Source of the DNA: Octopus sinensis
Lineage: Eukaryota
DNA length: 64,000 bases
NCBI RefSeq assembly: GCF_006345805.1
Contig: NC_043001.1
Coordinates: 43,586,001-43,650,000 of the forward strand
Direction: 5' to 3'
In this document: piece by piece, positions 1 to 64,000 of the stretch
Layout of the letters: every line of letters starts with the position of its first letter
Position numbering within the stretch: the first letter of the stretch is position 1
Notes under the pieces: model-generated
Told to the model about the DNA's origin: nothing
Databases searched by the model: none
The model's input: the letters and a program-made list of their open reading frames with translations, nothing else
Translations under genes and position numbers: made by a program

Positions 1-381
1 TTTCATCAGGACAATGCACGACCCCACACTGCAAAGAAGATCACAGAAGATCGAAGAGCTTGGTTGGGAAAAAATTCCTCATCCACCTTATTCTCCCGAC
101 CTTGCTCCTTCAGACTACCATTTGTTTCATAGTTTACAGAATCATTTGGGTGACATTACTTTTGCAAGCCAGGAGGAGGTCGAAACTGACATTTCAGAGT
201 TCTTTGCTTTGAAAGCAAAAGAGTTTTACATGGATGGGATTAAAAAGCTTGTAAATAGATGGAAGGAAGTCATAGATAATCAGGGAAAGTACATTGATGA
301 TTAAATTTCAATTAAATATAACATTTGATCACTTGTTTTCTTTATGCAAAATTTGGACAGAACTTATGGGATGACCTGATA
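1..381 (+). mobile_element. Tc1/mariner transposon, 3' part and right TIR (truncated by window start)
   Basis: ORF 14-304 has the mariner motifs FHQDNA, HPPYSPDLAPSDYHLF and C-terminal RWKEVIDNQGKY. Ends in the TIR ...gggatgacctga-TA. Near-identical to 25731-26112. Confidence 0.93.
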
Positions 382-423
382 TATTTGCTATGATAATTCA
401 AAGCTAAGTTAGATAGAGACATT

Positions 424-476
<53 letters not shown>

Positions 477-506
477 TGTGTGTGTGTATAATATATATAT
501 ATATAT

Positions 507-790
507 AGTTAAAGTTAATCCAAACAAGAAAACACAGAAAAAAACACAACAACGCGAGGACGTGGAACAATTAAAGAATTATTTGACGCTCAGGAAAGAA
601 GGGAAGGAGGGTTTAACGTTTCGAGCGGAGCTCTTCGTCGGAAACAAAGGAGAAGGAAAGATCCCGAGAAGGGAAGACAGAGGAAAAAAATTTTTTTGCT
701 GGTGGTGCTCAAGAGATCACATGTTATATATTTATATATAATCAAAATAAGAAGTCAAAGAAAGAGTTTAGCGCATCTTTTATGATCAGT
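507..790 (-). mobile_element. Probable Penelope-like element 3' tail / pseudo-LTR fragment
   Basis: Minus strand contains gtttccgacgaagagctccgctcgaaacgttaaac. The same motif type ends the Penelope element at 59640-61632. Confidence 0.45.
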
Positions 791-2750
791 TACAACTGTT
801 GTGGTACCTTGTCAAGTGTTGTATGTTGCTTATACCAGAAGGAAACAATAAGTATAAAATAAGAATATATATACATATTTGTGTGTGTATTTATCATAAC
901 AAAAACTGTATTCCACTAAATTTGTTTGTGTTTGAGTTGGAGGAGAAACATGAGGCAAAAAATGAAGAATTAAAAGTGAAATTTTAAATGGTTAAACAAG
1001 TCAAATTCAGCAAACTAAAGTAAACTGATGATATATAACTGAGATAAGGGTCTGCATAAGGCAATGGGAAACAACCCTTAAATCGCTACCTGAAGATAAG
1101 ATCTTCAGTAGTGTCCAGATAACCAAATAGGTTTATGGGATTAACCACCATTATATTAGCTCTACTTCTGTCTCTTTTAACTTTGAAATCTCCACCAATT
1201 TGAAATATTCATTTGTTTCTTTGGCATACCAACCAAAGAAACAGGTGAAAGTTTATATTGCAATCACATCATGGTGTTAGATATCTACCAAAAAATAGAA
1301 TTTATATTTTCTGCAAATTATACTGCTTCAATAAACATGACATATCTTAGCAAAAAATAGCTTCAAACATGACAATCTTCAACAAAGGATAATGAAATTT
1401 TGAATGGATATGTCTTATTTCTGTAGTAAAAAAGTTAACCTTTCTCTATATCTCCCTCTGTCTCTCTCCCCTCTCACTCTCATTCAATTAGTTATGCCAA
1501 TTTGTACCTCTTTCAACATTCCTCCAGGAACTACAACTATATGGAAACAAAATTCAAAGCAATAGAAGTAACTTGAGAACTATATTCCCAAAGAGTTATC
1601 TTTGTCTTTAGCTAAATTGAATCACAGATGTTTGTGAGATTAAATTTGGAGTCCTGGAGTTTTTGTTTAAAACAGTCCCTTTAAAAATGCTTTAGCATGT
1701 ACTTCCCTCTATTTTTTGGAGGGTCCCTTAATGTTTATTTAAAAAACCCTCAGTTTATATCCCATAGTTAATTTACTGTTAGCCCACTTATTTTCTTATC
1801 TTGAATGTTATCTAAATATTATTAACCTGAAATAACTTCAACTTGTTTTCTATAATTCTCTAGTGGCCAGTTGTTTTTATATAGAGAGACTGATTCTTTT
1901 CTTTTCCAAGTGTTTGTGTCAAATTTTTGTTGGGAAAGGGTGGAATAGTCTTTGGTATATTACCTAGAGTCAACTTCATTTACCCCTTCTCACATTCCTC
2001 CGAGAGAATAGAAAGGCAAATTGATATGACAAATTTTGAAAGTAGATGTATGAAGTTATACCGCCACTGCCGCTGCTGCCACCACCACCGCCACTACCAC
2101 CACCACAATTCAATGTCAATGTTCCATGCAGGCATGGGTTGATAAATATTGAAAAGTATTTAGTCTGGTGTTCTACCATTTTTGTTAACTCACCATGCTG
2201 TTATGAGCCAATAAGAGAGACCCTAAATTAGTGCTCAACCTATTGGAAATAATAGTTGAATCCACCTGAAATCTCAACCCACCATTTAAATTTTTAACTG
2301 TGATATTAAACTCGATGGTCATTCCAGTAATGATGTTAAATATCGACACTCTGCCCCCACCCCCACCCCCCAAAAAGCAAAAAAATTAAATTGGTATTTT
2401 CTGCAAGTTATATTGCCTCAATGAACTTGACATAGCTCAACAAAAAATTATTTCAAACCTGACATTCATCAACAAAAGATAGATCAGTATATAAAACTAC
2501 TTTCTGAAATTAAAGATTATGAAACTTTGAATAGAGATATCTGATTTCTGCAATAAGAGGATTCGAAAAAGTAAAAAATATATTAGATAATGTAAATGTA
2601 GGTATTTTTCAGAAGTCTGTAATATTTACAATTGGAATTTTTTTAGATCAGAGATTAGTTGTATCAGCATTGGCCCAAGGCTAACAAATAACTCATTTCA
2701 CAATATTGAATTTTATCTTATAGTATTTCACATCAACTTGTCCCAATATA

Positions 2751-2968
2751 TAAAGAGGTGCTGGAAAGTTCCTAGCTTTAAGGGTATTGCAAAAGACCTG
2801 GTTGGAGGCCCAACTTTCTGAGTTCTTTTAGAAGGCTTAGAAAAACTGAAGGATCACTGCAATAAGTGTGTGAACCTGAGAGGGGAATATTTTGAATAAA
2901 ATCATAATTGATTGATCCTCCTGTATTTTCTTTTACCCAAAGCCAATCTCTTTTCAGCACCCCCCCAT
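2751..2968 (+). mobile_element. Mariner-derived MITE (~220 bp)
   Basis: Imperfect TIRs (gaggtgctggaaagtt ... cttttcagcacccc). Interior encodes a transposase C-terminus-like peptide (LRKLKDHCNKCVNLRGEYFE*). Second copy at 63371-63591. Confidence 0.75.
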
Positions 2969-3018
2969 ATTTTCTCTGAAATTCAATAATTTTTCTTTTT
3001 ACTTTTAATCTTTTACAG

Positions 3019-3237
3019 GTGATTGTGCAAAACAGAATCTAAGTCCCAACATTGCAGCCAGGATCTCTGAAAATGGTAGTGATATCAACTGTGGAGACAA
3101 GCATGTGATTTTCATTTCAGATGTTCAAGCTGATGGCGTTTTGCTGGAACCTGTTCAAGAACACTGTGGCACCAATCATACATGTGACATAACACAAGTG
3201 TTTGGTGAATCATATATTGAGTACTATTGTGTTAACG
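3019..3237 (+). CDS. Host gene exon A: Cys-containing ectodomain module, divergent SUEL/rhamnose-binding-lectin-like
   Basis: Acceptor ttttacag|, donor |gttagt. 219 nt, phase 1-1, no stop. Encodes DCAKQNLSPNIAARISENGSDINCGDKHVIFISDVQADGVLLEPVQEHCGTNHTCDITQVFGESYIEYYCVN. Cys spacing, VFG and YxxYxC resemble SUEL by eye. Sequons NGS and NHT. Exon is well supported; domain call is tentative. Confidence 0.8.
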
Positions 3238-4002
3238 GTTAGTTGCATATTAACTTCCACTCAAGCATACACACACACACACACATGCATGCATGCACGC
3301 ACACAAGTTTTCATTGATTTACATCATATCTTCATAAATATTTGTTGGTACCAGAGTGAATGGCACCAGTGCTGGTGACACATAAGCACTGCACAGCCAA
3401 GGGATTTTTATGACACCTATTGAGTGGTGGTTTAATAGAATCGTCTGTCTGGACTCCTCTCTTCCTACTTCTCTCCATGGCTATGCATACTTAAGCTAGT
3501 AACCTGCCTCATTCTTGATTCCGAATTCCTTTTGCCAAGTCTGTCCGTAAACGATGTGATCCCAAGATAAGAAATCTTGAACTTTAATTCACCCCGTATC
3601 TCTATTTATTATTATTTATTATGATATCATATTCTGAGCCCCCTAGTCGCCACTCTGTTTACTATTTCAGCCTCGCCTCGTTTTTGCATATTCTGTATAA
3701 TTCATTAGTTATCGTTATAGATATTTAGATCTATCTCCCTTACAGGGTGATCGAATTGGCCGCCGATTCTTCGCGGCGCGCCCGCCCTACCCACCCCTCC
3801 AACACCACCACACCACCCCCTCCACACCACCACACCACCCCCTCAACACCACCACCACCACCCCCTCCAACACCACCACCACCACCCCCTCCAACACCAC
3901 CACCCCCTCCAACACCACCCCACCACCACCACACCACCACCACCAATACCGGATATCTCTATTTTGCTCCAACTATACCGGATGTCGTTTCTCCCACCAC
4001 AT

Positions 4003-4606
4003 TATAGGTGTCTACTCTTTGAACCCCCCTTCAATACGCTATTTCACCATGCATTACCCCTCTCTCGATATCCTACGTTCTACTTGCTAGAACCTGTCCT
4101 CTGAACCACCCATCCCACTGGTGCTCCCCTATATTTCTGCCCCCCCACCACCACCATTATAGGTGTCTACTCTTTGAACCCCCCTCTTCAATACGCTATT
4201 CACCATGCATTACCCCTTTCGATCCTACGTTCTACTTGCCTAGAACTGTCCTCTGAACACCCCTCCACTGGTGCTCCCCTATATTTCTGCACCCCCCCAC
4301 CACCTATAGGTGTCTACTCTTTGAACCCCCCTCTTCAATACGCTATTTCACCATGCATTACCCCTCTCTCGATATCCTACGTTCTACTTGCCTAGAACCG
4401 TCCTCAGAACCACCCTTCCACTGGTGCTCCGCTATATCTGCACCCCCCCACCACCATATAGGTGTCTACTCTTTGAACCCCCCTCTTCAATACGCTATTT
4501 CACCATGCATTACCCCTCTCTCGATTTCCTACGTTCTACTTGCCTAGAACCTGTCCTCTGAACCACCCCTCCACTGGTGCTCCCCTATATTTCTGCACCC
4601 CCCCCC
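4003..4606. repeat. Tandem repeat, four copies of a ~150-bp unit
   Basis: Units start with tataggtgtctactctttgaacccc at 4003, 4158, 4305 and 4457. High identity. Preceded by a C/A-rich (ccaccac)-type tract at ~3790-3945. Confidence 0.95.
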
Positions 4607-4855
4607 ATAAAAAGCACCATCCGAACGTGGCCGATGCCAGACCCCTCTGGCACCTGTGCAGGTGGCACGTAAAAACACCCACTACACTCGCGGAGTGGTT
4701 GGCGTTAGGAAGGGCATCCAGCTGTAGAAACACTGCCAGACTAGACTGGAGCCTGGGGCAGTCCCGAGCTCCCCAGACCCCGGTCGAAACCGTCCAACCC
4801 GTGCTAGCGCGGAAAACGGACGTTAAACGATGATGATGATGATGATGATGATGAT
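4607..4855 (+). mobile_element. 5'-truncated 3' UTR of RTE-type LINE (or dependent SINE) with (GAT)n tail
   Basis: Matches the 3' end of the RTE copy at 21475-22632 (aggaagggcatcc ... gttaaacgatgatgat). Related fragments at about 40270-40510, 46420-46670, 48125-48660(-), 52000-52260(-), 61650-61835(-) and 62490-62700(-). Confidence 0.8.
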
Positions 4856-5182
4856 TAGAGTGTTAGACGAGATGCTTTGCAGCATTTGATCGCAACCCTT
4901 TGTGTCCTGAGTTAAAATCCAACTGAATTCAACATTGTCATTCATCCTTTTTGAGTTGATAAAATGAAGTAGCAGCCAGCTAATCAATCACCTGGGGTAG
5001 CCTAGAATTCTTCAAGCAAAAGACCATGGCTGAGAATCTCAAATAAATATTCTTAGTGCTACTTGCTCTTTAATCCTTTTATTACGCTATTTCTGTTGAA
5101 ATATACTGCCATAATACCTTTGTTTTAATTAATTATTAAAATAATTAAAAAAAATTTACTAAAATTACTGTGTCATTATTAA

Positions 5183-5402
5183 CCCTTTTGTTACTGTATT
5201 TATTTTGAGATGCTCTGTGTTTCTTTCAATTATTTTAAATATAACAAAGAATTTAGTAAAATAACTTAGTTATCATTAAGTTAGTGTTAGGAACATAAAT
5301 TGTGACTAAGGTTTGGTGGAATATTTTAATTCAAAACTTATGAAAACAAGACATTTTACCACAAAGCCAGAGCCAGTTTTGGCCGGGTTAGTAACAAAAG
5401 GG
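5183..5402. mobile_element. piggyBac-like MITE
   Basis: TTAA followed by cccttttgttac ... gtaacaaaaggg TIRs. Right TTAA is degenerate. Confidence 0.6.
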
Positions 5403-5659
5403 TGACACTTAAAATATAAATTAGTATGAAATTTTTAATGGAGGGCTTTTAATATGGATCACTTTAAAAGATGAAGTTTTTATCATAGAACGAAGGTCAG
5501 TCTCATGTAGGTCAGTATCAAATGAATTAAAGGTTGATAATGACATAAACTCCAACAACCTCAGTATTTCTATGAGATGTAGTGACTCAGGTATCATTAG
5601 TCTTGCAAAGACTCTAATGATTCTACAAATCTGAACCAAATCTGATAATAATAATAATG

Positions 5660-5700
<41 letters not shown>

Positions 5701-5724
5701 TGACCAGATAATAATAATAATAAT

Positions 5725-6968
5725 GAACTGACCAAAATAGATAGGAAAACGAGAAAAATAATGACAGAATCTAGGATGCATCACCCAAAATCTGACATAG
5801 AAAGACTATATATACAACGTATAGAAGGTGGTAGAGGCCTTATACAGCTGGAAAACTACTATAAAATAACCACCATAGGACTGCAAAAATATCTACTTCA
5901 GAAGGAAGGAAAACTGATCTAGATAGCGGCAAAACACGAGCAAAACAAAAAACTGTTCTCAGTATTTAAGGAAGCTGACAAATACAAACAAGAAATCATA
6001 CCACCTAATAAACATGAAGAAGAAGAAGAAGATGAAGAAACAACAAAAGCTATAAAACAAATGAAATCCAAACTAAAAATAGAACAGCAACGAACCATGA
6101 TAAAACGATGGCAAGAAAAGCCCCTTCATGGTAAATACTGGACTAAACTAAACGCAAAAGAAATAGACAAAGAAAAATCCCAGCAATGGTTGAGAAGCTC
6201 AGGACTCAAAGCAGAAACAGGGATTTTTAATTGCAGCACAAGACCAAAGCCTCCCCACCAGAAATTACCAAAAACATGTAATGAAAAGAAATATTACAAG
6301 TAACTGCAGAATATGTGGAGATGGACAAGAAACAATAAATCATATTATCTCTAGCTGCCCAGTCCTGGCTAAGAAGGAATATATTCACAGACATGACAGA
6401 GTTGGAACCTACATACATTGGAAGCTATGCCAACATTATGGAATAACAACAGAAAAAAGATGGTATAGGCACACACCAGAAAAGGTCACAGAAAACGAGA
6501 AAGCAACCATACTCTGGGATATGCCGATACACACAGATAGAGAAATTAAGGCCAACAGACCAGATATAGTTGTCAGAGATCACGAAGAAAAAAAATGCTT
6601 TCTAATTGATGTATCAATACCGGCTGATGACAACGTGTCTCTAAAAGAAATGGAGAAACTCTCAAAATACAAAGACCTGGAAATAGAGGTAACTAGAATG
6701 TGGAATCTGAAAACAGAAACAATTCCTATCATAGTAGGTGCATTAGGCATGATAAAAAAATATTCAGACAAATACATAACAAAAACACCAGGACTTAAGA
6801 ATACATATAACATACAGAAAATTGCACTACTAGGCACTGCACACATCCTACGCAGAACACTTTCCATACAATAACCATCAGAGCATCACAACAAATCACA
6901 GCACATACCCAAGGCACACAGAGCTGTGCTCGGTAGTGAAGTGAAAGCACGCTATAAAAATAAAACTA

Positions 6969-6970
<2 letters not shown>
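5725..6970 (+). mobile_element. Dong/R4-clade non-LTR retrotransposon, 5'-truncated and frameshifted
   Basis: RT thumb (RMHHPKSDIERLY), CCHC knuckle CRICGDGQETINHIISSC and restriction-like endonuclease motifs (RHD, NRPDIV, LIDVSIP, KYKDL). Flanked on both sides by (TAA)n. Confidence 0.92.
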
Positions 6971-7017
<47 letters not shown>

Positions 7018-7050
7018 TAATAATAATAATAATAATAATAATGATAATAA

Positions 7051-10000
7051 TCTAACCAAAACATGAAAATAATTGGTAAAATCCGGCTTGCACTTAAGGA
7101 TATAATTTCAGTTAATGATGTTGATATCACAAACCTCAACCACCTATACTATGCATCCGCGAAAATCTCAACGATCCTATGTGGTGTAAAGATTAGAAAA
7201 CGGCAACAGTCCCACAAAAAGCCTTCTTGGCAAGAGCGTCTGCAACAACAAATTAAAATATTTAGATCTGACATTGAATATTTGAAAAACCTTAAGGCTC
7301 ACAAGATTACCAAACCTACAAAAACCCAAAAATTACTGAAAAAATACAATATGAAAACTATACTTGATATTGATGCCACCATAGAAACCATCAAACAAAA
7401 GGTATCTGCCAAAGCTGCCCGCATAGCGAGGTATGAAAAGCGTGTTAGATTTTTCAAGGACAACAACATGTTCAAAAATAACACCAAGAATTTTTACAGG
7501 AAGATAGGAAAAACAGCGTTTACTGCAGGGTCTGTACCATCAAAAGAAGAAGTGCAGAGATTTTGGAATAAAATCTGGGCAGAAGAAAAAAAACACACAA
7601 CGAAAAGGCCCCCTGGATTGACAGAATATCTACAGAACTGGACCCCTAAGAAGAGCAAAAGTGGGAGGGTGTCAAGGTAGAAGATATAAGATCTGCTCTC
7701 AGGAGGTCAAGCAAATGGAAGTCTCCAGGAAAGGATAAAATTCCTAACTTCTGGCTGAATGCCTTCCCAGAGAGCCATGAACTGCTAACAGAACTGTACA
7801 ATGATGTTTTGCAACACCCTAGTAGGATGCCTCCTTGGCTAGTTAATGGGTTAACATTCCTGCTTCCAAAAAGTGAAGAAACAAATGAACCAAAAAACTA
7901 TAGACCCATAACCTGCTTAACAACTATGTACAAAACACTAACATCTGTCCTGACGGAATATACCTATAGTTTTTTAACAGACAGCAGCATATTCCCTAAT
8001 GAACAGAAAGGATGTAAACGTGGATCCTACGGCTGTAAAGACCAACTACTCATCAATAAGATGATCTTAGAAGATTGTCACAAACGACACAAAAACTTAT
8101 CAATAGCCTGGATAGACTATAAAAAGGCTTTTGATAGCCTACCACATAGCTGGATTAGGAAATGCCTTGAAATGTATAAGATAGCACCAACTCTGCAAAA
8201 CTTCTTGACTGTAAGTATGAGATCATGGAGAACCACACTAACTCTGAACAGTGACAGTGAATCCCTAAATGCTGGTGATGTAAAAATTTCGTGTGACATT
8301 TTCCAGGGTGACTCACTGTCACCACTCCTCTTTTGTTTATCCTTAATACCTCTCTCAAAGCTGCTCAATGATGCGCAGTACGGGTATAAAATGTTTGATA
8401 AAAATATAAATCATCTCGTTTACATGGATGATTTAAAGCTTTTTGCAAAAAATGATCAACAACTTAAGGGCTTACTAGCGATAGTCAAACAATTCAGTGA
8501 CGACATCAGAATGCAATTCGGCCTCGATAAATGTGCAAAGGCTACCTTTATCAAAGGAAAAATGACAGAAACATCTAACGTTAACCTTGACCAACAGAAT
8601 GTCATAAAAGAACTAGACCCAGCGGAGAGCTACAAGTACCTAGGGATAATTGAAGGGAACGGAATAAGGCATTCAGAGATGAAGGAAAGGATCAGGAGAG
8701 AATGCTATCGAAGAGTGAGAGCAATACTCAAGACAGAGCTGAATGCAAGAAACAGGATCGAAGCAATCAATGCATTAGCTATACCAGTCGTGACTTACAG
8801 TTTCAATATTGTTAACTGGTCAATTACTGAAATATGTCAGCTCGACAGAAAAATAAGGAAACTGTTGACAATGCATAGAATGCACCACCCTAAGGCAGAT
8901 ACAGAACGACTCTATCTGCCAAGAAAAGAGGGAGGTCGTGGTCTTTTGCAACTGGCAATAACAATGAAGATTGCTACAATTGGCCTAGACACCTACCTGA
9001 AAAACTCTGAGGACTGGATGTTAAAACTTGTCTCAAAACATGAAAACAAGAAAGCATCATACTCAGTCACAAAACAGGCAAAGGAATATCTAAGTGAATT
9101 CCGAATACAACCAATTTCGGAATTAGAGATAGATATACAAGAAACAAGCACAGAAAAAGCTAGGCGCATGAAAACCCGTGCCAAAACTGCGGCCTTAGAT
9201 ATTCTGAATAATAAATGGCAAGAAAAACCTCTCTATGGCAAATACCCAAAGAGAGCGAATAATGCAGATATCGACAAAGCCCTGACCCATCAATGGCTAA
9301 TGGCCTCTGGCTTAAAATCTGAAACAGAGGGGTTTATCATAGCAGCTCAAGATCAATGCCTACCAACAAGAAACTACCAGGCCAACATATTAAAGATCAG
9401 AAGCAGTCCAACGTGTCGTGTATGCAAGCAACAAAATGAAACCATTGACCATGTGGTCTCCAAGTGCAGTCTTCTAGCGCCTACAGAGTATCTCAACAGG
9501 CACGATAGAGCTGCACAATATATTCACTGGGTAATCTGTAAAAACCTGGATTTGCCCCATGAAAAAAACTGGTGGGAACACAAACCACCCCCAGTGCTTG
9601 AAAATGACCACATCTCACTCCTCTGGAACTTCACCATTCAAACTGACAGGAAGATAGATGCAAATAGGCCAGACATCATATTGAAAAACTTCAAACAAAG
9701 AACATGCCTCCTCATTGATATGACTGTCCCAATCGATATAAACGTATCTGTCAAGACCTACCAAAAACTGAGCAAATATAAAGATCTTGAAATAGAAATC
9801 AGCAAAATGTGGAAGCTGAAGACTAAAACAATACCTGTTGTCATAGGTGCCCTGGGAATGATAGCAAAAGGGGCTGATAGCTACCTAACTCAGATACCAG
9901 GAAACCCAAAAATGGCAGAAGTTCAAAAGATAGTGCTCATGGGAACTGCTCATATCCTACGCAAAATACTCTCTATGTAATCTCAAGGTTTAAAACAAAC

Positions 10001-10197
10001 ATAATTTTCGGTTTAAAAAAAAAAAAAAAAAAAAAAACTTTTTTTTTTAGACATTCATTAGTACAACATCCCCACCCCCCAAATATATGGCACACTAGGC
10101 ATAACAACAACATGAACTTCCAACCCTGTTGTCTCTTGAGGTCTCTGGGTGAGACTGGGAGCCAACTTGTACAAATATAAAGCAAAAGTCAAACATA

Positions 10198-10200
<3 letters not shown>
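7051..10200 (+). mobile_element. Dong/R4-clade non-LTR retrotransposon (RT + CCHC + RLE), 5'-truncated, near-intact coding region
   Basis: ORFs 7063-7680 and 7809-9980. RT motifs YRPITCL, WIDYKKAFDS, FQGDSLSPLLF, YMDDLKL, YKYLG. CRVCKQQNETIDHVVSKC and NRPDII/LIDMTVP/KYKDL. Ends in a (TAA)n tail at ~10200. Confidence 0.96.
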
Positions 10201-10266
<66 letters not shown>

Positions 10267-10284
10267 GGGCAGCATGTGGGAGGT

Positions 10285-10496
10285 GGGTATGAGATGATTA
10301 CATCAACTCCAGGGTTCAACTGGTACTTATTTTATTGACCCTGAAAGGACAAAAGGCAAAATCCTGAAAGGACAAAAGGCAAAGGATGAAAGGCGAAGTT
10401 AACCTTGGTGGAATTTGAACTCAGAATGTAAAGATGGATGAAATGCTACTAAGCATTTTTCCTGACATGCTAATGATTCTGCCAGCTCACCACCTT
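10285..10496 (-). mobile_element. tRNA-derived SINE with Nin/Deu-like core
   Basis: Minus strand gagctggcagaatc ... ttctgagttcaaattcc ... ctttcatccttt ... aataagtaccag. Other copies at about 4855-4985, 10600-10800(-), 11250-11445(-), 12470-12680, 23385-23500, 27075-27260, 52505-52690 and 63740-63900(-). Confidence 0.8.
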
Positions 10497-10518
10497 AATA
10501 ATAATAATAATAATAATG

Positions 10519-10588
<70 letters not shown>

Positions 10589-10806
10589 TGCTTCAAATTT
10601 TTACACAAGGCCACAATTTAGGAGAAGAGGGGGTTTAGTTGATTACATTGACCTCAGTGCTCAACCAGTACTTATTTCATTAATCTGAAAATGATGAAAC
10701 ACAATCAGCCTCAGCAGAATTTGAACTCAGAATGTAAAGCCAGAAGAAATGCCATTAAGCTTTTTGTCCGACATGCTAACAATTCTGCCAACTCACTGCT
10801 TTAATG

Positions 10807-10869
<63 letters not shown>

Positions 10870-10870
<1 letters not shown>

Positions 10871-11225
10871 CACTGAGGGAGTGTAAAACTCTGCCAAGGC
10901 AAGACCAACATCCTCTCATCAATTAGCCAGAGATGATTTTTAAAATGAGAATATCTGAAATAAACTTGACTGCTCACACAAACGAGAATACTAAAAATGA
11001 ACCCAACTGCTCTGAAAAATTAAGTAAAAAAACAGGAAAAATAATCCAGAATCCTTGTCTGGTACTGGATCGATCCCAAAATCTAATCAGTTCATGCCAG
11101 TTACGAGCTCAAACATACCTGAAAGTTTCATTCGAATTCATCCAATGGTTCTTGAGATATCTTGTCCACGGACAAACGAACATGACTGAAAACAATACCT
11201 TCACCTTCGCTAATGTGGAGGTAAT
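10870..11225 (+). mobile_element. Non-autonomous Helentron-associated (HINE/DINE-like) element
   Basis: gatcccaaaatctaatcagttc and aagtttcattcgaattcatcc motifs, plus a 3' hairpin-type end accttc...ggaggtaat. Truncated second copy at ~12050-12175. Confidence 0.55.
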
Positions 11226-11624
11226 AATGATTTCAGATTTTTCCACAAGGGCAGAAATTTTGGGGGAGGGGATGAGTCGATTACATCGATCTCCAGTGTT
11301 TCACTGCTACTTAATTTGTCAACCCCAAAAAGGATGAAAAGCAAAGTCGACCTCAGCAGAATTTGAACTCAGAATATAGTGACAGGCAAAATACTGCTAT
11401 GCATTTTGCCTGGTGCACTAATGATTCTGCCAGTGCACCACCTTAACAACAACAACAACAACAACAATAATAATCATGGTTTCAAATTTTGCCACTAGGC
11501 CAGCAGTTTCAGAGAGGGGCCAAAGTCGGTTGGTATTCATTGTTTGTGTTTGCCCTCCACCATTGCTTGATAATTAGTGCTGGCTTGTTTATTATTATTA
11601 TCATAATAATAATAATAATGATGA

Positions 11625-12005
11625 TAATAGGCTGACGATATGTGCATCTCTGATCATGAGCAGAAGTAGTGGGGGAACATCATAGCCATGTGTTGAAAGG
11701 AATTCTTGGAGGTTTGGATAATTCACTTTTGGAAACATGGGTGGTTTGTTCAACATACTTAAACAATCCTTATTTAAGGACCTGTTGAGCAGGATGAGCT
11801 ACTTGACCAGAAGAAAATTCTAACTAGGCTCCTCCTGCAAGGTCATGCACTGTTTATCGTGATATGAGATCACCATGTCACGTACATATGGTTGTGATGG
11901 ATGTGCCTGGTGTACCCTTATCAGACGGGTAGTCATGATGGGTACACTGGGCTTCGTATATTTTACCCCAGTGTCACTTTGATGGCATGTACTGCTCTCT
12001 CACTC

Positions 12006-12007
<2 letters not shown>
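11625..12007 (-). mobile_element. Unclassified interspersed repeat between AAT microsatellites
   Basis: Complex sequence bounded by (aat)n/(gat)n tracts in a repeat cluster. Family not identified. Confidence 0.35.
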
Positions 12008-12049
<42 letters not shown>

Positions 12050-12288
12050 TAACATTCAGAGAGTGCAAACCTCTGCCAAGGCAACACCAGTGTCCTCTCA
12101 TCGATTAGCTAGAGATGATTTTTAAAATGAGAATATCTGAAATAAACTCGACTGCTCTCACAAACGAGAATACTGATAAAATAAGTACCAGACTGAAGAA
12201 AGTAAAAGATAAAAGATATATAGTTAACTATAGATATATAGTTAAAGGTGGTGCTCCAGCATGGCCGCAGTCAGATGACTGAAACAAG

Positions 12289-12340
<52 letters not shown>

Positions 12341-13062
12341 TCTCTTTACAAATATTCATTATTTGAAAATGAATGTTAAAAGTAAGGTACCATTATGAAA
12401 TGACATGCTGTCTCAAGTATTTGTTTCTATTGCCTACTTTTAATATTTTAGAAGCCATTTTTTCAGGGCAGCAAGCTGGCAGAATTGCTAGCATAATATG
12501 CAAAATGCTTAATAGCCTTTTGTCTGTTTTTATGTCCTGAGTTCGAATTCTGCTGAGGTCGACTTTCCCTTTCATCCCTTTGGGGTCATTAAAATAAGTA
12601 TCAGTTGAGCACTGGGGTGAAAGTAATTGACTTACCCCTCCCCCAAAATTGCTGGTCCTATGCCAAAAAATTGAAACCAATATTTTAGGACTTTTTGAAG
12701 TCTGTCTTGTTTATTATTTTTATGAATGTTATCAAAATGTGATTCAAGAGTGACATTACTATACTGCTGTGTAAGAAAGTCAAGATTTCTTGAAAGGAAA
12801 ACAAACTTCATACATAGAAAATAAAGAACAGGCAACATTGCTTATTCCCTGAAGAGCAAAAAGTTAAACTCAAGTTTATCTTATAAGTTGGAATACTTAA
12901 AATGATGCTGCATCACTCTATAACATATATATATGTATATAAATGTCGAACGACAAAAATGAGTGTTCAGCTCTGCATTGGTGGATATAATTTCTTTATT
13001 GGTGAATTAAAACTACCATTGGTTTCATGTTAAGAGAAGTAGGAATATATCCTAGAGTCTTA

Positions 13063-13131
13063 ACAATTTTTCAAGCCAATCACATGTGATTGGCTTGAAA
13101 AATTGTGGGTGGGGTAATGTTACCCCACCCA
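13063..13131. repeat. Two back-to-back palindromes (44-bp perfect; 12-bp arms with 2-nt spacer)
   Basis: acaatttttcaagccaatcaca|tgtgattggcttgaaaaattgt (13063-13106), then tgggtggggtaa-tg-ttaccccaccca (13106-13131). Confidence 0.95.
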
Positions 13132-13657
13132 CATGCAAAAAAAAAATAACAAAAAACAAAAAAGATAATGACTGTTAAAAGCAGCAAAATAAGTATGTGG
13201 TTAGCTTAGCTGTGGGCAGCCACAAACTGAAGTTTGGTGCTCAAAACATGCTTATTTATAAGCTTTGTAAAGGGACGTTCTAGCTTCTAAAAAGATGCCT
13301 CACATGATGTCTCGATTGGCCAATCACATGAAAAAGCTGTTGCTTTGCTATGATTTTAACTTGTCAGTTTGTCAAGTAGGTTTTGAATCTTGCTACAGGA
13401 TTACTAATTTTTACATTAACTAAAACATGGGTACCATCTTTCATTTGAAATATGGTTTCTTAAAGGTTAATGAAAGCATCTTAATTTAATCAGTTTAAAA
13501 ACCCTTCAAAAGACTGAAATATAAGAATATCAAAATATAAAGTTCCTGCTCTGTAGACTATTATTTGTTCTATTTACTTTTTGTGGCCCTTTTTTTCTAT
13601 TTGTTTTTTAAAATAGTATTACTTATGTACATTATTATTTTTTTAATCGCATTTCAG

Positions 13658-13975
13658 AATCTTTAATCCTGGGTTGTGAAGAAATTAAATCAAAGCACCA
13701 AATAATGAAAGAGGATCTTCATGTGCAATGCTACAAGAATACACAACACAAGTTCAAAGATTCAATATATCAGTGTGGCATAATTCCTAACAGTTTTGCT
13801 AATAACATTTGGCTAATACTTCAAAACCAAAGGATTCATGTAAAAACATGCAAGGACTGTCATACAGACATGCATCCTTACTATCAGTATAACATTCCTA
13901 ATAAAAATATTGCAGATGGTTATTTACAATCAATTTTCTATGATTGTGACAAAGTATTTTGGTTCTTACATGTTA
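13658..13975 (+). CDS. Host gene exon B: second Cys-containing ectodomain module (divergent SUEL-like)
   Basis: Acceptor atttcag|, donor |gtaagt. 318 nt, phase 1-1, open. Encodes ESLILGCEEIKSKHQIMKEDLHVQCYK...YQCG...TCKDC...GYLQSIFYDCDKVFWFLHV (ORF 13705-14013 frame). LHVQC and YLxxxxYxC recall the SUEL termini. Confidence 0.75.
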
Positions 13976-15481
13976 GTAAGTACACAATATTTATTTATTT
14001 TACTACTTGGTAAACACACCCATGTATACATACACTCACATTTACAAATCATTCACTTAAAAATGAACACATGCATTCATACATGCAAACTCATCCACAC
14101 ATATTCATGCACAATGGAACTAGAGTAATTAAAGGTAGTTATGGCTGGTCTTTGGGGCCACTGAGGGTTTCATGTCCATAAAGTGCTTGGCTTTACAGCA
14201 TTTCTTCAGACCCTAATGGCTGATGTCCTATAACCTCTCTTCAAAGTGGGGGGAGAAAAGACCTTGTTGCTAATTGTTGAATACACAAAGGAGAGTTGTT
14301 AAATGCAAGGGACTGTCTCCCTTAAACTACTATTCGTAATCGACCCTGTTGGCTTGTGGGGCCCAAAACTTCAGTAGGAATCTCCTGAAGTGTTAGCTGT
14401 TTCTGAAGACTTTGTCCTGAAATTTAGGATGTTCCCTGGGTTGAGGGTCTTCCTAATATCTTTCCCATTCAGTGATGCATCAGCTTGGTATTCACCCAAC
14501 TTACCTGAAGACCAAGCTTTGCCCACGTCCTTTTCAAATATTCTAACATAAATTCAGATGGTACCTGTTATTTTACATAAATTCGAGTATTCAATTCAAT
14601 GTTCTCTAAGCATGCAAAATTTATAATCATTTTTAAAAATCTAGAGAAATCCACATAATAATCTGATAGTGTTCTATTATTGTTTTACAAAGCATCATAA
14701 ATCTTCAATAACTCACTAGTACTACAGATTTCACTTCTTCAAATATTCTAATACATGTAATTGTTTTTAACCACTGTAATCTTGATTTTGTAAACCTTTT
14801 TTTCCTTCTCACTTCTTGGAAGCGTTTTCTAAGAAACAAGATTTCGATTGCCATTTCTTTATTTACCTTACACAGAATTTGCAAACCTAAAGGTCTTATG
14901 GATTCCTACAAATTGATCAAAGTTCATACAGTTCCAGAGACCTTCAGTTGTTTTATATCTATATGGCATCAGATGTTGATAATGTGAAGCCACAAGTGAA
15001 ATTTTCTCAGCTGTTAAGATACCAGGAAGTGAAATTAGTGGAATACATTTTACAGACAATTTCTTTGTCTGCAACAGAGGGAATTAACTCTTTATACATT
15101 ACAGTCAAGTATGTCACAGTGGAGAAATGCACTGTTTATGTCTGTGAATGTGTCCTGTAATCCAAAAACTTTAAATTTTTGTAATATGACCCCCACCCAC
15201 CCACATGCAAACCCGTCCCTCAAAAAATAAATAAAGAAACAAAAACAAAGACTAGCAAACCAACTACAAATAACTTACAACATACCTATATACCAGCGAT
15301 AATATTTTTAATTCACAGGTTTTGATGTAAAATATATATATATTCTAAAATATAACATAATGTTATATAGACTTTACTCAGTAAATTACATGTCTTGAAA
15401 TGTATAGATTCAGTTCTTTTATTAGAAAATACTTTAGATGTTATCAATAACTCAATTGATGACATTTAGAGGTGCTTGAGT

Positions 15482-15775
15482 GGAGGTGCAATGGCCCAGT
15501 GGTTAGGGCAGTGGACTCGCGGTCGGAAGATCGTGGTTTCAATTCCCAGACCGGGCGTTGTGTGTGTTTATTGAGCGGAAACACCTAAAGCTCCACGAGG
15601 CTCTGTTGTACTCTTTCGCCCCAACCTTCTCTCACTCTTTCTTCCTGTTTCTTGAGTAACGCTGCGATGGACTGGCATCCCATCCAGCTGGGGGGAACAC
15701 ATACGCCACAGAAACCGGGGAACTGGGCCCATGAATCTAGCTAGGCTTGAAAAGGTGCATAAATAAAAAAAAATA
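15482..15775 (+). mobile_element. tRNA-derived SINE (octopus OR-type-like)
   Basis: tRNA-like head ggaggtgcaatggcccagtggttaggg...gtttcaattcc with A/B boxes and an A-rich tail. Second copy at 48750-49045. Confidence 0.8.
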
Positions 15776-16085
15776 AACATATCTAAAACAGGCAAGGAAT
15801 TTGTTGCTGGATGCAATGCCTTAGAACCAGATGGTTTATTTTAACTTTATGCAGCAGTTTTAACTCACTTCATGAGATAGAGTATGTGCTGTAGTGCACA
15901 CTGTTTTATTTAGTGTATTGCCTTTATTATATCTTAAATAATTATATTGTGTTGATCCCTTTACAGTAACTCTCAGGCATTTTATTTGAAGAGATAGAAC
16001 TAAAAATAAACTAGTTTTAGACTGATATTTAAATAATAAATAAAAAGTATTTTTATTTTTATGCTTATTTTGTTTCATTTCAAAG

Positions 16086-16310
16086 ATACTGATGAGTGTG
16101 AAGGAATTTTCGAAGAATTCTTTTTGAAGACAAATTCTGGTAATCCAAAGTTTAATGGAAATGAAACAGTTGAAGAGAACATTACAGGTAGCTACCCAAC
16201 AGAAATTGAAACCATTTCTCATTATGTTGACACCACTTCCTTCTTGCCTTCCCAAGAAGTATCTTCTCTTCCCGGTTTCCACAATGTTGATAAAAGGATG
16301 TTTCCACGAG
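16086..16310 (+). CDS. Host gene exon C: Ser/Thr/acidic juxtamembrane stalk
   Basis: Acceptor tttcatttcaaag|, donor |gtaaga. 225 nt, phase 1-1, open (ORF 16061-16336 frame). Encodes TDECEG...NGNETVEENITGSYPTEIETISHYVDTTSFLPSQEVSS..., with sequons NET and NIT. Confidence 0.78.
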
Positions 16311-16409
16311 GTAAGATGGGGATCTCTTGTAAATAGCACGGTAATCTATTACTTTACCATAGAGCTAACCAACCAAGTTGGTCTTGTCTGTCTGTTCTGT
16401 GTGTATGTA

Positions 16410-16447
<38 letters not shown>

Positions 16448-16542
16448 TGTGTGTGTCTCTATCTCTCTCTATATATATCTATATATCTATCCATATGTAT
16501 ATATGTATATGTTTATGTATGTGTGTATGTATGTATGTATGT

Positions 16543-16880
16543 GAAGGCGCATGGCTCAGTGGTTAGAGCATCAAGCTTACGATCGTGAGGTTGTGAGTTT
16601 GTATCCTGGACCAAGCTACGTGTTGTGTTCTTGAGCAAGACACTTTATTTCACGTTGCTCCAGTTCACTCAGCTGTAGAAATGAGTTGCGACATCATAGG
16701 TGTCAAGCTGTATAGGCCCTTACTTTTCTCTTGGATAACATTGGTGCTGTAGGGAGGGGAGGCTGGTATGCATGGGCAACTGTTGGTATTCCATAAACAA
16801 ACTTGCCCGGACTTGTGGTTGGGAGGGTAACTTTCTAGGTGCAATCCCATAGTCAGTCATAGCTGAAGGGGGTCTCAGAA
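16543..16880 (+). mobile_element. tRNA-derived SINE with CORE/Meta-like body
   Basis: Head gaaggcgcatggctcagtggttagagc, body ttgagcaagacacttt...ttgctccagttcactcagctg. Copies at about 23785-24055, 26405-26720 and 51455-51750(-). Confidence 0.8.
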
Positions 16881-16908
16881 TGTATATATATATATATATA
16901 TATATATA

Positions 16909-18134
16909 CTGGGTCATCCCATAAATAATGCGGTTTTTTCAATAGCATGAACTAAAAGTTGGAGGAGGACATGATAAACTACCTACATCAACTTATTACA
17001 AAAGCAGGTAGTAATTTTAACTTCCCTTATTCTTGGTGCAAGTTTTGAAAAGTGCAGTTCGATTTTAACAGTTATTTTTTTAAAGCTATAATGGAAGTGA
17101 CAAAGGAGCATATTAAAGTATATTTTGCTTTATGAGTTCAATAAAGGCAACAATGCAACGGAAAGTGCAAGGAATATTAATACAGTATATGGGGACTGGA
17201 CAATAAGTGTAAGCCAGTGTCAATGGTTGTTCCAGAAATTCTGAGTAGGTAACTACAGCCTAGAAGATGAGCCTCATCCTGGAAGACCTGTATAACTCGA
17301 TGAGGATGTCCTGCAAAACGTGGTGGAACAAAATCCCATCATAACTGTTGAGGAACTAGCAGAGAAGCTTGGATTTGGTCATTCAACCATTCATCAACCC
17401 TTGTGTGCCATCGGAAAAGTCAGCAAATTGGGTCAATAGGTTCCTCACAAACTTTCCGAGTTTAATCGAGTGCAGAGAGTGAATGTGTGCTCTTCTTTGC
17501 TGTTATGTCTCACAAATGAACCTTTTTTGAACTGAATAGTGACTGGTGATGAGAAATGGGTTCTCTATAAAAATGTCAAGTGCCGAAGACAGAAAGGAGA
17601 AAAATCGGCACCCCAGGCTAAAGAAGGTCTTCGGAAAGGTTTAGTCCACTTTGAACTTTTAAACCCAAACCAAACAATAACAAAAGAGATCTACTGTGAG
17701 CAGCTTAAGCAGCTTAAATCAGTGCTAGAAGAAAAACGACCATCTTCGGTTTCAAGACAAAAGGTGTTCTTCCATCAGGATAATGCTTGGTCACATACTG
17801 TGAGGATGATATTCCAAAGGCTGGAGCAGTTTGAATGGGAAACAATGCCCCATCCACCATATTTGCCAGACATTGCTCCATCTGATTATCATTTATTTTG
17901 CAGTCTTCAAAATCATTTGGACAGAAAAAATATGGATTCTGTAGATGAGGTCAGAACAGTGCTAGAGGATTATTTTTCATCACAGACAAGTGAATTTTGG
18001 AAGAGGGGATAGATGGAAGAGCATTGTAGAAAATGAAGGAGAGTATATTTTAGATTAAAAAAGAACCTTTGTTTTTCTTAATTTTGAAAAATGAAAGAAG
18101 TATAAAAAACTGCATTATTTATGGAATGATCCAG
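16909..18134 (+). mobile_element. Full-length but defective mariner transposon (D,D34D)
   Basis: ~30-bp TIRs (ctgggtcatcccataaataatgcggtttttt / aaaaaactgcattatttatggaatgatccag) with TA on both sides. VTGDEKW, FHQDNA and APSDYHLF motifs. In-frame stops and frameshifts. Confidence 0.95.
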
Positions 18135-20049
18135 TATATCCCTTTTTTAATATCTTAAACTCCTCCTACAAAAACAGATTAGTTTCTAAGAACAAACCCC
18201 TATCTTCAGAATTCAGATAACAACAACAATATTTAGTAACATGGTGAACTTAAGAAAAATCTGGTATATTTTCACTGTTCTGCTTGCAGAATGAATTTGG
18301 TGGGTAAATGTTTTTGGTAAATACTAACATAACCAAGTGTTTCCATGATTAATAGTACAAATGTAAATTTATAATCTGGGAAGAGAAGCTGTAGGTTTCA
18401 AAACAGTTGATCACAAATATTTTATTTTTCACTGATTTTGAATGAAATGTTCCCTTGTACACAGACTTTTTTCTCTGTTTCAAACGACTTTAACAACTCT
18501 GTTGTGTTTGAATTTAGTGAGTGTTTTGATTGGAATGTATTGAAATGCATGGATATACTAAGCATTTGAAATATTTTTTATAACAGTCCCAGAGAAGTCT
18601 TTTCTAAGAGTGGCATTGAATATTGTTTTAGCAAAAACACCATACTGCCTTGGAAGAAATAGTACCTATATGATATTTTGTAGCAGTTGCTGATCATGAA
18701 AACACATCTTATCTTCCACAAATATGTGATATAACCGACATTTTTTAGTTCAATTGGTATTCAATTGATATTTTTTACTCCTGGGTTACAAAAGCATAAT
18801 TTTCAACTTTATGGGAAACATGCACACATATAATGTTTTATCATCTAGGTATCTGCTAAGATCAGTTTGTCTGGCAGTTCTGGGGTCACATGGAACATCT
18901 TCAAGAACTAAGTACTTCTTGAATTGATCACTCCTAGTCTAAATGATATTACTCCCTTCACGTTTGAGCACTTTGTTAATGTATTTGTTTTTGTTACTGT
19001 TATTTAACCAGGTGCTGTCTGAGTGATACCACACAGCAGTAAAAAAAATGCCTGTTTTTTTCCCTCCCTCTTTCTTTTGAGATAGAATCAGAAAACATTC
19101 CAGTACTCTGTTAGACACAAAATATTAATTTGAATTCTGTTGCCTTTCTATTTTAACTTTATCCTATTGTTTCTTTTTTTATTTTACAATTTGATGTGTA
19201 ACAGTTGTGTTCATTATTTAATCATTTTAAACTTGTGGACTGATATCATAATTTGGCTTTTGAATTTTGGTTGATACACTTTATTTTGCTGATGCCGTTC
19301 AGAAACATAAAGATGTTGCTAAATTTCACTTTGCTTTCTCTTAAAATTTAAATCCCTTTAGCATGTCTAACTAAATCATTATTTGATAAATTTGTTACCT
19401 CTTTCCAAGTTAAACACTTGTGAGGATCATTTCTCTTTTATCTCCTATAGGATGACTAAAACAAGTTCCATAAATATAAAAATAATTCGATTTTTTTATC
19501 AAATATACCCTCTCTCTTTGGCCTTGTACGGAGCCAAAACAAATTAATATTTGATCAATTTGTTGATAGTGGTATGAAGTTTGTTGCAAAATTGTGTGTG
19601 TGATTTAGTTTCAGCTCGCAGTTGAATTTGTTCCACTTATATCATTGACATCCTTATAACTGATAGAAAACCATAGTGCCCTGTGCATTTTAAGCTTCAT
19701 ACTGTTTAAACATATCATTAATTAATTTCAAACCAGATGTCAAATAAGATGCTTTATTGTATCTTGTTTGATGTCTTGCTATTTTGAATTTAAGTCCTAC
19801 CAGTATTAAATTTAACTTTAGATTATTCTGAGTATCACTAAACTCACTGATATATTTGGGACTGATTCAATTGAGGAACATGTCATTTATCTATTTGTGC
19901 ATAATCAAGACAAACCAATATTTTATAACCTTGTATATAATAACCTTTTTTTCACACATTTATATGATGATATGATTTCAGTTTCAGAATCCTAAATAAT
20001 GTACAAACATAAATGGAGTAGATTAGTGAGAATTTATTTCCTTCAACGT

Positions 20050-20054
20050 TCATA

Positions 20055-20141
<87 letters not shown>

Positions 20142-20223
20142 ATATGTATATATATATGTATGTATATATATATATGTAATATATATATGTATATATATAT
20201 ATGTATGTATATATATATGTATA

Positions 20224-20260
<37 letters not shown>

Positions 20261-20279
20261 GTATATATATATGTATATA

Positions 20280-20328
<49 letters not shown>

Positions 20329-20504
20329 TATTATATGTATATATATATATTATATATAATATATATGTATATATATATATGTATATAATAATAATAATAA
20401 TAATAACAATAACAATAATAACAATAACAATAACAATAATAATAATAATAATAACAATAACAATAACGATAATAATAATAACAATAACAATAACAATAAC
20501 AATA

Positions 20505-20536
<32 letters not shown>

Positions 20537-20550
20537 TTAATAATAATAAT
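20050..20550. repeat. Compound microsatellite (AT/ATGT then AAT/AACAAT)
   Basis: Read directly from the sequence. Confidence 0.95.
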
Positions 20551-20552
20551 AA

Positions 20553-20835
20553 TAGTAATCCATGGATGAAATTTATAGATATTTTAATGCATCACTATGT
20601 GTGTTTCCACAAATCACATATTTCTTTCAATCATAGTCCGTATTCCTGGGGTGATTACAGTACAGTCCATAGTATCCCTGGACATCAGGTGGATCATGTT
20701 CATATGCTAATTTCCTCAGATGATATGGCCATCACTCCAGGAATATGGACTATGATTGTAAGAAACATGTGATTTGTGGAAAAATGCACAGCAATGCATT
20801 AAAAAATTTCATAAATTCCATCCATGGATTATTAT
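20553..20835. mobile_element. Fold-back/MITE-like element with ~100-bp TIRs (short copy)
   Basis: Arms 20557-20655 and 20731-20830 are imperfect reverse complements (aatccatggatg...catagtcc.tattcc). Same family as 58490-58940. Confidence 0.8.
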
Positions 20836-21064
20836 TACTATTATTACTATTATATTTATCCTACATTATATTGGCACAACCCCAAAAAACTGCTATTGCC
20901 AGTTGGTATCATTAGGCTGTAGCTGGCATAATAAAATAAGGACTTTTATATGCATATTCAAAAAGATTACCTGTAAACCAACTTAGTGACAATTGAATTT
21001 TTCCTTTATGGTATCACATTGCACTTAGTTGTTTATATTAATTTTATATACATACATACATACA

Positions 21065-21161
<97 letters not shown>

Positions 21162-21369
21162 CCATACATATCTTACATCTATTTCCTCCACCTCACTCTC
21201 TATTTATATCACATCGAAACTAACTATGACTTAAGTTTTCCTCTCACACCATCTCCAATGAAGGGATATTATTATTAATTAATATTCTAGAAACAGCTGT
21301 AAGACCTTCTATCTATAAATGCTCTAATATCTATACAGCCTTGGTTTTTTTATCTCATTACGCAAAAAA

Positions 21370-21405
<36 letters not shown>

Positions 21406-21474
21406 TGTTTGTGGGTATCTATGTGTATATATATGTATATGAATATATGTGTGTGTGTGTGCATATATATCTAT

Positions 21475-22632
21475 GTCTAAGTTTGTTTTTGTGTGCGGCA
21501 AATGCTCAGGAGCAATAAACACTGAAAATGTGCAGAAAACAGCTTCCATCACATCCCAGGGGTAAAAAACTACAAGTAGTTAACAGCTTCCGTTACCTAG
21601 GTGACCAAGTCAGTAGCAGGGATGGATACTCTGAAAATGTAGCTGCTAGAATAAGAATAGCCTGGGCAAAGTTCAGAGAGCTCTTAACTCTGCTGGTGAC
21701 AAAGGGCTTCTTGCTCAGAGTAAAAGGTAGACTGTATGATGCATGTGTACGAACAGCCATGCTACACGGCAGTAAAACATGGGCTGTGACTGCTGAGGAC
21801 ATGCGTAAGCTTGCAAGGAATGAAGCCAGTATGCTCCACTGAATGTGGTCTGTCAGTGTGCATGCACAACAGAGTGTAAGCACCCTGAGAGAAAAAGTTG
21901 GAGATAAGAAGCATCGGATGTGGTGTGCAAGAGAGACAACTGCACTGGTATGGTCATGTGTTGAGAATGGATGAGGACAGCTTTGTGAAAAAGTGTCACA
22001 CCCTAGCGGTTGAAAGAACCTGTGGAAGAGGTAACCCAGGAAGACCTGGGATGAGGTGGTGAAGCATGACCTTCGAACATTGGGCCTCATTGAGGCAATG
22101 ACAAGTGACTGAGACCTTTGGAGATATGCTGTGCTTGAGAAGACTCGGCAAGCCAAGTGAAACCATAACCGTGGCCTATGCTATTGCAGTATAACCAGCC
22201 CATTTAAAAGTACCCTTCAATCATTGGGCAATAAACTGTGCTTGTGAAGACATGTTGAGGCAAGTGAAATCGTTGTCAAGACCAATGACAGTACTGCCTG
22301 ATTGGCACCTGTGCCAGTGGCACATTAAAATCACCATTCGAGTGTGATCATTGCCAGTGCTGCCTGACTGGCTCCTGTGCCAGTGACATGTACAAAGCAC
22401 CATCTGAGCATGGTCAATGCCAGTACCACCTGACCGGCCCTCATGCCAGGGGCATGTAAAAAGCACACACTGCACTCTCAGAGTGGCTGGCATTAGGAAG
22501 GGCATCCAACTGTAGACACTTTGCTAGATTGGATTGGAGCCTGGTGCAGTCTTCTGGCTTGCCAGCCCTCAGTCAAACCATCCAACCCATAACTGCATGG
22601 AAAGCTGATGTTAAACGATGATGATGATGATG
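21475..22632 (+). mobile_element. RTE-clade LINE, 5'-truncated, with 3' UTR and (GAT)n tail
   Basis: FRYLGD...ARIRIAWAKFRELL...LYDACVRTAMLHGSKTW (RT C-terminal region), then a 3' UTR with internal short repeats and gttaaacgatgatgat. Confidence 0.9.
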
Positions 22633-24680
22633 TGTATGTATTAATCAATGAAATTTCAATTTAGTCTGATTTTCATTTTTTATTATTTCCACTTTTCCAA
22701 TTTTTCCAATTTTACAATATTGGAGTAATCTAGTACTTTCATGTGTTACACAATCATTAGGTTTATGTAGTGACAGTTGTGCTCCACAATTAACAACTGT
22801 GGTGAAATGGTTAGATTTGTCCTTTAAATACCTGCCAATGAGCTCCAGCAGGCTGAATGTTACGACCTGTATTTTAACCAATTAGTATGTAGCTTAGATG
22901 TCATGATTTGGTGAGCATGCCAACTAAGTCAGTATGTGGCTTAGATGTCATTATTTGGTGAATGCACCAACTTGGTTAGCATTTATCCTGGTTTTTTCGA
23001 CAAGATGTTTTATCTTAATTGGTGTGCAGCTAGGACATCACAGTTTGGTGTGTACGTCAAAGATTCTTTACTTTGACTGCACCTAAAGGAATAATTGTTT
23101 GATAATATTTTGGAATGTTGTAAACAATGTTCCTGTTTTCATAGAATTCTATTGTTACAGTTTTTCAGAAATTTTACATTTCAATCAAGTCAGTGTTGAT
23201 ATGATTAACACTACTACTATCCTCACCACCACCTTTATTATTATTATTGTTAGTGGTGGCAGTGGTAGTATTATTATTATCATCATTACAATTATCACTA
23301 TTACTATAATTGTTATTATACTGTTATTAACTGTTATTAGTATTAACGGTTATTACTATAAGTGTTATTAGCAGTATTTCACTCATCGCTATGTTCTGAG
23401 TTCAAGTTCCTTCGACTTTGCCTTTCATCCTTTCAGGGTCAATAAATTAAGTACCAGTGAAACACTGGGGTCGATGTACTCAACTAGTCTCCTCTCCCCA
23501 ATAGTAGAAAGGACCATTATTGTCCATTTAAAACAGGTTTGAATTTACCAATAAAATTCTTTACTCTGACTTTTCTCTTTACTTCACCTGTGTAAATGTC
23601 TTCTACTGTAGCCTTAGACAGACCAATACCTTGTGGCTGAATTTGGCTGACGGAAACTGCAGGAAACCTGTCATACACACATACACTCACATACTAACGA
23701 AAAATATATATATCTGTGAGTGTGTCTGTGTATGTGTATATATGTGTGTGTGTGTGCGCTATGTATATGTGTGTGTATGTGTGTGAAGGCACGTAGCTCA
23801 GTGGTTAGAGTGTTGGGCTCACAATCATGAAGTAGTAAGTTTGATTCCCAGACTGGACTGTGTGTTGTGTTTTTGAGCAAGACACCCTATTTCCCATTGC
23901 TCCAGTTCACTCAACTGTAGAAATGAGTTGTGACATCACTGATGCCAAACTGTATCAGCCTTTGCTTTTTCCTTGGATAACACTGGTGGTGTGGAAAGGG
24001 GAGGCTGGTGTGCATGGGTGACTTCTGGTTTTCCATAAGCAAACTTGCTGGGAATTGTGAGCAAATGTTGAAGACAGTGACAAAAACATACACAACACAA
24101 ATGTAAATATGAAAACAAAATGAATTTACAATAGACAAACAAAATAAGGCTGTGCAGCTCTAAGATAAGATAAGTGTAAGGGTAATGCAAAGGAAAGGAA
24201 AGGAAAATGTCCGATGGAACTGGAAACAAAAAAGGGGACAAATGGAAAAACAGAATGGTGAAAAAAAAAAAAACCAAACCATGCTGAAAGTAAAGAAGGA
24301 AGTGAGAGAAATGTGACAGAATGAATTAGTGGTCAGGAAATATAGGTAGATATGTATAGAACTTCTGATAAGCATGTGTGTGATAGCTGACAATTTAGCA
24401 TGTTTTTTTTAGAATTTTGCTCTTACATACTAAAGAAGAAAGACTTATTAATTTACTCATAGGTTGTGAAGTGAAAGCCAAACTCCAACTGTGCTTTGCA
24501 TTTCATCTATTTGGGTTTTACAAAATAACTTTCTTGCATGTATTAGGTTTGAGTTAATCAACTACTCTACTTCCTTACACATAATCTGTGGTCTATCATC
24601 TTTGCTAAAACATGAACAGCATTTTCTTTTATATATTTTTTTAACGTATATCTATATATATATATATTTTTTTTTTTCAG

Positions 24681-24765
24681 AAATTGTCAATTACTTAACA
24701 ATTGGAATTGCTGGTGGACTAACACTTATCACTTTAACTGTGTGTTTTATTGTCATTTTGAGAAG
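24681..24765 (+). CDS. Host gene exon D: transmembrane helix
   Basis: Acceptor tttttttcag|, donor |gttagt. 85 nt, phase 1-2. Encodes EIVNYLTIGIAGGLTLITLTVCFIVILR(R): a hydrophobic helix followed by basic stop-transfer residues (RRPKQK after splicing). Confidence 0.9.
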
Positions 24766-24850
24766 GTTAGTTTCAATTTGCATTTGCTTTTTTTCAATAA
24801 GGTACATGAAGTGTGATGTGAAGCTTGTCTGAACTTCTGATAAGCTGGGT

Positions 24851-25396
24851 ACAATTCCAAACCTTATCTTTAGAACCTTTATATAGTGCCTCAACTTATA
24901 CCTCATTCTTCTTAAGCCTGCTTTGTTCCTACTTCAAAGTGGAGCAATTATGTGAAGTAGCAGAAAAAAAAAAGTCTACCTAAGTTGTCAGAAGAAATGA
25001 TTGAAGATGAAAATCGAACAGAATGTCCAGTTGAGTTTGATGATAAGCTCCTTGAGGCATTACTTGAAGAAAATCCTGCATTATCAGTTGAAGGATTGGC
25101 AATAAAATTTAGTTCAAACCATGCAACTGTTCATTGTCATCTTCAACAACTTGGAATGATTCTTAAACTTGAAAAATGGGTGCCTCATGAATTGTCTGAA
25201 AGCAACCACAAATACCGAGTTGACATTCTGTTGATTTTCATCTTCAATCATTTCTTCTGACAACTTAGGTAGACTTTTTTTTTTCTGCTACTTCACATAA
25301 TTGCTCCACTTTGAAGTAGGAACAAAGCAGGCTTAAGAAGAATGAGGTATAAGTTGAGGCACTATATAAAGGTTCTAAAGATAAGGTTTGGAATTG
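24851..25396. repeat. Long inverted duplication (~175-bp arms, ~195-bp spacer)
   Basis: ~24851-25027 is the reverse complement of ~25222-25396, apart from a 1-nt indel near the inner end. The right arm is bracketed by the 8-bp direct repeat gttgacat (25219-25226, 25396-25403). Confidence 0.93.
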
Positions 25397-26112
25397 TTGA
25401 CATCTGCTCTTCTTTTCATTCTCGTGAATTCATTTCACCCTTTTTGGATGGACTTGTGACTGGTGACGAAAAATGGATGTTCTATCGAAATGTTAAACAT
25501 TGTAAACAGTGGTTTGGTAAAAGGGAAAAATCTCAACCACAACCGAGAAGGGAACTTATGGGGAAAAGGTTCTTTTCTCTATCTGGTGGGATTGCAAAGG
25601 AGTAATTCACTTTGAATTGCTACCACCTAATGCAACAATCAATGCTCAAGTCTACTGTCAGCAATTAGAGCATTTGAACCAAGCTTTGAAGAAAAAAAAA
25701 CCCGCTTTAGTGAATAGAAAAGGAGTGATGTTTCATCAGGACAATGTGCGATCCCACACTGCAAAGATTATATCACAGAAGATCGAAGAGCTTGTTGGGA
25801 AAAAATTCCTCATCCACCTTATTCTCCCGACCTTGCTCCTTCAGACTACCATTTGTTTTGTAGTTTACAGAATCATTTGGGTGACATAACTTTTGCAAGC
25901 CAGGAGGAGGTCGAAACTGACATTTCAGAGTTCTTTGCTTTGAAAGCAAAAGAGCTTTACAATGATGGGATTAAAAAGCTTGTAAATAGATGGAAGGAAG
26001 TCGTAGATAATCAGGGAAAGCACATTGATGATTAAATTTCAATTAAATATAACATTTGATCACTTGTTTTCTTTATTCAAAATTTGGACAGAATTTATAG
26101 GATGACCTGATA
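25000..26112 (+). mobile_element. Defective mariner (5'-truncated, interrupted by the inverted insert)
   Basis: EDENRTECPVEFDD, KWVPHEL, VTGDEKW and FHQDN motifs across broken frames. Right TIR ggatgacctga-TA. Confidence 0.92.
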
Positions 26113-26920
26113 GATATATACATATATACATATGTACGATGGGCTTCTTTCAGTTTCTGTCTACCTAATCCACTCACAAGACTCTGGTCGGCCTGAAGCT
26201 ATAGCAGAAGACACTTGCTCAAGTTGTCATACAGTGGGACTGAACCCTGAACCATGTGGTTGTGAAGCAAGCTTCTTACCACACAGCCACGTCTGTGCCT
26301 ATATATGATTACTTGAAATCTGAAAATTGCCCTGCCCATTCTAACTTGGAAATAAGATATGATGTGTGTGTGTGTGTGCACGCGTGTGTGTACACGTGTA
26401 TTAGTGGAGGTGTGTGGCTTAGTGATTAGGGCAATTAGCTCACAATCATAAGGCTGTGAGTTCAATTCTCTGCAGCACGTTGTGTCCTTGAAGGAGACAC
26501 TTTATTTTACATAGCTTCAGTCCACTCAGCTGGAAAAATGAGTAATACCAGTAGTTCAAAGGTCTGGCCCAGTCACATTCAGTGTCATGCTGAATCTTTC
26601 TGAAAACTTTGTTAAGGGTTTGCATGTCTGTGGAGTGCCACTTGCATATTAACTTCATGAGTAGGCCATTCCTTCGATTGAATCAACTGGAACCTGTGTC
26701 GAGATAACTGACAGAGTGCCAGATATATATATATGTATATATAATTGAAAAATGTTGTAGAAAACACAGTTTTTTCAATTATCTATTCATACACAACAGA
26801 AGCCCAGATGCAAACCTGGAAATACCTATAATACTACTACTCTATAGCACTGGGTGAAATCTGAAGGTGGACAAGCTTTATACTGTATTCTACTACATTT
26901 TTAACAGAATATACCATGAC

Positions 26921-26952
<32 letters not shown>

Positions 26953-26956
26953 CATG

Positions 26957-27000
<44 letters not shown>

Positions 27001-27795
27001 TATATGCAAACAGGAAAATAGAGCTCAAAACATGAATATATTTGTTTTCCTTATTATTAACAATTGATGAGGATGTGAGCTGGCAAAAATGCTTAGCAGC
27101 ATTTCTTCTGACTTAACATTCTGAGTTCAAATGCCATCAGGGATTAACTTTGCTTTTCATTCTTTTGAGAGTCAATAAAATAAGTACCAGTTGAGTACTG
27201 GAGTCGATGTAATCAACTTGACTTCCTCCCAAAATTACTGGCCTTGCACAAAAAATTTGAAAACCATTATTAACAACTGACAGATGTTACAGAATAACCC
27301 GAGAATTGCTTTTTGTGCATTAGTGCTTATCAATAAGTGTCAATGCATGAATCTCTTTGCCATTGAGCCATTCTGTAACTTCTGCCAATGATCAATAATA
27401 AATGTGTGTGTGTGTGTGTGTGCGTGTGCAAGCTTTTTCTTTGTTAGTTTCATTATTGAGTGATAAGATTTCCTAAAATTAAAACAGCTGTGTAGAGTAT
27501 CATTGAAGTTATTTCGGAATAGAATTACATTGGATATAATTTGGTATTGGATCAGGATGTAGAACTACAAATGACATATTCTCAGAAAAACAGCTGCTAA
27601 GAAAAAAACCACTGGGCTTTACATTTATCAGTCAACAGTAAACCATTGATAGGTTCCTTCACTCTGCAGCGTAGGGAAAGATAGGGAACCTAGATATACC
27701 ACTTTTCTGATTGGTACATTTTCACAATTTAATCTGCTGAGCCATGAATCCATCTAACGTAATTTATCCATCTTTATATGTCTATTGTATGTGTG

Positions 27796-27875
<80 letters not shown>

Positions 27876-27932
27876 AATAACCATTTTAATTGACATTATG
27901 TTTAACTTTCTCTTAATTTTGATTTATTTCAG

Positions 27933-28839
27933 ACCAAAGCAAAAATCTGTGGCAGCTCCACCATCTTCAGCAACTGGTTTATATGGTTGTACTCACCTTC
28001 CTGAGAATTTTGATGCTGCTTCACCAGAGGAAGAGAATACTTATTTTACTGTTGAAGCTGATGATGATGAAATTATTCAGAAAAAAGTTGAGGAAAACAC
28101 TTACAATTGTATTGATGAAGTTAAAGGGTCAAACCAGGATCCTGTTGTTGAGCGCTATAGTAAATTAAGGAGTCCAAGGACAGTGTTAGAGAAGATACCC
28201 TCTTCGACTATCAAAGACAACTATGATCAAATTGTTGAAGAAATGGTTCAGGGTAGAATGAATTCCACCTGTCCCAGAACAAAGAAAGCAAAGCAGAATG
28301 GATCTCTGAGAAAAACAGGTAGCCTTCATCGGCAGGCATCAAAAGATTCAACAGCAAAGCCAGGTTCTCCAGAGGTTAATGAGGCTATAGTATATAAAGA
28401 AGTTCCATGTTATCAATGTTCTTCTCTGTCTCCAGAATATTTTGACCGTGCCCTTCCATCAGCTCCTCTGATGGAAAGTGACAGTGCATCAGAGCCTGAT
28501 GCGATTTATGAGAGAGTTGATGATTTACTCACTTCTGATCAGGACAGGAACAACAGTCAGGTTAATGACATTTATGAAACTGTTACAGAGCCAAATGAAT
28601 TAAAAAGTCAGTATTCCACATTCCAAAGGCAAACAGATGGTAAAGTTGGTGAAAATAACTCACTAAACAACTCTTTAAGAGATAAAAAACCTGCAATTGC
28701 CAATGGTAATCTTCAGCCACCAAGAATTTATGACCATATCTCTGACAAATGGAACGACACAGATAAGCCACTTCATCTCATTCCATCTGATGAATATGTA
28801 TATACACAGTTACAAGATGACACTACACTAGGGTCATAA
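27933..28839 (+). CDS. Host gene terminal exon E: ~300-aa Tyr-motif-rich cytoplasmic tail
   Basis: Acceptor atttatttcag|. Phase 2 matches exon D (AG|A = Arg). 907 nt open to TAA (ORF 27778-28839). Non-repetitive sequence with motifs YFTV, YNCI, YSKL, YDQI, YKEV, YERV, YETV, YSTF, YDHI, YTQL. Confidence 0.92.
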
Positions 28840-29097
28840 ATTGATTAAGTGACAAAGTAATTTCATAACTTAAAGCAGTTCTGTTTTGAAAAATGGGTAT
28901 TGTTCACTTCTCTCAAAACAAAGAAGCATCAACACAAACAATGACAACCATTTACATTTGCTGAGTTATGAAGGAATTTTTAAATATGGAATCAAAAGTT
29001 GATTTCTTTTTCTCATATTTTGGGTTGGGAAAGATTTTGTTATATTTAATGCTTATGATAATATCATTTTTTACTATTTCTTTTTGCATATATTTTA

Positions 29098-29169
29098 TCC
29101 TAAAATTTCTAGTGGTTAGGATTCCTGGCTTTCACCCAGGCGGCCCGCGTTCGATTCCCAGCATGGGAA
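29098..29169 (+). pseudogene. tRNA-Glu(TTC)-like pseudogene with degenerate 5' acceptor strand
   Basis: tctagtggttaggatt (D arm/A box), cctgg-ctTTCac-ccagg (anticodon stem-loop), gcgttcgattcc (T loop/B box), catgggaa 3' end. The 5' strand tcctaaa does not pair fully with catggga. T5 run just downstream. Confidence 0.8.
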
Positions 29170-29184
29170 CGTTAATTTTTATAG

Positions 29185-29580
29185 GCATAGGAGTGGCTGT
29201 GTGGTAAGTAGCTTGCTTACCAACCACATGGTTCCAGGTTCAGTCCCACTGCATGGCACCTTGGGCAAGTGTCTTCTACTACAGCCTCAGGCCGACCAAA
29301 GCCTTGTGAGTCGATTTGGTAGACGAAAACTGAAAGAAGCCTGTCGTATATATGTATATATATATATATATGTGTGTATATGTTTGTGTGTCTGTGTTTG
29401 TCCCCCCAACATGGCTTGACAAAAGATGTTGGTGTGTTTACGTCCCTGTAACTTAGCGGTTCGGCAAAAGATACCGATAGCATAAGTCCTAGGCTTACAA
29501 AGAATAAGTCCTGGAGTTGATTTGCTTGACTAAAGTGGGTGCTCCAGCATGGCCACAGTCAAATGACTGAAATAAGTAAA
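29185..29580 (+). mobile_element. Composite tRNA-derived SINE (head + CORE-like + TA/TG microsatellite + 3' module)
   Basis: ggagtggctgtgtggtaag...ccttgggcaagtgtctt...(TA/TG)n...gtgctccagcatggcc...gactgaaa. Copies at about 26145-26300(-), 39845-40228, 46050-46400(-), 49085-49385, 50968-51362, 58965-59090 and 59445-59630. Confidence 0.85.
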
Positions 29581-29981
29581 AAAAAGTAATTATGTACAAA
29601 ACCAAATTTTGGTTCAGTTGTACCTACAGATCTGAGAATAATATTTCTTTTAACATTTGCAATTTTTTTATGTCAAATTCATTTTTGAAGTAACTTTTCA
29701 TAAAATTATTGGAGACATTTCTTTCACATTTGTGAGAACACAAGTTATAATATTCTTTTGTCATATTTAGTTATCAAAGATGTCATATTGACAAAGTGAA
29801 GACAAGTATTTTGTTTATTAACACACTTTTGTACTAAACATGTTTTTCTTCTTAAAACGTAATGACTTCAGTTTTTTTATTTATTATATATCTCATTGGA
29901 AATGCTTTGCTCCATGTTTTGATTTGGTTTGAATTAGATTTTTTTTTTCTGATTTTAAAACAAAGGAATATAATAAAGCAA

Positions 29982-30176
29982 GAGTGTGTTACACTCCCAT
30001 TTCAAAAGGCAGATGTTCTTGAGTGTGTTACACTCCCATTTCAAAAGGCAGATGTTCTTGAGTGTGTTACACTCCCATTTCAAAAGGCAGATGTTCTTAA
30101 GTGTGTTACACTCCCATTTCAAAAGGCAGACGTTCTTGAGTGTGTTACACTCCCATTTCAAAAGGCAGATGTTCTT
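29982..30176. repeat. Minisatellite, 5 x 39 bp
   Basis: Unit gagtgtgttacactcccatttcaaaaggcagatgttctt at 29982, 30021, 30060, 30099 and 30138. Only isolated substitutions. Confidence 0.97.
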
Positions 30177-30505
30177 GACTATAATGTTTCAATGTGAAAT
30201 AGATGTCAGTAAGATTTAGAGAGTAAGGAGATAAGCAAAAAACTAATGAATATTTCTGAATAATATGTAATAAAAGGTGATTTATTATTATTATTATTAT
30301 TATCATCATCATTATTATTGTTTGATTGCATTTAATGGAGTGGGGATGCATTTCTAATACAGTCTGAGGAGATAAATATATTTAACTGCAAGACAGTCAA
30401 AGTTAAAGGTCTTGTTTCAATTTCTGATGAAATAAATGTTTCTTTTATACAACTGTCTCTTTCTTATACACCCTTCTTGTTCATCATAACACTGGACTAT
30501 GTTTT

Positions 30506-32920
30506 TGCTGTGGAAGAATTTTGACCATACCCAAGTGACTAAAGGTGGATTGTCTCATTGTTATAAAACAAAGAACTGTGAGCGATTGGCAGTTTGTATT
30601 GGTTAGCAGTTTGCTGTTAGCTGTGATTGAGAGTGTTGAGTTTCATGTAATATTAATAGTGGTGCATTGTGTATATACTTTCTTCACCCCTGCTTTATTA
30701 TATCAGATATCCAAATACAAAGATATAGAAGTGGCGATGAGTTGTTTGAAACTGGTGTTGGGCAATTAAAATTTTTGGTACAAAATCAAAGAAAAAATCA
30801 TTTTAAAATGGAGAACTTATTGACCTGCATGGTGTAGTTGCAACAGCAACTACAGCAGCAACTTCGTTAGCAACAACAAAACCAACAGTTGCTGGAATTA
30901 ACACTGAAAAAGTCTGAAAATACTTCAGGTTCATACTTGCCAGACAGCAAAGCAAATTCAATTGGAGAATTCAAATACAATCCAGAAGGTATCTTCTCTA
31001 CATATTTTCATAGATATGAAGAAATCTTCAAAGAAGAGTGTAAAAGTTGGTCTGACAAGAAAAAAGTATGACTACTTTTAAGAAATTTATCTCCTGCCAA
31101 ATATGAAAAATACAGTAATTATATTCTGCCAAAGAAGCCAGATAAGATTTGTTTCAATGAAACAATTAATATTGTTACCTGTTCAATACTCACTGGCAAT
31201 GTTTAAATTTGGTCAAAAAAGATGATGAAGATTTCATCACCTATGTCGGAGTGGTTAACAGAGAGTGTGAGAAATTCAAATTGAATGAGTTGACCCTGGA
31301 TATGTTCAAGTCTTTAATTTTTGTTCAAGGGCTTATTGCATGGAAAAATGCAGATATATGTTTCTGGATATTAACAAAATTAGAATAGGACCAAAATTTA
31401 ACTGTACAGGCAGTAGCAGAAGAATGTCAGAGGATTAGTAATCTACAACATGATGCAAATAAAATTGAAGGGGAAGATTGTTCTCAGATTCAAGCAAGTC
31501 GACCGGTAATGAATAAGAAAATAGACAAAAAATGTCAAGACCGGTGGTCTACATCTTGAAAATAACTGTCTGTTTAAAAATATAAAATGCTTCAAATATA
31601 GTAAAATAGGCTATAAAAGGTTGCATTGTCGGACAGAACCTAAAAAATGGTTCAACAGAACAAATTGATGTAAACGGATTATTGGTGACAAAAAATATGA
31701 ACGAACCTCAAAGAACATTTGTGTATGTAAAAGTTAATGACACAAGTGTAAAATTACAGTTGGATACAGGTAGTGACATCTCAGTAATTAACATAGATAC
31801 ATGGAAACAGATTGAGAGGCCGAAATAGAATGAAACCCTGGAAATTGTCCATGGTGTTTAAGGAAAAGAATTATATTTTAAGGGTGAATTGATAAGTAAC
31901 ACTACATTTTGTGAAAAAAACCTTAAAGGCTAAAGTTTTTGTGTTAAATAATGCAGCAAACTTGTTCTGTACTGACCGAATTGAATTCTTTAATTTATGG
32001 GACCTCCCCATAAATCTTTTCTGTAAAAATATAAATGGCTTTCCCTCCAATAGAGATAAGTTGTCAGACAAATTGCAAAAAAAAATTTTTTAATATTTTT
32101 CCTGAAGTGCTGTCTGATAAATTAGGTCTGTGTACCAGAAAATGCCATTCTGACATTTAACCAAAAACGAACGATATCATTCAAAGTGTTAGAACAGATA
32201 AATGTAGGATTAGAGAGACTACAAAAAATTGGAGTTATCCAAAAAGTGGAATATTCTAAATGGGCACCACCAACATTAAGAAAAAGAATAATAAAATCAC
32301 TGTGTGCACTGATTTTTTCCACTGGTTTAGACAAATGTCTTAAAATGTGCTATTATCCACTACTCCAGTGGATATCTTTGCAAAATTAAACGGTGGCAAG
32401 ATATTTTCTAAATTGGATTTCTCTGAAGTGTACTTACAAATTAGAGTAGACGATGAATTCTCTAAATAGTTAACAATTAACACACATAAAGGACAGTGTA
32501 AATACAACATGTTAGCATTTGGCTTAACAATACCACCAGTAATTTTCAAAAGATTATGGATGCAATGTTAGTGGACTGTGAATTTGCAATTCCTTTTCTG
32601 GATGATATACTCATTAAAAGTGAATCCACATGTCAACACGTAGAGCACATAAAATATGTATTCAAAAAAATTAGGGATTACAGCTTTACATTGAGTGAAG
32701 GAAAGTGTGAATTTTTCTTACCAAAAATAAGATATTTAGGACACAAATGGATGTCGACGAGACCTGTCGAGGGTAGACACAATAAAAATATGCTCCCTCT
32801 GATTAATATAGCAACCATACAAGCATTTTTAGGACTGGCAAATTATTACCAAAATTATGTCCCAAATATGAGGGTTTCATTGAATAATCTGCTGGAAAAG
32901 ATATTAAAAATAAGGAACTA
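30506..32920 (+). mobile_element. Decayed Ty3/Gypsy LTR retrotransposon (5' LTR, PBS, gag-pro-RT; 3'-truncated)
   Basis: LTR-like 30506-30730 starts tgctgtggaag and is homologous to both LTRs at 52967-55438. PBS-like gtggcgatgag at 30731. Gag (SIGEFKY...RYEEIF), protease (LQLDTGSD) and RT (WAPPT, FLDDILI, IRYLGH) with many stops. Confidence 0.88.
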
Positions 32921-33099
32921 AGTGAGTTTATGAGTAAAGGGACAAAATACAGAGAACACAGTAAAATTAGTAAATATAATTAAAAGAAGGTTATATTTAA
33001 AACCATTAATGAATTCATAGTTAAATTAAGTCTCAAAAATAAGGTCAAATTGGAGCGGATCAATAGCTGGGTTAGCAAATTAACTTTATGGTAGTTAAA

Positions 33100-33755
33100 T
33101 ATTTAAAGAAATTTGATAAGTGGCTAGGGAAAGATTCAGTTTTGAATAAACCACTAGTTAAAGAATGTATAAATGAATTACATTAAAAATATGTAATAGT
33201 ACCAGCAGATAAAGCAGCAGGGAATTTTGTGATAATTTGTAAAAAAATATTATATGATGGTTGTAGGTAAAGAGTTAGGAGTGGATAGATAATTTAAGTT
33301 TATAGGTAACAACACATACAAAGTTATACCAGAAAACGTTAATGAGTTAGTTAATAGACTTATATCCACAGTAGAAAGATTGAGTGGTTTAGAAGTGGAA
33401 GAAAAGGATAAAAATATCCCTATACTTTTTTTGATTCCTAAACTACAGAAATGTAGATTCATAGTAGGAGCTAGTAACTGTACAAATACACAGCTATCTA
33501 TATTGGCTAATGATTCTTTAAAAGTTGTTAGAACATATTTTAAAAAATATTGTGATAAAATTTATAACAGTTCAGGAATTATTTTTGGAGTATTAGATCA
33601 ACTAAAGAATTTCTTGAAAGATTGATCAAATGTAAGAAAGTTAAGAGTATGTATGTGTCTGATTTTTCAACACTATATACAAGCTTAAATCTTAAATGTG
33701 TGGAAGATGGTATTTTTAGAATATTAGATATTATTTTTAATAAAGAATATAAATG
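33100..33755 (+). mobile_element. Penelope-like RT fragment, cut by a mariner insertion at TA
   Basis: YVIVPADKAAGNFVIICKK, FLIPKL and DFSTLYTSL-type motifs in broken frames. Confidence 0.65.
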
Positions 33756-33757
33756 TA

Positions 33758-34915
33758 CGAGGGGCGTTCAATAAGTAATGCCCCTGACCTACTTCCCATT
33801 GCAGTAGAGCAACGAAACTTGGCACAGTTATTAGTCTTTTTCTACATAGGAACCACCCAGAATTACACATTTCTCCCATCGTTTGATGCAGCTCTGGAGA
33901 CCGTTTTGTAGAAGACCCCATCTTGGTCTTCCAACCACAACGTAACTTCAGAAATCAAGGCTGCATCATCTGGGAAATGCCTTCCTTTCAAAAACAACTT
34001 CATGGCTGGGAAGAGGTGAAAATCAGGGGGTGCAAGGTCAGGAGAGTAGGGGGGATGGGGGAGAAGTTCATAGCCACATGCCTGTGCTTCTGATCTGGCA
34101 ACACGCGAGTTGTGGACCAGAGCGTTGTCCTGCAGAGGAGGATGCCTTTACTGATTTTGCCCCGCCTCTTGATTTTGATAGCTTCTCTTAATTCCTCAAT
34201 AGTGAAGCATAATAGGCTCCTGTAATTGTGGTACCCTTTGCTAGGAAATCTGTCATCACTACTCCGTCCTGGTCCCAGAAGACTGTGAGCATGACCTTGC
34301 CAGCGGAGGGCTGCACCCTGCCTTCTTTGGAGGAGGTGAGTCACGGTGCTTCCACTGCATTGACTGGGTATGGTCTCTGGATCATAGTGATGGACCCAGG
34401 TTTCATCCTGTGTAATCAGTCTTTTGAAAAATTTTGACTCATCTTCTTGGCACATCTCCACGGGAGACTTTTGATGAAATGAAAGTAACTTATGGTGATG
34501 ATGCCCCATCATATGACCTTGTAAAATGCTGGCATCGTGAATTCAAACATGATTGGAACTCTGTTGAAACAGCTCCCAGATCTGGTCGCCCCCCTTCTGC
34601 ATCAATGGCAGAAGGGGGCGACCAGATCTGGGAGTTGTTTCCACAGAGGTCCGATCATGTTTGAGTTCATGATGCCAGCATTTTACAAGGTCATATGATG
34701 GGGCATCATCACCATAAGTTACTTTCATTTCATCAAAAGTCTCCCGTGGTGTGTGTCCTTTCAAATACAAAAACCGGATCACTGCTCGACACTCAACAAG
34801 CTCCTCTGTTGTGATGGCAATATCGTGGTGATTAATTCCTTATACACTTGGATATGCAGAAGCCATACTGAAAATTTTTTCGCACGTGTTGATATCAAAG
34901 TGAACAACTTTGAAT
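33758..34915 (-). mobile_element. Defective mariner (minus strand) with an internal fold-back
   Basis: TIR TA-cgaggggcgttcaataagtaatgcc. N-terminal MIRFLYLKG...RSGRP and catalytic ITQDETWVHHYDPET. The other TIR was not found. Confidence 0.9.
34458..34749. repeat. Near-perfect palindrome, ~143-bp arms, 7-nt spacer
   Basis: 34458-34600 vs 34608-34749 are reverse complements with a handful of mismatches. Spacer atcaatg. Confidence 0.95.
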
Positions 34916-35789
34916 TACGCGCGGTTTTAGTGATGGTGGTGGTGGTCATTTACTTCAATCCCATCTCATCGAATTCATGTGGCGTTATGAATTTAAGTAC
35001 GAAATCTTCGGAAAGTTATTGGAGCAAATTCGACATCTATATCCATGTGTTTGAGACCTTATAAGTATCTATAGAGCATAAGTATCACATTTATTTTAAA
35101 ACTTAACTTCAAACTTCATTTGTTTCATATTTTGATAAATTCTCTCTGTTGAAAATTATATTTTTATATTCTAAATAATTTGCAATTTCAAAAAATATAT
35201 TAATTTTGCGTTTTTTAATTTGATAAATTCTACGGAATAATTTTGCGCGTTTTTTGATAAATTCTACGGAAAGAATTTAGCCTGACAGCTAATTCCGTGG
35301 TAGTGCCAAAAAATTTATACATTTGTGTGAAGAAATTAATATTAAATTCAACAAATTATATACGTCTGTGTAAAAAAAAAAAATAATTAAGTTTCAGAAA
35401 TTATATACGTTCGCGTTTGTGTAAAAAAAAAATTATTATTTAAGTTTTAAAAATTATTTACTTTGTTCAAAAAATATTATTAATATTAATTAATTTTCAA
35501 GAATTATTTAATTTATATAATTAATTCATTAATTTTATTCTGTAAAATAGTACAAATATTCTGCAAATCCGCGAGGGAATCGCTATGTTGTCACTCAGTT
35601 ATTATAGTAGTAACTATGGAAGACTGGTGGGATTGTTATTTGTAGGGACTTAAAGATTGGTCGTTATTTAATATATAAATTTATTATTGTAGGTTTACTA
35701 TTAATACCGATACAGATGTACATAGATTTGTGTGTTTCTTCTAGTTTAATTTTAAAATTAGTGCTTAATCCTGCCTATATTTTATTGAA

Positions 35790-37130
35790 TACTGTTTTAC
35801 ATAGGGTAAATGTGTTTGAAAGTTGTGTTTTGTTTTTCTTGGGTATGTTTGTTCCCAAACAGCACTTTTAGTGCTATTGACTCACCGGATTGAATGGTAC
35901 TGCCCAGGTGTCGAAACCATAATGATATCTGTGTGGCAGCTGATGATGGAGGTATGTTGGATTGTTCGTATGGCTGTTTTTGTATATGTGGGATAGTGTT
36001 ATATCCTTTTGATATATATATATATATACACACAGACACACACACATACTAACATATGTACATATACATAATTACATTGTAAAGTTACATGTCTAAATAC
36101 ATGTTATTCACATACGGTTCTTCTTTGATATATGTTTCATGGTTGCCATTCATGAGGTTTTAATTCAGGGGATTAATCTGAGTTGTGGGCGTTAGGTTTG
36201 CATCAGTCAGGTGTGGTTTGGATTATAGTATGTGGATGTGTGTTTAGCTGTATGCATGCACCTGGGTAATCATTCTGTAAATCTGATTATAATGCGCTCC
36301 TTTGTTAATAATATTGAGAGTGACTCCTCGGAACATAGCTGGCATTTCCAGGATAATGTGTTATAGGGACTCACATGTCTAATAGTGAACCAGGTCAAAT
36401 CTTATTTTGTCTTCTTTTCCTTGAGCCTCCAGATAAAATCAACAGTGATGTTACATGCCGTTTAAAGATTTTTCGAAAGCTGGCAATGTGGTTGCGATAT
36501 CGATTCTTGAAAATATCAGCTGATGCACCGATATCTACATAGGGGCCTCCTCTAGTGTTTACTGTGCACTTATACACCACATTTCTAGTTGTGCGTTGAT
36601 TGCCCAAGGGACACTTGGGTCTGTCCCTGCATGGCCATAATTGGTCAGTTTTTTTTGTTTGCTTGTGTGCAGCAAGCACTAGATGAATTGGTTCTAATCA
36701 ATACATTTGTGGTCATAGTTATCCTTTTATTATTTTTATTATTTCTGGGTGTTTGAACTGTTGCTGGTGTCATGTGTTTGTTGGTTGTTGTAGATATCGC
36801 AGTTACTTTTTCTTGGTTGATTGGTATTACAGTTTGAATTGTTATCACTTTGATGTATTAATTGGTTGGTATTTGCATTGTCTCTAGGCTGGTTATTTAA
36901 GTCATGGTTAATTTTTGAGGACCTATTTTCAGTGCAGTCTGCTTGCTGTCTTAGTTTACAGTTATTGATCCTATGAATATGGTGCTCTATATTTGATGAG
37001 TTAGCATAGGACAGTTTTACAGTGTGACGGCTGAATATTTTGCTGTATGCTCCATTTTTAGGGAAGCAACGACCGAGTGCAGTGAAGAACTGTTTCGCGA
37101 TCTTGGATGAGACGTTCGAGCCCAAGATTG
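35790..37130 (-). mobile_element. Penelope-like element 3' part (linker + GIY-YIG endonuclease + tail)
   Basis: SKIAKQFF...FPKNGAYSKIFSRHTVKLSY and CPLGNQRTTRNVVYKCTV...YVDIGAS...FKNRYRNH. Confidence 0.75.
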
Positions 37131-38050
37131 GGTTATACCAGAGGACATCATTATTGGATTAATTAACTTCTGTTACACTTAGCTTCCATTAAATCAAGTC
37201 TGTTAACACAAGACTTGTCTACTGCATCCCCTTGGTCGATGTAGTTTTGGCAGGCATTGACAAAAGATTTGTGACCCTCTTGGATGATGAGGAATGCCAA
37301 CTAGCTGCTGTCTTCTACCTGAGATTTTGCTTCATCTGATTGGATAGGTATGATAGCACCAAGTTCACCAAGGTGAGGAGAAGCATGGCAGATAAGGCCA
37401 TGAAGTAGCGGTCTGAGGAATTGAGCAGCAACAGTGGAGGCAGCATTAGCGAAGAGGTGGAGGATGACTTCTTCAGTAGTGTCACCCAACAAAAAGAGAG
37501 CGGAAGCCACAGGTCACTGAAGGACAAGGCCCAGAATTTCGTAATGACCAGGTTGGAGACCAACTCCAAAGATCTACTAACAGATGCTACTTTCTTCAGT
37601 AAGCAAGTGTTGGTGGACTTGTTCATCAAGATCAACACAACCACCCCTTCCAGTGCTGCAGTTGAATGTTTATTTCCCATGAGCAAGGACATCTTGAGTG
37701 CCAAGAGATCGTCCTTGTCTGATGAAAATTTTAGTATGTTAATTTTCATGAAGGGCAACATGAATTTCATCAATAAAATGAGGGAGAAGAAGGGGAAAAA
37801 TTAAATTATGTATATATCATGTTTTTCATTTTTCATTTTTATTTTTTATGGCCACTTTATCAATAAACTTTTTTTATTAGTTTAATACTAATATTGCGTT
37901 TCCTTTAAGTTTTTTTTTACCCTTTTCTGGCTCTAAATGCCTTTAAAATCAGCCTTTTTGTAGGCCCTTTAAAATTTAAAACTATCAAATCAGCATTTTT
38001 CAACTCTAAGCAAAAAAAGATAAAGCTATAGTTTTTGGATTCTAAAGCTC
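37130..38050 (+). mobile_element. hAT transposase C-terminal (dimerization domain) fragment
   Basis: ORF 37421-37804 contains TTTPSSAAVECLFPMSKDILSAKRSSLSDENFSMLIFMKGN, a hATC-type motif. Confidence 0.85.
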
Positions 38051-39499
38051 TCAAAAAGGCCCACTTTTTAACCCTCTAGTGTTTAAACTGGCCGTTTACG
38101 TGTGATTTCAATGTAACATTCATTGAAAACATGCAAAATAACATAGAAAAAAAAGACCTGCAAAATAAAACTCCTTTGGTAGGAAACTTTGAGGTCCCTA
38201 CTCGTCTCCCACCTTTCTTTTCTGGAAAAAAGTGGCTTGCGGTGGGTTGGAGGTCAGATACATTGAATGCAACCAAAAACAAAAACTGTGGAAAAGAATT
38301 ATTCCACACCGAGGTACGAAATATTTACCGAAAGAATAAAATCTTGTGCCGATTATACCTGTATTTTAAATATTTCAAATTACTATACCCCATTTTTGTT
38401 GGTTGCCATCTGGGATAATTTTAGTAATAAATCAAACAGGTAAGATGCATTAAGAATTTCCATTTTAGTGTTTATCCATAGTGTTATTGCTTTTACACCT
38501 GTTAATTAAATTTACCTGGCCATAAAAGTCAAATTTACCCTGCAGGATCAGCTAAAATTGCATAACAATAAACCAGTGGTATATAAAGTACCCACTGACA
38601 AAATTTCAAATCTATGTAAAAACTTAATAAAGTTACAAGCAAATATTGTGGACACTCCTCTTGAATGTGAATAATTCAAAATAACGTTTGACTGATTAAT
38701 ATGAATACTAAAGATGTTTTTAGGTGTCTTTCTTTCTTACATACACACATATAACACAGCCTTACTTTGTTGGAACTACAGGTGTGTTTAACATCATCAT
38801 TCCATAAAATTTGTTTATGGGGAGAAAAATATTGAAAAAATCAATAGATGTGTGACTGAGAAAGAAATGAGGAGTGAGGTTTTGGGATGTGCTAGAAACA
38901 ACAGCCAGATCTCCTTTAAATCACATTTTCCTCTGTAAGTATTAACAATTTTTAAAAATTGAAAATGTTTCTCTCATGGGTTTTAAGTGTGTAGTGAAAA
39001 AAAATGGCCAAAATCGTTTTGGACTGCAGTGGTGGTGGTGGGGGAGTTAAAAAAAATTTCACAATTTTTTTTCTTTTTTTTTTCGTGGAAAGCTGCCTCC
39101 CATCATTCTGAAGACTTCGGTGAAAAATATTGGAAAAATCCCTATCGAAACAGAAATTCCAACTTATGCGAGCCGTCTGATCCAAAACTCAGTTTTCCAG
39201 ATATTCCTCCCCGACCCCTCCTAAAAACATTACCTACAGATTTCTTTGTAATCGTAATTGACACCATTTGAAAGGTATTTGTATAAAATTTCATTAAAAA
39301 GTGCCTATTTTCCAGAAAGTTAGGAGGGAGAAAATGTCAGGTCTTATGAATTTTCTGAAACTCCTCTCTCCAACCCCTTGGAAAATTTTTTCCAACAAAT
39401 CTTTATATCCACTCAATCTACAGAATATAAGCGATTATTTGGTGAAAGTTTTGTTAAAAAGTATCTGTTTTCCTGGAAGTTACGAGGCTACAAATTTGG

Positions 39500-39667
39500 T
39501 AGAGTATTATACTGTAGTTACGCTATTTTCAATAAAAGTTAATGTTAACGGATTACTGTTAACTTCCGTTACATTTTCAAAGAATTAACGATTAATGAAG
39601 TTAACTTTTTGGTTAATGGACTAATGATTAATGAAGTTAACTTTTCAATTAATGGTGCCCACCTCTG
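39500..39667 (+). mobile_element. hAT-type terminus with subterminal gttaac repeats
   Basis: Clustered gttaac/ttaatga repeats ending in gtgcccacctctg (reverse complement CAGAGGTGGGCAC, hAT-like TIR). Possibly the right end of the 37130-38050 element. Confidence 0.55.
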
Positions 39668-40515
39668 GTTATTATAATGATTCATACTATTACTCATCAA
39701 ACTATTAGTTATTATCATTATTATTACTACTACTAGGGGTGTATTGGATTTTCCTATGGTAGCCTAAATTGTGCTCATGCTCTACTTAACATTTAAACGC
39801 ACTAATTGACTTATTTGTCCAAATTATTTATCATTGTTATATATTGGCTGTGTGGTAAATAGCTTGCTTACCAACCACATGGTTCCTGGTTCAGTCCCAC
39901 TGCATGGTACCTTGGGCAAGTGTCTTCTACTATAGCCTCAGGCTGACCAAAGACTTGTGAGTAGATTTGATAGATGGAAACTGAAAGAAGCTCGTTGTAT
40001 ATATGTATATGTATATATGTGTGTGTGTGTGTTTGTATGTCTGTGTTTGTCCGCCCAACATTGCTTGACAACCGATGCTGGTGTGTTTACGTCCCCGTAA
40101 CTTAGCGGTTCAGCGAAAGAGACCAATAGAATAAGTACTGGGCTTACAAAGAATAAGTCCTGGGGTTGATTTGCTTGACTAAAGTGGGTGCTCCAGCATG
40201 GCCGCAGTCAAATAACTGAAACAAGTAATAGATATATATATATGTGAGTGTGTGTGTGTATATTTGCGTGTGTGTTACTGTTTCCTTGCCAGGACAATGC
40301 ATAATAGTTGTAAATGAGTGTAATTGTCATGCAAGTGGTATCTTTTGTTTTCATTCTTCTGTGAAAACATTTCTGATCAAGGGGAAATATTATCTTACAA
40401 GGAAAGGTTAGTGACAAGAAGGGCATCTGATTGTTGTAAATCTACCTCAGCAAATTCCATCTAACTATGGAAAAGAGGATGTTAAAAATTTAAAACATTG
40501 ATGTTGATGATGATA

Positions 40516-40553
<38 letters not shown>

Positions 40554-40561
40554 TATATATG

Positions 40562-40748
40562 ATAGATCGTTAGCCACTACACACATTTTTTTTCTCTCCT
40601 TGTTTTTTTCTGTGTTCTTTTCTGTAGAAGAGCGTAGGCTTGAAACGTAAAAGACTTTTTCTATTCCTGAGTGTTATACTAATACATCTGTTTGTTTTGT
40701 ACACCACCTGTCTTCGTCTTTTGTTTTTTTTCGTAAACTCTCCCTATA
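40562..40748 (+). mobile_element. Solo Penelope-like tail
   Basis: Homologous to 61480-61632, the tail of the Penelope element (gaagagcgtaggcttgaaacgtaaaagact ... atacacc.gttt). Confidence 0.65.
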
Positions 40749-40759
40749 TATATATATTT

Positions 40760-41330
40760 CCAAGCAAAACGCCCCCCCTCGTCCAATTGACGGTGCTGAG
40801 TTGTCAAACATTTAGACCAAATTTTCTCAAAACAACTTGTCTGACCGTCCCATAGGCCTCCCCTTTGAGAAACACTGATTTAACCTAAATTTGAGCAAAA
40901 GAAGAAATAAAGAAAGACTTTTTTTCTATTTCAAAGAAAAACGATTTTATTCACACAAATATGCAACTGAAGAGTTTAAAGTACCAGTAATGATAAGGCT
41001 GTTGACTGGGAGAACACAAACATGGTTTAAACAGTAAGCTTGGCAGGAAAGAAACGTGCCTTTAAGCAATGCAAAAAACAACAAAAAATGGAAGGTGCAG
41101 TTATGTACAGGTTGACGGAAGAAAAACAGGACGAAAATGGCTTTATCGATCGCATTCTCACCTGGAATTGATTTTTGTATTTTTTTTTAAGACTTATACA
41201 TGCCCTGATACCGTTGGTATCTATATATCAAATTTGAGCGCGATCGGATGGAGGATGGCCAAGATCCTAGAAGACATGCACAGACAGACAGAACGAATTT
41301 TATATAATAGATATATATAGATAGATATAG
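40760..41330 (+). mobile_element. Probable non-autonomous Helitron/Helentron-like element
   Basis: caaatttgagcgcgatcggatg motif and 3' end cagacagacagaacgaattttatataatagat. Confidence 0.45.
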
Positions 41331-42779
41331 ATATTGATTGACTCTTCCATGCGTTAACATATACCTCTTTATGGCAATGTAAATTTTCAGTTAATCAAGA
41401 TATCTTTGGTCTGAAGAGTAGCCTGTGGTATACATCTCTCTTCGATATTTATCACTTCTGAGGTTCTGCTTGCTATGAAACGTATGTAGCCCAGATCTTA
41501 TCTGCTCCATTCTGTAACTCTTGTATTATTTGCACTCCCAGCAACCCTGGTTGCCTACTATGAAATACAAAAAGAACTTTTGTCAGTTTATCGTACTTTG
41601 ATATGAAAAAGATCCACAACCTTCCATCTCAATAAACTACTATTGTCTCTGAAAGTTGTTTTTTTATATTTACTACGGATTGCTTGAAGCTAACTTTCTT
41701 CCTACACCTCGGTCCCTGGATCTTACATATGTATATATATATATATATAAATGTCAGTGTAATGTCTGGTTTGCTTTCAAGTAGCAATCACTATTCTCCT
41801 TAAATTAAGTTCTCTTTTTAAAAGTTCTAGCAACAGATATGGGGTGGTGAAACTGCATATAATCTAAAACTCAATTATTTAGGGAAAATTTCTAATTGCC
41901 TTCATGAGTAAGTCCTTCATATCACATATATTATATTAAATTAAATTTAATCTCATTTAGTAGCTAGCTGTTATATAAAATTTCAGAAGATCACAAACTC
42001 ATATTTTACCTAAGGCTAGGATTGAAAAAATACACTTTGACCTACTTAAAACCCTAGGACTCGCATTTTGGACTTAAACCTAAAGTTGGGATGAGGTCAA
42101 TAGCATAATAATTTTTATAGCCATATCAAGTTTCTAAATCTCCCACTCACATTCTTTTCTCCCCAAAACCATAGTAACTTAAAGTAACGTTCACCATGCA
42201 TGCCACAAAAGGTGTATTTTCCATCACAAAAAAGTACAAAAAACTGTCAGCTGGAGGAGGGAAAGATTGTTGGAGGTTGGCAGGAGAGGTTTTCGGAGGT
42301 TGATGAGAGAGGTTGCTGGAGGTTGGCAAGAGGCAAAGACATTATTCAGCTTAGCGAAGGCATCTGGGAAATGTATAACTGGTGTCATTCACAGAAAATC
42401 TATTGTTTTACCATGAGAAAAACACTGTTGAAGTATTAAGTAAAATTTGGCAATCGAAGATTGAATCGACACTATGCCTGCATGAAGCCACTACAAATAT
42501 GTTGTGGAATAAAAAATTTATCTACTGTCATGGAAAATGTGTAACTGTAAAAATGCAGAATTATCGGAGTAATGGGCATTCAAAAAAGTATGTATGTATA
42601 GAAATGTATGAATGAAGTCTTTAATGTTTAAGATTCAAATTAAGGAGGTGCAATAATAATGTTTAGCAGTTCAAAACTGTGGGTAGTCAAATGCAGAATT
42701 AGGTCGGTTGATCATAAGAATCAAATATTGATTGCTTCGCTAACATCTGCAAGTGGTATGGGTTATTTCCTTTAGGTTG

Positions 42780-43250
42780 TTTAAATAAAATATTAGTAAT
42801 ATGTAGTAGATAGAAGGATCCATTGGAAGGGTCCTATTGGTTTTTTTCAACAATCTAAGTATGTCATGAGGTTTCCAGACATGTGTTCTACTCATGTGTC
42901 AAATAAAGCATAAATGTGATATTGTCTGCAAAAATTAGAAATAGGACACACGAAAAAATCAATATTCAAAGTAATTGAACATAACAATGTTCCCCTTATT
43001 TCCCTTGAGTGTTTTAAAAAAATATTGTACAGGTGCTATGAGTTATTTCCCTTGGGTATTTAAAAAAAATAGTTATATGAGGTAGATATAAAGGTCCCTT
43101 CCAGGAGCTGTATTATTGATTTTTTTCAACAATCTAAGTATATCATGAGGTATCCATACATGAGTTCTACTCATGTGTCAAGTTTCATCAAAATCAATAA
43201 AATGATGTAGGAGGAGTTAGCTAACAATGCCACAATTACCAATTTTCCAC
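42780..43250 (+). mobile_element. Probable Helitron-associated element with two diverged internal repeats
   Basis: Block tttttcaacaatctaagta...catgagg...ttctactcatgtgtcaa occurs at ~42840 and ~43120. The second is followed by gtttcatcaaaatc...aggaggagttag. Confidence 0.4.
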
Positions 43251-43254
43251 ATAT

Positions 43255-43318
43255 GTAGTATATATGTGTGTGTGTGTGTGTATGTATTATATGTATACAT
43301 ATGTATGTATATATATAT

Positions 43319-43373
<55 letters not shown>

Positions 43374-43599
43374 ATGTATATATATGTATGTATATGTATG
43401 TATATGTATGTATGTATATGTATGTATATGTATATATGTATATGTATGTATATGTATGTATGTATATGTATGTATATATATGTATGTATGTATATATATG
43501 TATATATATGTATGTATGTGAATATATGTATATGTATGCATGTATATATATGTGTATATATATGTATATACATGTATATATATGTATATATATGTATGT
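43255..43599. repeat. AT/ATGT microsatellite
   Basis: Read directly from the sequence. Confidence 0.95.
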
Positions 43600-43952
43600 A
43601 TACAAGATAAGAAAATGGAGAAATACATCTAAATCAAATATCAATTACCAGATAATACTCAATCACATACTTTATTAAACCACCACATAAGAGACTGTAG
43701 GGTTAGATATAAAAAGCATAACAACTCAGTGTACAGAAAGGAATGTACATAAAAAAGTGTACATAAAAAAGTAATGTTTACTTTTTTATGTACACTTTTT
43801 TATGTACATTCCTTTCTGTACACTGAGTTGTTATGCTTTTTATATCTAACCCTACAGTCTCTTATGTGGTGGTTTAATAAAGTATGTGATTGAGTATTAT
43901 CTGGTAATTGATATTTGATTTAGATGTATTTCTCCATTTTCTTATCTTGTAT
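43600..43952. repeat. Perfect palindrome, 175-bp arms, 3-nt spacer
   Basis: 43600-43774 is the exact reverse complement of 43778-43952 on manual comparison. Spacer tgt. Confidence 0.97.
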
Positions 43953-44124
43953 TAGTAATTTGTGGTAAATCATTTTACCTTTGCCCATATAATACAGTAA
44001 ATGAATTGATTGCATCACAGTCATTAACATTTATGTATTAACTTTGTTGGGTACTTCACTAGCAGTATATTGAAAATATATTATCCCATGGAGGGTTGCA
44101 TTTACAACCCCTATCTCAATTTGT

Positions 44125-44304
44125 ATATATATGTATGTATATATATATATGTTTGTATATATGTGTATGTATATATAAGTATATATATATGTATATATTA
44201 TATATGTATATGTATGTATATATATATATATATGTATGTATATATATATGTATGTATATGTATGTATATATATATATATGTGTATATATATATATATGTA
44301 TATG

Positions 44305-44346
<42 letters not shown>

Positions 44347-45335
44347 GTATGTATATATATATATATATATGTAATGTATGTATATATATATATGTATATG
44401 TATGTATGTATATATATAATGTATATGTATGTATGTATATATATATTATGTATATATATAATATATATATATATATAATATATATATATATATATGTATG
44501 TATATATATATATGTTATGTATGTATGTATATATATATATGTATATGTATATGTATGTATATATATATATATTATATGTATATGTATGTATATATATATA
44601 TATATGTATATGTATGTATGTATATATATATATGTATATGTATGTATGTATATATATGTATATGTATGTATGTATATATATATGTATATGTATGTATGTA
44701 TATATATATATATGTATGTATGTATATATATATATGTATATGTATGTATATATATATATGTATATGTATGTATGTATATATGTATATGTATGTATGTATA
44801 TATATATATGTATATGTATGTATGTATATATATGTATATGTATGTATATATATGTATATGTATGTATATATATATGTATATGTATGTATGTATATATATA
44901 TATGTTATATGTATGTATATATATATGTATATGTATGTATATAATATATGTATATGTATGTATATATATATATATGTATGTATGTATGTATATATATATG
45001 TATATATGTATATATGTATATATATGTATATGTATATGTATTATATATATATATGTATATATATGTATATGTATATGGATATATATGTATATGTATATAT
45101 ATATGTTATATATGTATATGTTTATATATGTGTATATATATATATTATATATATATATATGTATATATATATGTATATATATGTATATGTATATATATAT
45201 GTGTATATATATGTAGGTATAAGTATATATATATGTATATATATATGTATATATATATATATGTATGTATAAGTATATATGTATATATATATGTATGTGT
45301 GTATATATATATATGCACACACACATACATATATG
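44125..45335. repeat. ~1.2-kb compound (AT)n/(ATGT)n/(ATATGT)n microsatellite
   Basis: Read directly from the sequence. Source of the long Y/I/M/C/V ORFs. Confidence 0.97.
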
Positions 45336-45344
45336 TATTTCCCC

Positions 45345-46050
45345 AATCCTGTCCTCTTGACCCTGTCTCACTCTACCATCAGGCATTTGAAAGGAACACA
45401 AAACGGACAAATTACATCTTCATATAAGGAGATTTACATACATGTAGTCATATAATGGTCCTTGAATGCTTGCATCAGAGATGTCTGAGATACATTCTGA
45501 ATGTTGGCTGGACCTTAAAAATTCCCGACACACAAGTCCTGAGGACAGCTTATATCTTGAGTATTGATGGTGCACAGGCACCAGTTACGTTGGACTGGAC
45601 ACTTTATTAGAATGAAGGATAGCAGAATCCCTAAGCAGATGCTTTATGAGGAAATTGTTAATGGAAAGAGACCCCAGCAGAAACCAAGATTGCAATTTAA
45701 GGACTGTATCAAGTCTTCATTAAAGCCCTGTGATATGCAGGAGGCTGACTGGGAGAGCATGGCCTGTCATCACCACAGATGGAGGAAGTAGGTTAAAGAG
45801 GGGGCAAACACCTTTGAGAGAGCACATATTCTGCATGAAGAATTTAAGCATACTGCTCAAAAGTGCACTGCTGGTGTAGTGAATGGGGAAAGCTTGGGTT
45901 TCAATGTTTGCAGTCGTGTATGCTTGTCAAGAGCAGGGCTCATTAGCCACCAACAGAGCCGCAGATGCAAAATATAAGTTAGTCCTAGAGCGCCCAATGT
46001 TCCTGAAGGTCAGCAATGGTCTTCCTCAATCATGATTGGACAACCATCAT
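45345..46050 (+). mobile_element. RTE/BovB-like LINE 3' fragment
   Basis: RHQLRWTGHFIRMKDSRIPKQMLY...KPRLQFKDCIK...DWE and a terminal C2H2-like CNVCSRVCLSRAGLISH. Confidence 0.85.
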
Positions 46051-47334
46051 GTATGTATGAGTGTATTTTTTTGTATTTGTTTCAGTCATTTGACTGGCCA
46101 CTGCCTTTAGTTGAACAAATCTACCCCAGGACTTATTCTTTGTAAGCCTTGTAAACACACCAACATTGGTTGTCAAGTGATGGTGGTGGTGGTGGGGGCA
46201 AACACAGACAAATATACACACACGCACACATATATATACATATATATGATGGGCTTCTTTCAGTTTCTGTCTACCAAATCCACACACAAGGCTTTGGTCA
46301 GCCCAAGACTATAGTAGAAGACACTTGTCCAAGTTACCATACAGTGGGACTGAACCTGGAACCATGTGCTTGGCTAGCAAGCTACTTACCACACAGCCAC
46401 TCCTGCACTTATGTATATGTTTGTGTTTCTTTGTCTTGACATTACATGATAGTTGTAAAAGAGTGTCACTCTCACACAAGCAGTGTCATTCATTTCCAAT
46501 TTTCTGCAAAAACATCTCTGACTGTGGGGAAATTATTCCTTTGCTTGAAAACAGGTGAGGGTTGGTGACAAGAAGGGTCTCCAGCTATAGAAAATGTACC
46601 TCAGTAAACTCTGTTGAACCCATGTGAGCATAGAAAAGCAGAAGTTAAAACAATGATGATGAGGAGGAGGAGCATGTGAGTGTAGAGTGCTTCAACATTT
46701 TATCTTCAAAGATCAATTCTCTGAGTTCACAATTTCATCCGACAATGAAAATAAACTATTTGAGTTAGTTGTAATGCATCGCCAAAAAGTAAAGAATGAG
46801 TGAAAGAATGAGTTAAGCATGTGACTGGTAACTGTGAACAAGAAATACATAGGTTAATTGAGTCCAAAATGAATAAACAAGCTATTAAGTAAATGCATAA
46901 AAGCATGATAACTGTCAGCTTAACAAACAGGAAGAGTTTTAGTGTAAATGACTTGTTCTTGTTCTCTGGTTGGTTGCATGCTTAGTGGTGTCATAAAGTA
47001 GGATATGTGGTAAAGGAATCAGCAATGAAGCAGATGAAATGGTTGTGTATGGGATTTGTGAGAGGTGTTTATATATATGTAACATACGAGATTAAGATAT
47101 TTTTTTATCAGGGTGGGACAACTCACTTAATTAAAAAGTAAGTTATGTTTGGCAATATGAGGTTCTTGATAAAACCTGCAAACCTCAGTGAAGCTGAGTT
47201 CTGAGAGCACTATGTAAATTGTGCTCTCCACCCACATGTTACATTGATTCAATGCCTTCCACTGAACCAAATTACCTCCTATCATGCTCTTTGTCTGCTC
47301 TCCTCAACTCCACTTCTGCAGTCTACCCAATCAT

Positions 47335-47384
<50 letters not shown>

Positions 47385-49051
47385 CCTCCCTGTTAACTGT
47401 TTCATCACTATCATCCTGTTGCTCTACTCTGCTCTCTTCTGCATCCTGTCATCTTTCCCAACTCATGACTTGTCAGTCATCAGCTTTCCCAGTTCTTACA
47501 GTTGTAGTCTGCCTTCTCATCTCCTCATATCCTACCTGCAAATCTTACAAACACCTTGTATACATACTTCTACTTACTTTCCACTTAAAAGACCATCTGG
47601 ACACCTCATCAACACCATCTGTCCCTTCACAGCTCCTACTGATCATTCTCTCCCTCTCTTACTATATATGATTCCTCAAGCTGCCTCTCTACAAGAACTT
47701 GCTCTGTTCTCCACCCCACTTCTCTCATACTTTAACCCCCTCATCTGCTAGTACAAAGGTGACCCTGACTCCTTTGAGATTCATTGTCTTGTGACCCACA
47801 TGGTAACCTCAATAGTGCAGGTAACATGGCAAGGGTAATTAGAACACTGTAAAGGGGTTGGGGAAAGGAATAGCATTCAGTTGCAAAACCATGTCAAATC
47901 AGATGCTGGGACATGAACCTTTTAGATCTTGCCAAACTGTCCAACCCATGCCAGAATGGAAGATTGCTGATGCTAAATGGTGACGACGACGATGATGATG
48001 ATGACAACGATGACAACAATGACATGTACACCCTGGTGGAATCAATGGGACAAATCTGAGACCTTTGAATCAAGAGATACATTCAACCTGATGGCCTCTA
48101 CACAGTTTCCAGCAACTGAATTTCACTCACAATACCAAGAGGCCATCATTATCATCATCATCATCTTTTAAAGTCTGTTGTCCATGCTGGTATGGGTTGG
48201 ATGGTTTGACCAGGGCTGGTAAGCTGAGGGGCTGCATCAGACTCCAGTCTGATTTGGTATGGTTTCTATGCCTGGATGCTCTTCCTAATGTCAACCATTC
48301 CAAGAGTGTAATGGGTGCTTTTATGTGCCAGTTGCATGACACCAGTATCTGCCATGGCTACAATTTCACTTGGCTCAATGGGTCTTCTTCTCAAGCACAG
48401 AATATTGCCAAGTGTCTCAGTCATTTGTCATTGCCTGTATGAGGCCCAACACTTGAAAGGTGTTTTTTATGTGCCACTGGCACAACACTGGCATTACGCA
48501 ACAACATTGGACCCCATGAGGTCCAATGCTTGACAGGTGCTTTTTACATACCACCAGCATGGGTACCAGATGCCTCCGTGAGACCCAATGCTAGTTATGC
48601 TACATCGGCATTAGCCACATTACCTCTGTAAGATCCGACACTCAACAGGTGTATTTTATGTGCTACTAGCATCAGCCACATTGAAGACAACTAACATATA
48701 TATATATATACATAGATACACACACACACACATATGTGTGTGTGTGTGTGGAGGCGCAATGGCCCAATGGTTAGGGCAGCGGACTCATGGTCAGTGGATC
48801 GTGGTTTCGATTCCCAGACCAGGCGTTGTGTGTGTTTATTGAGCGAGAACACCTAAAAGCTCCACGACACTCCGGCAGGGGGTGGTGGCGAATCCTGTTG
48901 TATTCTTTTGCCACAACTTTCTCTCACTCTCTCTCCCTGTTTCTTGAGTAATGCTGTGATGGACTGGTGTCTCGACCAGCTGGGGGGAACACATACGCCA
49001 CAGAAACCGGGCCCATGAGCCTGGCTAGGCTTGAAAAGGGTGACGTTTATC

Positions 49052-49087
<36 letters not shown>

Positions 49088-49537
49088 TATAGTCTCAGGC
49101 CCACCAAAGCCTTGTGAATGGGTTTCATACATGGAAATAGAAAGACAACAGTTGTATATATGTGTATATTTGTGTGTGAGTGTGTGTGTGTGTGTGTGTT
49201 TGTACTCCCACCATCGCTTGACAACTGATGTGGCTGTGTTTATATCCCTGTAACTTAGCTGTTGGGCAAAACACACTGGTAGAATAAATATTAGGCTTAC
49301 AAAGAATAAATCCTGGGGTTGATTTCTTCGACTAAAGGCGGTGCTCGTGCATGGCTGCAGTCACATGACTGAAACAAGTAATACAATAAAAAATTATGCC
49401 ATTTTAATCCCGAGCAACGCCGGGTATCTCTGTTAGTGTGTATATATATATATATATATATGTATGTATATGTGCACAAATGTATATACATGTATTTGTA
49501 TGTATACGCAAGCATGTGTGTGTGTGTGTGTGTCGCG

Positions 49538-49597
<60 letters not shown>

Positions 49598-51950
49598 TTC
49601 CAAATATATTTTGGGTCCCAGTTTTTGAATTGTACATCCTGTTTTTTGCTTTTACTTTTTTTTTCATTTCTTTTTGTGCTAATATTTTTTCAGGACATAC
49701 ATGGCATGATACAATGATAATATCCAGTGTTTAGTAGTGGTGATGGGTGTTGCTATTGGTGGTGAGGGTGGGTTGTTTTAGCAACATATGGTTTTGTTGT
49801 TGCTGTTGCTGATGTTGTTGTTGTTGTTGTTGTTGTTGCTATATGAATGAAAGTATCACTTGTTTGTATAAAGCATGTGACTCGGGGTGTGTATGTGTGT
49901 GTGTGAGGGAAATGGTTAGAATAATACACCTCTCAACATCCTGGGTGAGGAATAGGGTGGAGATGAATTAATAAGTCCGATCTAATCAGAATGTGTGCAA
50001 AAGTATGGATAAGAGACACATCAATGACTGGGGTGGACAAGGGGTGCTGCTTGGTGGGTTATGGTGAACTAAAAGAAATAGAGAAATAGAGAAACTGCAA
50101 AGTGAAGGCTATCTGGAATAGATTTGCTGAAACTGTAAGATTTGAAACCTCACAGGGGAACAGTTAAGGGAATAGTCTGCTTTTTGTTTGGAGATTTTTT
50201 TTGTTTTATTTTTTGGTTTTGGTTTTGGTTTTAGGGATTGTTTTTTCTTTTTTCTTTTTTGTCTTTTCTCATATAGGGATTGAAAATGCAATTCTTGGAG
50301 TGAAAACTGAAACTATTGAGGATGGAGAAAAAACAAAAAAAAAAAAAACAAAACAAAATAAATAAAATGTGAAAATAGTATTTTCATTTTTCTCAGGAAA
50401 TGATATTGTCAGGATAAAAAGGAAATAACTTTGAATAAATAAGATAAAATTAAAATAAAATAAAAATAAAAATTTTAAAATGAGTTCCAAAGCAATACTA
50501 GATTCATGAGAAATAAGAGTCTACAACATCAACAACAACAACAACAACAAAAACAACAACAACTGTACTAAGAACAATATCAATAGCAACACCACCATTA
50601 CTATCACTCAACTTGCTAGAAATAACAGCCAAGTCTATCAAATCAAAATCTATTAAAAACATCAAGAACACATGGTATAAGGTTGTTCTAGATACTAAAA
50701 AAAGTGATGTGATTGTCACAGCTAAAATGCCATTAGCCATTGGTTTGCTAGATCAGGGTTGACCTGGAGCTAAAGAGCATCGCATGGCTACTGCTAACAA
50801 AAACAAAATCATTAGCACTGTCTTTGTGTGCATTCTCTTTATCAGGAACACTACACCATCACCACCACCACCACCACCACCACCACACCACCACCACCAC
50901 CACCACCACCACCACACTGTCACAGCCACCAAAAGCCTCTATTGCTATCAGTGCTATTTCATTCATCATAGGCACAGGAGTGGCTGTGTGGTAAGTAGCT
51001 TGCTAACCAACCACATGATTCCGGGTTCAGTCCCACTGCGTGGCATCTTGGGCAAGTGTCTTCTGCTATAGCCCCGGGCCGACCAATGCCTTGTGAGTGG
51101 ATTTGGTAGACGGAAACTGAAAGAAGCCTGTCGTATATATGTATATATATGTATATATGTGTATGTGTGTGTGTGTTTGTCCCCCTAGCATTGCTTGACA
51201 ACCGATGCTGGTGTGTTTACGTCCCCGTCACTTAGCGGTTCTGCAAAAGAGACCGATAGAATAAGTACTGGGCTTACAAAGAATAAGTCCCAGGGTCGAT
51301 TTGCTCGACTAAAGGCAGTGCTCCAGCATGGCCGCAGTAAAATGACTGAAACAAGTAAAAGAGTATATCAGAAAATACAAGGGAAAATGTTTTTAAATAA
51401 ATCAATCAAAACTTTACATTATTTCAATCTTCTTACAAGCAGTAAAGACCCCCTTTGGTCATGAACGTACATGGGATTGCACCTAGAAAGTTACCCTCCA
51501 AGGCACAATTCTGGGCAAGGTTGTTTTATGGATGACCAGCAGTTGCCCATGCATATCAGCCTCTCCCCTCCATGCCACCGATGTTGTCCAAAGGAAAGGT
51601 AATGGCCAATACAGCTTCGTGCCAGTGACATCACAACTCATTTCTACAGCCAAGTAAACTGGAGCAATGTGAAATAAAGTGTCTTGCTCAAGAACACAAC
51701 ACACAGCCTGGTCCAGGAATTGAACTCACTATCTCATGATTGTGAGCCCGACATGCATGCAAGAGAACATTTATGGGAAATTAATGTGGAATTTACAGCC
51801 TTGTACCCAGACTATGAATTCTCGTTTGTACCTATCATAATAGACACAATTAGGCTATGTACCAACAAATTTAACTTAAATCTATTTTGGAATGGTGGGC
51901 TACTGCATGATAGCTTCTATTGTGGCCCAAGAGATGTTGAACTCATCATC

Positions 51951-51981
<31 letters not shown>

Positions 51982-52703
51982 CCACCGCCATCATCATCAT
52001 CATATTAACCTGTACTTCTCCCGGTTTGCATGAATCAGATGGAGTGTATTGAAGCAGATTTTCTATAGCTGGATGCCTTTCTTGTTGCAAACCCTCACCT
52101 CTTTCTAAGTCAGGTAATTCTCCCCCAAGGCCAGCTATGTTCTTGAAGAATATTGGAAATGAATGACACTGCTTGTATGACTGTAACAATCATATTACAT
52201 CTGTCATGCAATGTCAAAACAAGGAGACATAAACATACACGCACTAACACACACACACATGCACCCCACCATATACAAGGTGCTTTCAAAAAGTACCTAA
52301 CTATATTTTCCTGTAAAACTAATGTTGCATGGGCAAAATCCTTTGAGTGGGAAGTGTTGTGACCCTTTCTGTGCATACATGAAAATTACTGCATGATAGA
52401 CTACTTCAGTTCCTGGCTGTTACACCTATAATACAGAGGTGTAGTGCACACTCGTCAGATATCCATTTCCACAAAGTGCATCAAACAGAAATATTGTCCT
52501 AGCAAAAGTGGCAAGCTGGCAGAAATGTTAGCACACCAGGCGAAATGCTTAGCAGTATTTCATCTGTCTTTATGCTCTGAGTTCAAATTCCGATAAATTA
52601 AGTACCAGTTGCATACTGTGGTTGATCTAAACCACTAACCCACCACCCTCCCCTAAAATTTCGAGCCTTGTGCCTAGAGTAGAAAAGGATATTATCCTAG
52701 CAA

Positions 52704-52934
52704 TAGGGTTAGAGTTTGGGTTAGGGTCAGGGTTAGTATTAGGGTCAGGGTTAGGACAAGAGTAAGCGTAAGGATTAGGGTTAGGAATAGTGCTAGGGTT
52801 ATGTGTTATGTGCCAAAACACAACCCTAAACCCTAACCTAGAAAGCTAGCCCTAAACCCCAAACTCTAAATGCTGAACCTTTATGCTAACCATAGCCCTA
52901 ACTCTAATGCAAACCCTAACTGATCCCAACCCTC
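52704..52934. repeat. Degenerate telomere-like repeats in head-to-head orientation (TTAGGG-like then CCCTAA-like)
   Basis: G-rich tagggttagag...ggttagggtcagggttag...tagggtta at 52704-52802, then aaccctaaaccctaacc...gccctaactc...aaaccctaac at 52822-52934. Confidence 0.85.
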
Positions 52935-52966
52935 ACGTGGTTGCAAAAGGAGCTTCAAGATTATAA

Positions 52967-55438
52967 ATTTTTATATCCTTGTACTGGATATGTAATATAA
53001 CAAAGCAGGGGGAAAGAAAGTATATACACAACACACTACTATTACTATTACATGATACTCAACACTCTGTATTGAATGCTCTCACTGAACTGCTTGCCAA
53101 CACGAACTGCCAATCACTCACAGTTCTTCATTTTATAGTAATGAGTCAGTCCACCTTTTAGCTACGGGGATGAAATCCTTCCACAACATCTCTTTCTGGA
53201 ATAATTCTCCCCTAGATTCTCCTCTTTTGAGAATTGAACTCCACTCTGAGTTTTAATAGCTCTTACATTTAGGATTCAATTCCAGTGTTTCCATTATTTT
53301 CCCGTTTTCTGGTGGAACATGTAGTTTCAAATTGTTTGGGTGTTGGTACCTTAAACATGTCATACAATACTCTCAAAGGGATTTCATTTCTTGTATTTGT
53401 TTTTTTCCGTGACTCTTGTTTTTAGTTGGTTAATATGTCTTTTGTATTCAACATTTTTTCCCCTTTTACCAGGAATATCATTCTTCCACTTTGTTTAATT
53501 ATTACACCATTATCCCAGCTTCCTTTACCATATCTAAAGGTTTTAAAAAACTTTGTCACCTAACTTGAAGAATTTTGAAGTATATTTGTTGTTCACCTTT
53601 TTTCACTATTTTCACTCGGTATCAGGGTGTCCGGTCAATTCATCGACAGCAATTTGTCGTCGTTTAATTTCCTTAATGTTGGTGCTGCCCATTTAGAATA
53701 TTCCACTTTTTGGATCATTCCAATTTTTTCTAGTCTCTCTAAGTTTATCTGTTTTAATGCTGTGAATGGTATTGTTTGTTTTTGTTTAAATGTCGGTATG
53801 ATGTTTCTTGTATTTGAACCCATGCCTTCATTTTGGTATATAGACCTAATTCACTGGACAGTACCCCAGGAAAAATATTAAAAATATTTTTTCTTAATTC
53901 GTCTGACAACTTATTTGTCCCTGAGGCAAAACTATTTACGTTTTTACAGAATTTATGGAGAGATCCCATAAATTAAAGAATTCCATCCAATCAGTACCAC
54001 ACAAGTTTGTTGTATTATTTGACACAAAAACTTTAACCTTTAAAGATTTTTCCTGAAATATTTTTTTCCTGAAACACCACTGGCAGTTTTTGAGGTTTCA
54101 TTTAATTTATGCCCTCCAATCTTTTTCTATGTATCTGTGTTAATTATTGAGATGTCACTGCCTGTATCCAATTGTAACTTTACATTTGTGTTATCAAATT
54201 TTACATACACATTTTCTTTGAGGCTCGTTCATATTTTTTGTCACCGATAATCTGTTTATGTGATTTTTTTTCTGTTGAACCACTTTTTAGGTTCTGTCCT
54301 ACAGTGCGACCTTTTATGGCATATTTTACCACATTTCAAGCATTTTATATTTTTAAACAGACAGTTATTTCTAAAATGTAAACCACTGCACCCATAACAT
54401 GGATTCGGTCTTGACATATTTTTGTCTATTTTCTTATTCATTACCGGTCAACTTACTTGAATCTGAGAACAATCTTTCACTTCAATTTTATTTGCGTCAT
54501 GTTGTAGATTACTAATTCTCTAGCATTCTTTTGCTACTACCTGTACAGTTAAATTTTGGTCCTATTCTAATTTCGTTGATATCTGGGAATGTATATCTGC
54601 ATCTTTGCTTGCAGTAAGGCCTTGAACAAAAATTAAAGACTTGAACATGTCCATGGTCAACTCATTCAATTTGAATTTCTCACACTCTCTGTTAACCACT
54701 TTGGCATTAGTGACTAAATCTTCATCTTTTTTTTATCAAATTTAAACATTGCCAGTGAGTATTGAACAGGGAACTTCTTTTGCTGAAAATTTTCAATAAA
54801 ATATTGTTTCATCAAATCAAATTTCACCTGGCTTCTTAGGCTGAATATAATTACTATATTTTTCATGTTTGGCAGGGAATAACTTTTTTAAAAGTAGTTG
54901 TACTTTTTTCTCATCGGGCCAACTTTTACACTCTTCTTTGAAGATTTCCTAATATTTACCAAAACATGCAGAATGCAGAGAAGGTAATACCTTCTGGGTT
55001 GTATTGGAATTCTTCAATTGAGTTTGCTATGCTATCTGGCGAGTATGAATCTGAAGTATTTTCAGACTTCTTGAACATTAATTCCATCAACTGTTGGTCT
55101 TGTTGGAGTTCCTGTTACTGCTGCTGCTGTTGCTGTTGCAACTGCATCAAGGAGGCCAATAAATTCTCCATGTTAAAACGAGTTTTTCTTTGGTTTCTTA
55201 AAAAAAAATTTTTTTAAACATCCAATGCCATCTTCGAACAATTCATCACCACTTTTATATCCTCGTATTGGATATATAATAAAACAAAGCAAGTAGAAGA
55301 AAGTATATACACGAAGCACTACTATTACTATTACTACTATTACTATATCAAAGGTTCACAGTGAACTGCTTACCAACTCGCTCACAGTTCTTTACTATAT
55401 AATAATGAGTCAGTCCACCTTTTAGTCCTTCCACAACA
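52967..55438 (-). mobile_element. Internally deleted Ty3/Gypsy element with two LTRs
   Basis: LTRs at ~52967-53188 and ~55253-55438 both end ccttccacaaca (TG start on minus). PBS-like gtggtgatgaa. Gag/pro and RT start (KVEYSKWAAPT) homologous to 30506-32920. Most of RT-RH-IN is missing. Confidence 0.88.
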
Positions 55439-56261
55439 TACATAATTCCAGAAAAAAAAAAAAAAACACCATGTTTGTGGCCGTTCCTTTGTCCACAAGT
55501 TTTTTGTCCTTTGTATGTTTCTGATCAGCTTGGGGGACATTTAATGACTACAGATGGTTACCATTAGCAGATATCTTTCATCAGAGAGTTATTTAGTACC
55601 TTTCCAAAGTAAACTTGTCATGTATTTTTTTGTCTATTTCATTTTATGATTAGCTTAGTTTTTATTATGCTATCGTTTGACTCCAGGGAATACTAAGTTT
55701 CAATATAAAGATCCCATTTATTTCCTGTTCTTCTAGAAAGAAACCCTATTATCAGTAAGTCTTTCTCAAATATCTTTTCAGAATAGTTTATCACATTCAG
55801 TGTAAGCCATACTTTCTCTAGTCTAACCTAATTTCACTGTTGTGAAATGAAAATATGATTTTGTACATCTGAATATGATTAAGATATTTTTTTTTTATAT
55901 ATCTCATTTGGTTTGTCAAGGATAATTTTTGTAGTGATGATAGAAGGGTTAATGAAGTCATCTCTTGTGTATAATTAGTACTCATTTTATTGGCTTTAGA
56001 TAGTAAAGAAAGAAAAAATGGTATAGTCAATCCTCTGACTGCTGGGAATCAGAATGTAAGGAGATGAAATTAAATACTGTATAATATTTATTTTAGGATT
56101 AATGATTCTGATGTGAAGAAAGAAAAAAAGGTAATGCAAGTGAACAACAGGAAGAATTTTGTGCATCACAATTTGGTGTTAAATGTTTTCCAGAGTGAAG
56201 CTCTTACACATCACAATGATGGGAGTAAGCGAGTTATTTGGACAATGAACTACTACTACTG

Positions 56262-56315
<54 letters not shown>

Positions 56316-56499
56316 TTACCACTGCAGGCACCACCACAGCAAGCACTGCACTGCCACCACCATTGTAACATAACAGTAGTAGAGGTAGATCTCAGAAGTA
56401 TTGAGAATATGTAGAAAGGATCTGAGAATTATGGGTGTCACCAATGGGCAGAACAAGACTGATGAAAAGAAAGGTACTGATTATAGATTTGTATGATAC

Positions 56500-56737
56500 A
56501 TATCAGCATAGAAAAATGGATGTTTAAACCGGCTGTATCCGGCCCAAATATTCTACACATTTTAAGCTCAAACTGGCCAGAACATGCATCTCACACCTAC
56601 CCTGCAATGTCACTCCAAAAATAAGCAATTACATCTTTCCTATCTTGAAGGTACAAAATAATATCAGATAAATTTTTTTAAATGTGAATAAATAAGGATT
56701 ACTTTTGACAAATTAATCTGAACGCTAAAGGGTTAAA
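56500..56737. mobile_element. piggyBac-like MITE (left end degenerate)
   Basis: Right end aatctgaacgctaaaggg-TTAA. A related left end ttaaccctctagtgtttaaactggcc occurs at ~38069. Confidence 0.5.
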
Positions 56738-56889
56738 TGATAATTTGATGAGGATCGCCTTAAGCAGATGAGAAACAAATAGGCTTCTAGATGGCCCCCT
56801 CAGATTCTTGTAGTAACTTTTGCTTTAGACAGAAGTTTACTGTTTGGCAAGAAAATGTAATACATGTCAATAAAGAAGCCTCTATGAGG

Positions 56890-57210
56890 TGCTCTCAACC
56901 ATTTTTTATCTATGGATCTTTTTGATTACTATTTTACTCTGGTTGACCCCCATAACCAGTCGATGATCAAAAACTATTTTTATAGATACTTCTTTCAAAA
57001 TTCCTATTTTGTTTTTTGTATATTAACTTGTGTAGGTTGAACTACATAAAATGTTAGAGAAAGAAACCTAGCTGTTTCTTACAACACGTATCAATACACA
57101 CATCTAAAGCAAAATGTTTTCAGGGGGCCTTAAAATATTATTGTGGATCCCCAATTTATAATTTTATTACCCCAAAATCATATATGGACCCTAGTTGGGA
57201 ATCACTGCTC
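56890..57210. mobile_element. hAT-like MITE
   Basis: Degenerate TIRs gtgctctcaacc ... gttgggaatcactg (CAGTGGTTCTCAAC type). Confidence 0.45.
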
Positions 57211-57384
57211 TATATGATCATTCAGCTTGGACATCTTGGACAGGGAGTCATTAGATCATGTTGTCTGACATACCTTTATGAAGATTGGTTGGCCATTACT
57301 GGAATGCTTTAATTGTAGATCTCTTCAATTAGGAATAATACATTTCTAAATATCTCAGAAAGATACATGAAATAGTGGTACGAT

Positions 57385-57788
57385 AGAGTAGTTGTATACT
57401 GTCAACTTAATGTGACAGTCCCATGAAGGGAATCACACCACTGCTATTTAGCCCTAGGAAGCAGCAACGCTCCCTGTCAGCCATGACACAAATTTTTGTA
57501 ATCAGTGGATTTATTTCACTAGAATTCTTATATGTTTACAAAGGCTAGACAGGCATCTCCAACTAGCAGGCCATGCTACTCCAGACTGATGATGAGCAAA
57601 GACTCAGAAACTAGTCTCTGGATGCAGGCTTAGCTGGGTGGAGGTGTTTATCTCCCCCTTGTAAACATAAGGACACAGGAAATGTGTCAAGGCCGACAGG
57701 AAGCGTTGCTGCTTTCTAGGGCTAAATAGCAGTAGTGTGATTCCCTTCATGGGACTGTCACATTAAGCTGACAGTATACAACTACTCT
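57385..57788. repeat. Inverted repeat, ~105-bp arms, ~190-bp spacer
   Basis: agagtagttgtatactgtca...tgacaca (57385-57490) vs tgtgtca...tatacaactactct (57683-57788), with several mismatches. Confidence 0.9.
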
Positions 57789-58229
57789 TCAATTAGGGTT
57801 AACCTGAAATTAAATAATCACACCAGCAACAAAAGCATCATCATCAGCAGCAGCAACTGTGTTTCTAGTGCTTATGGTGGTGAATTATGCCATCTTGCAT
57901 CATCTACTTGTTGCTAGGCAGCCTGGACCTTTAGGAGTTAAGTGGTTTGGCAATGGCAACAGGTTACACCAACCACTAGTCTCTTAGATGGGTTGTCTTG
58001 TGGCCTTTCAACTCAGTCTACATGCTCATTATTATCTTCAAATGAAATAAAGATGTTAACAGACATCCACACCCATAATTAAATAGTTTCAAAGTTGTTT
58101 CAAGATCAGGAAACTATGTGTTCTAGTCAAGTCACCACCGTTTTTTTTTAATATATATTTCTCTTAAGTAACTGAGTCAAAGGAAATTACTAGTCCAGGG
58201 TTACTGTGTGTATGTATAAATATACATGT

Positions 58230-58265
<36 letters not shown>

Positions 58266-58489
58266 GTATATTTACATACATGTATACACACACACACACA
58301 CACACACATACATGCATACATATATATATATATATCTTTCAAATTTGTCTATGGGAAACATTTTGAATATGCAAATAAAATGCCTATTCCATCATTATGC
58401 CAGTCACAGTCTAATGATGATGACTGGTGAACCAGCTTTTGGGGGTTGCATCAAGTTGTACTGATATAATGTAGGATAAATATAATAAT

Positions 58490-58940
58490 AAAAATACTAA
58501 TCTTTGTATGGAATATATAAACATTTAATGCATCGCAACACACGATCCCACAAATTACATGTCTTTTAAGACCATAGTCCATATTCTGGGGATGATTACA
58601 GTGTAGTCTGTGGGCATCAGGTTGATTGTCTTCATGGATTCATTTCTTCTGGCAATATAACATTAATGGATGTACAACAAAAGGATGCTTATCCATTTTG
58701 ACTGGTATGAAGGTTGACAGAGTAAAAAGGGATAAGAATCCCTCTGTTGTACATCTATTAATGTTATATCGACTGAAGAAATGAATCCATGAAGATGATC
58801 AACCCTGATGCCCATGGATACTATGGATTACACTGTAATCATCCCTGGAATATGGACTATGGTCTTAAGAGACATGTGACTTGTTGAAATGTGCATAGAG
58901 ATGCATTAAATGTTTATAATTTCCATCCAAGGATTATTGT
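58490..58940. mobile_element. Fold-back/MITE-like element, ~200-bp imperfect arms (long copy)
   Basis: Arm pairs such as catagtccatattc/gaatatggactatg, catggattcatttcttc/gaagaaatgaatccatg and atataacattaatggatgtacaac/gttgtacatctattaatgttatat, with a short central loop near 58700-58725. Family shared with 20553-20835. Confidence 0.85.
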
Positions 58941-59187
58941 TATTATATATGTATATATATAGGTGCAGGCATGGCTGTGTGGTAAGACATTTCCCGCTGT
59001 GTTGGCACCTTGGGCAAGTGTCTTCTACTATAGCATCGCACTGAAAGCCTTGTGATTTGGTAGGCAGAAACTGGATGTAGCCCATCATATATATATATAT
59101 ATATATAATAATAAATATTAGGGAATAAATCCAAATTTACAGGGAAAAATGAGATTTAGGATTGAATCCAATTTTATAGTAAAATAT

Positions 59188-59424
59188 TATATTATATTAA
59201 ATTAGAGACAAAACCACTATTATGCAAATCAAACAAAGAAAGACTTAAGCCAATACATAAAATAATTTATATAAATTAAATTTAATTAAATTAAATTTAA
59301 TTAAAATTTTGACTGGTATGAATTAATTAAATTTAATTTATATAAATTATTTTATGTATTGGCTTAAGTCTTTCTTTGTTTGATTTGCATAATAGTGGTT
59401 TTGTCTCTAATTTAATATAATATA
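59188..59424. repeat. Inverted duplication, ~102-bp arms, 33-nt spacer
   Basis: 59188-59289 vs 59323-59424 appear exact reverse complements (attagagacaaaaccactattatgcaaatc / gatttgcataatagtggttttgtctctaat). Confidence 0.92.
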
Positions 59425-59639
59425 TATATATATATATGTATATGTATCTGTGTGTGTGTCATTGTTTATTGTGTCTGTATTTGTCCCCTCATCACCACTT
59501 GACAACTGGTATTGGTGTGTTTATGTCAACATAACTTAGTGGTTCAGCAAAAAGACTGGTAGAATAAGTACTAGACTTTAAAAAAATAAGTCTTGGGGTT
59601 GATTTGTTTGGCTAAAACCCTTCAAGGCAGGACTCCTGC

Positions 59640-61632
59640 ATCCCCCAACCTAACACGTCCACATTTCTTTGTCTGGCCGAACTTGTTCTCTCCTTCAACG
59701 GCTTCTTGTTCATGGGGGAGTTTTACCAACAGGTCTTGAGAGTGGCCATGAAAACGAGAATGGGCCCCAACTATGCGAACCTGTTCGTTGGCTATGTTGA
59801 GGCCCAAATATTTTCAAGATTCATTGGTCCCACTTCTGAAATTTACAGTTGTTATATTGATGACTGTATCGGTGTGACCTCACTCTCCTGTGAGCAACTA
59901 GACTCCTTCCTCTCTTTTGTCCAGTCCTTCCATCCTGCCCTCAAATTCTCCTGCACCGTTTCTAACACTTATGTCGCCTTTCTTGACATTTCAGTTAACA
60001 TGTACAACTCCACTCTCATTACCTCCATCCACTACAAACACACCGACTCACAGTCATACCTCAACTTCTCCTCCTCCCACTCTACCCACACCAAGCTCTC
60101 CATCCCCTACTCCCATTTTCTCCATCTGCGCAGGCTCTGCAGTGACGACCATGATTTTGCGACTCAGTCTCAACTCATAGCTTGCCATTTCATCCTTTGT
60201 GGTTATGCCCTCGCCACTATCCACACCACTCTCTGTGCCTCTGCTCTCTCTCTTCACACCTGCCCCACCGTTACCGTCTCCTGTTTCCTCTCACCTACCA
60301 CCACCACCCTGCCCTTCCAATGCAACATTCTCTGAGCCTTCTGACAACTCCAGTCTGACCTCTCCACTTCGCACATCTTCCCCAACCTACTCCTCCCCTC
60401 CTTCAAATGAGCCCACAACCTACATGGCCTCCTGGTCCACAGTTTCTTCCCTAACCCCACCTCCAAACCTGGCTCATTCCCCTGCTCCTGCCAACACTGC
60501 CACACTTGCCCCTACCTCTCCAACACCACCATTCTCACAGGCACCCATCACCATCGCTATCATATCACTGACTCTTTTACCTGCACTTCTAGCAATGTCA
60601 TTCACTGCATCTCCTGCTCTTTCTGTCCTTCTCTGTACATCAGTCAAATGGGACATTGCTTGGCTGACTGGTTCGCGGAGCACCTCCGAGACATTAGACA
60701 CAGCAACAACACCCCAGTCTTGCGCTATTTCTGCTCTACTGGTCATTCATTACAACACCTGTCTGTGTTTGGATTGTCTTTGCATAGGGACCATCCAGAC
60801 TTCTGCCTTTGCTGTGAACAGGAATTAATCTTCTCTCTTTGCTTCTTTGCTCTTCATGGACTTAACTCGCCTCCCCTTCTCTTCTCTCTTCATCTCACAC
60901 CTACCCACCTCTCCTCTCCTCTCTTGCCCTGACACCTACTGCCTCTCTTCATTCTTACCCACCTTTTCCCTTCATCGATACCCCCTCCATCCACACTCCA
61001 CTCGTACACATCCCACTCCCACATACCCCACCCTTACCCCAACATCCTTACTCTAAACCCACACCTCACCCTCACATTGCCACACCCCAACACTGCCACA
61101 CCACTCCACACAACCACACCACATCATGCCACACACCACCCCATACACACTAGCACTGACCACTTCCCAGCACCCACACCATCATCCACACACCCACACC
61201 ATCATCCACACACCCACACCATCATCCACACACCCACACCATCATCCACACACCCACACCATCATCCACACACCCACACATTACAGATGCACATATCCAC
61301 ACATCACAGATGCACATATTCACATGCCAAAGTCACCAGCCCTTATCCACATGTACACACTTACACACTTTCACATACACATGCGCATGCACCTTCATTT
61401 TGGGATCACCAATATTTTATTATTTTTCCTTCTTCCTAGCTCTCCTGTCTAACTACCTTCGTTCAATCAGCTGCCACGATTGACCACTAGCTCCAAAAGT
61501 TTTTTTATTCTGTTGAAGAGCATAGGCTTGAAATGTAAAAGACTTTGTCACCTTCCCGAGCATTAAACTAATACACCTGTTTGCTGTTTATACACCTGTC
61601 TTTATCTTTTGTTTTTCTGTAAGTTTCAACTA
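59640..61632 (+). mobile_element. Penelope-like element (RT + GIY-YIG, C-rich 3' region, tail), 5'-truncated and decayed
   Basis: MKTRMGPNYANLFVG, YIDDCIG, VAFLDISV, KHTDSQSYL and PYSHFLHLRRLCS. GIY-YIG-type SNVIHCISC...LADWFAEHLRDIR. Tail at 61480-61632. Confidence 0.88.
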
Positions 61633-61843
61633 TATATATATATATATCATCATCATCATCATTTAATGTCTGTTTTCCATACTGGCATGGGTTGGATGGT
61701 TTGACTGAAAACTGGTAAGCCAGGGAGCTGCACCAGGTTCTGATCTGATTTGGCAAGGTTTCTTCAGCTGGATGCCCTTCCTAATGCCGACCACTCCAAG
61801 AGTGTAGTGGGTGTTTTTTACATACTGCTGACCTGACACACAT

Positions 61844-61914
<71 letters not shown>

Positions 61915-62789
61915 TATATATATATATACCAGAGCATGTGTATGTATAAATATGTATGTCTGGTTTAGTAAACAATTTCAAAAGTGTTATACTGTACTAC
62001 AGAATATATTTGTAAATCTGAACCAACAGTGTTTGTAACAGACAAATATAAATTCTTGTTTTGAGGACAGAATAAGAGGGCTCAGCAAAATTAGTTTCAA
62101 TCCTGTGTTAGTATTTCATTAGAGATTGGATATCCTCTTTAACAGTCAACAAAGGCACTGCTCAATCCACTGTTACTAGGAGCTCAACGTCATACCCAAC
62201 ATCGCACCTGGTCCAACATCACCAGGTTTTATGATACAAATTCTCTGTTTTATATTTATCATAATGAAACCTTTCTGCCAAAATTCAACTGAGGGTTACA
62301 GGAGATGAAAGTGAACTCCTTCACCATACACTTATGCCTACACCTTCTTCACTATGCAGTCATCATTTTAAATTTACACATACACATACAGGTGTGGTGT
62401 GTGTTTATATATGTGGGTGTAAATATGATGTGTGTATGTGTATATACATATGTGCATGTATACGTATGTGTATGTATGAGTATATGTGTTATCATCATCA
62501 GCATCATCATCGTTTAATTTCTGCTTTTCATGTTGGCATGTGTTGGATGGTTTGACTGAGAACTGGCAAGCCAGGAAGCTGCACAAAGCTCTAATCGGAT
62601 CTGTCAAGATTTCTACAGCTGGATGCCCTTCCTAATGCCAACCACCCCGAGAGTGTAGTGTGTGCATTTTACATGCCACCAACACAGGAACCAGTCAGGC
62701 AGCACTATGTATACACACACACACACATACACACGTATATATGTATATATTATACATGTGTGTGTGTGTTTGTGTGTATATATATGTGT

Positions 62790-62834
<45 letters not shown>

Positions 62835-63297
62835 ATGTAGGTGTATGTGTGCACATGCATGCATGCATGTATGAGTGTGTGCGCATACATTGAAATCTCA
62901 CTTTATAGAATAAACTGACAGCACCCCATCTTTTATTTTGTGTTACTCCTTTGGGAATAAATTAAGGCATCCTGAGTAACTCTGAAAGCTCTGAGACAAT
63001 ATTAACTGTTCATAAAAAAAACACAAGAATTGGGATTTGCTGCCTCAAAACTATTAATAGTGAAGGTTATTTTTAGACAACATAAAGTGTCTTTCCAAGA
63101 CCCCACCCACTCTGTCCCCCACATTCAGCATCTTTATACCATATGGCAACACTCCCTAAATTGTTTCTAAGGGTTTGGTAAAAAAGTACCTTAATTAATG
63201 CTGTGATACAGAATTCAAGATTTTGGGTTGGTAAGGCTAATGTGTACATGTTTGTGTAAATAAATAAGCACCCATATATATGAATATACATAGACAA

Positions 63298-63355
<58 letters not shown>

Positions 63356-63370
63356 TTATACACACATTTA

Positions 63371-63591
63371 TACAAGGGGGTGCTGAAAAGTTCTTGGCTT
63401 TAAGGGTTTTGCAAAAGGCCTGGCTGGAGGCTCAACCTTCTGAGTTCTTTTACAGGGCTTAGGAAAACTGAAGGGCTACTGCAATAAGTGCATGAATCTG
63501 AGAGGAGAATACACTGAATTAAATTATAATTAACTGATCCTCCTGTATTTTCTTTTACCCAGAGCCAGAAACTTTACAGTACCCTCTCATA
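63371..63591 (+). mobile_element. Mariner-derived MITE (second copy)
   Basis: TA-caagggggtgctgaaaagttc ... aactttacagtaccctctca-TA. Homologous to 2751-2968. Confidence 0.78.
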
Positions 63592-64000
63592 CCTATACAT
63601 TTATAAATATATATTCATTCATTCATTTGTTCATTCATCATTTCACCTGTTTTTCTATGCTAACCCCATAAAAATATATTTATTTCTTTATTGCCCACAG
63701 CGGGCTAAACATAGAGGGGACAAACAAGGACAGACAAAGGGATTAAGTTGATTACATCAACCCTAGCATGTAACTGGTACTTATTTAATCGACCCCGAAA
63801 GGATGAAAGGCAAAGTCGACCTCAGTGGAATTTGAACTCAGACGAAATACTGCTTGGCATTTCACCTGGCATGCTAACGATTCTGCCAGCTCGCCGCCCC
63901 ATAAAAGTATATTAAAGAGAAAACAAGTTATGCAGCTTTCAATAATTGCCAGTTGTAAATATATGTGTTTCAATTAGAAAGATACTTAAATGACAACTCA

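What the first reader, a model, noticed from the sequence alone, without database searches (positions are those of the whole stretch)
3019..28839. Five-exon gene for an unrecognised type I receptor with two divergent lectin-like modules, hidden among ~25 kb of repeats
Seen: five non-repetitive islands have canonical splice sites and phases 1-1, 1-1, 1-1, 1-2 and 2-stop, and join into one open frame of about 584 aa. It reads as Cys module, Cys module, S/T stalk, TM helix, long tail. N-glycosylation sequons lie on the extracellular side. The ORF track misses exon A entirely. Established: two SUEL/Gal-lectin domains plus a TM is the EVA-1/EVA1C architecture (Slit co-receptor; heparin/glycan binding), and SUEL lectins are pathogen-binding proteins in invertebrates. 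Inference: the modules are shortened and very divergent and the tail is much longer and more Tyr-rich than expected for EVA-1. This may be a lineage-specific glycan-sensing immune or neural receptor family.
Basis: partly seen in the sequence, partly recalled or inferred. Interest (0 to 1): 0.82.

Follow-up and report, generated by a model that had tools for sequence, protein, structure and literature searches.

The report
Cephalopod-only orphan membrane receptor gene
The five exons are real and encode most of a single-pass membrane protein found only in octopuses, argonauts and cuttlefish, but its outer part is not a recognisable SUEL lectin or EVA-1 relative, and the gene is already in databases as an "uncharacterized protein".

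Summary
Observation confirmed. Window exons 3019-3237, 13658-13975, 16086-16310, 24681-24765 and 27933-28839 (+ strand) all have AG/GT boundaries. Their phases are 1-1, 1-1, 1-1, 1-2 and 2-stop, and they join into 583 codons plus a stop. The window is Octopus sinensis CM016863.1, and the gene is RefSeq LOC115212129, "uncharacterized protein". Both O. sinensis models start at a Met in exon B and miss exon A. The O. bimaculoides, O. vulgaris and Argonauta models and a Sepia esculenta mRNA include it. A sixth exon, encoding the signal peptide, lies outside the window; in O. bimaculoides it is 72 kb upstream.

The type I topology, the S/T stalk, the TM helix and the long Tyr-rich tail hold. The "two SUEL lectin modules / EVA-1" reading does not. 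No ortholog has any Pfam hit. Module A resembles Gal_lectin only faintly (hhalign P=0.02) and lacks the YGR, DPC and KYL motifs. Module B does not resemble it, and the two modules are unrelated to each other. A profile search of 1.84 billion proteins found cephalopod relatives only. AlphaFold2 models were low-confidence, so the fold is unknown.

Most likely this is a coleoid-restricted receptor or adaptor that signals through eight or nine conserved tail tyrosines. One odd lead remains: a 34-residue motif in module B matches the start of alphacoronavirus spike S1 domain A (PDB E≈0.01).

The parts
3019..3237 (+). Exon A (phase 1-1), ectodomain module A: 72 codons, 5 family-invariant Cys and the motif INCGDxHVI...C..N..CD...YxEYYC. 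Absent from both O. sinensis RefSeq isoforms.
   Evidence: splice sites, frame. (tblastn by 4 orthologs, 1e-42 to 1.6e-8). (donor site and both phases conserved in a distant cephalopod). (present in the O. bimaculoides, O. vulgaris, Argonauta and Sepia proteins).
13658..13975 (+). Exon B (phase 1-1), ectodomain module B: 106 codons. The RefSeq O. sinensis models start at the in-frame ATG at 13705.
   Evidence: P0002 and P0007 start with MKEDLHVQCY.
13726..13833 (+). 36-residue segment of module B (QCYK.TQ..F....CG.IPN.FANN.WLILQ) holding the family-invariant P, N, W, L, L. This is the segment that matches the N-terminal motif of alphacoronavirus spike S1 domain A.
   Evidence: PDB E=0.009-0.02. 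(not compositional). (hhalign Prob 80%, P=1.3e-5; 0 of 300 shuffles reach it). Coordinates.
16086..16310 (+). Exon C (phase 1-1): end of the Cys-rich region (DECEGIFEEFF helix), two sequons and the S/T-rich stalk.
16187..16309 (+). Alternatively spliced 41-aa S/T stalk (GSYPTEIETISHYVDTTSFLPSQEVSSLPGFHNVDKRMFPR). An internal donor ACAG|GTAGCT at 16187|16188 (phase 1) joins straight to exon D in isoform X2.
   Evidence: P0007, P0010 and P0009 read ...ENIT|EIVNYLT. (donor sequence). (coordinates).
24681..24765 (+). Exon D (phase 1-2): juxtamembrane residues, TM helix and RR stop-transfer.
24695..24760 (+). TM helix LTIGIAGGLTLITLTVCFIVIL. The core GIAGGLTL is invariant from octopus to cuttlefish.
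   Evidence: invariant columns G291-L298. (highest hydropathy window)..
27933..28839 (+). Exon E (phase 2 to the stop): a 300-aa acidic, Ser/Thr-rich cytoplasmic tail. It has nine invariant Tyr, eight of them in conserved YxxPhi sites: YFTV 28042, YNCI 28102, YSKL 28156, YDQI 28222, YERV 28507, YETV 28573, YDHI 28729, YTQL 28801.
   Evidence: The tail alone is found in a further cephalopod genome (P0005).
7051..9977 (+). Context, not part of the gene product: a near-intact non-LTR retrotransposon ORF (776-aa stop-free frame with RVT_1 and zf-RVT) inside intron A-B. An older fragment lies at 5704-6871.
17101..18009 (+). Context: a mariner-type transposase relic in intron C-D. A second relic lies at 24961-26032 in intron D-E.
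   Evidence: Transposase_1, 2.3e-10.

Best explanation
This is a genuine, expressed gene: five of its six coding exons lie in the window. It encodes a single-pass type I membrane glycoprotein restricted to coleoid cephalopods (octopus, argonaut, cuttlefish).

Architecture:
- a signal peptide, encoded by an exon outside the window;
- a beta-rich ectodomain of about 210 aa with 10 invariant Cys and no detectable family;
- an alternatively spliced S/T (mucin-like) stalk;
- a strongly conserved TM helix with a small-residue GxxGG face;
- a roughly 300-aa acidic, probably disordered tail.

Most likely mechanism (inferred, not shown): it acts as a cell-surface receptor or transmembrane adaptor. The ectodomain binds an unknown ligand. 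The TM helix mediates self-association or pairing with a partner. The eight conserved acidic YxxPhi sites (E-E-N-T-Y, IYE[RT]V, IYDHI and others) are phosphorylated by Src/Syk-type kinases and recruit SH2-domain proteins.
For: Gene reality and structure: splice sites conserved in O. bimaculoides; exon A donor site and phases conserved in a distant species; Sepia esculenta RNA-seq contigs with the uninterrupted ORF, seen in many runs.

Identity: (100% match to O. sinensis LOC115212129; the window equals CM016863.1).

Signal peptide, in phase with exon A.

Topology: one hydrophobic 22-mer followed by RRPKQK. The Cys and the conserved sequon lie on the N-terminal side.

Purifying selection: dN/dS is 0.43 overall, 0.49 for the ectodomain and 0.30 for the tail. 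Ten Cys, the TM core and nine tail Tyr are invariant at 28% overall identity.

Tail motifs: eight YxxPhi sites are conserved in all orthologs.

Lineage restriction: a profile search of 1.84 billion representative proteins found only 3 hits, all cephalopod. The word-index searches found 4 and 2.

That acidic YxxPhi sites are typical kinase-substrate and SH2-docking sites is established knowledge, not tested here.
Against: - No phosphorylation, ligand or expression pattern is known, and no paper mentions either LOC id.
- There is no canonical ITAM, no conserved ITIM or ITSM, and no NPxY.
- YxxPhi is also the AP-2 endocytic sorting signal, so the tyrosines could serve trafficking instead.
- Both AlphaFold2 models were low-confidence (pLDDT 26 and 43). 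Foldseek found nothing with E<0.01. The ectodomain fold, and therefore any ligand class, is unknown.
- A dN/dS of about 0.4-0.7 in the ectodomain, based on few substitutions, indicates only moderate constraint.
- I could not examine any O. sinensis transcript.
Confidence: 0.55

Rival explanations
1. One reading: a divergent EVA-1/EVA1C-like receptor whose two extracellular modules are shortened SUEL (Gal_lectin) domains that bind glycans.
For: hhalign places module A colinearly on solved Gal_lectin domains: INCGDKHVIFIS on L.C..G..I.I, VQEHCGTNHTCDI on the helix-C.G...C.V segment, and YIEYYC on YLEV.Y.C. The score is above most shuffles (P=0.022; 11 of 300 shuffles reach it). Two Cys modules plus a TM is superficially the EVA-1 layout (my knowledge).
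Against: No Pfam Gal_Lectin or EVA1/FAM176 hit in any ortholog or isolated module at E<=10. hhalign probability is only 1-2%. The alignment needs an 18-residue deletion that removes the YGR motif and two Cys, and DPC and KYL are absent. Module B gives P=0.3 against Gal_lectin, and A against B gives P=0.86. No Gal_lectin structure appears among the Foldseek hits, though the model was poor.
Confidence: 0.07
2. The ectodomain (exons A and B together, or module B) is a beta-sandwich related by descent to the N-terminal part of alphacoronavirus spike S1 domain A (a galectin-like fold). It would then be a cellular relative of a viral attachment domain.
For: The only PDB sequence hits of two ectodomain profiles are HCoV-NL63 spike, at E=0.009 and 0.02. 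The match covers the family-invariant P, N, W, L, L and two Cys. It is not compositional: 23.7 bits against at most 15.6 in 20,000 shuffles. The matched viral stretch is the conserved motif at the start of domain A in NL63, 229E and PEDV-type spikes. A profile-profile comparison gives Prob 80%, P=1.3e-5 over 34 columns, and 0 of 300 shuffles reach it.
Against: The comparison was made after the fact and covers only 34-79 residues. The full-length profile did not list the hit, and Pfam listed no coronavirus S1 family. Foldseek with the (poor) model found no spike. The viral CxxC is matched by only one Cys, and the second invariant Cys of the cephalopod motif aligns to a non-Cys. The similarity stops after the motif. 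There is no biological link between mammalian alphacoronaviruses and cephalopods. A shared short strand motif by convergence or chance is at least as likely.
Confidence: 0.1
3. The conserved YxxPhi motifs are clathrin-adaptor sorting signals. On this reading the protein is a constitutively cycling cargo, scavenger or adhesion receptor rather than a phosphotyrosine signalling scaffold.
For: Eight conserved YxxPhi sites. No canonical ITAM, ITIM or ITSM. A mucin-like, alternatively spliced stalk is common in adhesion and scavenger proteins (my knowledge).
Against: One or two sorting signals normally suffice. Eight sites, each preceded by acidic residues and spread over 260 residues of otherwise poorly conserved tail, look more like kinase-substrate and SH2-docking sites. 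This is inference.
Confidence: 0.2
4. It is an annotation artefact or decaying pseudogene assembled from chance open frames among repeats.
For: The exons are short islands among transposon relics. The O. sinensis RefSeq models are incomplete.
Against: The frame is open and the splice sites are conserved in four or five species spanning octopods and a cuttlefish. A cuttlefish mRNA exists. dN/dS is below 1, and the Cys and Tyr are invariant.
Confidence: 0.02

Closest known systems
RefSeq LOC115212129 (O. sinensis) / LOC106867862 (O. bimaculoides) / the Argonauta hians ortholog, all 'uncharacterized protein'
   Same: It is the same gene: 100% identity to XP isoform X1 over exons B-E, and 92% and 64% identity to the other two species.
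   Different: Both O. sinensis isoforms (495 and 454 aa) start at a Met in exon B and lack the signal peptide and exon A. The window shows exon A intact at 3019-3237. No function, domain or paper is attached to any of these records.
EVA-1 / EVA1C (two SUEL/Gal_lectin domains, a TM and an EVA1/FAM176 tail); architecture from my knowledge
   Same: Type I topology; two Cys-containing extracellular exon modules ahead of a single TM helix.
   Different: No Gal_lectin and no EVA1/FAM176 domain is detectable. The modules are unrelated to each other. The tail is a 300-aa Tyr-rich acidic region with no Pfam match.
SUEL / L-rhamnose-binding lectin domain (Pfam Gal_Lectin; solved in 5h4s, 2zx0, 9vwi and latrophilin 2jx9/8djg)
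   Same: Module A can be laid colinearly on the domain, keeping 4 of the 7 Cys positions and a C.G...C.[VI] segment.
   Different: Statistically insignificant (P about 0.02-0.04). The YGR segment is deleted, and DPC and KYL are absent. These are the motifs I recall as forming the sugar site. Module A is 49 residues against about 80.
Multi-phosphotyrosine single-pass receptors and transmembrane adaptors (for example nephrin YDxV sites, Draper/PEAR1, LAT/PAG-type adaptors); my knowledge, not tested
   Same: A long disordered cytoplasmic tail studded with conserved acidic YxxPhi sites, including two YDx[IV] and two YEx[V].
   Different: No sequence relationship, a different ectodomain, and no ITAM, ITIM or NPxY. 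This is an analogy of mechanism only.
Alphacoronavirus spike S1 domain A, N-terminal motif (C.GY..N.F....G.IP..F.FNNWFLL)
   Same: A 34-column motif match that includes the family-invariant residues.
   Different: Short and borderline (PDB E about 0.01). The Cys pattern is only partly shared, there is no structural confirmation, and the organisms are unrelated.

Membership tests
SUEL / Gal_lectin (PF02140) | Significant match to the family HMM | tested here: not met
   hmmscan against Pfam at E<=10 on the whole protein, on modules A and B alone, and on 4 orthologs: no Gal_Lectin hit.
SUEL / Gal_lectin (PF02140) | Profile-profile similarity to solved Gal_lectin domains | tested here: inconclusive
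   Module A: hhalign score 15.7, P=0.022, Prob 2%, reached by 11 of 300 column shuffles; the alignment is colinear. Module B: P=0.3.
SUEL / Gal_lectin (PF02140) | Conserved YGR, DPC and KYL motifs and the full Cys framework | tested here: not met
   In the best alignment the YGR segment, with two Cys, falls in an 18-residue deletion. DPC is absent, and KYL is replaced by SYI, AYV or CEV. Four of 7 Cys positions are kept.
SUEL / Gal_lectin (PF02140) | The alpha/beta SUEL fold | tested here: inconclusive
   The AF2 ectodomain model has pLDDT 43 and pTM 0.38. Foldseek against the PDB found no hit with E<0.01 and no lectin in the top 50. The model is too poor to decide.
EVA-1 / EVA1C | Two tandem Gal_lectin domains | tested here: not met
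   The modules are also unrelated to each other.
EVA-1 / EVA1C | Single-pass type I topology | tested here: met
   A signal peptide in orthologs and one TM helix followed by RR/KK.
EVA-1 / EVA1C | EVA1/FAM176-type C-terminal domain | tested here: not met
   No Pfam family matches the tail in any ortholog.
ITAM / ITIM immunoreceptors | Yxx[LI]-x6-12-Yxx[LI], or a conserved [ILVS]xYxx[ILV] or TxYxx[VI] | tested here: not met
   Regex scan of 4 orthologs: no ITAM, no ITSM, and ITIM-like hits that are not conserved in position.
Alphacoronavirus S1 domain A / galectin-like beta-sandwich | Sequence similarity beyond chance | tested here: inconclusive
   PDB hmmsearch E=0.009 and 0.02. hhalign Prob 80%, P=1.3e-5 over 34 columns. 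The comparison is post hoc and short, and the full-length profile did not list the hit.
Alphacoronavirus S1 domain A / galectin-like beta-sandwich | Shared fold | tested here: inconclusive
   Foldseek of the low-confidence model against the PDB and BFVD found no spike.
Coleoid-cephalopod LOC115212129 family (the family this gene belongs to) | Full-length colinear similarity, with shared Cys, TM core and tail Tyr motifs | tested here: met
   Alignment A1: 64% mean column identity; ten ectodomain Cys, GIAGGLTL and nine Tyr are invariant.

The most novel reading that the evidence does not exclude
The ectodomain is either a previously undescribed extracellular fold confined to coleoid cephalopods, or a cellular relative of the N-terminal beta-sandwich of alphacoronavirus spike S1 domain A. 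The second reading is more striking. The shared 34-residue motif (C..[YT]....F....G.IP..F..NNW.LL) would then mark a common origin between a cephalopod receptor and a viral attachment domain.
Probability: 0.1. Interest if true: 0.8.

Novelty: new variant of a known kind. Interest (0 to 1): 0.36.

Why it matters
If the mechanism is right, this is a lineage-restricted cell-surface signalling receptor. It has been conserved since octopods and decapods split, yet it has no relative outside cephalopods and no recognisable domain. That makes it a candidate for cephalopod-specific neural, sensory or immune biology.

In practice, the work corrects the O. sinensis gene model, which lacks exon A and the signal peptide, and documents a stalk-skipping isoform. 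It also removes an attractive but unsupported lectin/EVA-1 label.

Such orphan membrane proteins are common in cephalopod genomes, so the gene is not surprising in itself. The weak spike-motif similarity would matter only if a structure confirms it.

Tried and rejected
- Searched the window for the signal-peptide exon with tblastn and with a 35-mer allowing 3 mismatches. Only noise came back, so the exon lies outside the window.
- Ran word-index homolog searches with the octopus model and with the cuttlefish protein: 4 and 2 hits, all cephalopod.
- Ran an exhaustive profile search of 1.84 billion representatives: 3 hits, all cephalopod fragments.
- Scanned Pfam with the whole protein, single modules and all orthologs: nothing above noise (PP1_bind, RCC1_2, Phage_RBD_prop and BAR_3, at E 0.03-0.3). 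I rejected these as chance.
- Searched PDB sequences with the full-length profile: only two chance-level hits.
- Ran AlphaFold2 on the full length (pLDDT 26) and on the ectodomain (pLDDT 43). Neither is usable. Foldseek against the PDB and BFVD returned only generic beta-sandwich noise (cyclic-nucleotide-binding and CUB domains), which I rejected.
- Tested modules A and B as internal repeats: rejected.
- Looked for paralogs in the window: none.
- Scanned Rfam over the window: nothing.
- Searched the literature for both LOC ids: no paper.

Full report
**What is there**

Stop-free stretches on the + strand and the flanking bases give five exons:
- A: 3019-3237
- B: 13658-13975
- C: 16086-16310
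- D: 24681-24765
- E: 27933-28839

Each exon follows a pyrimidine tract and an AG. Each of the first four is followed by GT (gttagt, gtaagt, gtaaga, gttagt). The phases are 1-1, 1-1, 1-1, 1-2 and 2-stop. The joined sequence reads 583 codons plus TAA.

**Identity**

The joined protein is 100% identical over exons B-E to Octopus sinensis XP isoform X1 of LOC115212129, "uncharacterized protein", 495 aa. It is 92% identical to O. bimaculoides LOC106867862 (612 aa) and 64% identical to the Argonauta hians ortholog (623 aa). It is 28% identical to a 625-aa protein from a Logan assembly.

The fetched O. sinensis locus matches the window at 35135 of 35135 bases. The window is therefore CM016863.1 from about 43,586,001.

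The 625-aa protein sits uninterrupted on a 2020-nt contig of run SRR31864755. That run is Sepia esculenta larval RNA-seq (PMC11917092). Near-identical variants occur on dozens of other such contigs. A spliced mRNA of this family therefore exists in a decapodiform.

**Gene structure across species**

- In O. bimaculoides the gene spans 90.7 kb.
- Its exon 1 (MDEEKKGDVLLGVLLLLFTFGLPTVVA + A|gtaag) ends in phase 1 and lies 72 kb upstream of exon A. This fits the phase-1 start of exon A in the window.
- No such exon is in the window.
- All splice dinucleotides of exons A-E are conserved in O. bimaculoides.
- A genomic contig of a distant cephalopod (ERR3431203) shows exon A bounded by ttttcag| and |gtaaat. 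The donor is at the same site and phase as in the window, and the acceptor is in the same phase one codon further from the first Cys.
- Both O. sinensis RefSeq isoforms begin at the ATG at 13705 in exon B. They lack exon A and the signal peptide.
- The O. vulgaris model CAI9722506.1 contains exon A but is fused to an upstream transposon-like ORF.
- Isoform X2 in three species joins ...ENIT directly to EIVNYLT. In the window this corresponds to an internal donor ACAG|GTAGCT at 16187|16188 and removes the 41-aa S/T stalk.

**Selection**

Between O. sinensis and O. bimaculoides, Nei-Gojobori dN/dS is as follows (counts are small):

| Region | dN/dS |
|---|---|
| Overall (44 nonsynonymous, 26 synonymous differences) | 0.43 |
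| Module A | 0.67 |
| Module B | 0.57 |
| Stalk | 0.29 |
| TM + tail | 0.30 |

At 28% overall identity, ten ectodomain Cys, the TM core GIAGGLTL and nine tail Tyr are invariant. The gene is constrained, and the ectodomain evolves fastest.

**Topology and features**

- One hydrophobic 22-mer, LTIGIAGGLTLITLTVCFIVIL, is followed by RRPKQK.
- Together with the signal peptide in orthologs, this gives type I topology.
- Sequons are not restricted to the outside: there are six on each side. Only the sequon in C.(T/N)N(H/N)(T/S)C is conserved as far as Sepia.
- The tail has no canonical ITAM, no conserved ITIM or ITSM and no NPxY.
- It has eight conserved YxxPhi sites in acidic contexts: YFTV, YNCI, YSKL, YDQI, YERV, YETV, YDHI and YTQL.

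**Test of the lectin / EVA-1 idea**

- Pfam scans at E<=10 of the whole protein, each module and four orthologs found no Gal_Lectin and no EVA1/FAM176. The only hits were chance-level.
- I baited the PDB with a made-up consensus and took nine real Gal_lectin domain sequences from the printed alignments.
- hhalign of a five-sequence module-A alignment against these gave score 15.7, P=0.022 and probability 2%. Eleven of 300 column shuffles do as well.
It needs an 18-residue deletion that removes YGR and two Cys, and DPC and KYL are missing.
- Module B gives P=0.3 against Gal_lectin. Module A against module B gives P=0.86, and BLASTP finds nothing.

Membership in the SUEL or EVA-1 families is therefore not supported. 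A very degenerate SUEL origin of module A cannot be excluded.

**How far the family reaches**

A profile of four orthologs, searched with HMMER against 1.84 billion representative proteins, found three hits:
- the O. sinensis protein itself;
- a 268-aa tail fragment from a cephalopod genome assembly;
- a 66-aa read-through of exon A.

The family appears confined to coleoid cephalopods.

**Fold**

- AlphaFold2 on the full length (4-sequence alignment) gave pLDDT 26.
- On the ectodomain alone it gave pLDDT 43 and pTM 0.38, mostly beta strands.
- Foldseek against the PDB and BFVD found nothing with E<0.01.

The fold is undetermined.

**An unexpected lead**

- The ectodomain profiles A3 and A2 each hit one kind of PDB sequence only: HCoV-NL63 spike, at E=0.009 and 0.02. 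The match runs over profile positions 58-136 against spike residues 153-231.
- It includes the family-invariant P, N, W, L, L and two Cys.
- Against 20,000 composition-preserving shuffles of the viral piece, the real order scores 23.7 bits against at most 15.6.
- The viral stretch holds the motif conserved at the very start of S1 domain A in NL63, 229E and PEDV-type spikes. That domain is described as galectin-like (PMC10630519).
- hhalign of the cephalopod ectodomain against a three-sequence alignment of the printed viral pieces gives probability 80%, P=1.3e-5 over 34 columns (window 13726-13833). The shuffle mean is 11.6 with a maximum of 21.9, against an observed score of 35.7.

This is far stronger than the SUEL signal, but it has clear weaknesses:
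- The comparison is post hoc and short.
- The full-length profile did not list the hit.
- The Cys pattern is only partly shared.
- No structural evidence backs it.

I rate true relatedness at about 10%.

**Surroundings**

- The introns hold a near-intact non-LTR retrotransposon (7051-9977; RVT_1 at 1.5e-26, plus zf-RVT), with an older fragment at 5704-6871.
- They also hold mariner relics (17101-18009 and 24961-26032), a 152-bp x4 tandem repeat (3993-4604) and many microsatellites.
- Downstream of the gene (29-64 kb) I found only transposon fragments and simple repeats. There is no second cellular gene, no paralog and no Rfam match.

**Verdict**

The gene model is right, and it improves on the O. 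sinensis annotation. The protein is a coleoid-restricted orphan type I membrane protein, most plausibly a receptor or adaptor that signals through tail tyrosines; this mechanism is inferred. The SUEL/EVA-1 label should be dropped. Novelty lies in the unassigned ectodomain, not in the existence of the gene.

Noticed in passing
window 16187-16310: An alternative 5' splice site inside exon C (ACAG|GTAGCT at 16187|16188, phase 1) removes the 41-aa S/T stalk. RefSeq isoform X2 uses it in O. sinensis and O. bimaculoides, and so does the O. vulgaris model.
   Followed up: yes
window 13705 (annotated start) versus 3019-3237: Both O. sinensis RefSeq isoforms (495 and 454 aa) start at an internal Met in exon B, so they lack the signal peptide and exon A. 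The O. vulgaris model CAI9722506.1 (821 aa) contains exon A but is fused at its N-terminus to a transposon-like ORF.
   Followed up: yes
window 13726-13833: A motif in module B matches the conserved N-terminal motif of alphacoronavirus spike S1 domain A (PDB E=0.009-0.02; hhalign Prob 80% over 34 columns). A PEDV paper (PMC8778753, on a novel neutralizing epitope of PEDV S1) contains the motif string; I did not open it.
   Followed up: partly
window 7051-9977 and 5704-6871: A near-intact non-LTR retrotransposon (209-aa ORF1-like frame plus a 776-aa RT frame with RVT_1 and zf-RVT) lies in the same orientation as the gene inside intron A-B. An older, related fragment sits just upstream. This insertion accounts for much of the difference in intron length from O. 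bimaculoides (10.4 kb against about 5 kb).
   Followed up: partly
window 14-304, 17101-18009, 24961-26032, 33866-34839 (-): At least four decayed mariner/Tc1-type transposase copies. They share the signature ...PHPPYSPDLAPSDYHLF...; two of them lie within introns of the gene.
   Followed up: partly
window 3791-4604: Directly after exon A there is a CCA-rich, Pro/Thr/His-coding microsatellite (3791-3945), followed by a 152-bp unit repeated 4 times at 91% identity (3993-4604).
   Followed up: no
window 26199-26465 (-), 29120-29420 (+), 46155-46436 (+), 50962-51216 (-) and others: A dispersed short repeat, probably a SINE, recurs on both strands. It is recognisable by the pseudo-translation ...GCVVSSLLTNHMVPGSVPL.G.LGKCLLLQ...
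   Followed up: no
window 29977-30197: A 39-bp unit repeated about five times in tandem (pseudo-translation ECVTLPFQKADVL) lies about 1.1 kb downstream of the stop codon, near the first AATAAA signals (29972, 30269). It may lie in or near the 3' UTR.
   Followed up: no
window 32126-32918, 37409-37801, 59616-60929: Further transposon fragments lie downstream of the gene: an RT fragment (RVT_1, 3.8e-10), a weak hAT dimerisation-domain fragment (E=0.0026), and a 239-aa RT-like frame next to a C-rich, GC-skewed block at 60-62 kb. No second cellular gene was recognised in 29-64 kb.
   Followed up: partly

What the first reader, a model, noticed from the sequence alone, without database searches (positions are those of the whole stretch)
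27933..28839. Single-exon ~300-aa cytoplasmic tail with 10 YxxPhi motifs (ITIM/SH2-docking-like array)
Seen: 14 Tyr. Ten sit in YxxPhi contexts, many preceded by acidic residues: EEENTYFTV, EENTYNCI, ERYSKL, DNYDQI, IVYKEV, DAIYERV, DIYETV, QYSTF, RIYDHI, EYVYTQL. EENTY and IY[ED]x[VI] recur, suggesting internal motif duplication. IVYKEV fits the ITIM consensus. No catalytic domain is visible. Established: acidic-pY-xx-hydrophobic sites are Src-family substrates and SH2 docking sites. Inference: the protein signals as a phosphotyrosine scaffold like immune or allorecognition receptors, a class poorly described in cephalopods.
Basis: partly seen in the sequence, partly recalled or inferred. Interest (0 to 1): 0.7.

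Follow-up and report, generated by a model that had tools for sequence, protein, structure and literature searches.

The report
Tyrosine-motif tail of octopus membrane protein
This is the last exon of an uncharacterised Octopus sinensis gene; it encodes the probably disordered cytoplasmic tail of a single-pass membrane protein, and seven of its tyrosine motifs are conserved in a distant relative, so it most likely acts as a phosphotyrosine docking scaffold, an ordinary kind of protein from a family nobody has described.

Summary
Window 27933-28839 (+) is a terminal coding exon of 301 codons with 14 Tyr, 10 of them in YxxPhi (P about 2e-5 against composition). It is exon 4 of Octopus sinensis LOC115212129 (XP_029636830.2, "uncharacterized"). 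Joining the four GT-AG exons in the window reproduces that 495-aa protein exactly. The preceding 85-nt exon encodes the transmembrane helix.

A sister-octopus genomic contig keeps all 14 Tyr (89% aa identity, dN/dS 0.27). Only one other lineage (two contigs of unknown taxon) has a relative among 1.84 billion representative proteins, at 26-28% identity. It has the same 85-nt TM exon, the same intron phases, and 9 of its 10 Tyr in YxxPhi. Seven of the ten octopus motifs sit at homologous positions. The single ITIM-like site (IVYKEV) does not.

No Pfam or PDB relative was found. There are no Grb2, p85, Crk, PTB, ITAM or ITSM motifs. Internal duplication is not significant.

The best reading is a lineage-restricted, non-catalytic phosphotyrosine scaffold. 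It works like vertebrate transmembrane adaptors (PAG/Cbp, LAX) but is not a member of those families. The ITIM, immune and allorecognition labels are unsupported. Phosphorylation and the exon 3-4 transcript junction remain untested.

The parts
13705..13975 (+). Exon 1 of the NCBI model (ATG to a phase-1 donor gtaagt), 90 aa with 5 Cys and no signal peptide. It is the weakest part of the model.
   Evidence: Joining the four exons translates exactly to P0001. There is no Pfam hit, no homolog, and no counterpart in L002.
16086..16310 (+). Exon 2 (phase 1-1), 75 aa, the presumed extracellular stalk with NxS/T sequons (NGNETV, NITG).
   Evidence: splice sites caaag|AT and GAG|gtaaga. No Pfam hit. 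Not conserved in L002.
24681..24765 (+). Exon 3, 85 nt, encoding the transmembrane helix (E)IVNYLTIGIAGGLTLITLTVCFIVILR(R). It contains a GxxxG-like GIAGG and one Cys, both conserved.
   Evidence: Mean Kyte-Doolittle hydropathy is 2.4 over 22 residues. L002 7126-7210 carries an exon of identical length and phases. 15 of 32 residues are identical in the aligned stretch, which in octopus includes 3 residues of exon 2; tblastn E 2.4e-6.
27933..28839 (+). Exon 4, the terminal coding exon: 301 aa, acidic (net charge -17), compositionally disordered cytoplasmic tail, plus the stop codon.
   Evidence: dN/dS is 0.27 against sister-octopus contig L001. Mean hydropathy 0.391 lies below the Uversky boundary of 0.434.
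28033..28053 (+). Conserved motif 1, ENTYFTV (Y37). L002 has EAMYFVI.
28090..28119 (+). Conserved motif 2, EENTYNCIDE (Y57). L002 has EENTYNSIDE, 9 of 10 residues identical.
28216..28233 (+). Conserved motif 3, DNYDQI (Y97). L002 has DMYDHI.
28480..28527 (+). Conserved motif 4 with its acidic/Ser-rich lead-in, DSASEPDAIYERVDDL (Y192). L002 and L003 have DSESDSDAIYEQVDEL.
28567..28584 (+). Conserved motif 5, DIYETV (Y214). L002 and L003 have DIYESV.
28726..28752 (+). Conserved motif 6, IYDHISDKW (Y266, W273). L002 has IYDHLNENW and L003 has TYDHLNENW.
28798..28812 (+). Conserved motif 7 near the C-terminus, VYTQL (Y290). L002 and L003 have IYAHL. It is a candidate Csk-class SH2 site (inference).
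28387..28404 (+). IVYKEV (Y154), the only ITIM-consensus site. The sister octopus keeps it as LAYKEV. It is absent at the homologous place in L002 and L003.
28150..28167 (+). ERYSKL (Y75), an octopus-only YxxPhi not conserved in L002.
28612..28623 (+). YSTF (Y227). The Tyr is replaced by Cys in L002 and L003, while STF is kept.

Best explanation
Window 27933-28839 is the last coding exon of Octopus sinensis LOC115212129. It encodes the whole cytoplasmic tail of a single-pass membrane protein with the N-terminus outside and the C-terminus inside. The tail is acidic, probably disordered and has no enzyme domain.

It most likely works as a phosphotyrosine scaffold. Seven conserved Y-x-x-(V/I/L) sites would be phosphorylated by Src-family-type cytoplasmic tyrosine kinases. 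Four of them have the form (I/V)-Y-(D/E/T/A)-x-(V/I/L), and several are preceded by acidic residues. Once phosphorylated, they would dock SH2-domain proteins at the membrane. The YE(R/T)V and YD(Q/H)I sites fit the Src-family/Nck class. The C-terminal Y(T/A)(Q/H)L site fits the Csk class.

In function this resembles vertebrate transmembrane adaptor proteins such as PAG/Cbp or LAX. By sequence it belongs to a separate, lineage-restricted family.

Shown here: the exon is real, selected and conserved, and it is linked to the TM exon. Also shown: the motifs are enriched and positionally conserved, and other motif classes and domains are absent. Inferred: phosphorylation, SH2 docking, the identity of kinases and partners, and the biological process.
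For: (1) Gene model. The four exons with canonical GT-AG sites translate exactly to XP_029636830.2.
(2) Selection. The sister-octopus genomic contig L001 is 93.7% identical in the CDS against 74% in the upstream intron. Its dN/dS is 0.27 and all 14 Tyr are kept.
(3) A distant relative, P0003/L002, was found by exhaustive HMMER (E 5.6e-7 in 1.84e9 proteins). It has a collinear tail exon and, 2.66 kb upstream, a TM exon of the same 85 nt with the same intron phases. The TM-plus-tail unit is therefore ancestral.
(4) Motif statistics. Octopus has 10/14 Tyr in YxxPhi (P 2.4e-5) and L002 has 9/10 (P 1.2e-6). I/L/V/M at -1 occurs in 6/10 L002 sites (P 0.0014).
(5) Positional conservation. Seven of 10 motifs are retained with Phi at +3. 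Residues around Tyr are 34% identical against 19% elsewhere (P 0.003). The four C-terminal motifs are also kept in the third relative, L003.
(6) Both tails fall on the disordered side of the charge-hydropathy boundary, and no domain is detected.
(7) Established knowledge. Vertebrate TRAPs have a single TM and a non-enzymatic tail with Tyr motifs that Src/Syk kinases phosphorylate as SH2 docking sites (PMC3342071). PAG/Cbp carries YEEI/V-type Src-SH2 sites plus a YSSV Csk site (PMC3492796). The v-Src SH2 binds pYEEI with the +3 Ile in a hydrophobic pocket, and YDxV binds Nck (PMC3507883).
Against: There is no experimental or transcript evidence for phosphorylation, for expression, or for the exon 3-4 junction.

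YxxPhi is also the AP-complex sorting signal and the core of LIR motifs, so the sequence alone cannot discriminate between these.

The modelled N-terminal 171 aa lack a signal peptide and have no homolog, so the topology and ectodomain of the mature protein are uncertain.

Unlike LAT, PAG and NTAL, there is no juxtamembrane CxxC. There is also no sequence homology to any TRAP family.

The AlphaFold single-sequence model was uninformative (pLDDT 33 everywhere, including the TM), so disorder rests on composition only.

The conservation statistics rest on one deep comparison. The taxa of L002 and L003 are unknown.
Confidence: 0.55

Rival explanations
1. The YxxPhi motifs are tyrosine-based sorting signals that bind the mu subunits of AP-2, AP-1 or AP-3. 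On this reading the tail mainly controls endocytosis and trafficking of the protein rather than phosphotyrosine signalling.
For: YxxPhi is exactly the AP mu-subunit consensus (established knowledge). Phi at +3 is kept in all seven conserved motifs. The tail is compositionally disordered and so would be accessible.
Against: One or two signals are enough for sorting, and 9-10 per tail in two lineages is unusual. Sorting signals do not require the conserved Ile/Val at -1, the acidic residues upstream or Asp/Glu at +1, whereas these features are typical of tyrosine-kinase substrates and SH2 ligands (own knowledge). The conserved context around the motifs, such as DS.S..DAIYE.VD.L, extends well beyond a 4-residue sorting signal. 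The two functions are not mutually exclusive.
Confidence: 0.15
2. This is the first reader's version: an ITIM-type inhibitory immune or allorecognition receptor that recruits SHP-type phosphatases.
For: IVYKEV fits [SILV]xYxx[ILV], and the sister octopus keeps it as LAYKEV.
Against: Only one ITIM-like site exists. It is absent at the homologous position in L002 and L003, whose only ITIM-like match (SYYGSV) lies elsewhere. There is no ITSM and no second ITIM. No Ig, lectin or other receptor ectodomain was found. The modelled ectodomain has no homolog, and no paralog array exists in the window.
Confidence: 0.07
3. The conserved acidic-aromatic-x-x-hydrophobic islands are ligands that do not depend on phosphorylation. 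They could be LIR/Atg8-interacting motifs or short amphipathic binding helices, in which Tyr serves only as an aromatic anchor.
For: Acidic residues followed by [WFY]xx[LIV] is the core LIR pattern (own knowledge). The AF2 model places short helices around residues 386-394 and 401-404 of P0001, which is the DAIYERVDDLL region, but at very low confidence.
Against: At all seven conserved positions the aromatic residue is Tyr in every sequence available, never Phe or Trp. That is what one expects if the hydroxyl matters. LIR arrays of 7-10 copies are not known to me. The motifs fit the extended xLIR pattern poorly (own inspection).
Confidence: 0.06
4. This is a gene-model artefact: the exon is not a functional coding exon of a TM protein, or Gnomon wrongly joined it to the TM exon.
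For: No transcript sequence was available. Exons 1-2 are unsupported, and the model lacks a signal peptide.
Against: The open frame is 301 codons long in a 35% GC genome. dN/dS is 0.27. Motif islands are conserved in a relative with about 26% identity. The TM exon and tail exon are conserved as a pair, in the same order, phases and exon length.
Confidence: 0.03

Closest known systems
PAG1/Cbp (Csk-binding protein), a vertebrate transmembrane adaptor
   Same: Both have a single TM helix followed by a long non-enzymatic tail: 301 aa here, 397 aa in PAG. Tyr counts are similar, 14 here (10 in L002) against about 10 in PAG. Both carry acidic YE.V-type motifs of the Src-SH2 class plus one Y-(S/T/A)-x-hydrophobic motif of the Csk-SH2 class (PAG YSSV; here YTQL/YAHL) (PMC2213442 abstract, PMC3492796, PMC3342071).
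   Different: No sequence homology was detected by HMMER against 1.84e9 proteins or by Pfam at E<=10. There is no juxtamembrane CxxC palmitoylation motif. No proline-rich SH3 sites are conserved, and there is no C-terminal PDZ ligand (the tails end TLGS, DNFG and DNFS). The modelled N-terminal part is 171 aa rather than 16. Csk binding has not been tested.
LAX1 (and LIME, SIT): non-raft or other TRAPs
   Same: They share the architecture of a TM helix plus a disordered tail rich in Tyr motifs. Like LAX, this protein lacks the CxxC motif (PMC3342071).
   Different: The LAX, LAT and NTAL tails are dominated by YxN Grb2 sites, and LAX also has a YxxM. This tail has no YxN, YxxM or YxxP motif at all. 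There is no sequence homology.
ITIM-bearing inhibitory receptors (e.g. PECAM-1, SIRP-alpha, PZR)
   Same: There is one [SILV]xYxx[ILV] site, IVYKEV.
   Different: It is a single site and is not conserved. There is no Ig or lectin ectodomain, and no paired ITIM/ITSM.
Nephrin-type YDxV Nck-docking tails
   Same: YDQI and YDHI (I/L) resemble the YDxV Nck-SH2 motif (PMC3507883).
   Different: There is no Ig/FnIII ectodomain and no homology. The +3 residue here is I/L rather than V, and binding is untested.

Membership tests
Transmembrane adaptor proteins (TRAP class: LAT, NTAL, PAG, LAX, LIME, SIT), a functional class defined in PMC3342071 | Single transmembrane helix | tested here: met
   Exon 3 encodes LTIGIAGGLTLITLTVCFIVIL (mean hydropathy 2.4) followed by RR(P)KQK. 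It is conserved in L002.
Transmembrane adaptor proteins (TRAP class) | Cytoplasmic tail with several Tyr-based motifs and no enzymatic activity | tested here: met
   The tail has 14 Tyr, 10 in YxxPhi. There is no Pfam domain and no PDB relative.
Transmembrane adaptor proteins (TRAP class) | Very short extracellular part (a few to about 20 aa) | tested here: inconclusive
   The NCBI model puts 171 aa before the TM, which does not meet the feature. However, exons 1-2 have no signal peptide, no homolog and no counterpart in L002, so the true N-terminus is unknown.
Transmembrane adaptor proteins (TRAP class) | Juxtamembrane CxxC palmitoylation motif (LAT, NTAL and PAG have it; LAX does not) | tested here: not met
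   No CxxC follows the TM. There is only one conserved Cys, inside the helix (TVCFIVILRR in octopus, SVCVSVLFKK in L002).
Transmembrane adaptor proteins (TRAP class) | Tail tyrosines phosphorylated by Src/Syk-family kinases and bound by SH2 proteins | not testable with these tools
   Only the sequence context is available: I/V at -1, acidic residues upstream and Phi at +3.
PAG/Cbp, LAT, LAX, LIME, SIT and NTAL sequence families (Pfam has models for these, from memory) | Detectable sequence homology | tested here: not met
   hmmscan against Pfam-A at E<=10 returned only PP1_bind, below its cut-off. phmmer against 1.84e9 representatives returned only P0003 and a spurious repeat protein.
ITIM inhibitory receptors | [SILV]xYxx[ILV] motif(s), usually two or an ITIM plus an ITSM, conserved among orthologs | tested here: not met
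   There is one site (IVYKEV). The sister octopus keeps it, but it is lost at the homologous position in L002 and L003. No ITSM is present.
ITIM inhibitory receptors | Ligand-binding ectodomain (Ig or C-type lectin) | tested here: not met
   No Pfam domain was found in P0001 or in the open frames of exons 1 and 2.
ITAM signalling subunits | YxxL/I-x(6-12)-YxxL/I | tested here: not met
   The regular expression found no match in either tail.
AP-complex tyrosine sorting signals | YxxPhi in an accessible cytosolic tail | tested here: met
   The motif is present 10 times. Whether it actually binds mu subunits cannot be tested here.

The most novel reading that the evidence does not exclude
The protein is an independently evolved, cephalopod-lineage functional analogue of vertebrate PAG/Cbp. 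It would be a membrane scaffold whose IYE.V and YD.I sites capture active Src-family kinases. Its conserved C-terminal (I/V)Y(T/A)(Q/H)L site would recruit Csk, closing a Src-Csk negative feedback loop. I know of no invertebrate membrane anchor for Csk of this kind, and the literature searches here turned up none (own knowledge).
Probability: 0.15. Interest if true: 0.6.

Novelty: new member of a known kind. Interest (0 to 1): 0.33.

Why it matters
If the tail is a real phosphotyrosine scaffold, it adds a lineage-restricted, sequence-orphan member to the class of transmembrane adaptors. That class has so far been described almost entirely in vertebrate immune cells. It would also give a concrete, testable entry point into tyrosine-kinase signalling in cephalopods: seven defined sites, a small protein and a simple gene. 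It is one more example of docking scaffolds built from short linear motifs in disordered tails, which are invisible to homology search. The practical value is modest, because the mechanism class is well known and the biological process it serves is still unknown.

Tried and rejected
- Pfam scans of the tail, the full protein and the open frames of exons 1 and 2 found nothing.
- A PDB sequence search with the tail profile gave only chance hits, to designed repeat proteins and SKA1, at E > 0.1.
- AlphaFold2 on the full protein without an alignment gave pLDDT 33 throughout. It is uninformative and is not used as evidence of disorder.
- The word-indexed search with the N-terminal 194 aa returned nothing, not even the query's own protein. 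It therefore says little beyond 'no extra relatives'.
- Two scans of JGI metagenome contigs, with the tail alignment and with P0003, found no relatives.
- P0004, the second HMMER hit (E 1.6e-5 against the TM region), is a 727-aa tandem-repeat translation. I rejected it as spurious.
- The internal-repeat test was not significant (the first attempt, timed out).
- A search of the 13.6 kb upstream in the window for a signal-peptide exon (ATG, a hydrophobic core, and a GTRAGT/A donor in phase 1) found no candidate.
- tblastx of the window against L002 found no conserved ectodomain exon. It found only the TM exon, the tail and transposon fragments.
- Literature searches for the locus name, the sample accessions and cephalopod ITIM/SH2 topics found nothing relevant.
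- Songyang 1994 (PMC358643) was not available, so the Csk SH2 motif rests on memory.
- ITAM, ITSM, YxN, YxxM, YxxP and NPxY were considered and rejected: none occurs in either tail.
Full report
**1. What is at the coordinates**

The window is AT-rich, repeat-laden animal DNA. On the + strand a strong acceptor (tttgatttatttcag|A) ends at 27932. Base 27933 completes a split codon, the reading frame runs from 27934, and a TAA stop lies at 28837-28839.

The 301-aa product carries 14 Tyr. Ten Tyr have L/I/V/M/F at +3, although those residues make up only 18.6% of the tail. The binomial P is 2.4e-5, and 1 of 100,000 composition-preserving shuffles reached ten.

Two details are weaker. The 'internal duplication' (EENTY twice, IYE.V twice) is reached by about 9% of shuffles. 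Only one site, IVYKEV, fits the ITIM consensus. The 353-aa ORF that a bacterial-style ORF finder reports from 27778 reads through an intronic (TG)29(GA)16 microsatellite and is an artefact.

**2. Which gene it belongs to**

The tail is 100% identical to the C-terminus of XP_029636830.2, 'uncharacterized protein LOC115212129 isoform X1' of Octopus sinensis. The gene lies on chromosome record CM016863.1 at about 43.6 Mb.

I mapped the model onto the window as four exons:
- exon 1, 13705-13975
- exon 2, 16086-16310
- exon 3, 24681-24765
- exon 4, 27933-28839

All introns are GT-AG, with phases 1, 1 and 2. Joining the four pieces gives 1488 nt that translate exactly to the 495-aa protein.

Exon 3 (85 nt) encodes little more than a transmembrane helix, (E)IVNYLTIGIAGGLTLITLTVCFIVILR(R), with mean hydropathy 2.4. 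The basic RRPKQK that follows places the tail in the cytoplasm by the positive-inside rule (established knowledge). Intron 3 (3167 nt) contains a decayed mariner-type transposon.

No other gene lies within 10 kb on either side, and the window holds no paralog.

**3. Is the exon under selection, and is it really tied to the TM exon?**

A 1.8-kb genomic contig from another octopus (L001, Logan SRR11869384) carries the same exon, with the same acceptor and the upstream (TG)n. The CDS is 93.7% identical against 74% for the short upstream intron stretch. The proteins are 89% identical, dN/dS is 0.27, and all 14 Tyr are kept.

An exhaustive phmmer search of the 495-aa protein against 1.84 billion representative proteins found only one real relative. 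This is P0003 (E 5.6e-7, 28% identity over the tail). A spurious repeat protein was also returned. A profile search added a third, partial relative, P0005.

P0003 lies on a 94-kb ENA contig of unknown taxon (L002). There the tail is again one terminal exon. It runs from 9868 to 10807, follows the acceptor cacag|G, encodes 312 aa and has the same phase. A tblastn search with the octopus N-terminal part found the TM exon 2.66 kb upstream, at L002 7126-7210. It is exactly 85 nt, has the same phases on both sides, and reads FILKVTAGIAGGLTLLTFSVCVSVLFK (E 2.4e-6).

The TM-exon-plus-tail-exon unit is therefore conserved across a divergence deep enough to leave 26% identity in the tail. I had no transcripts, so this is the best available, though indirect, evidence that the two exons are spliced together.

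The modelled ectodomain is a different matter. Exons 1-2 have no Pfam hit, no homolog anywhere and no counterpart in L002. The model has no signal peptide in front of 171 presumably extracellular residues. No candidate signal-peptide exon was found in the 13.6 kb upstream. The N-terminus of the real protein is unresolved.

**4.

Yes, for most of them. Between octopus and L002 the tails are collinear but only 26% identical. Seven of the ten YxxPhi motifs sit at homologous positions and remain YxxPhi:

| Tyr | Octopus | L002 |
|---|---|---|
| Y37 | YFTV | YFVI |
| Y57 | EENTYNCIDE | EENTYNSIDE |
| Y97 | YDQI | YDHI |
| Y192 | DSASEPDAIYERVDDL | DSESDSDAIYEQVDEL |
| Y214 | DIYETV | DIYESV |
| Y266 | IYDHISDKW | IYDHLNENW |
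| Y290 | VYTQL | IYAHL |

The last four are also present in the third relative, L003.

Tyr is the most conserved residue type with more than one occurrence. In the pairwise alignment 7/14 Tyr are identical against 70/287 for other residues (Fisher P 0.04). Residues within +/-4 of a Tyr are 34% identical against 19% elsewhere (P 0.003).

The relative shows the same bias independently. Nine of its ten Tyr are in YxxPhi (P 1.2e-6). Six of ten have I/L/V/M at -1 (P 0.0014), and five of ten have D/E at +1 (P 0.02).

Three octopus motifs are not conserved: Y75 (YSKL), Y227 (YSTF, which is CSTF in the relatives) and Y154 (IVYKEV, the ITIM-like site).

Neither tail contains YxN, YxxM, YxxP, NPxY, ITSM or ITAM patterns.

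**5. Physical nature of the tail**

No domain is detected by Pfam or by a PDB profile search. Both tails are acidic (net charge -17 and -28). About 60% of their residues are disorder-promoting, and both lie on the disordered side of the Uversky charge-hydropathy line (0.391 against 0.434; 0.373 against 0.446). The AlphaFold single-sequence model had pLDDT 33 everywhere, including the TM helix, so I do not count it as evidence.

**6. Mechanism**

The conserved pattern has three parts: acidic residues upstream, Ile/Val at -1, and Tyr followed by a polar or acidic residue and an aliphatic residue at +3. This matches both the classic preference of Src-family and related cytoplasmic tyrosine kinases and the ligand class of Src-family-type SH2 domains. 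The kinase preference is from my own knowledge. The pYEEI mode of binding, with +3 Ile in a hydrophobic pocket, is described in PMC3507883.

YD(Q/H)(I/L) also resembles the YDxV Nck site (PMC3507883). The C-terminal (I/V)Y(T/A)(Q/H)L resembles the pY-(T/A/S)-x-hydrophobic preference of the Csk SH2 domain (Songyang et al. 1994, from memory) and the YSSV Csk site of PAG/Cbp (PMC3492796).

My best explanation (confidence 0.55) is a non-catalytic membrane scaffold. Its tail would be multiply phosphorylated by Src-type kinases and would then dock SH2 proteins.

- Shown: the exon is real, it is under selection, and it is linked to the TM exon.
- Also shown: the motifs are enriched and positionally conserved, and other motif classes are absent.
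- Inferred: phosphorylation, docking, partner identity and biological role.

Rivals:
- AP-complex sorting signals (0.15). These are not exclusive with the scaffold reading. The number of copies and the extended conserved context argue against them.
- An ITIM inhibitory or allorecognition receptor (0.07). This fails on conservation and on the ectodomain.
- Phosphorylation-independent aromatic motifs such as LIRs (0.06). The strict Tyr at every conserved site argues against this.
- A gene-model artefact (0.03).

**7. Comparison with known systems**

Functionally, the nearest class is the vertebrate transmembrane adaptor proteins (TRAPs). They have a single TM helix and a long non-enzymatic tail with Tyr motifs that Src/Syk kinases phosphorylate (PMC3342071). 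PAG/Cbp is the closest in motif content: a 397-aa tail, about ten Tyr, YEEI/V-type sites plus a Csk site (PMC2213442, PMC3492796).

Membership is a separate question and is not met:
- no sequence homology
- no CxxC motif
- no conserved proline-rich site or PDZ ligand
- a modelled N-terminal part far longer than that of a TRAP, although that part of the model is doubtful

I therefore file it as a new, lineage-restricted member of the functional kind 'transmembrane phosphotyrosine scaffold', not as a PAG, LAT or LAX homolog and not as an ITIM receptor.

The TM helix is more conserved than the tail. Fifteen of 32 residues are identical in the TM-exon tblastn hit (the octopus side includes three residues of exon 2), against 26% for the tail. 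The conserved residues include a GxxxG-like GIAGG and one Cys. This hints at helix-helix association or S-acylation, which is inference only.

**8. Verdict**

Novelty is 'new member of a known kind'. Interest is modest at 0.33: the family is real, conserved and previously undescribed, but its mechanism class is familiar and all functional steps remain untested.

The most novel reading still open is that this is an independently evolved Csk/Src feedback anchor analogous to PAG/Cbp (probability about 0.15).

Noticed in passing
window 24851-26060 (intron 3); also 1-329 and 17520-18009: These are decayed mariner-type transposase copies. The intron-3 copy has an inverted partial duplicate (24851-25307), and its 3' part is 95% identical to window 1-329. 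The 17536-18009 copy hits Pfam Transposase_1 (E 2e-10).
   Followed up: partly
window 5704-9977 (+): This is a LINE-like retroelement. A 776-codon open frame (7650-9977) carries RVT_1 (E 1.5e-26) and zf-RVT. It is preceded by open frames at 5704-7677, one of which also carries zf-RVT. It may be a recently active copy.
   Followed up: partly
window 29181-29480, 50968-51259, 39845-40129, 46151-46404(-), 26114-26303(-), 49086-49282, 59003-59552, 23585-23675: A SINE-like dispersed repeat of about 300 bp occurs in at least eight copies, 76-90% identical to each other. One copy lies 340 nt downstream of the gene's stop codon.
   Followed up: partly
window 29982-30178: A 39-bp tandem repeat (5.1 copies, 97% matches) lies 1.1 kb 3' of the stop codon. 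The sister-octopus contig has a single copy (L001 1655-1690), so the array expanded recently in this lineage.
   Followed up: yes
window 27786-27874: A (TG)29(GA)16 microsatellite lies 58 nt upstream of the tail-exon acceptor, and (TG)n is also present at the same place in L001. It makes a bacterial-style ORF finder extend the ORF to 27778, which is an artefact.
   Followed up: yes
window 13705-13975 and 16086-16310: The NCBI isoform X1 model has 171 residues before the TM helix. They contain 6 Cys and N-glycosylation sequons but no signal peptide. These exons have no homolog in any database searched and no counterpart in L002. An in-frame acceptor (tttcag|AA, about 13657) upstream of the ATG suggests a missing 5' exon.
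   Followed up: partly
window 24681-24765 and L002 7126-7210: The TM helix keeps GIAGGLTL (a GxxxG-like pattern) and a single Cys seven residues before the basic stop-transfer cluster in both lineages. It is more conserved than a plain membrane anchor needs to be.
   Followed up: no
window 19955-20590 and 43200-45420: Very long TA/CA-type low-complexity tracts are open in several frames on both strands. They produce long false ORFs (up to 414 codons).
   Followed up: no
window 59616-61480 (+): An open frame at 59616-60332 contains a YIDDC motif and looks like reverse transcriptase, but it has no Pfam hit at E<=0.01. About 1.2 kb of Pro/His/Thr-rich low complexity follows it (GC 47%, GC skew -0.53).
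   Followed up: partly
window 28264-28380 (tail residues ~111-149): A basic, Ser/Thr-rich patch (RTKKAKQNGSLRKTGSLHRQASKDST) carries RxxS-type basophilic kinase sites. The RK and GS residues are kept in L002. It may be a second, Ser/Thr-based layer of regulation.
   Followed up: no
L003 1-180: The third relative's contig (Logan SRR27666085) needs a frameshift near position 140-150 to keep the tail frame. This is probably a low-coverage assembly error.
   Followed up: no
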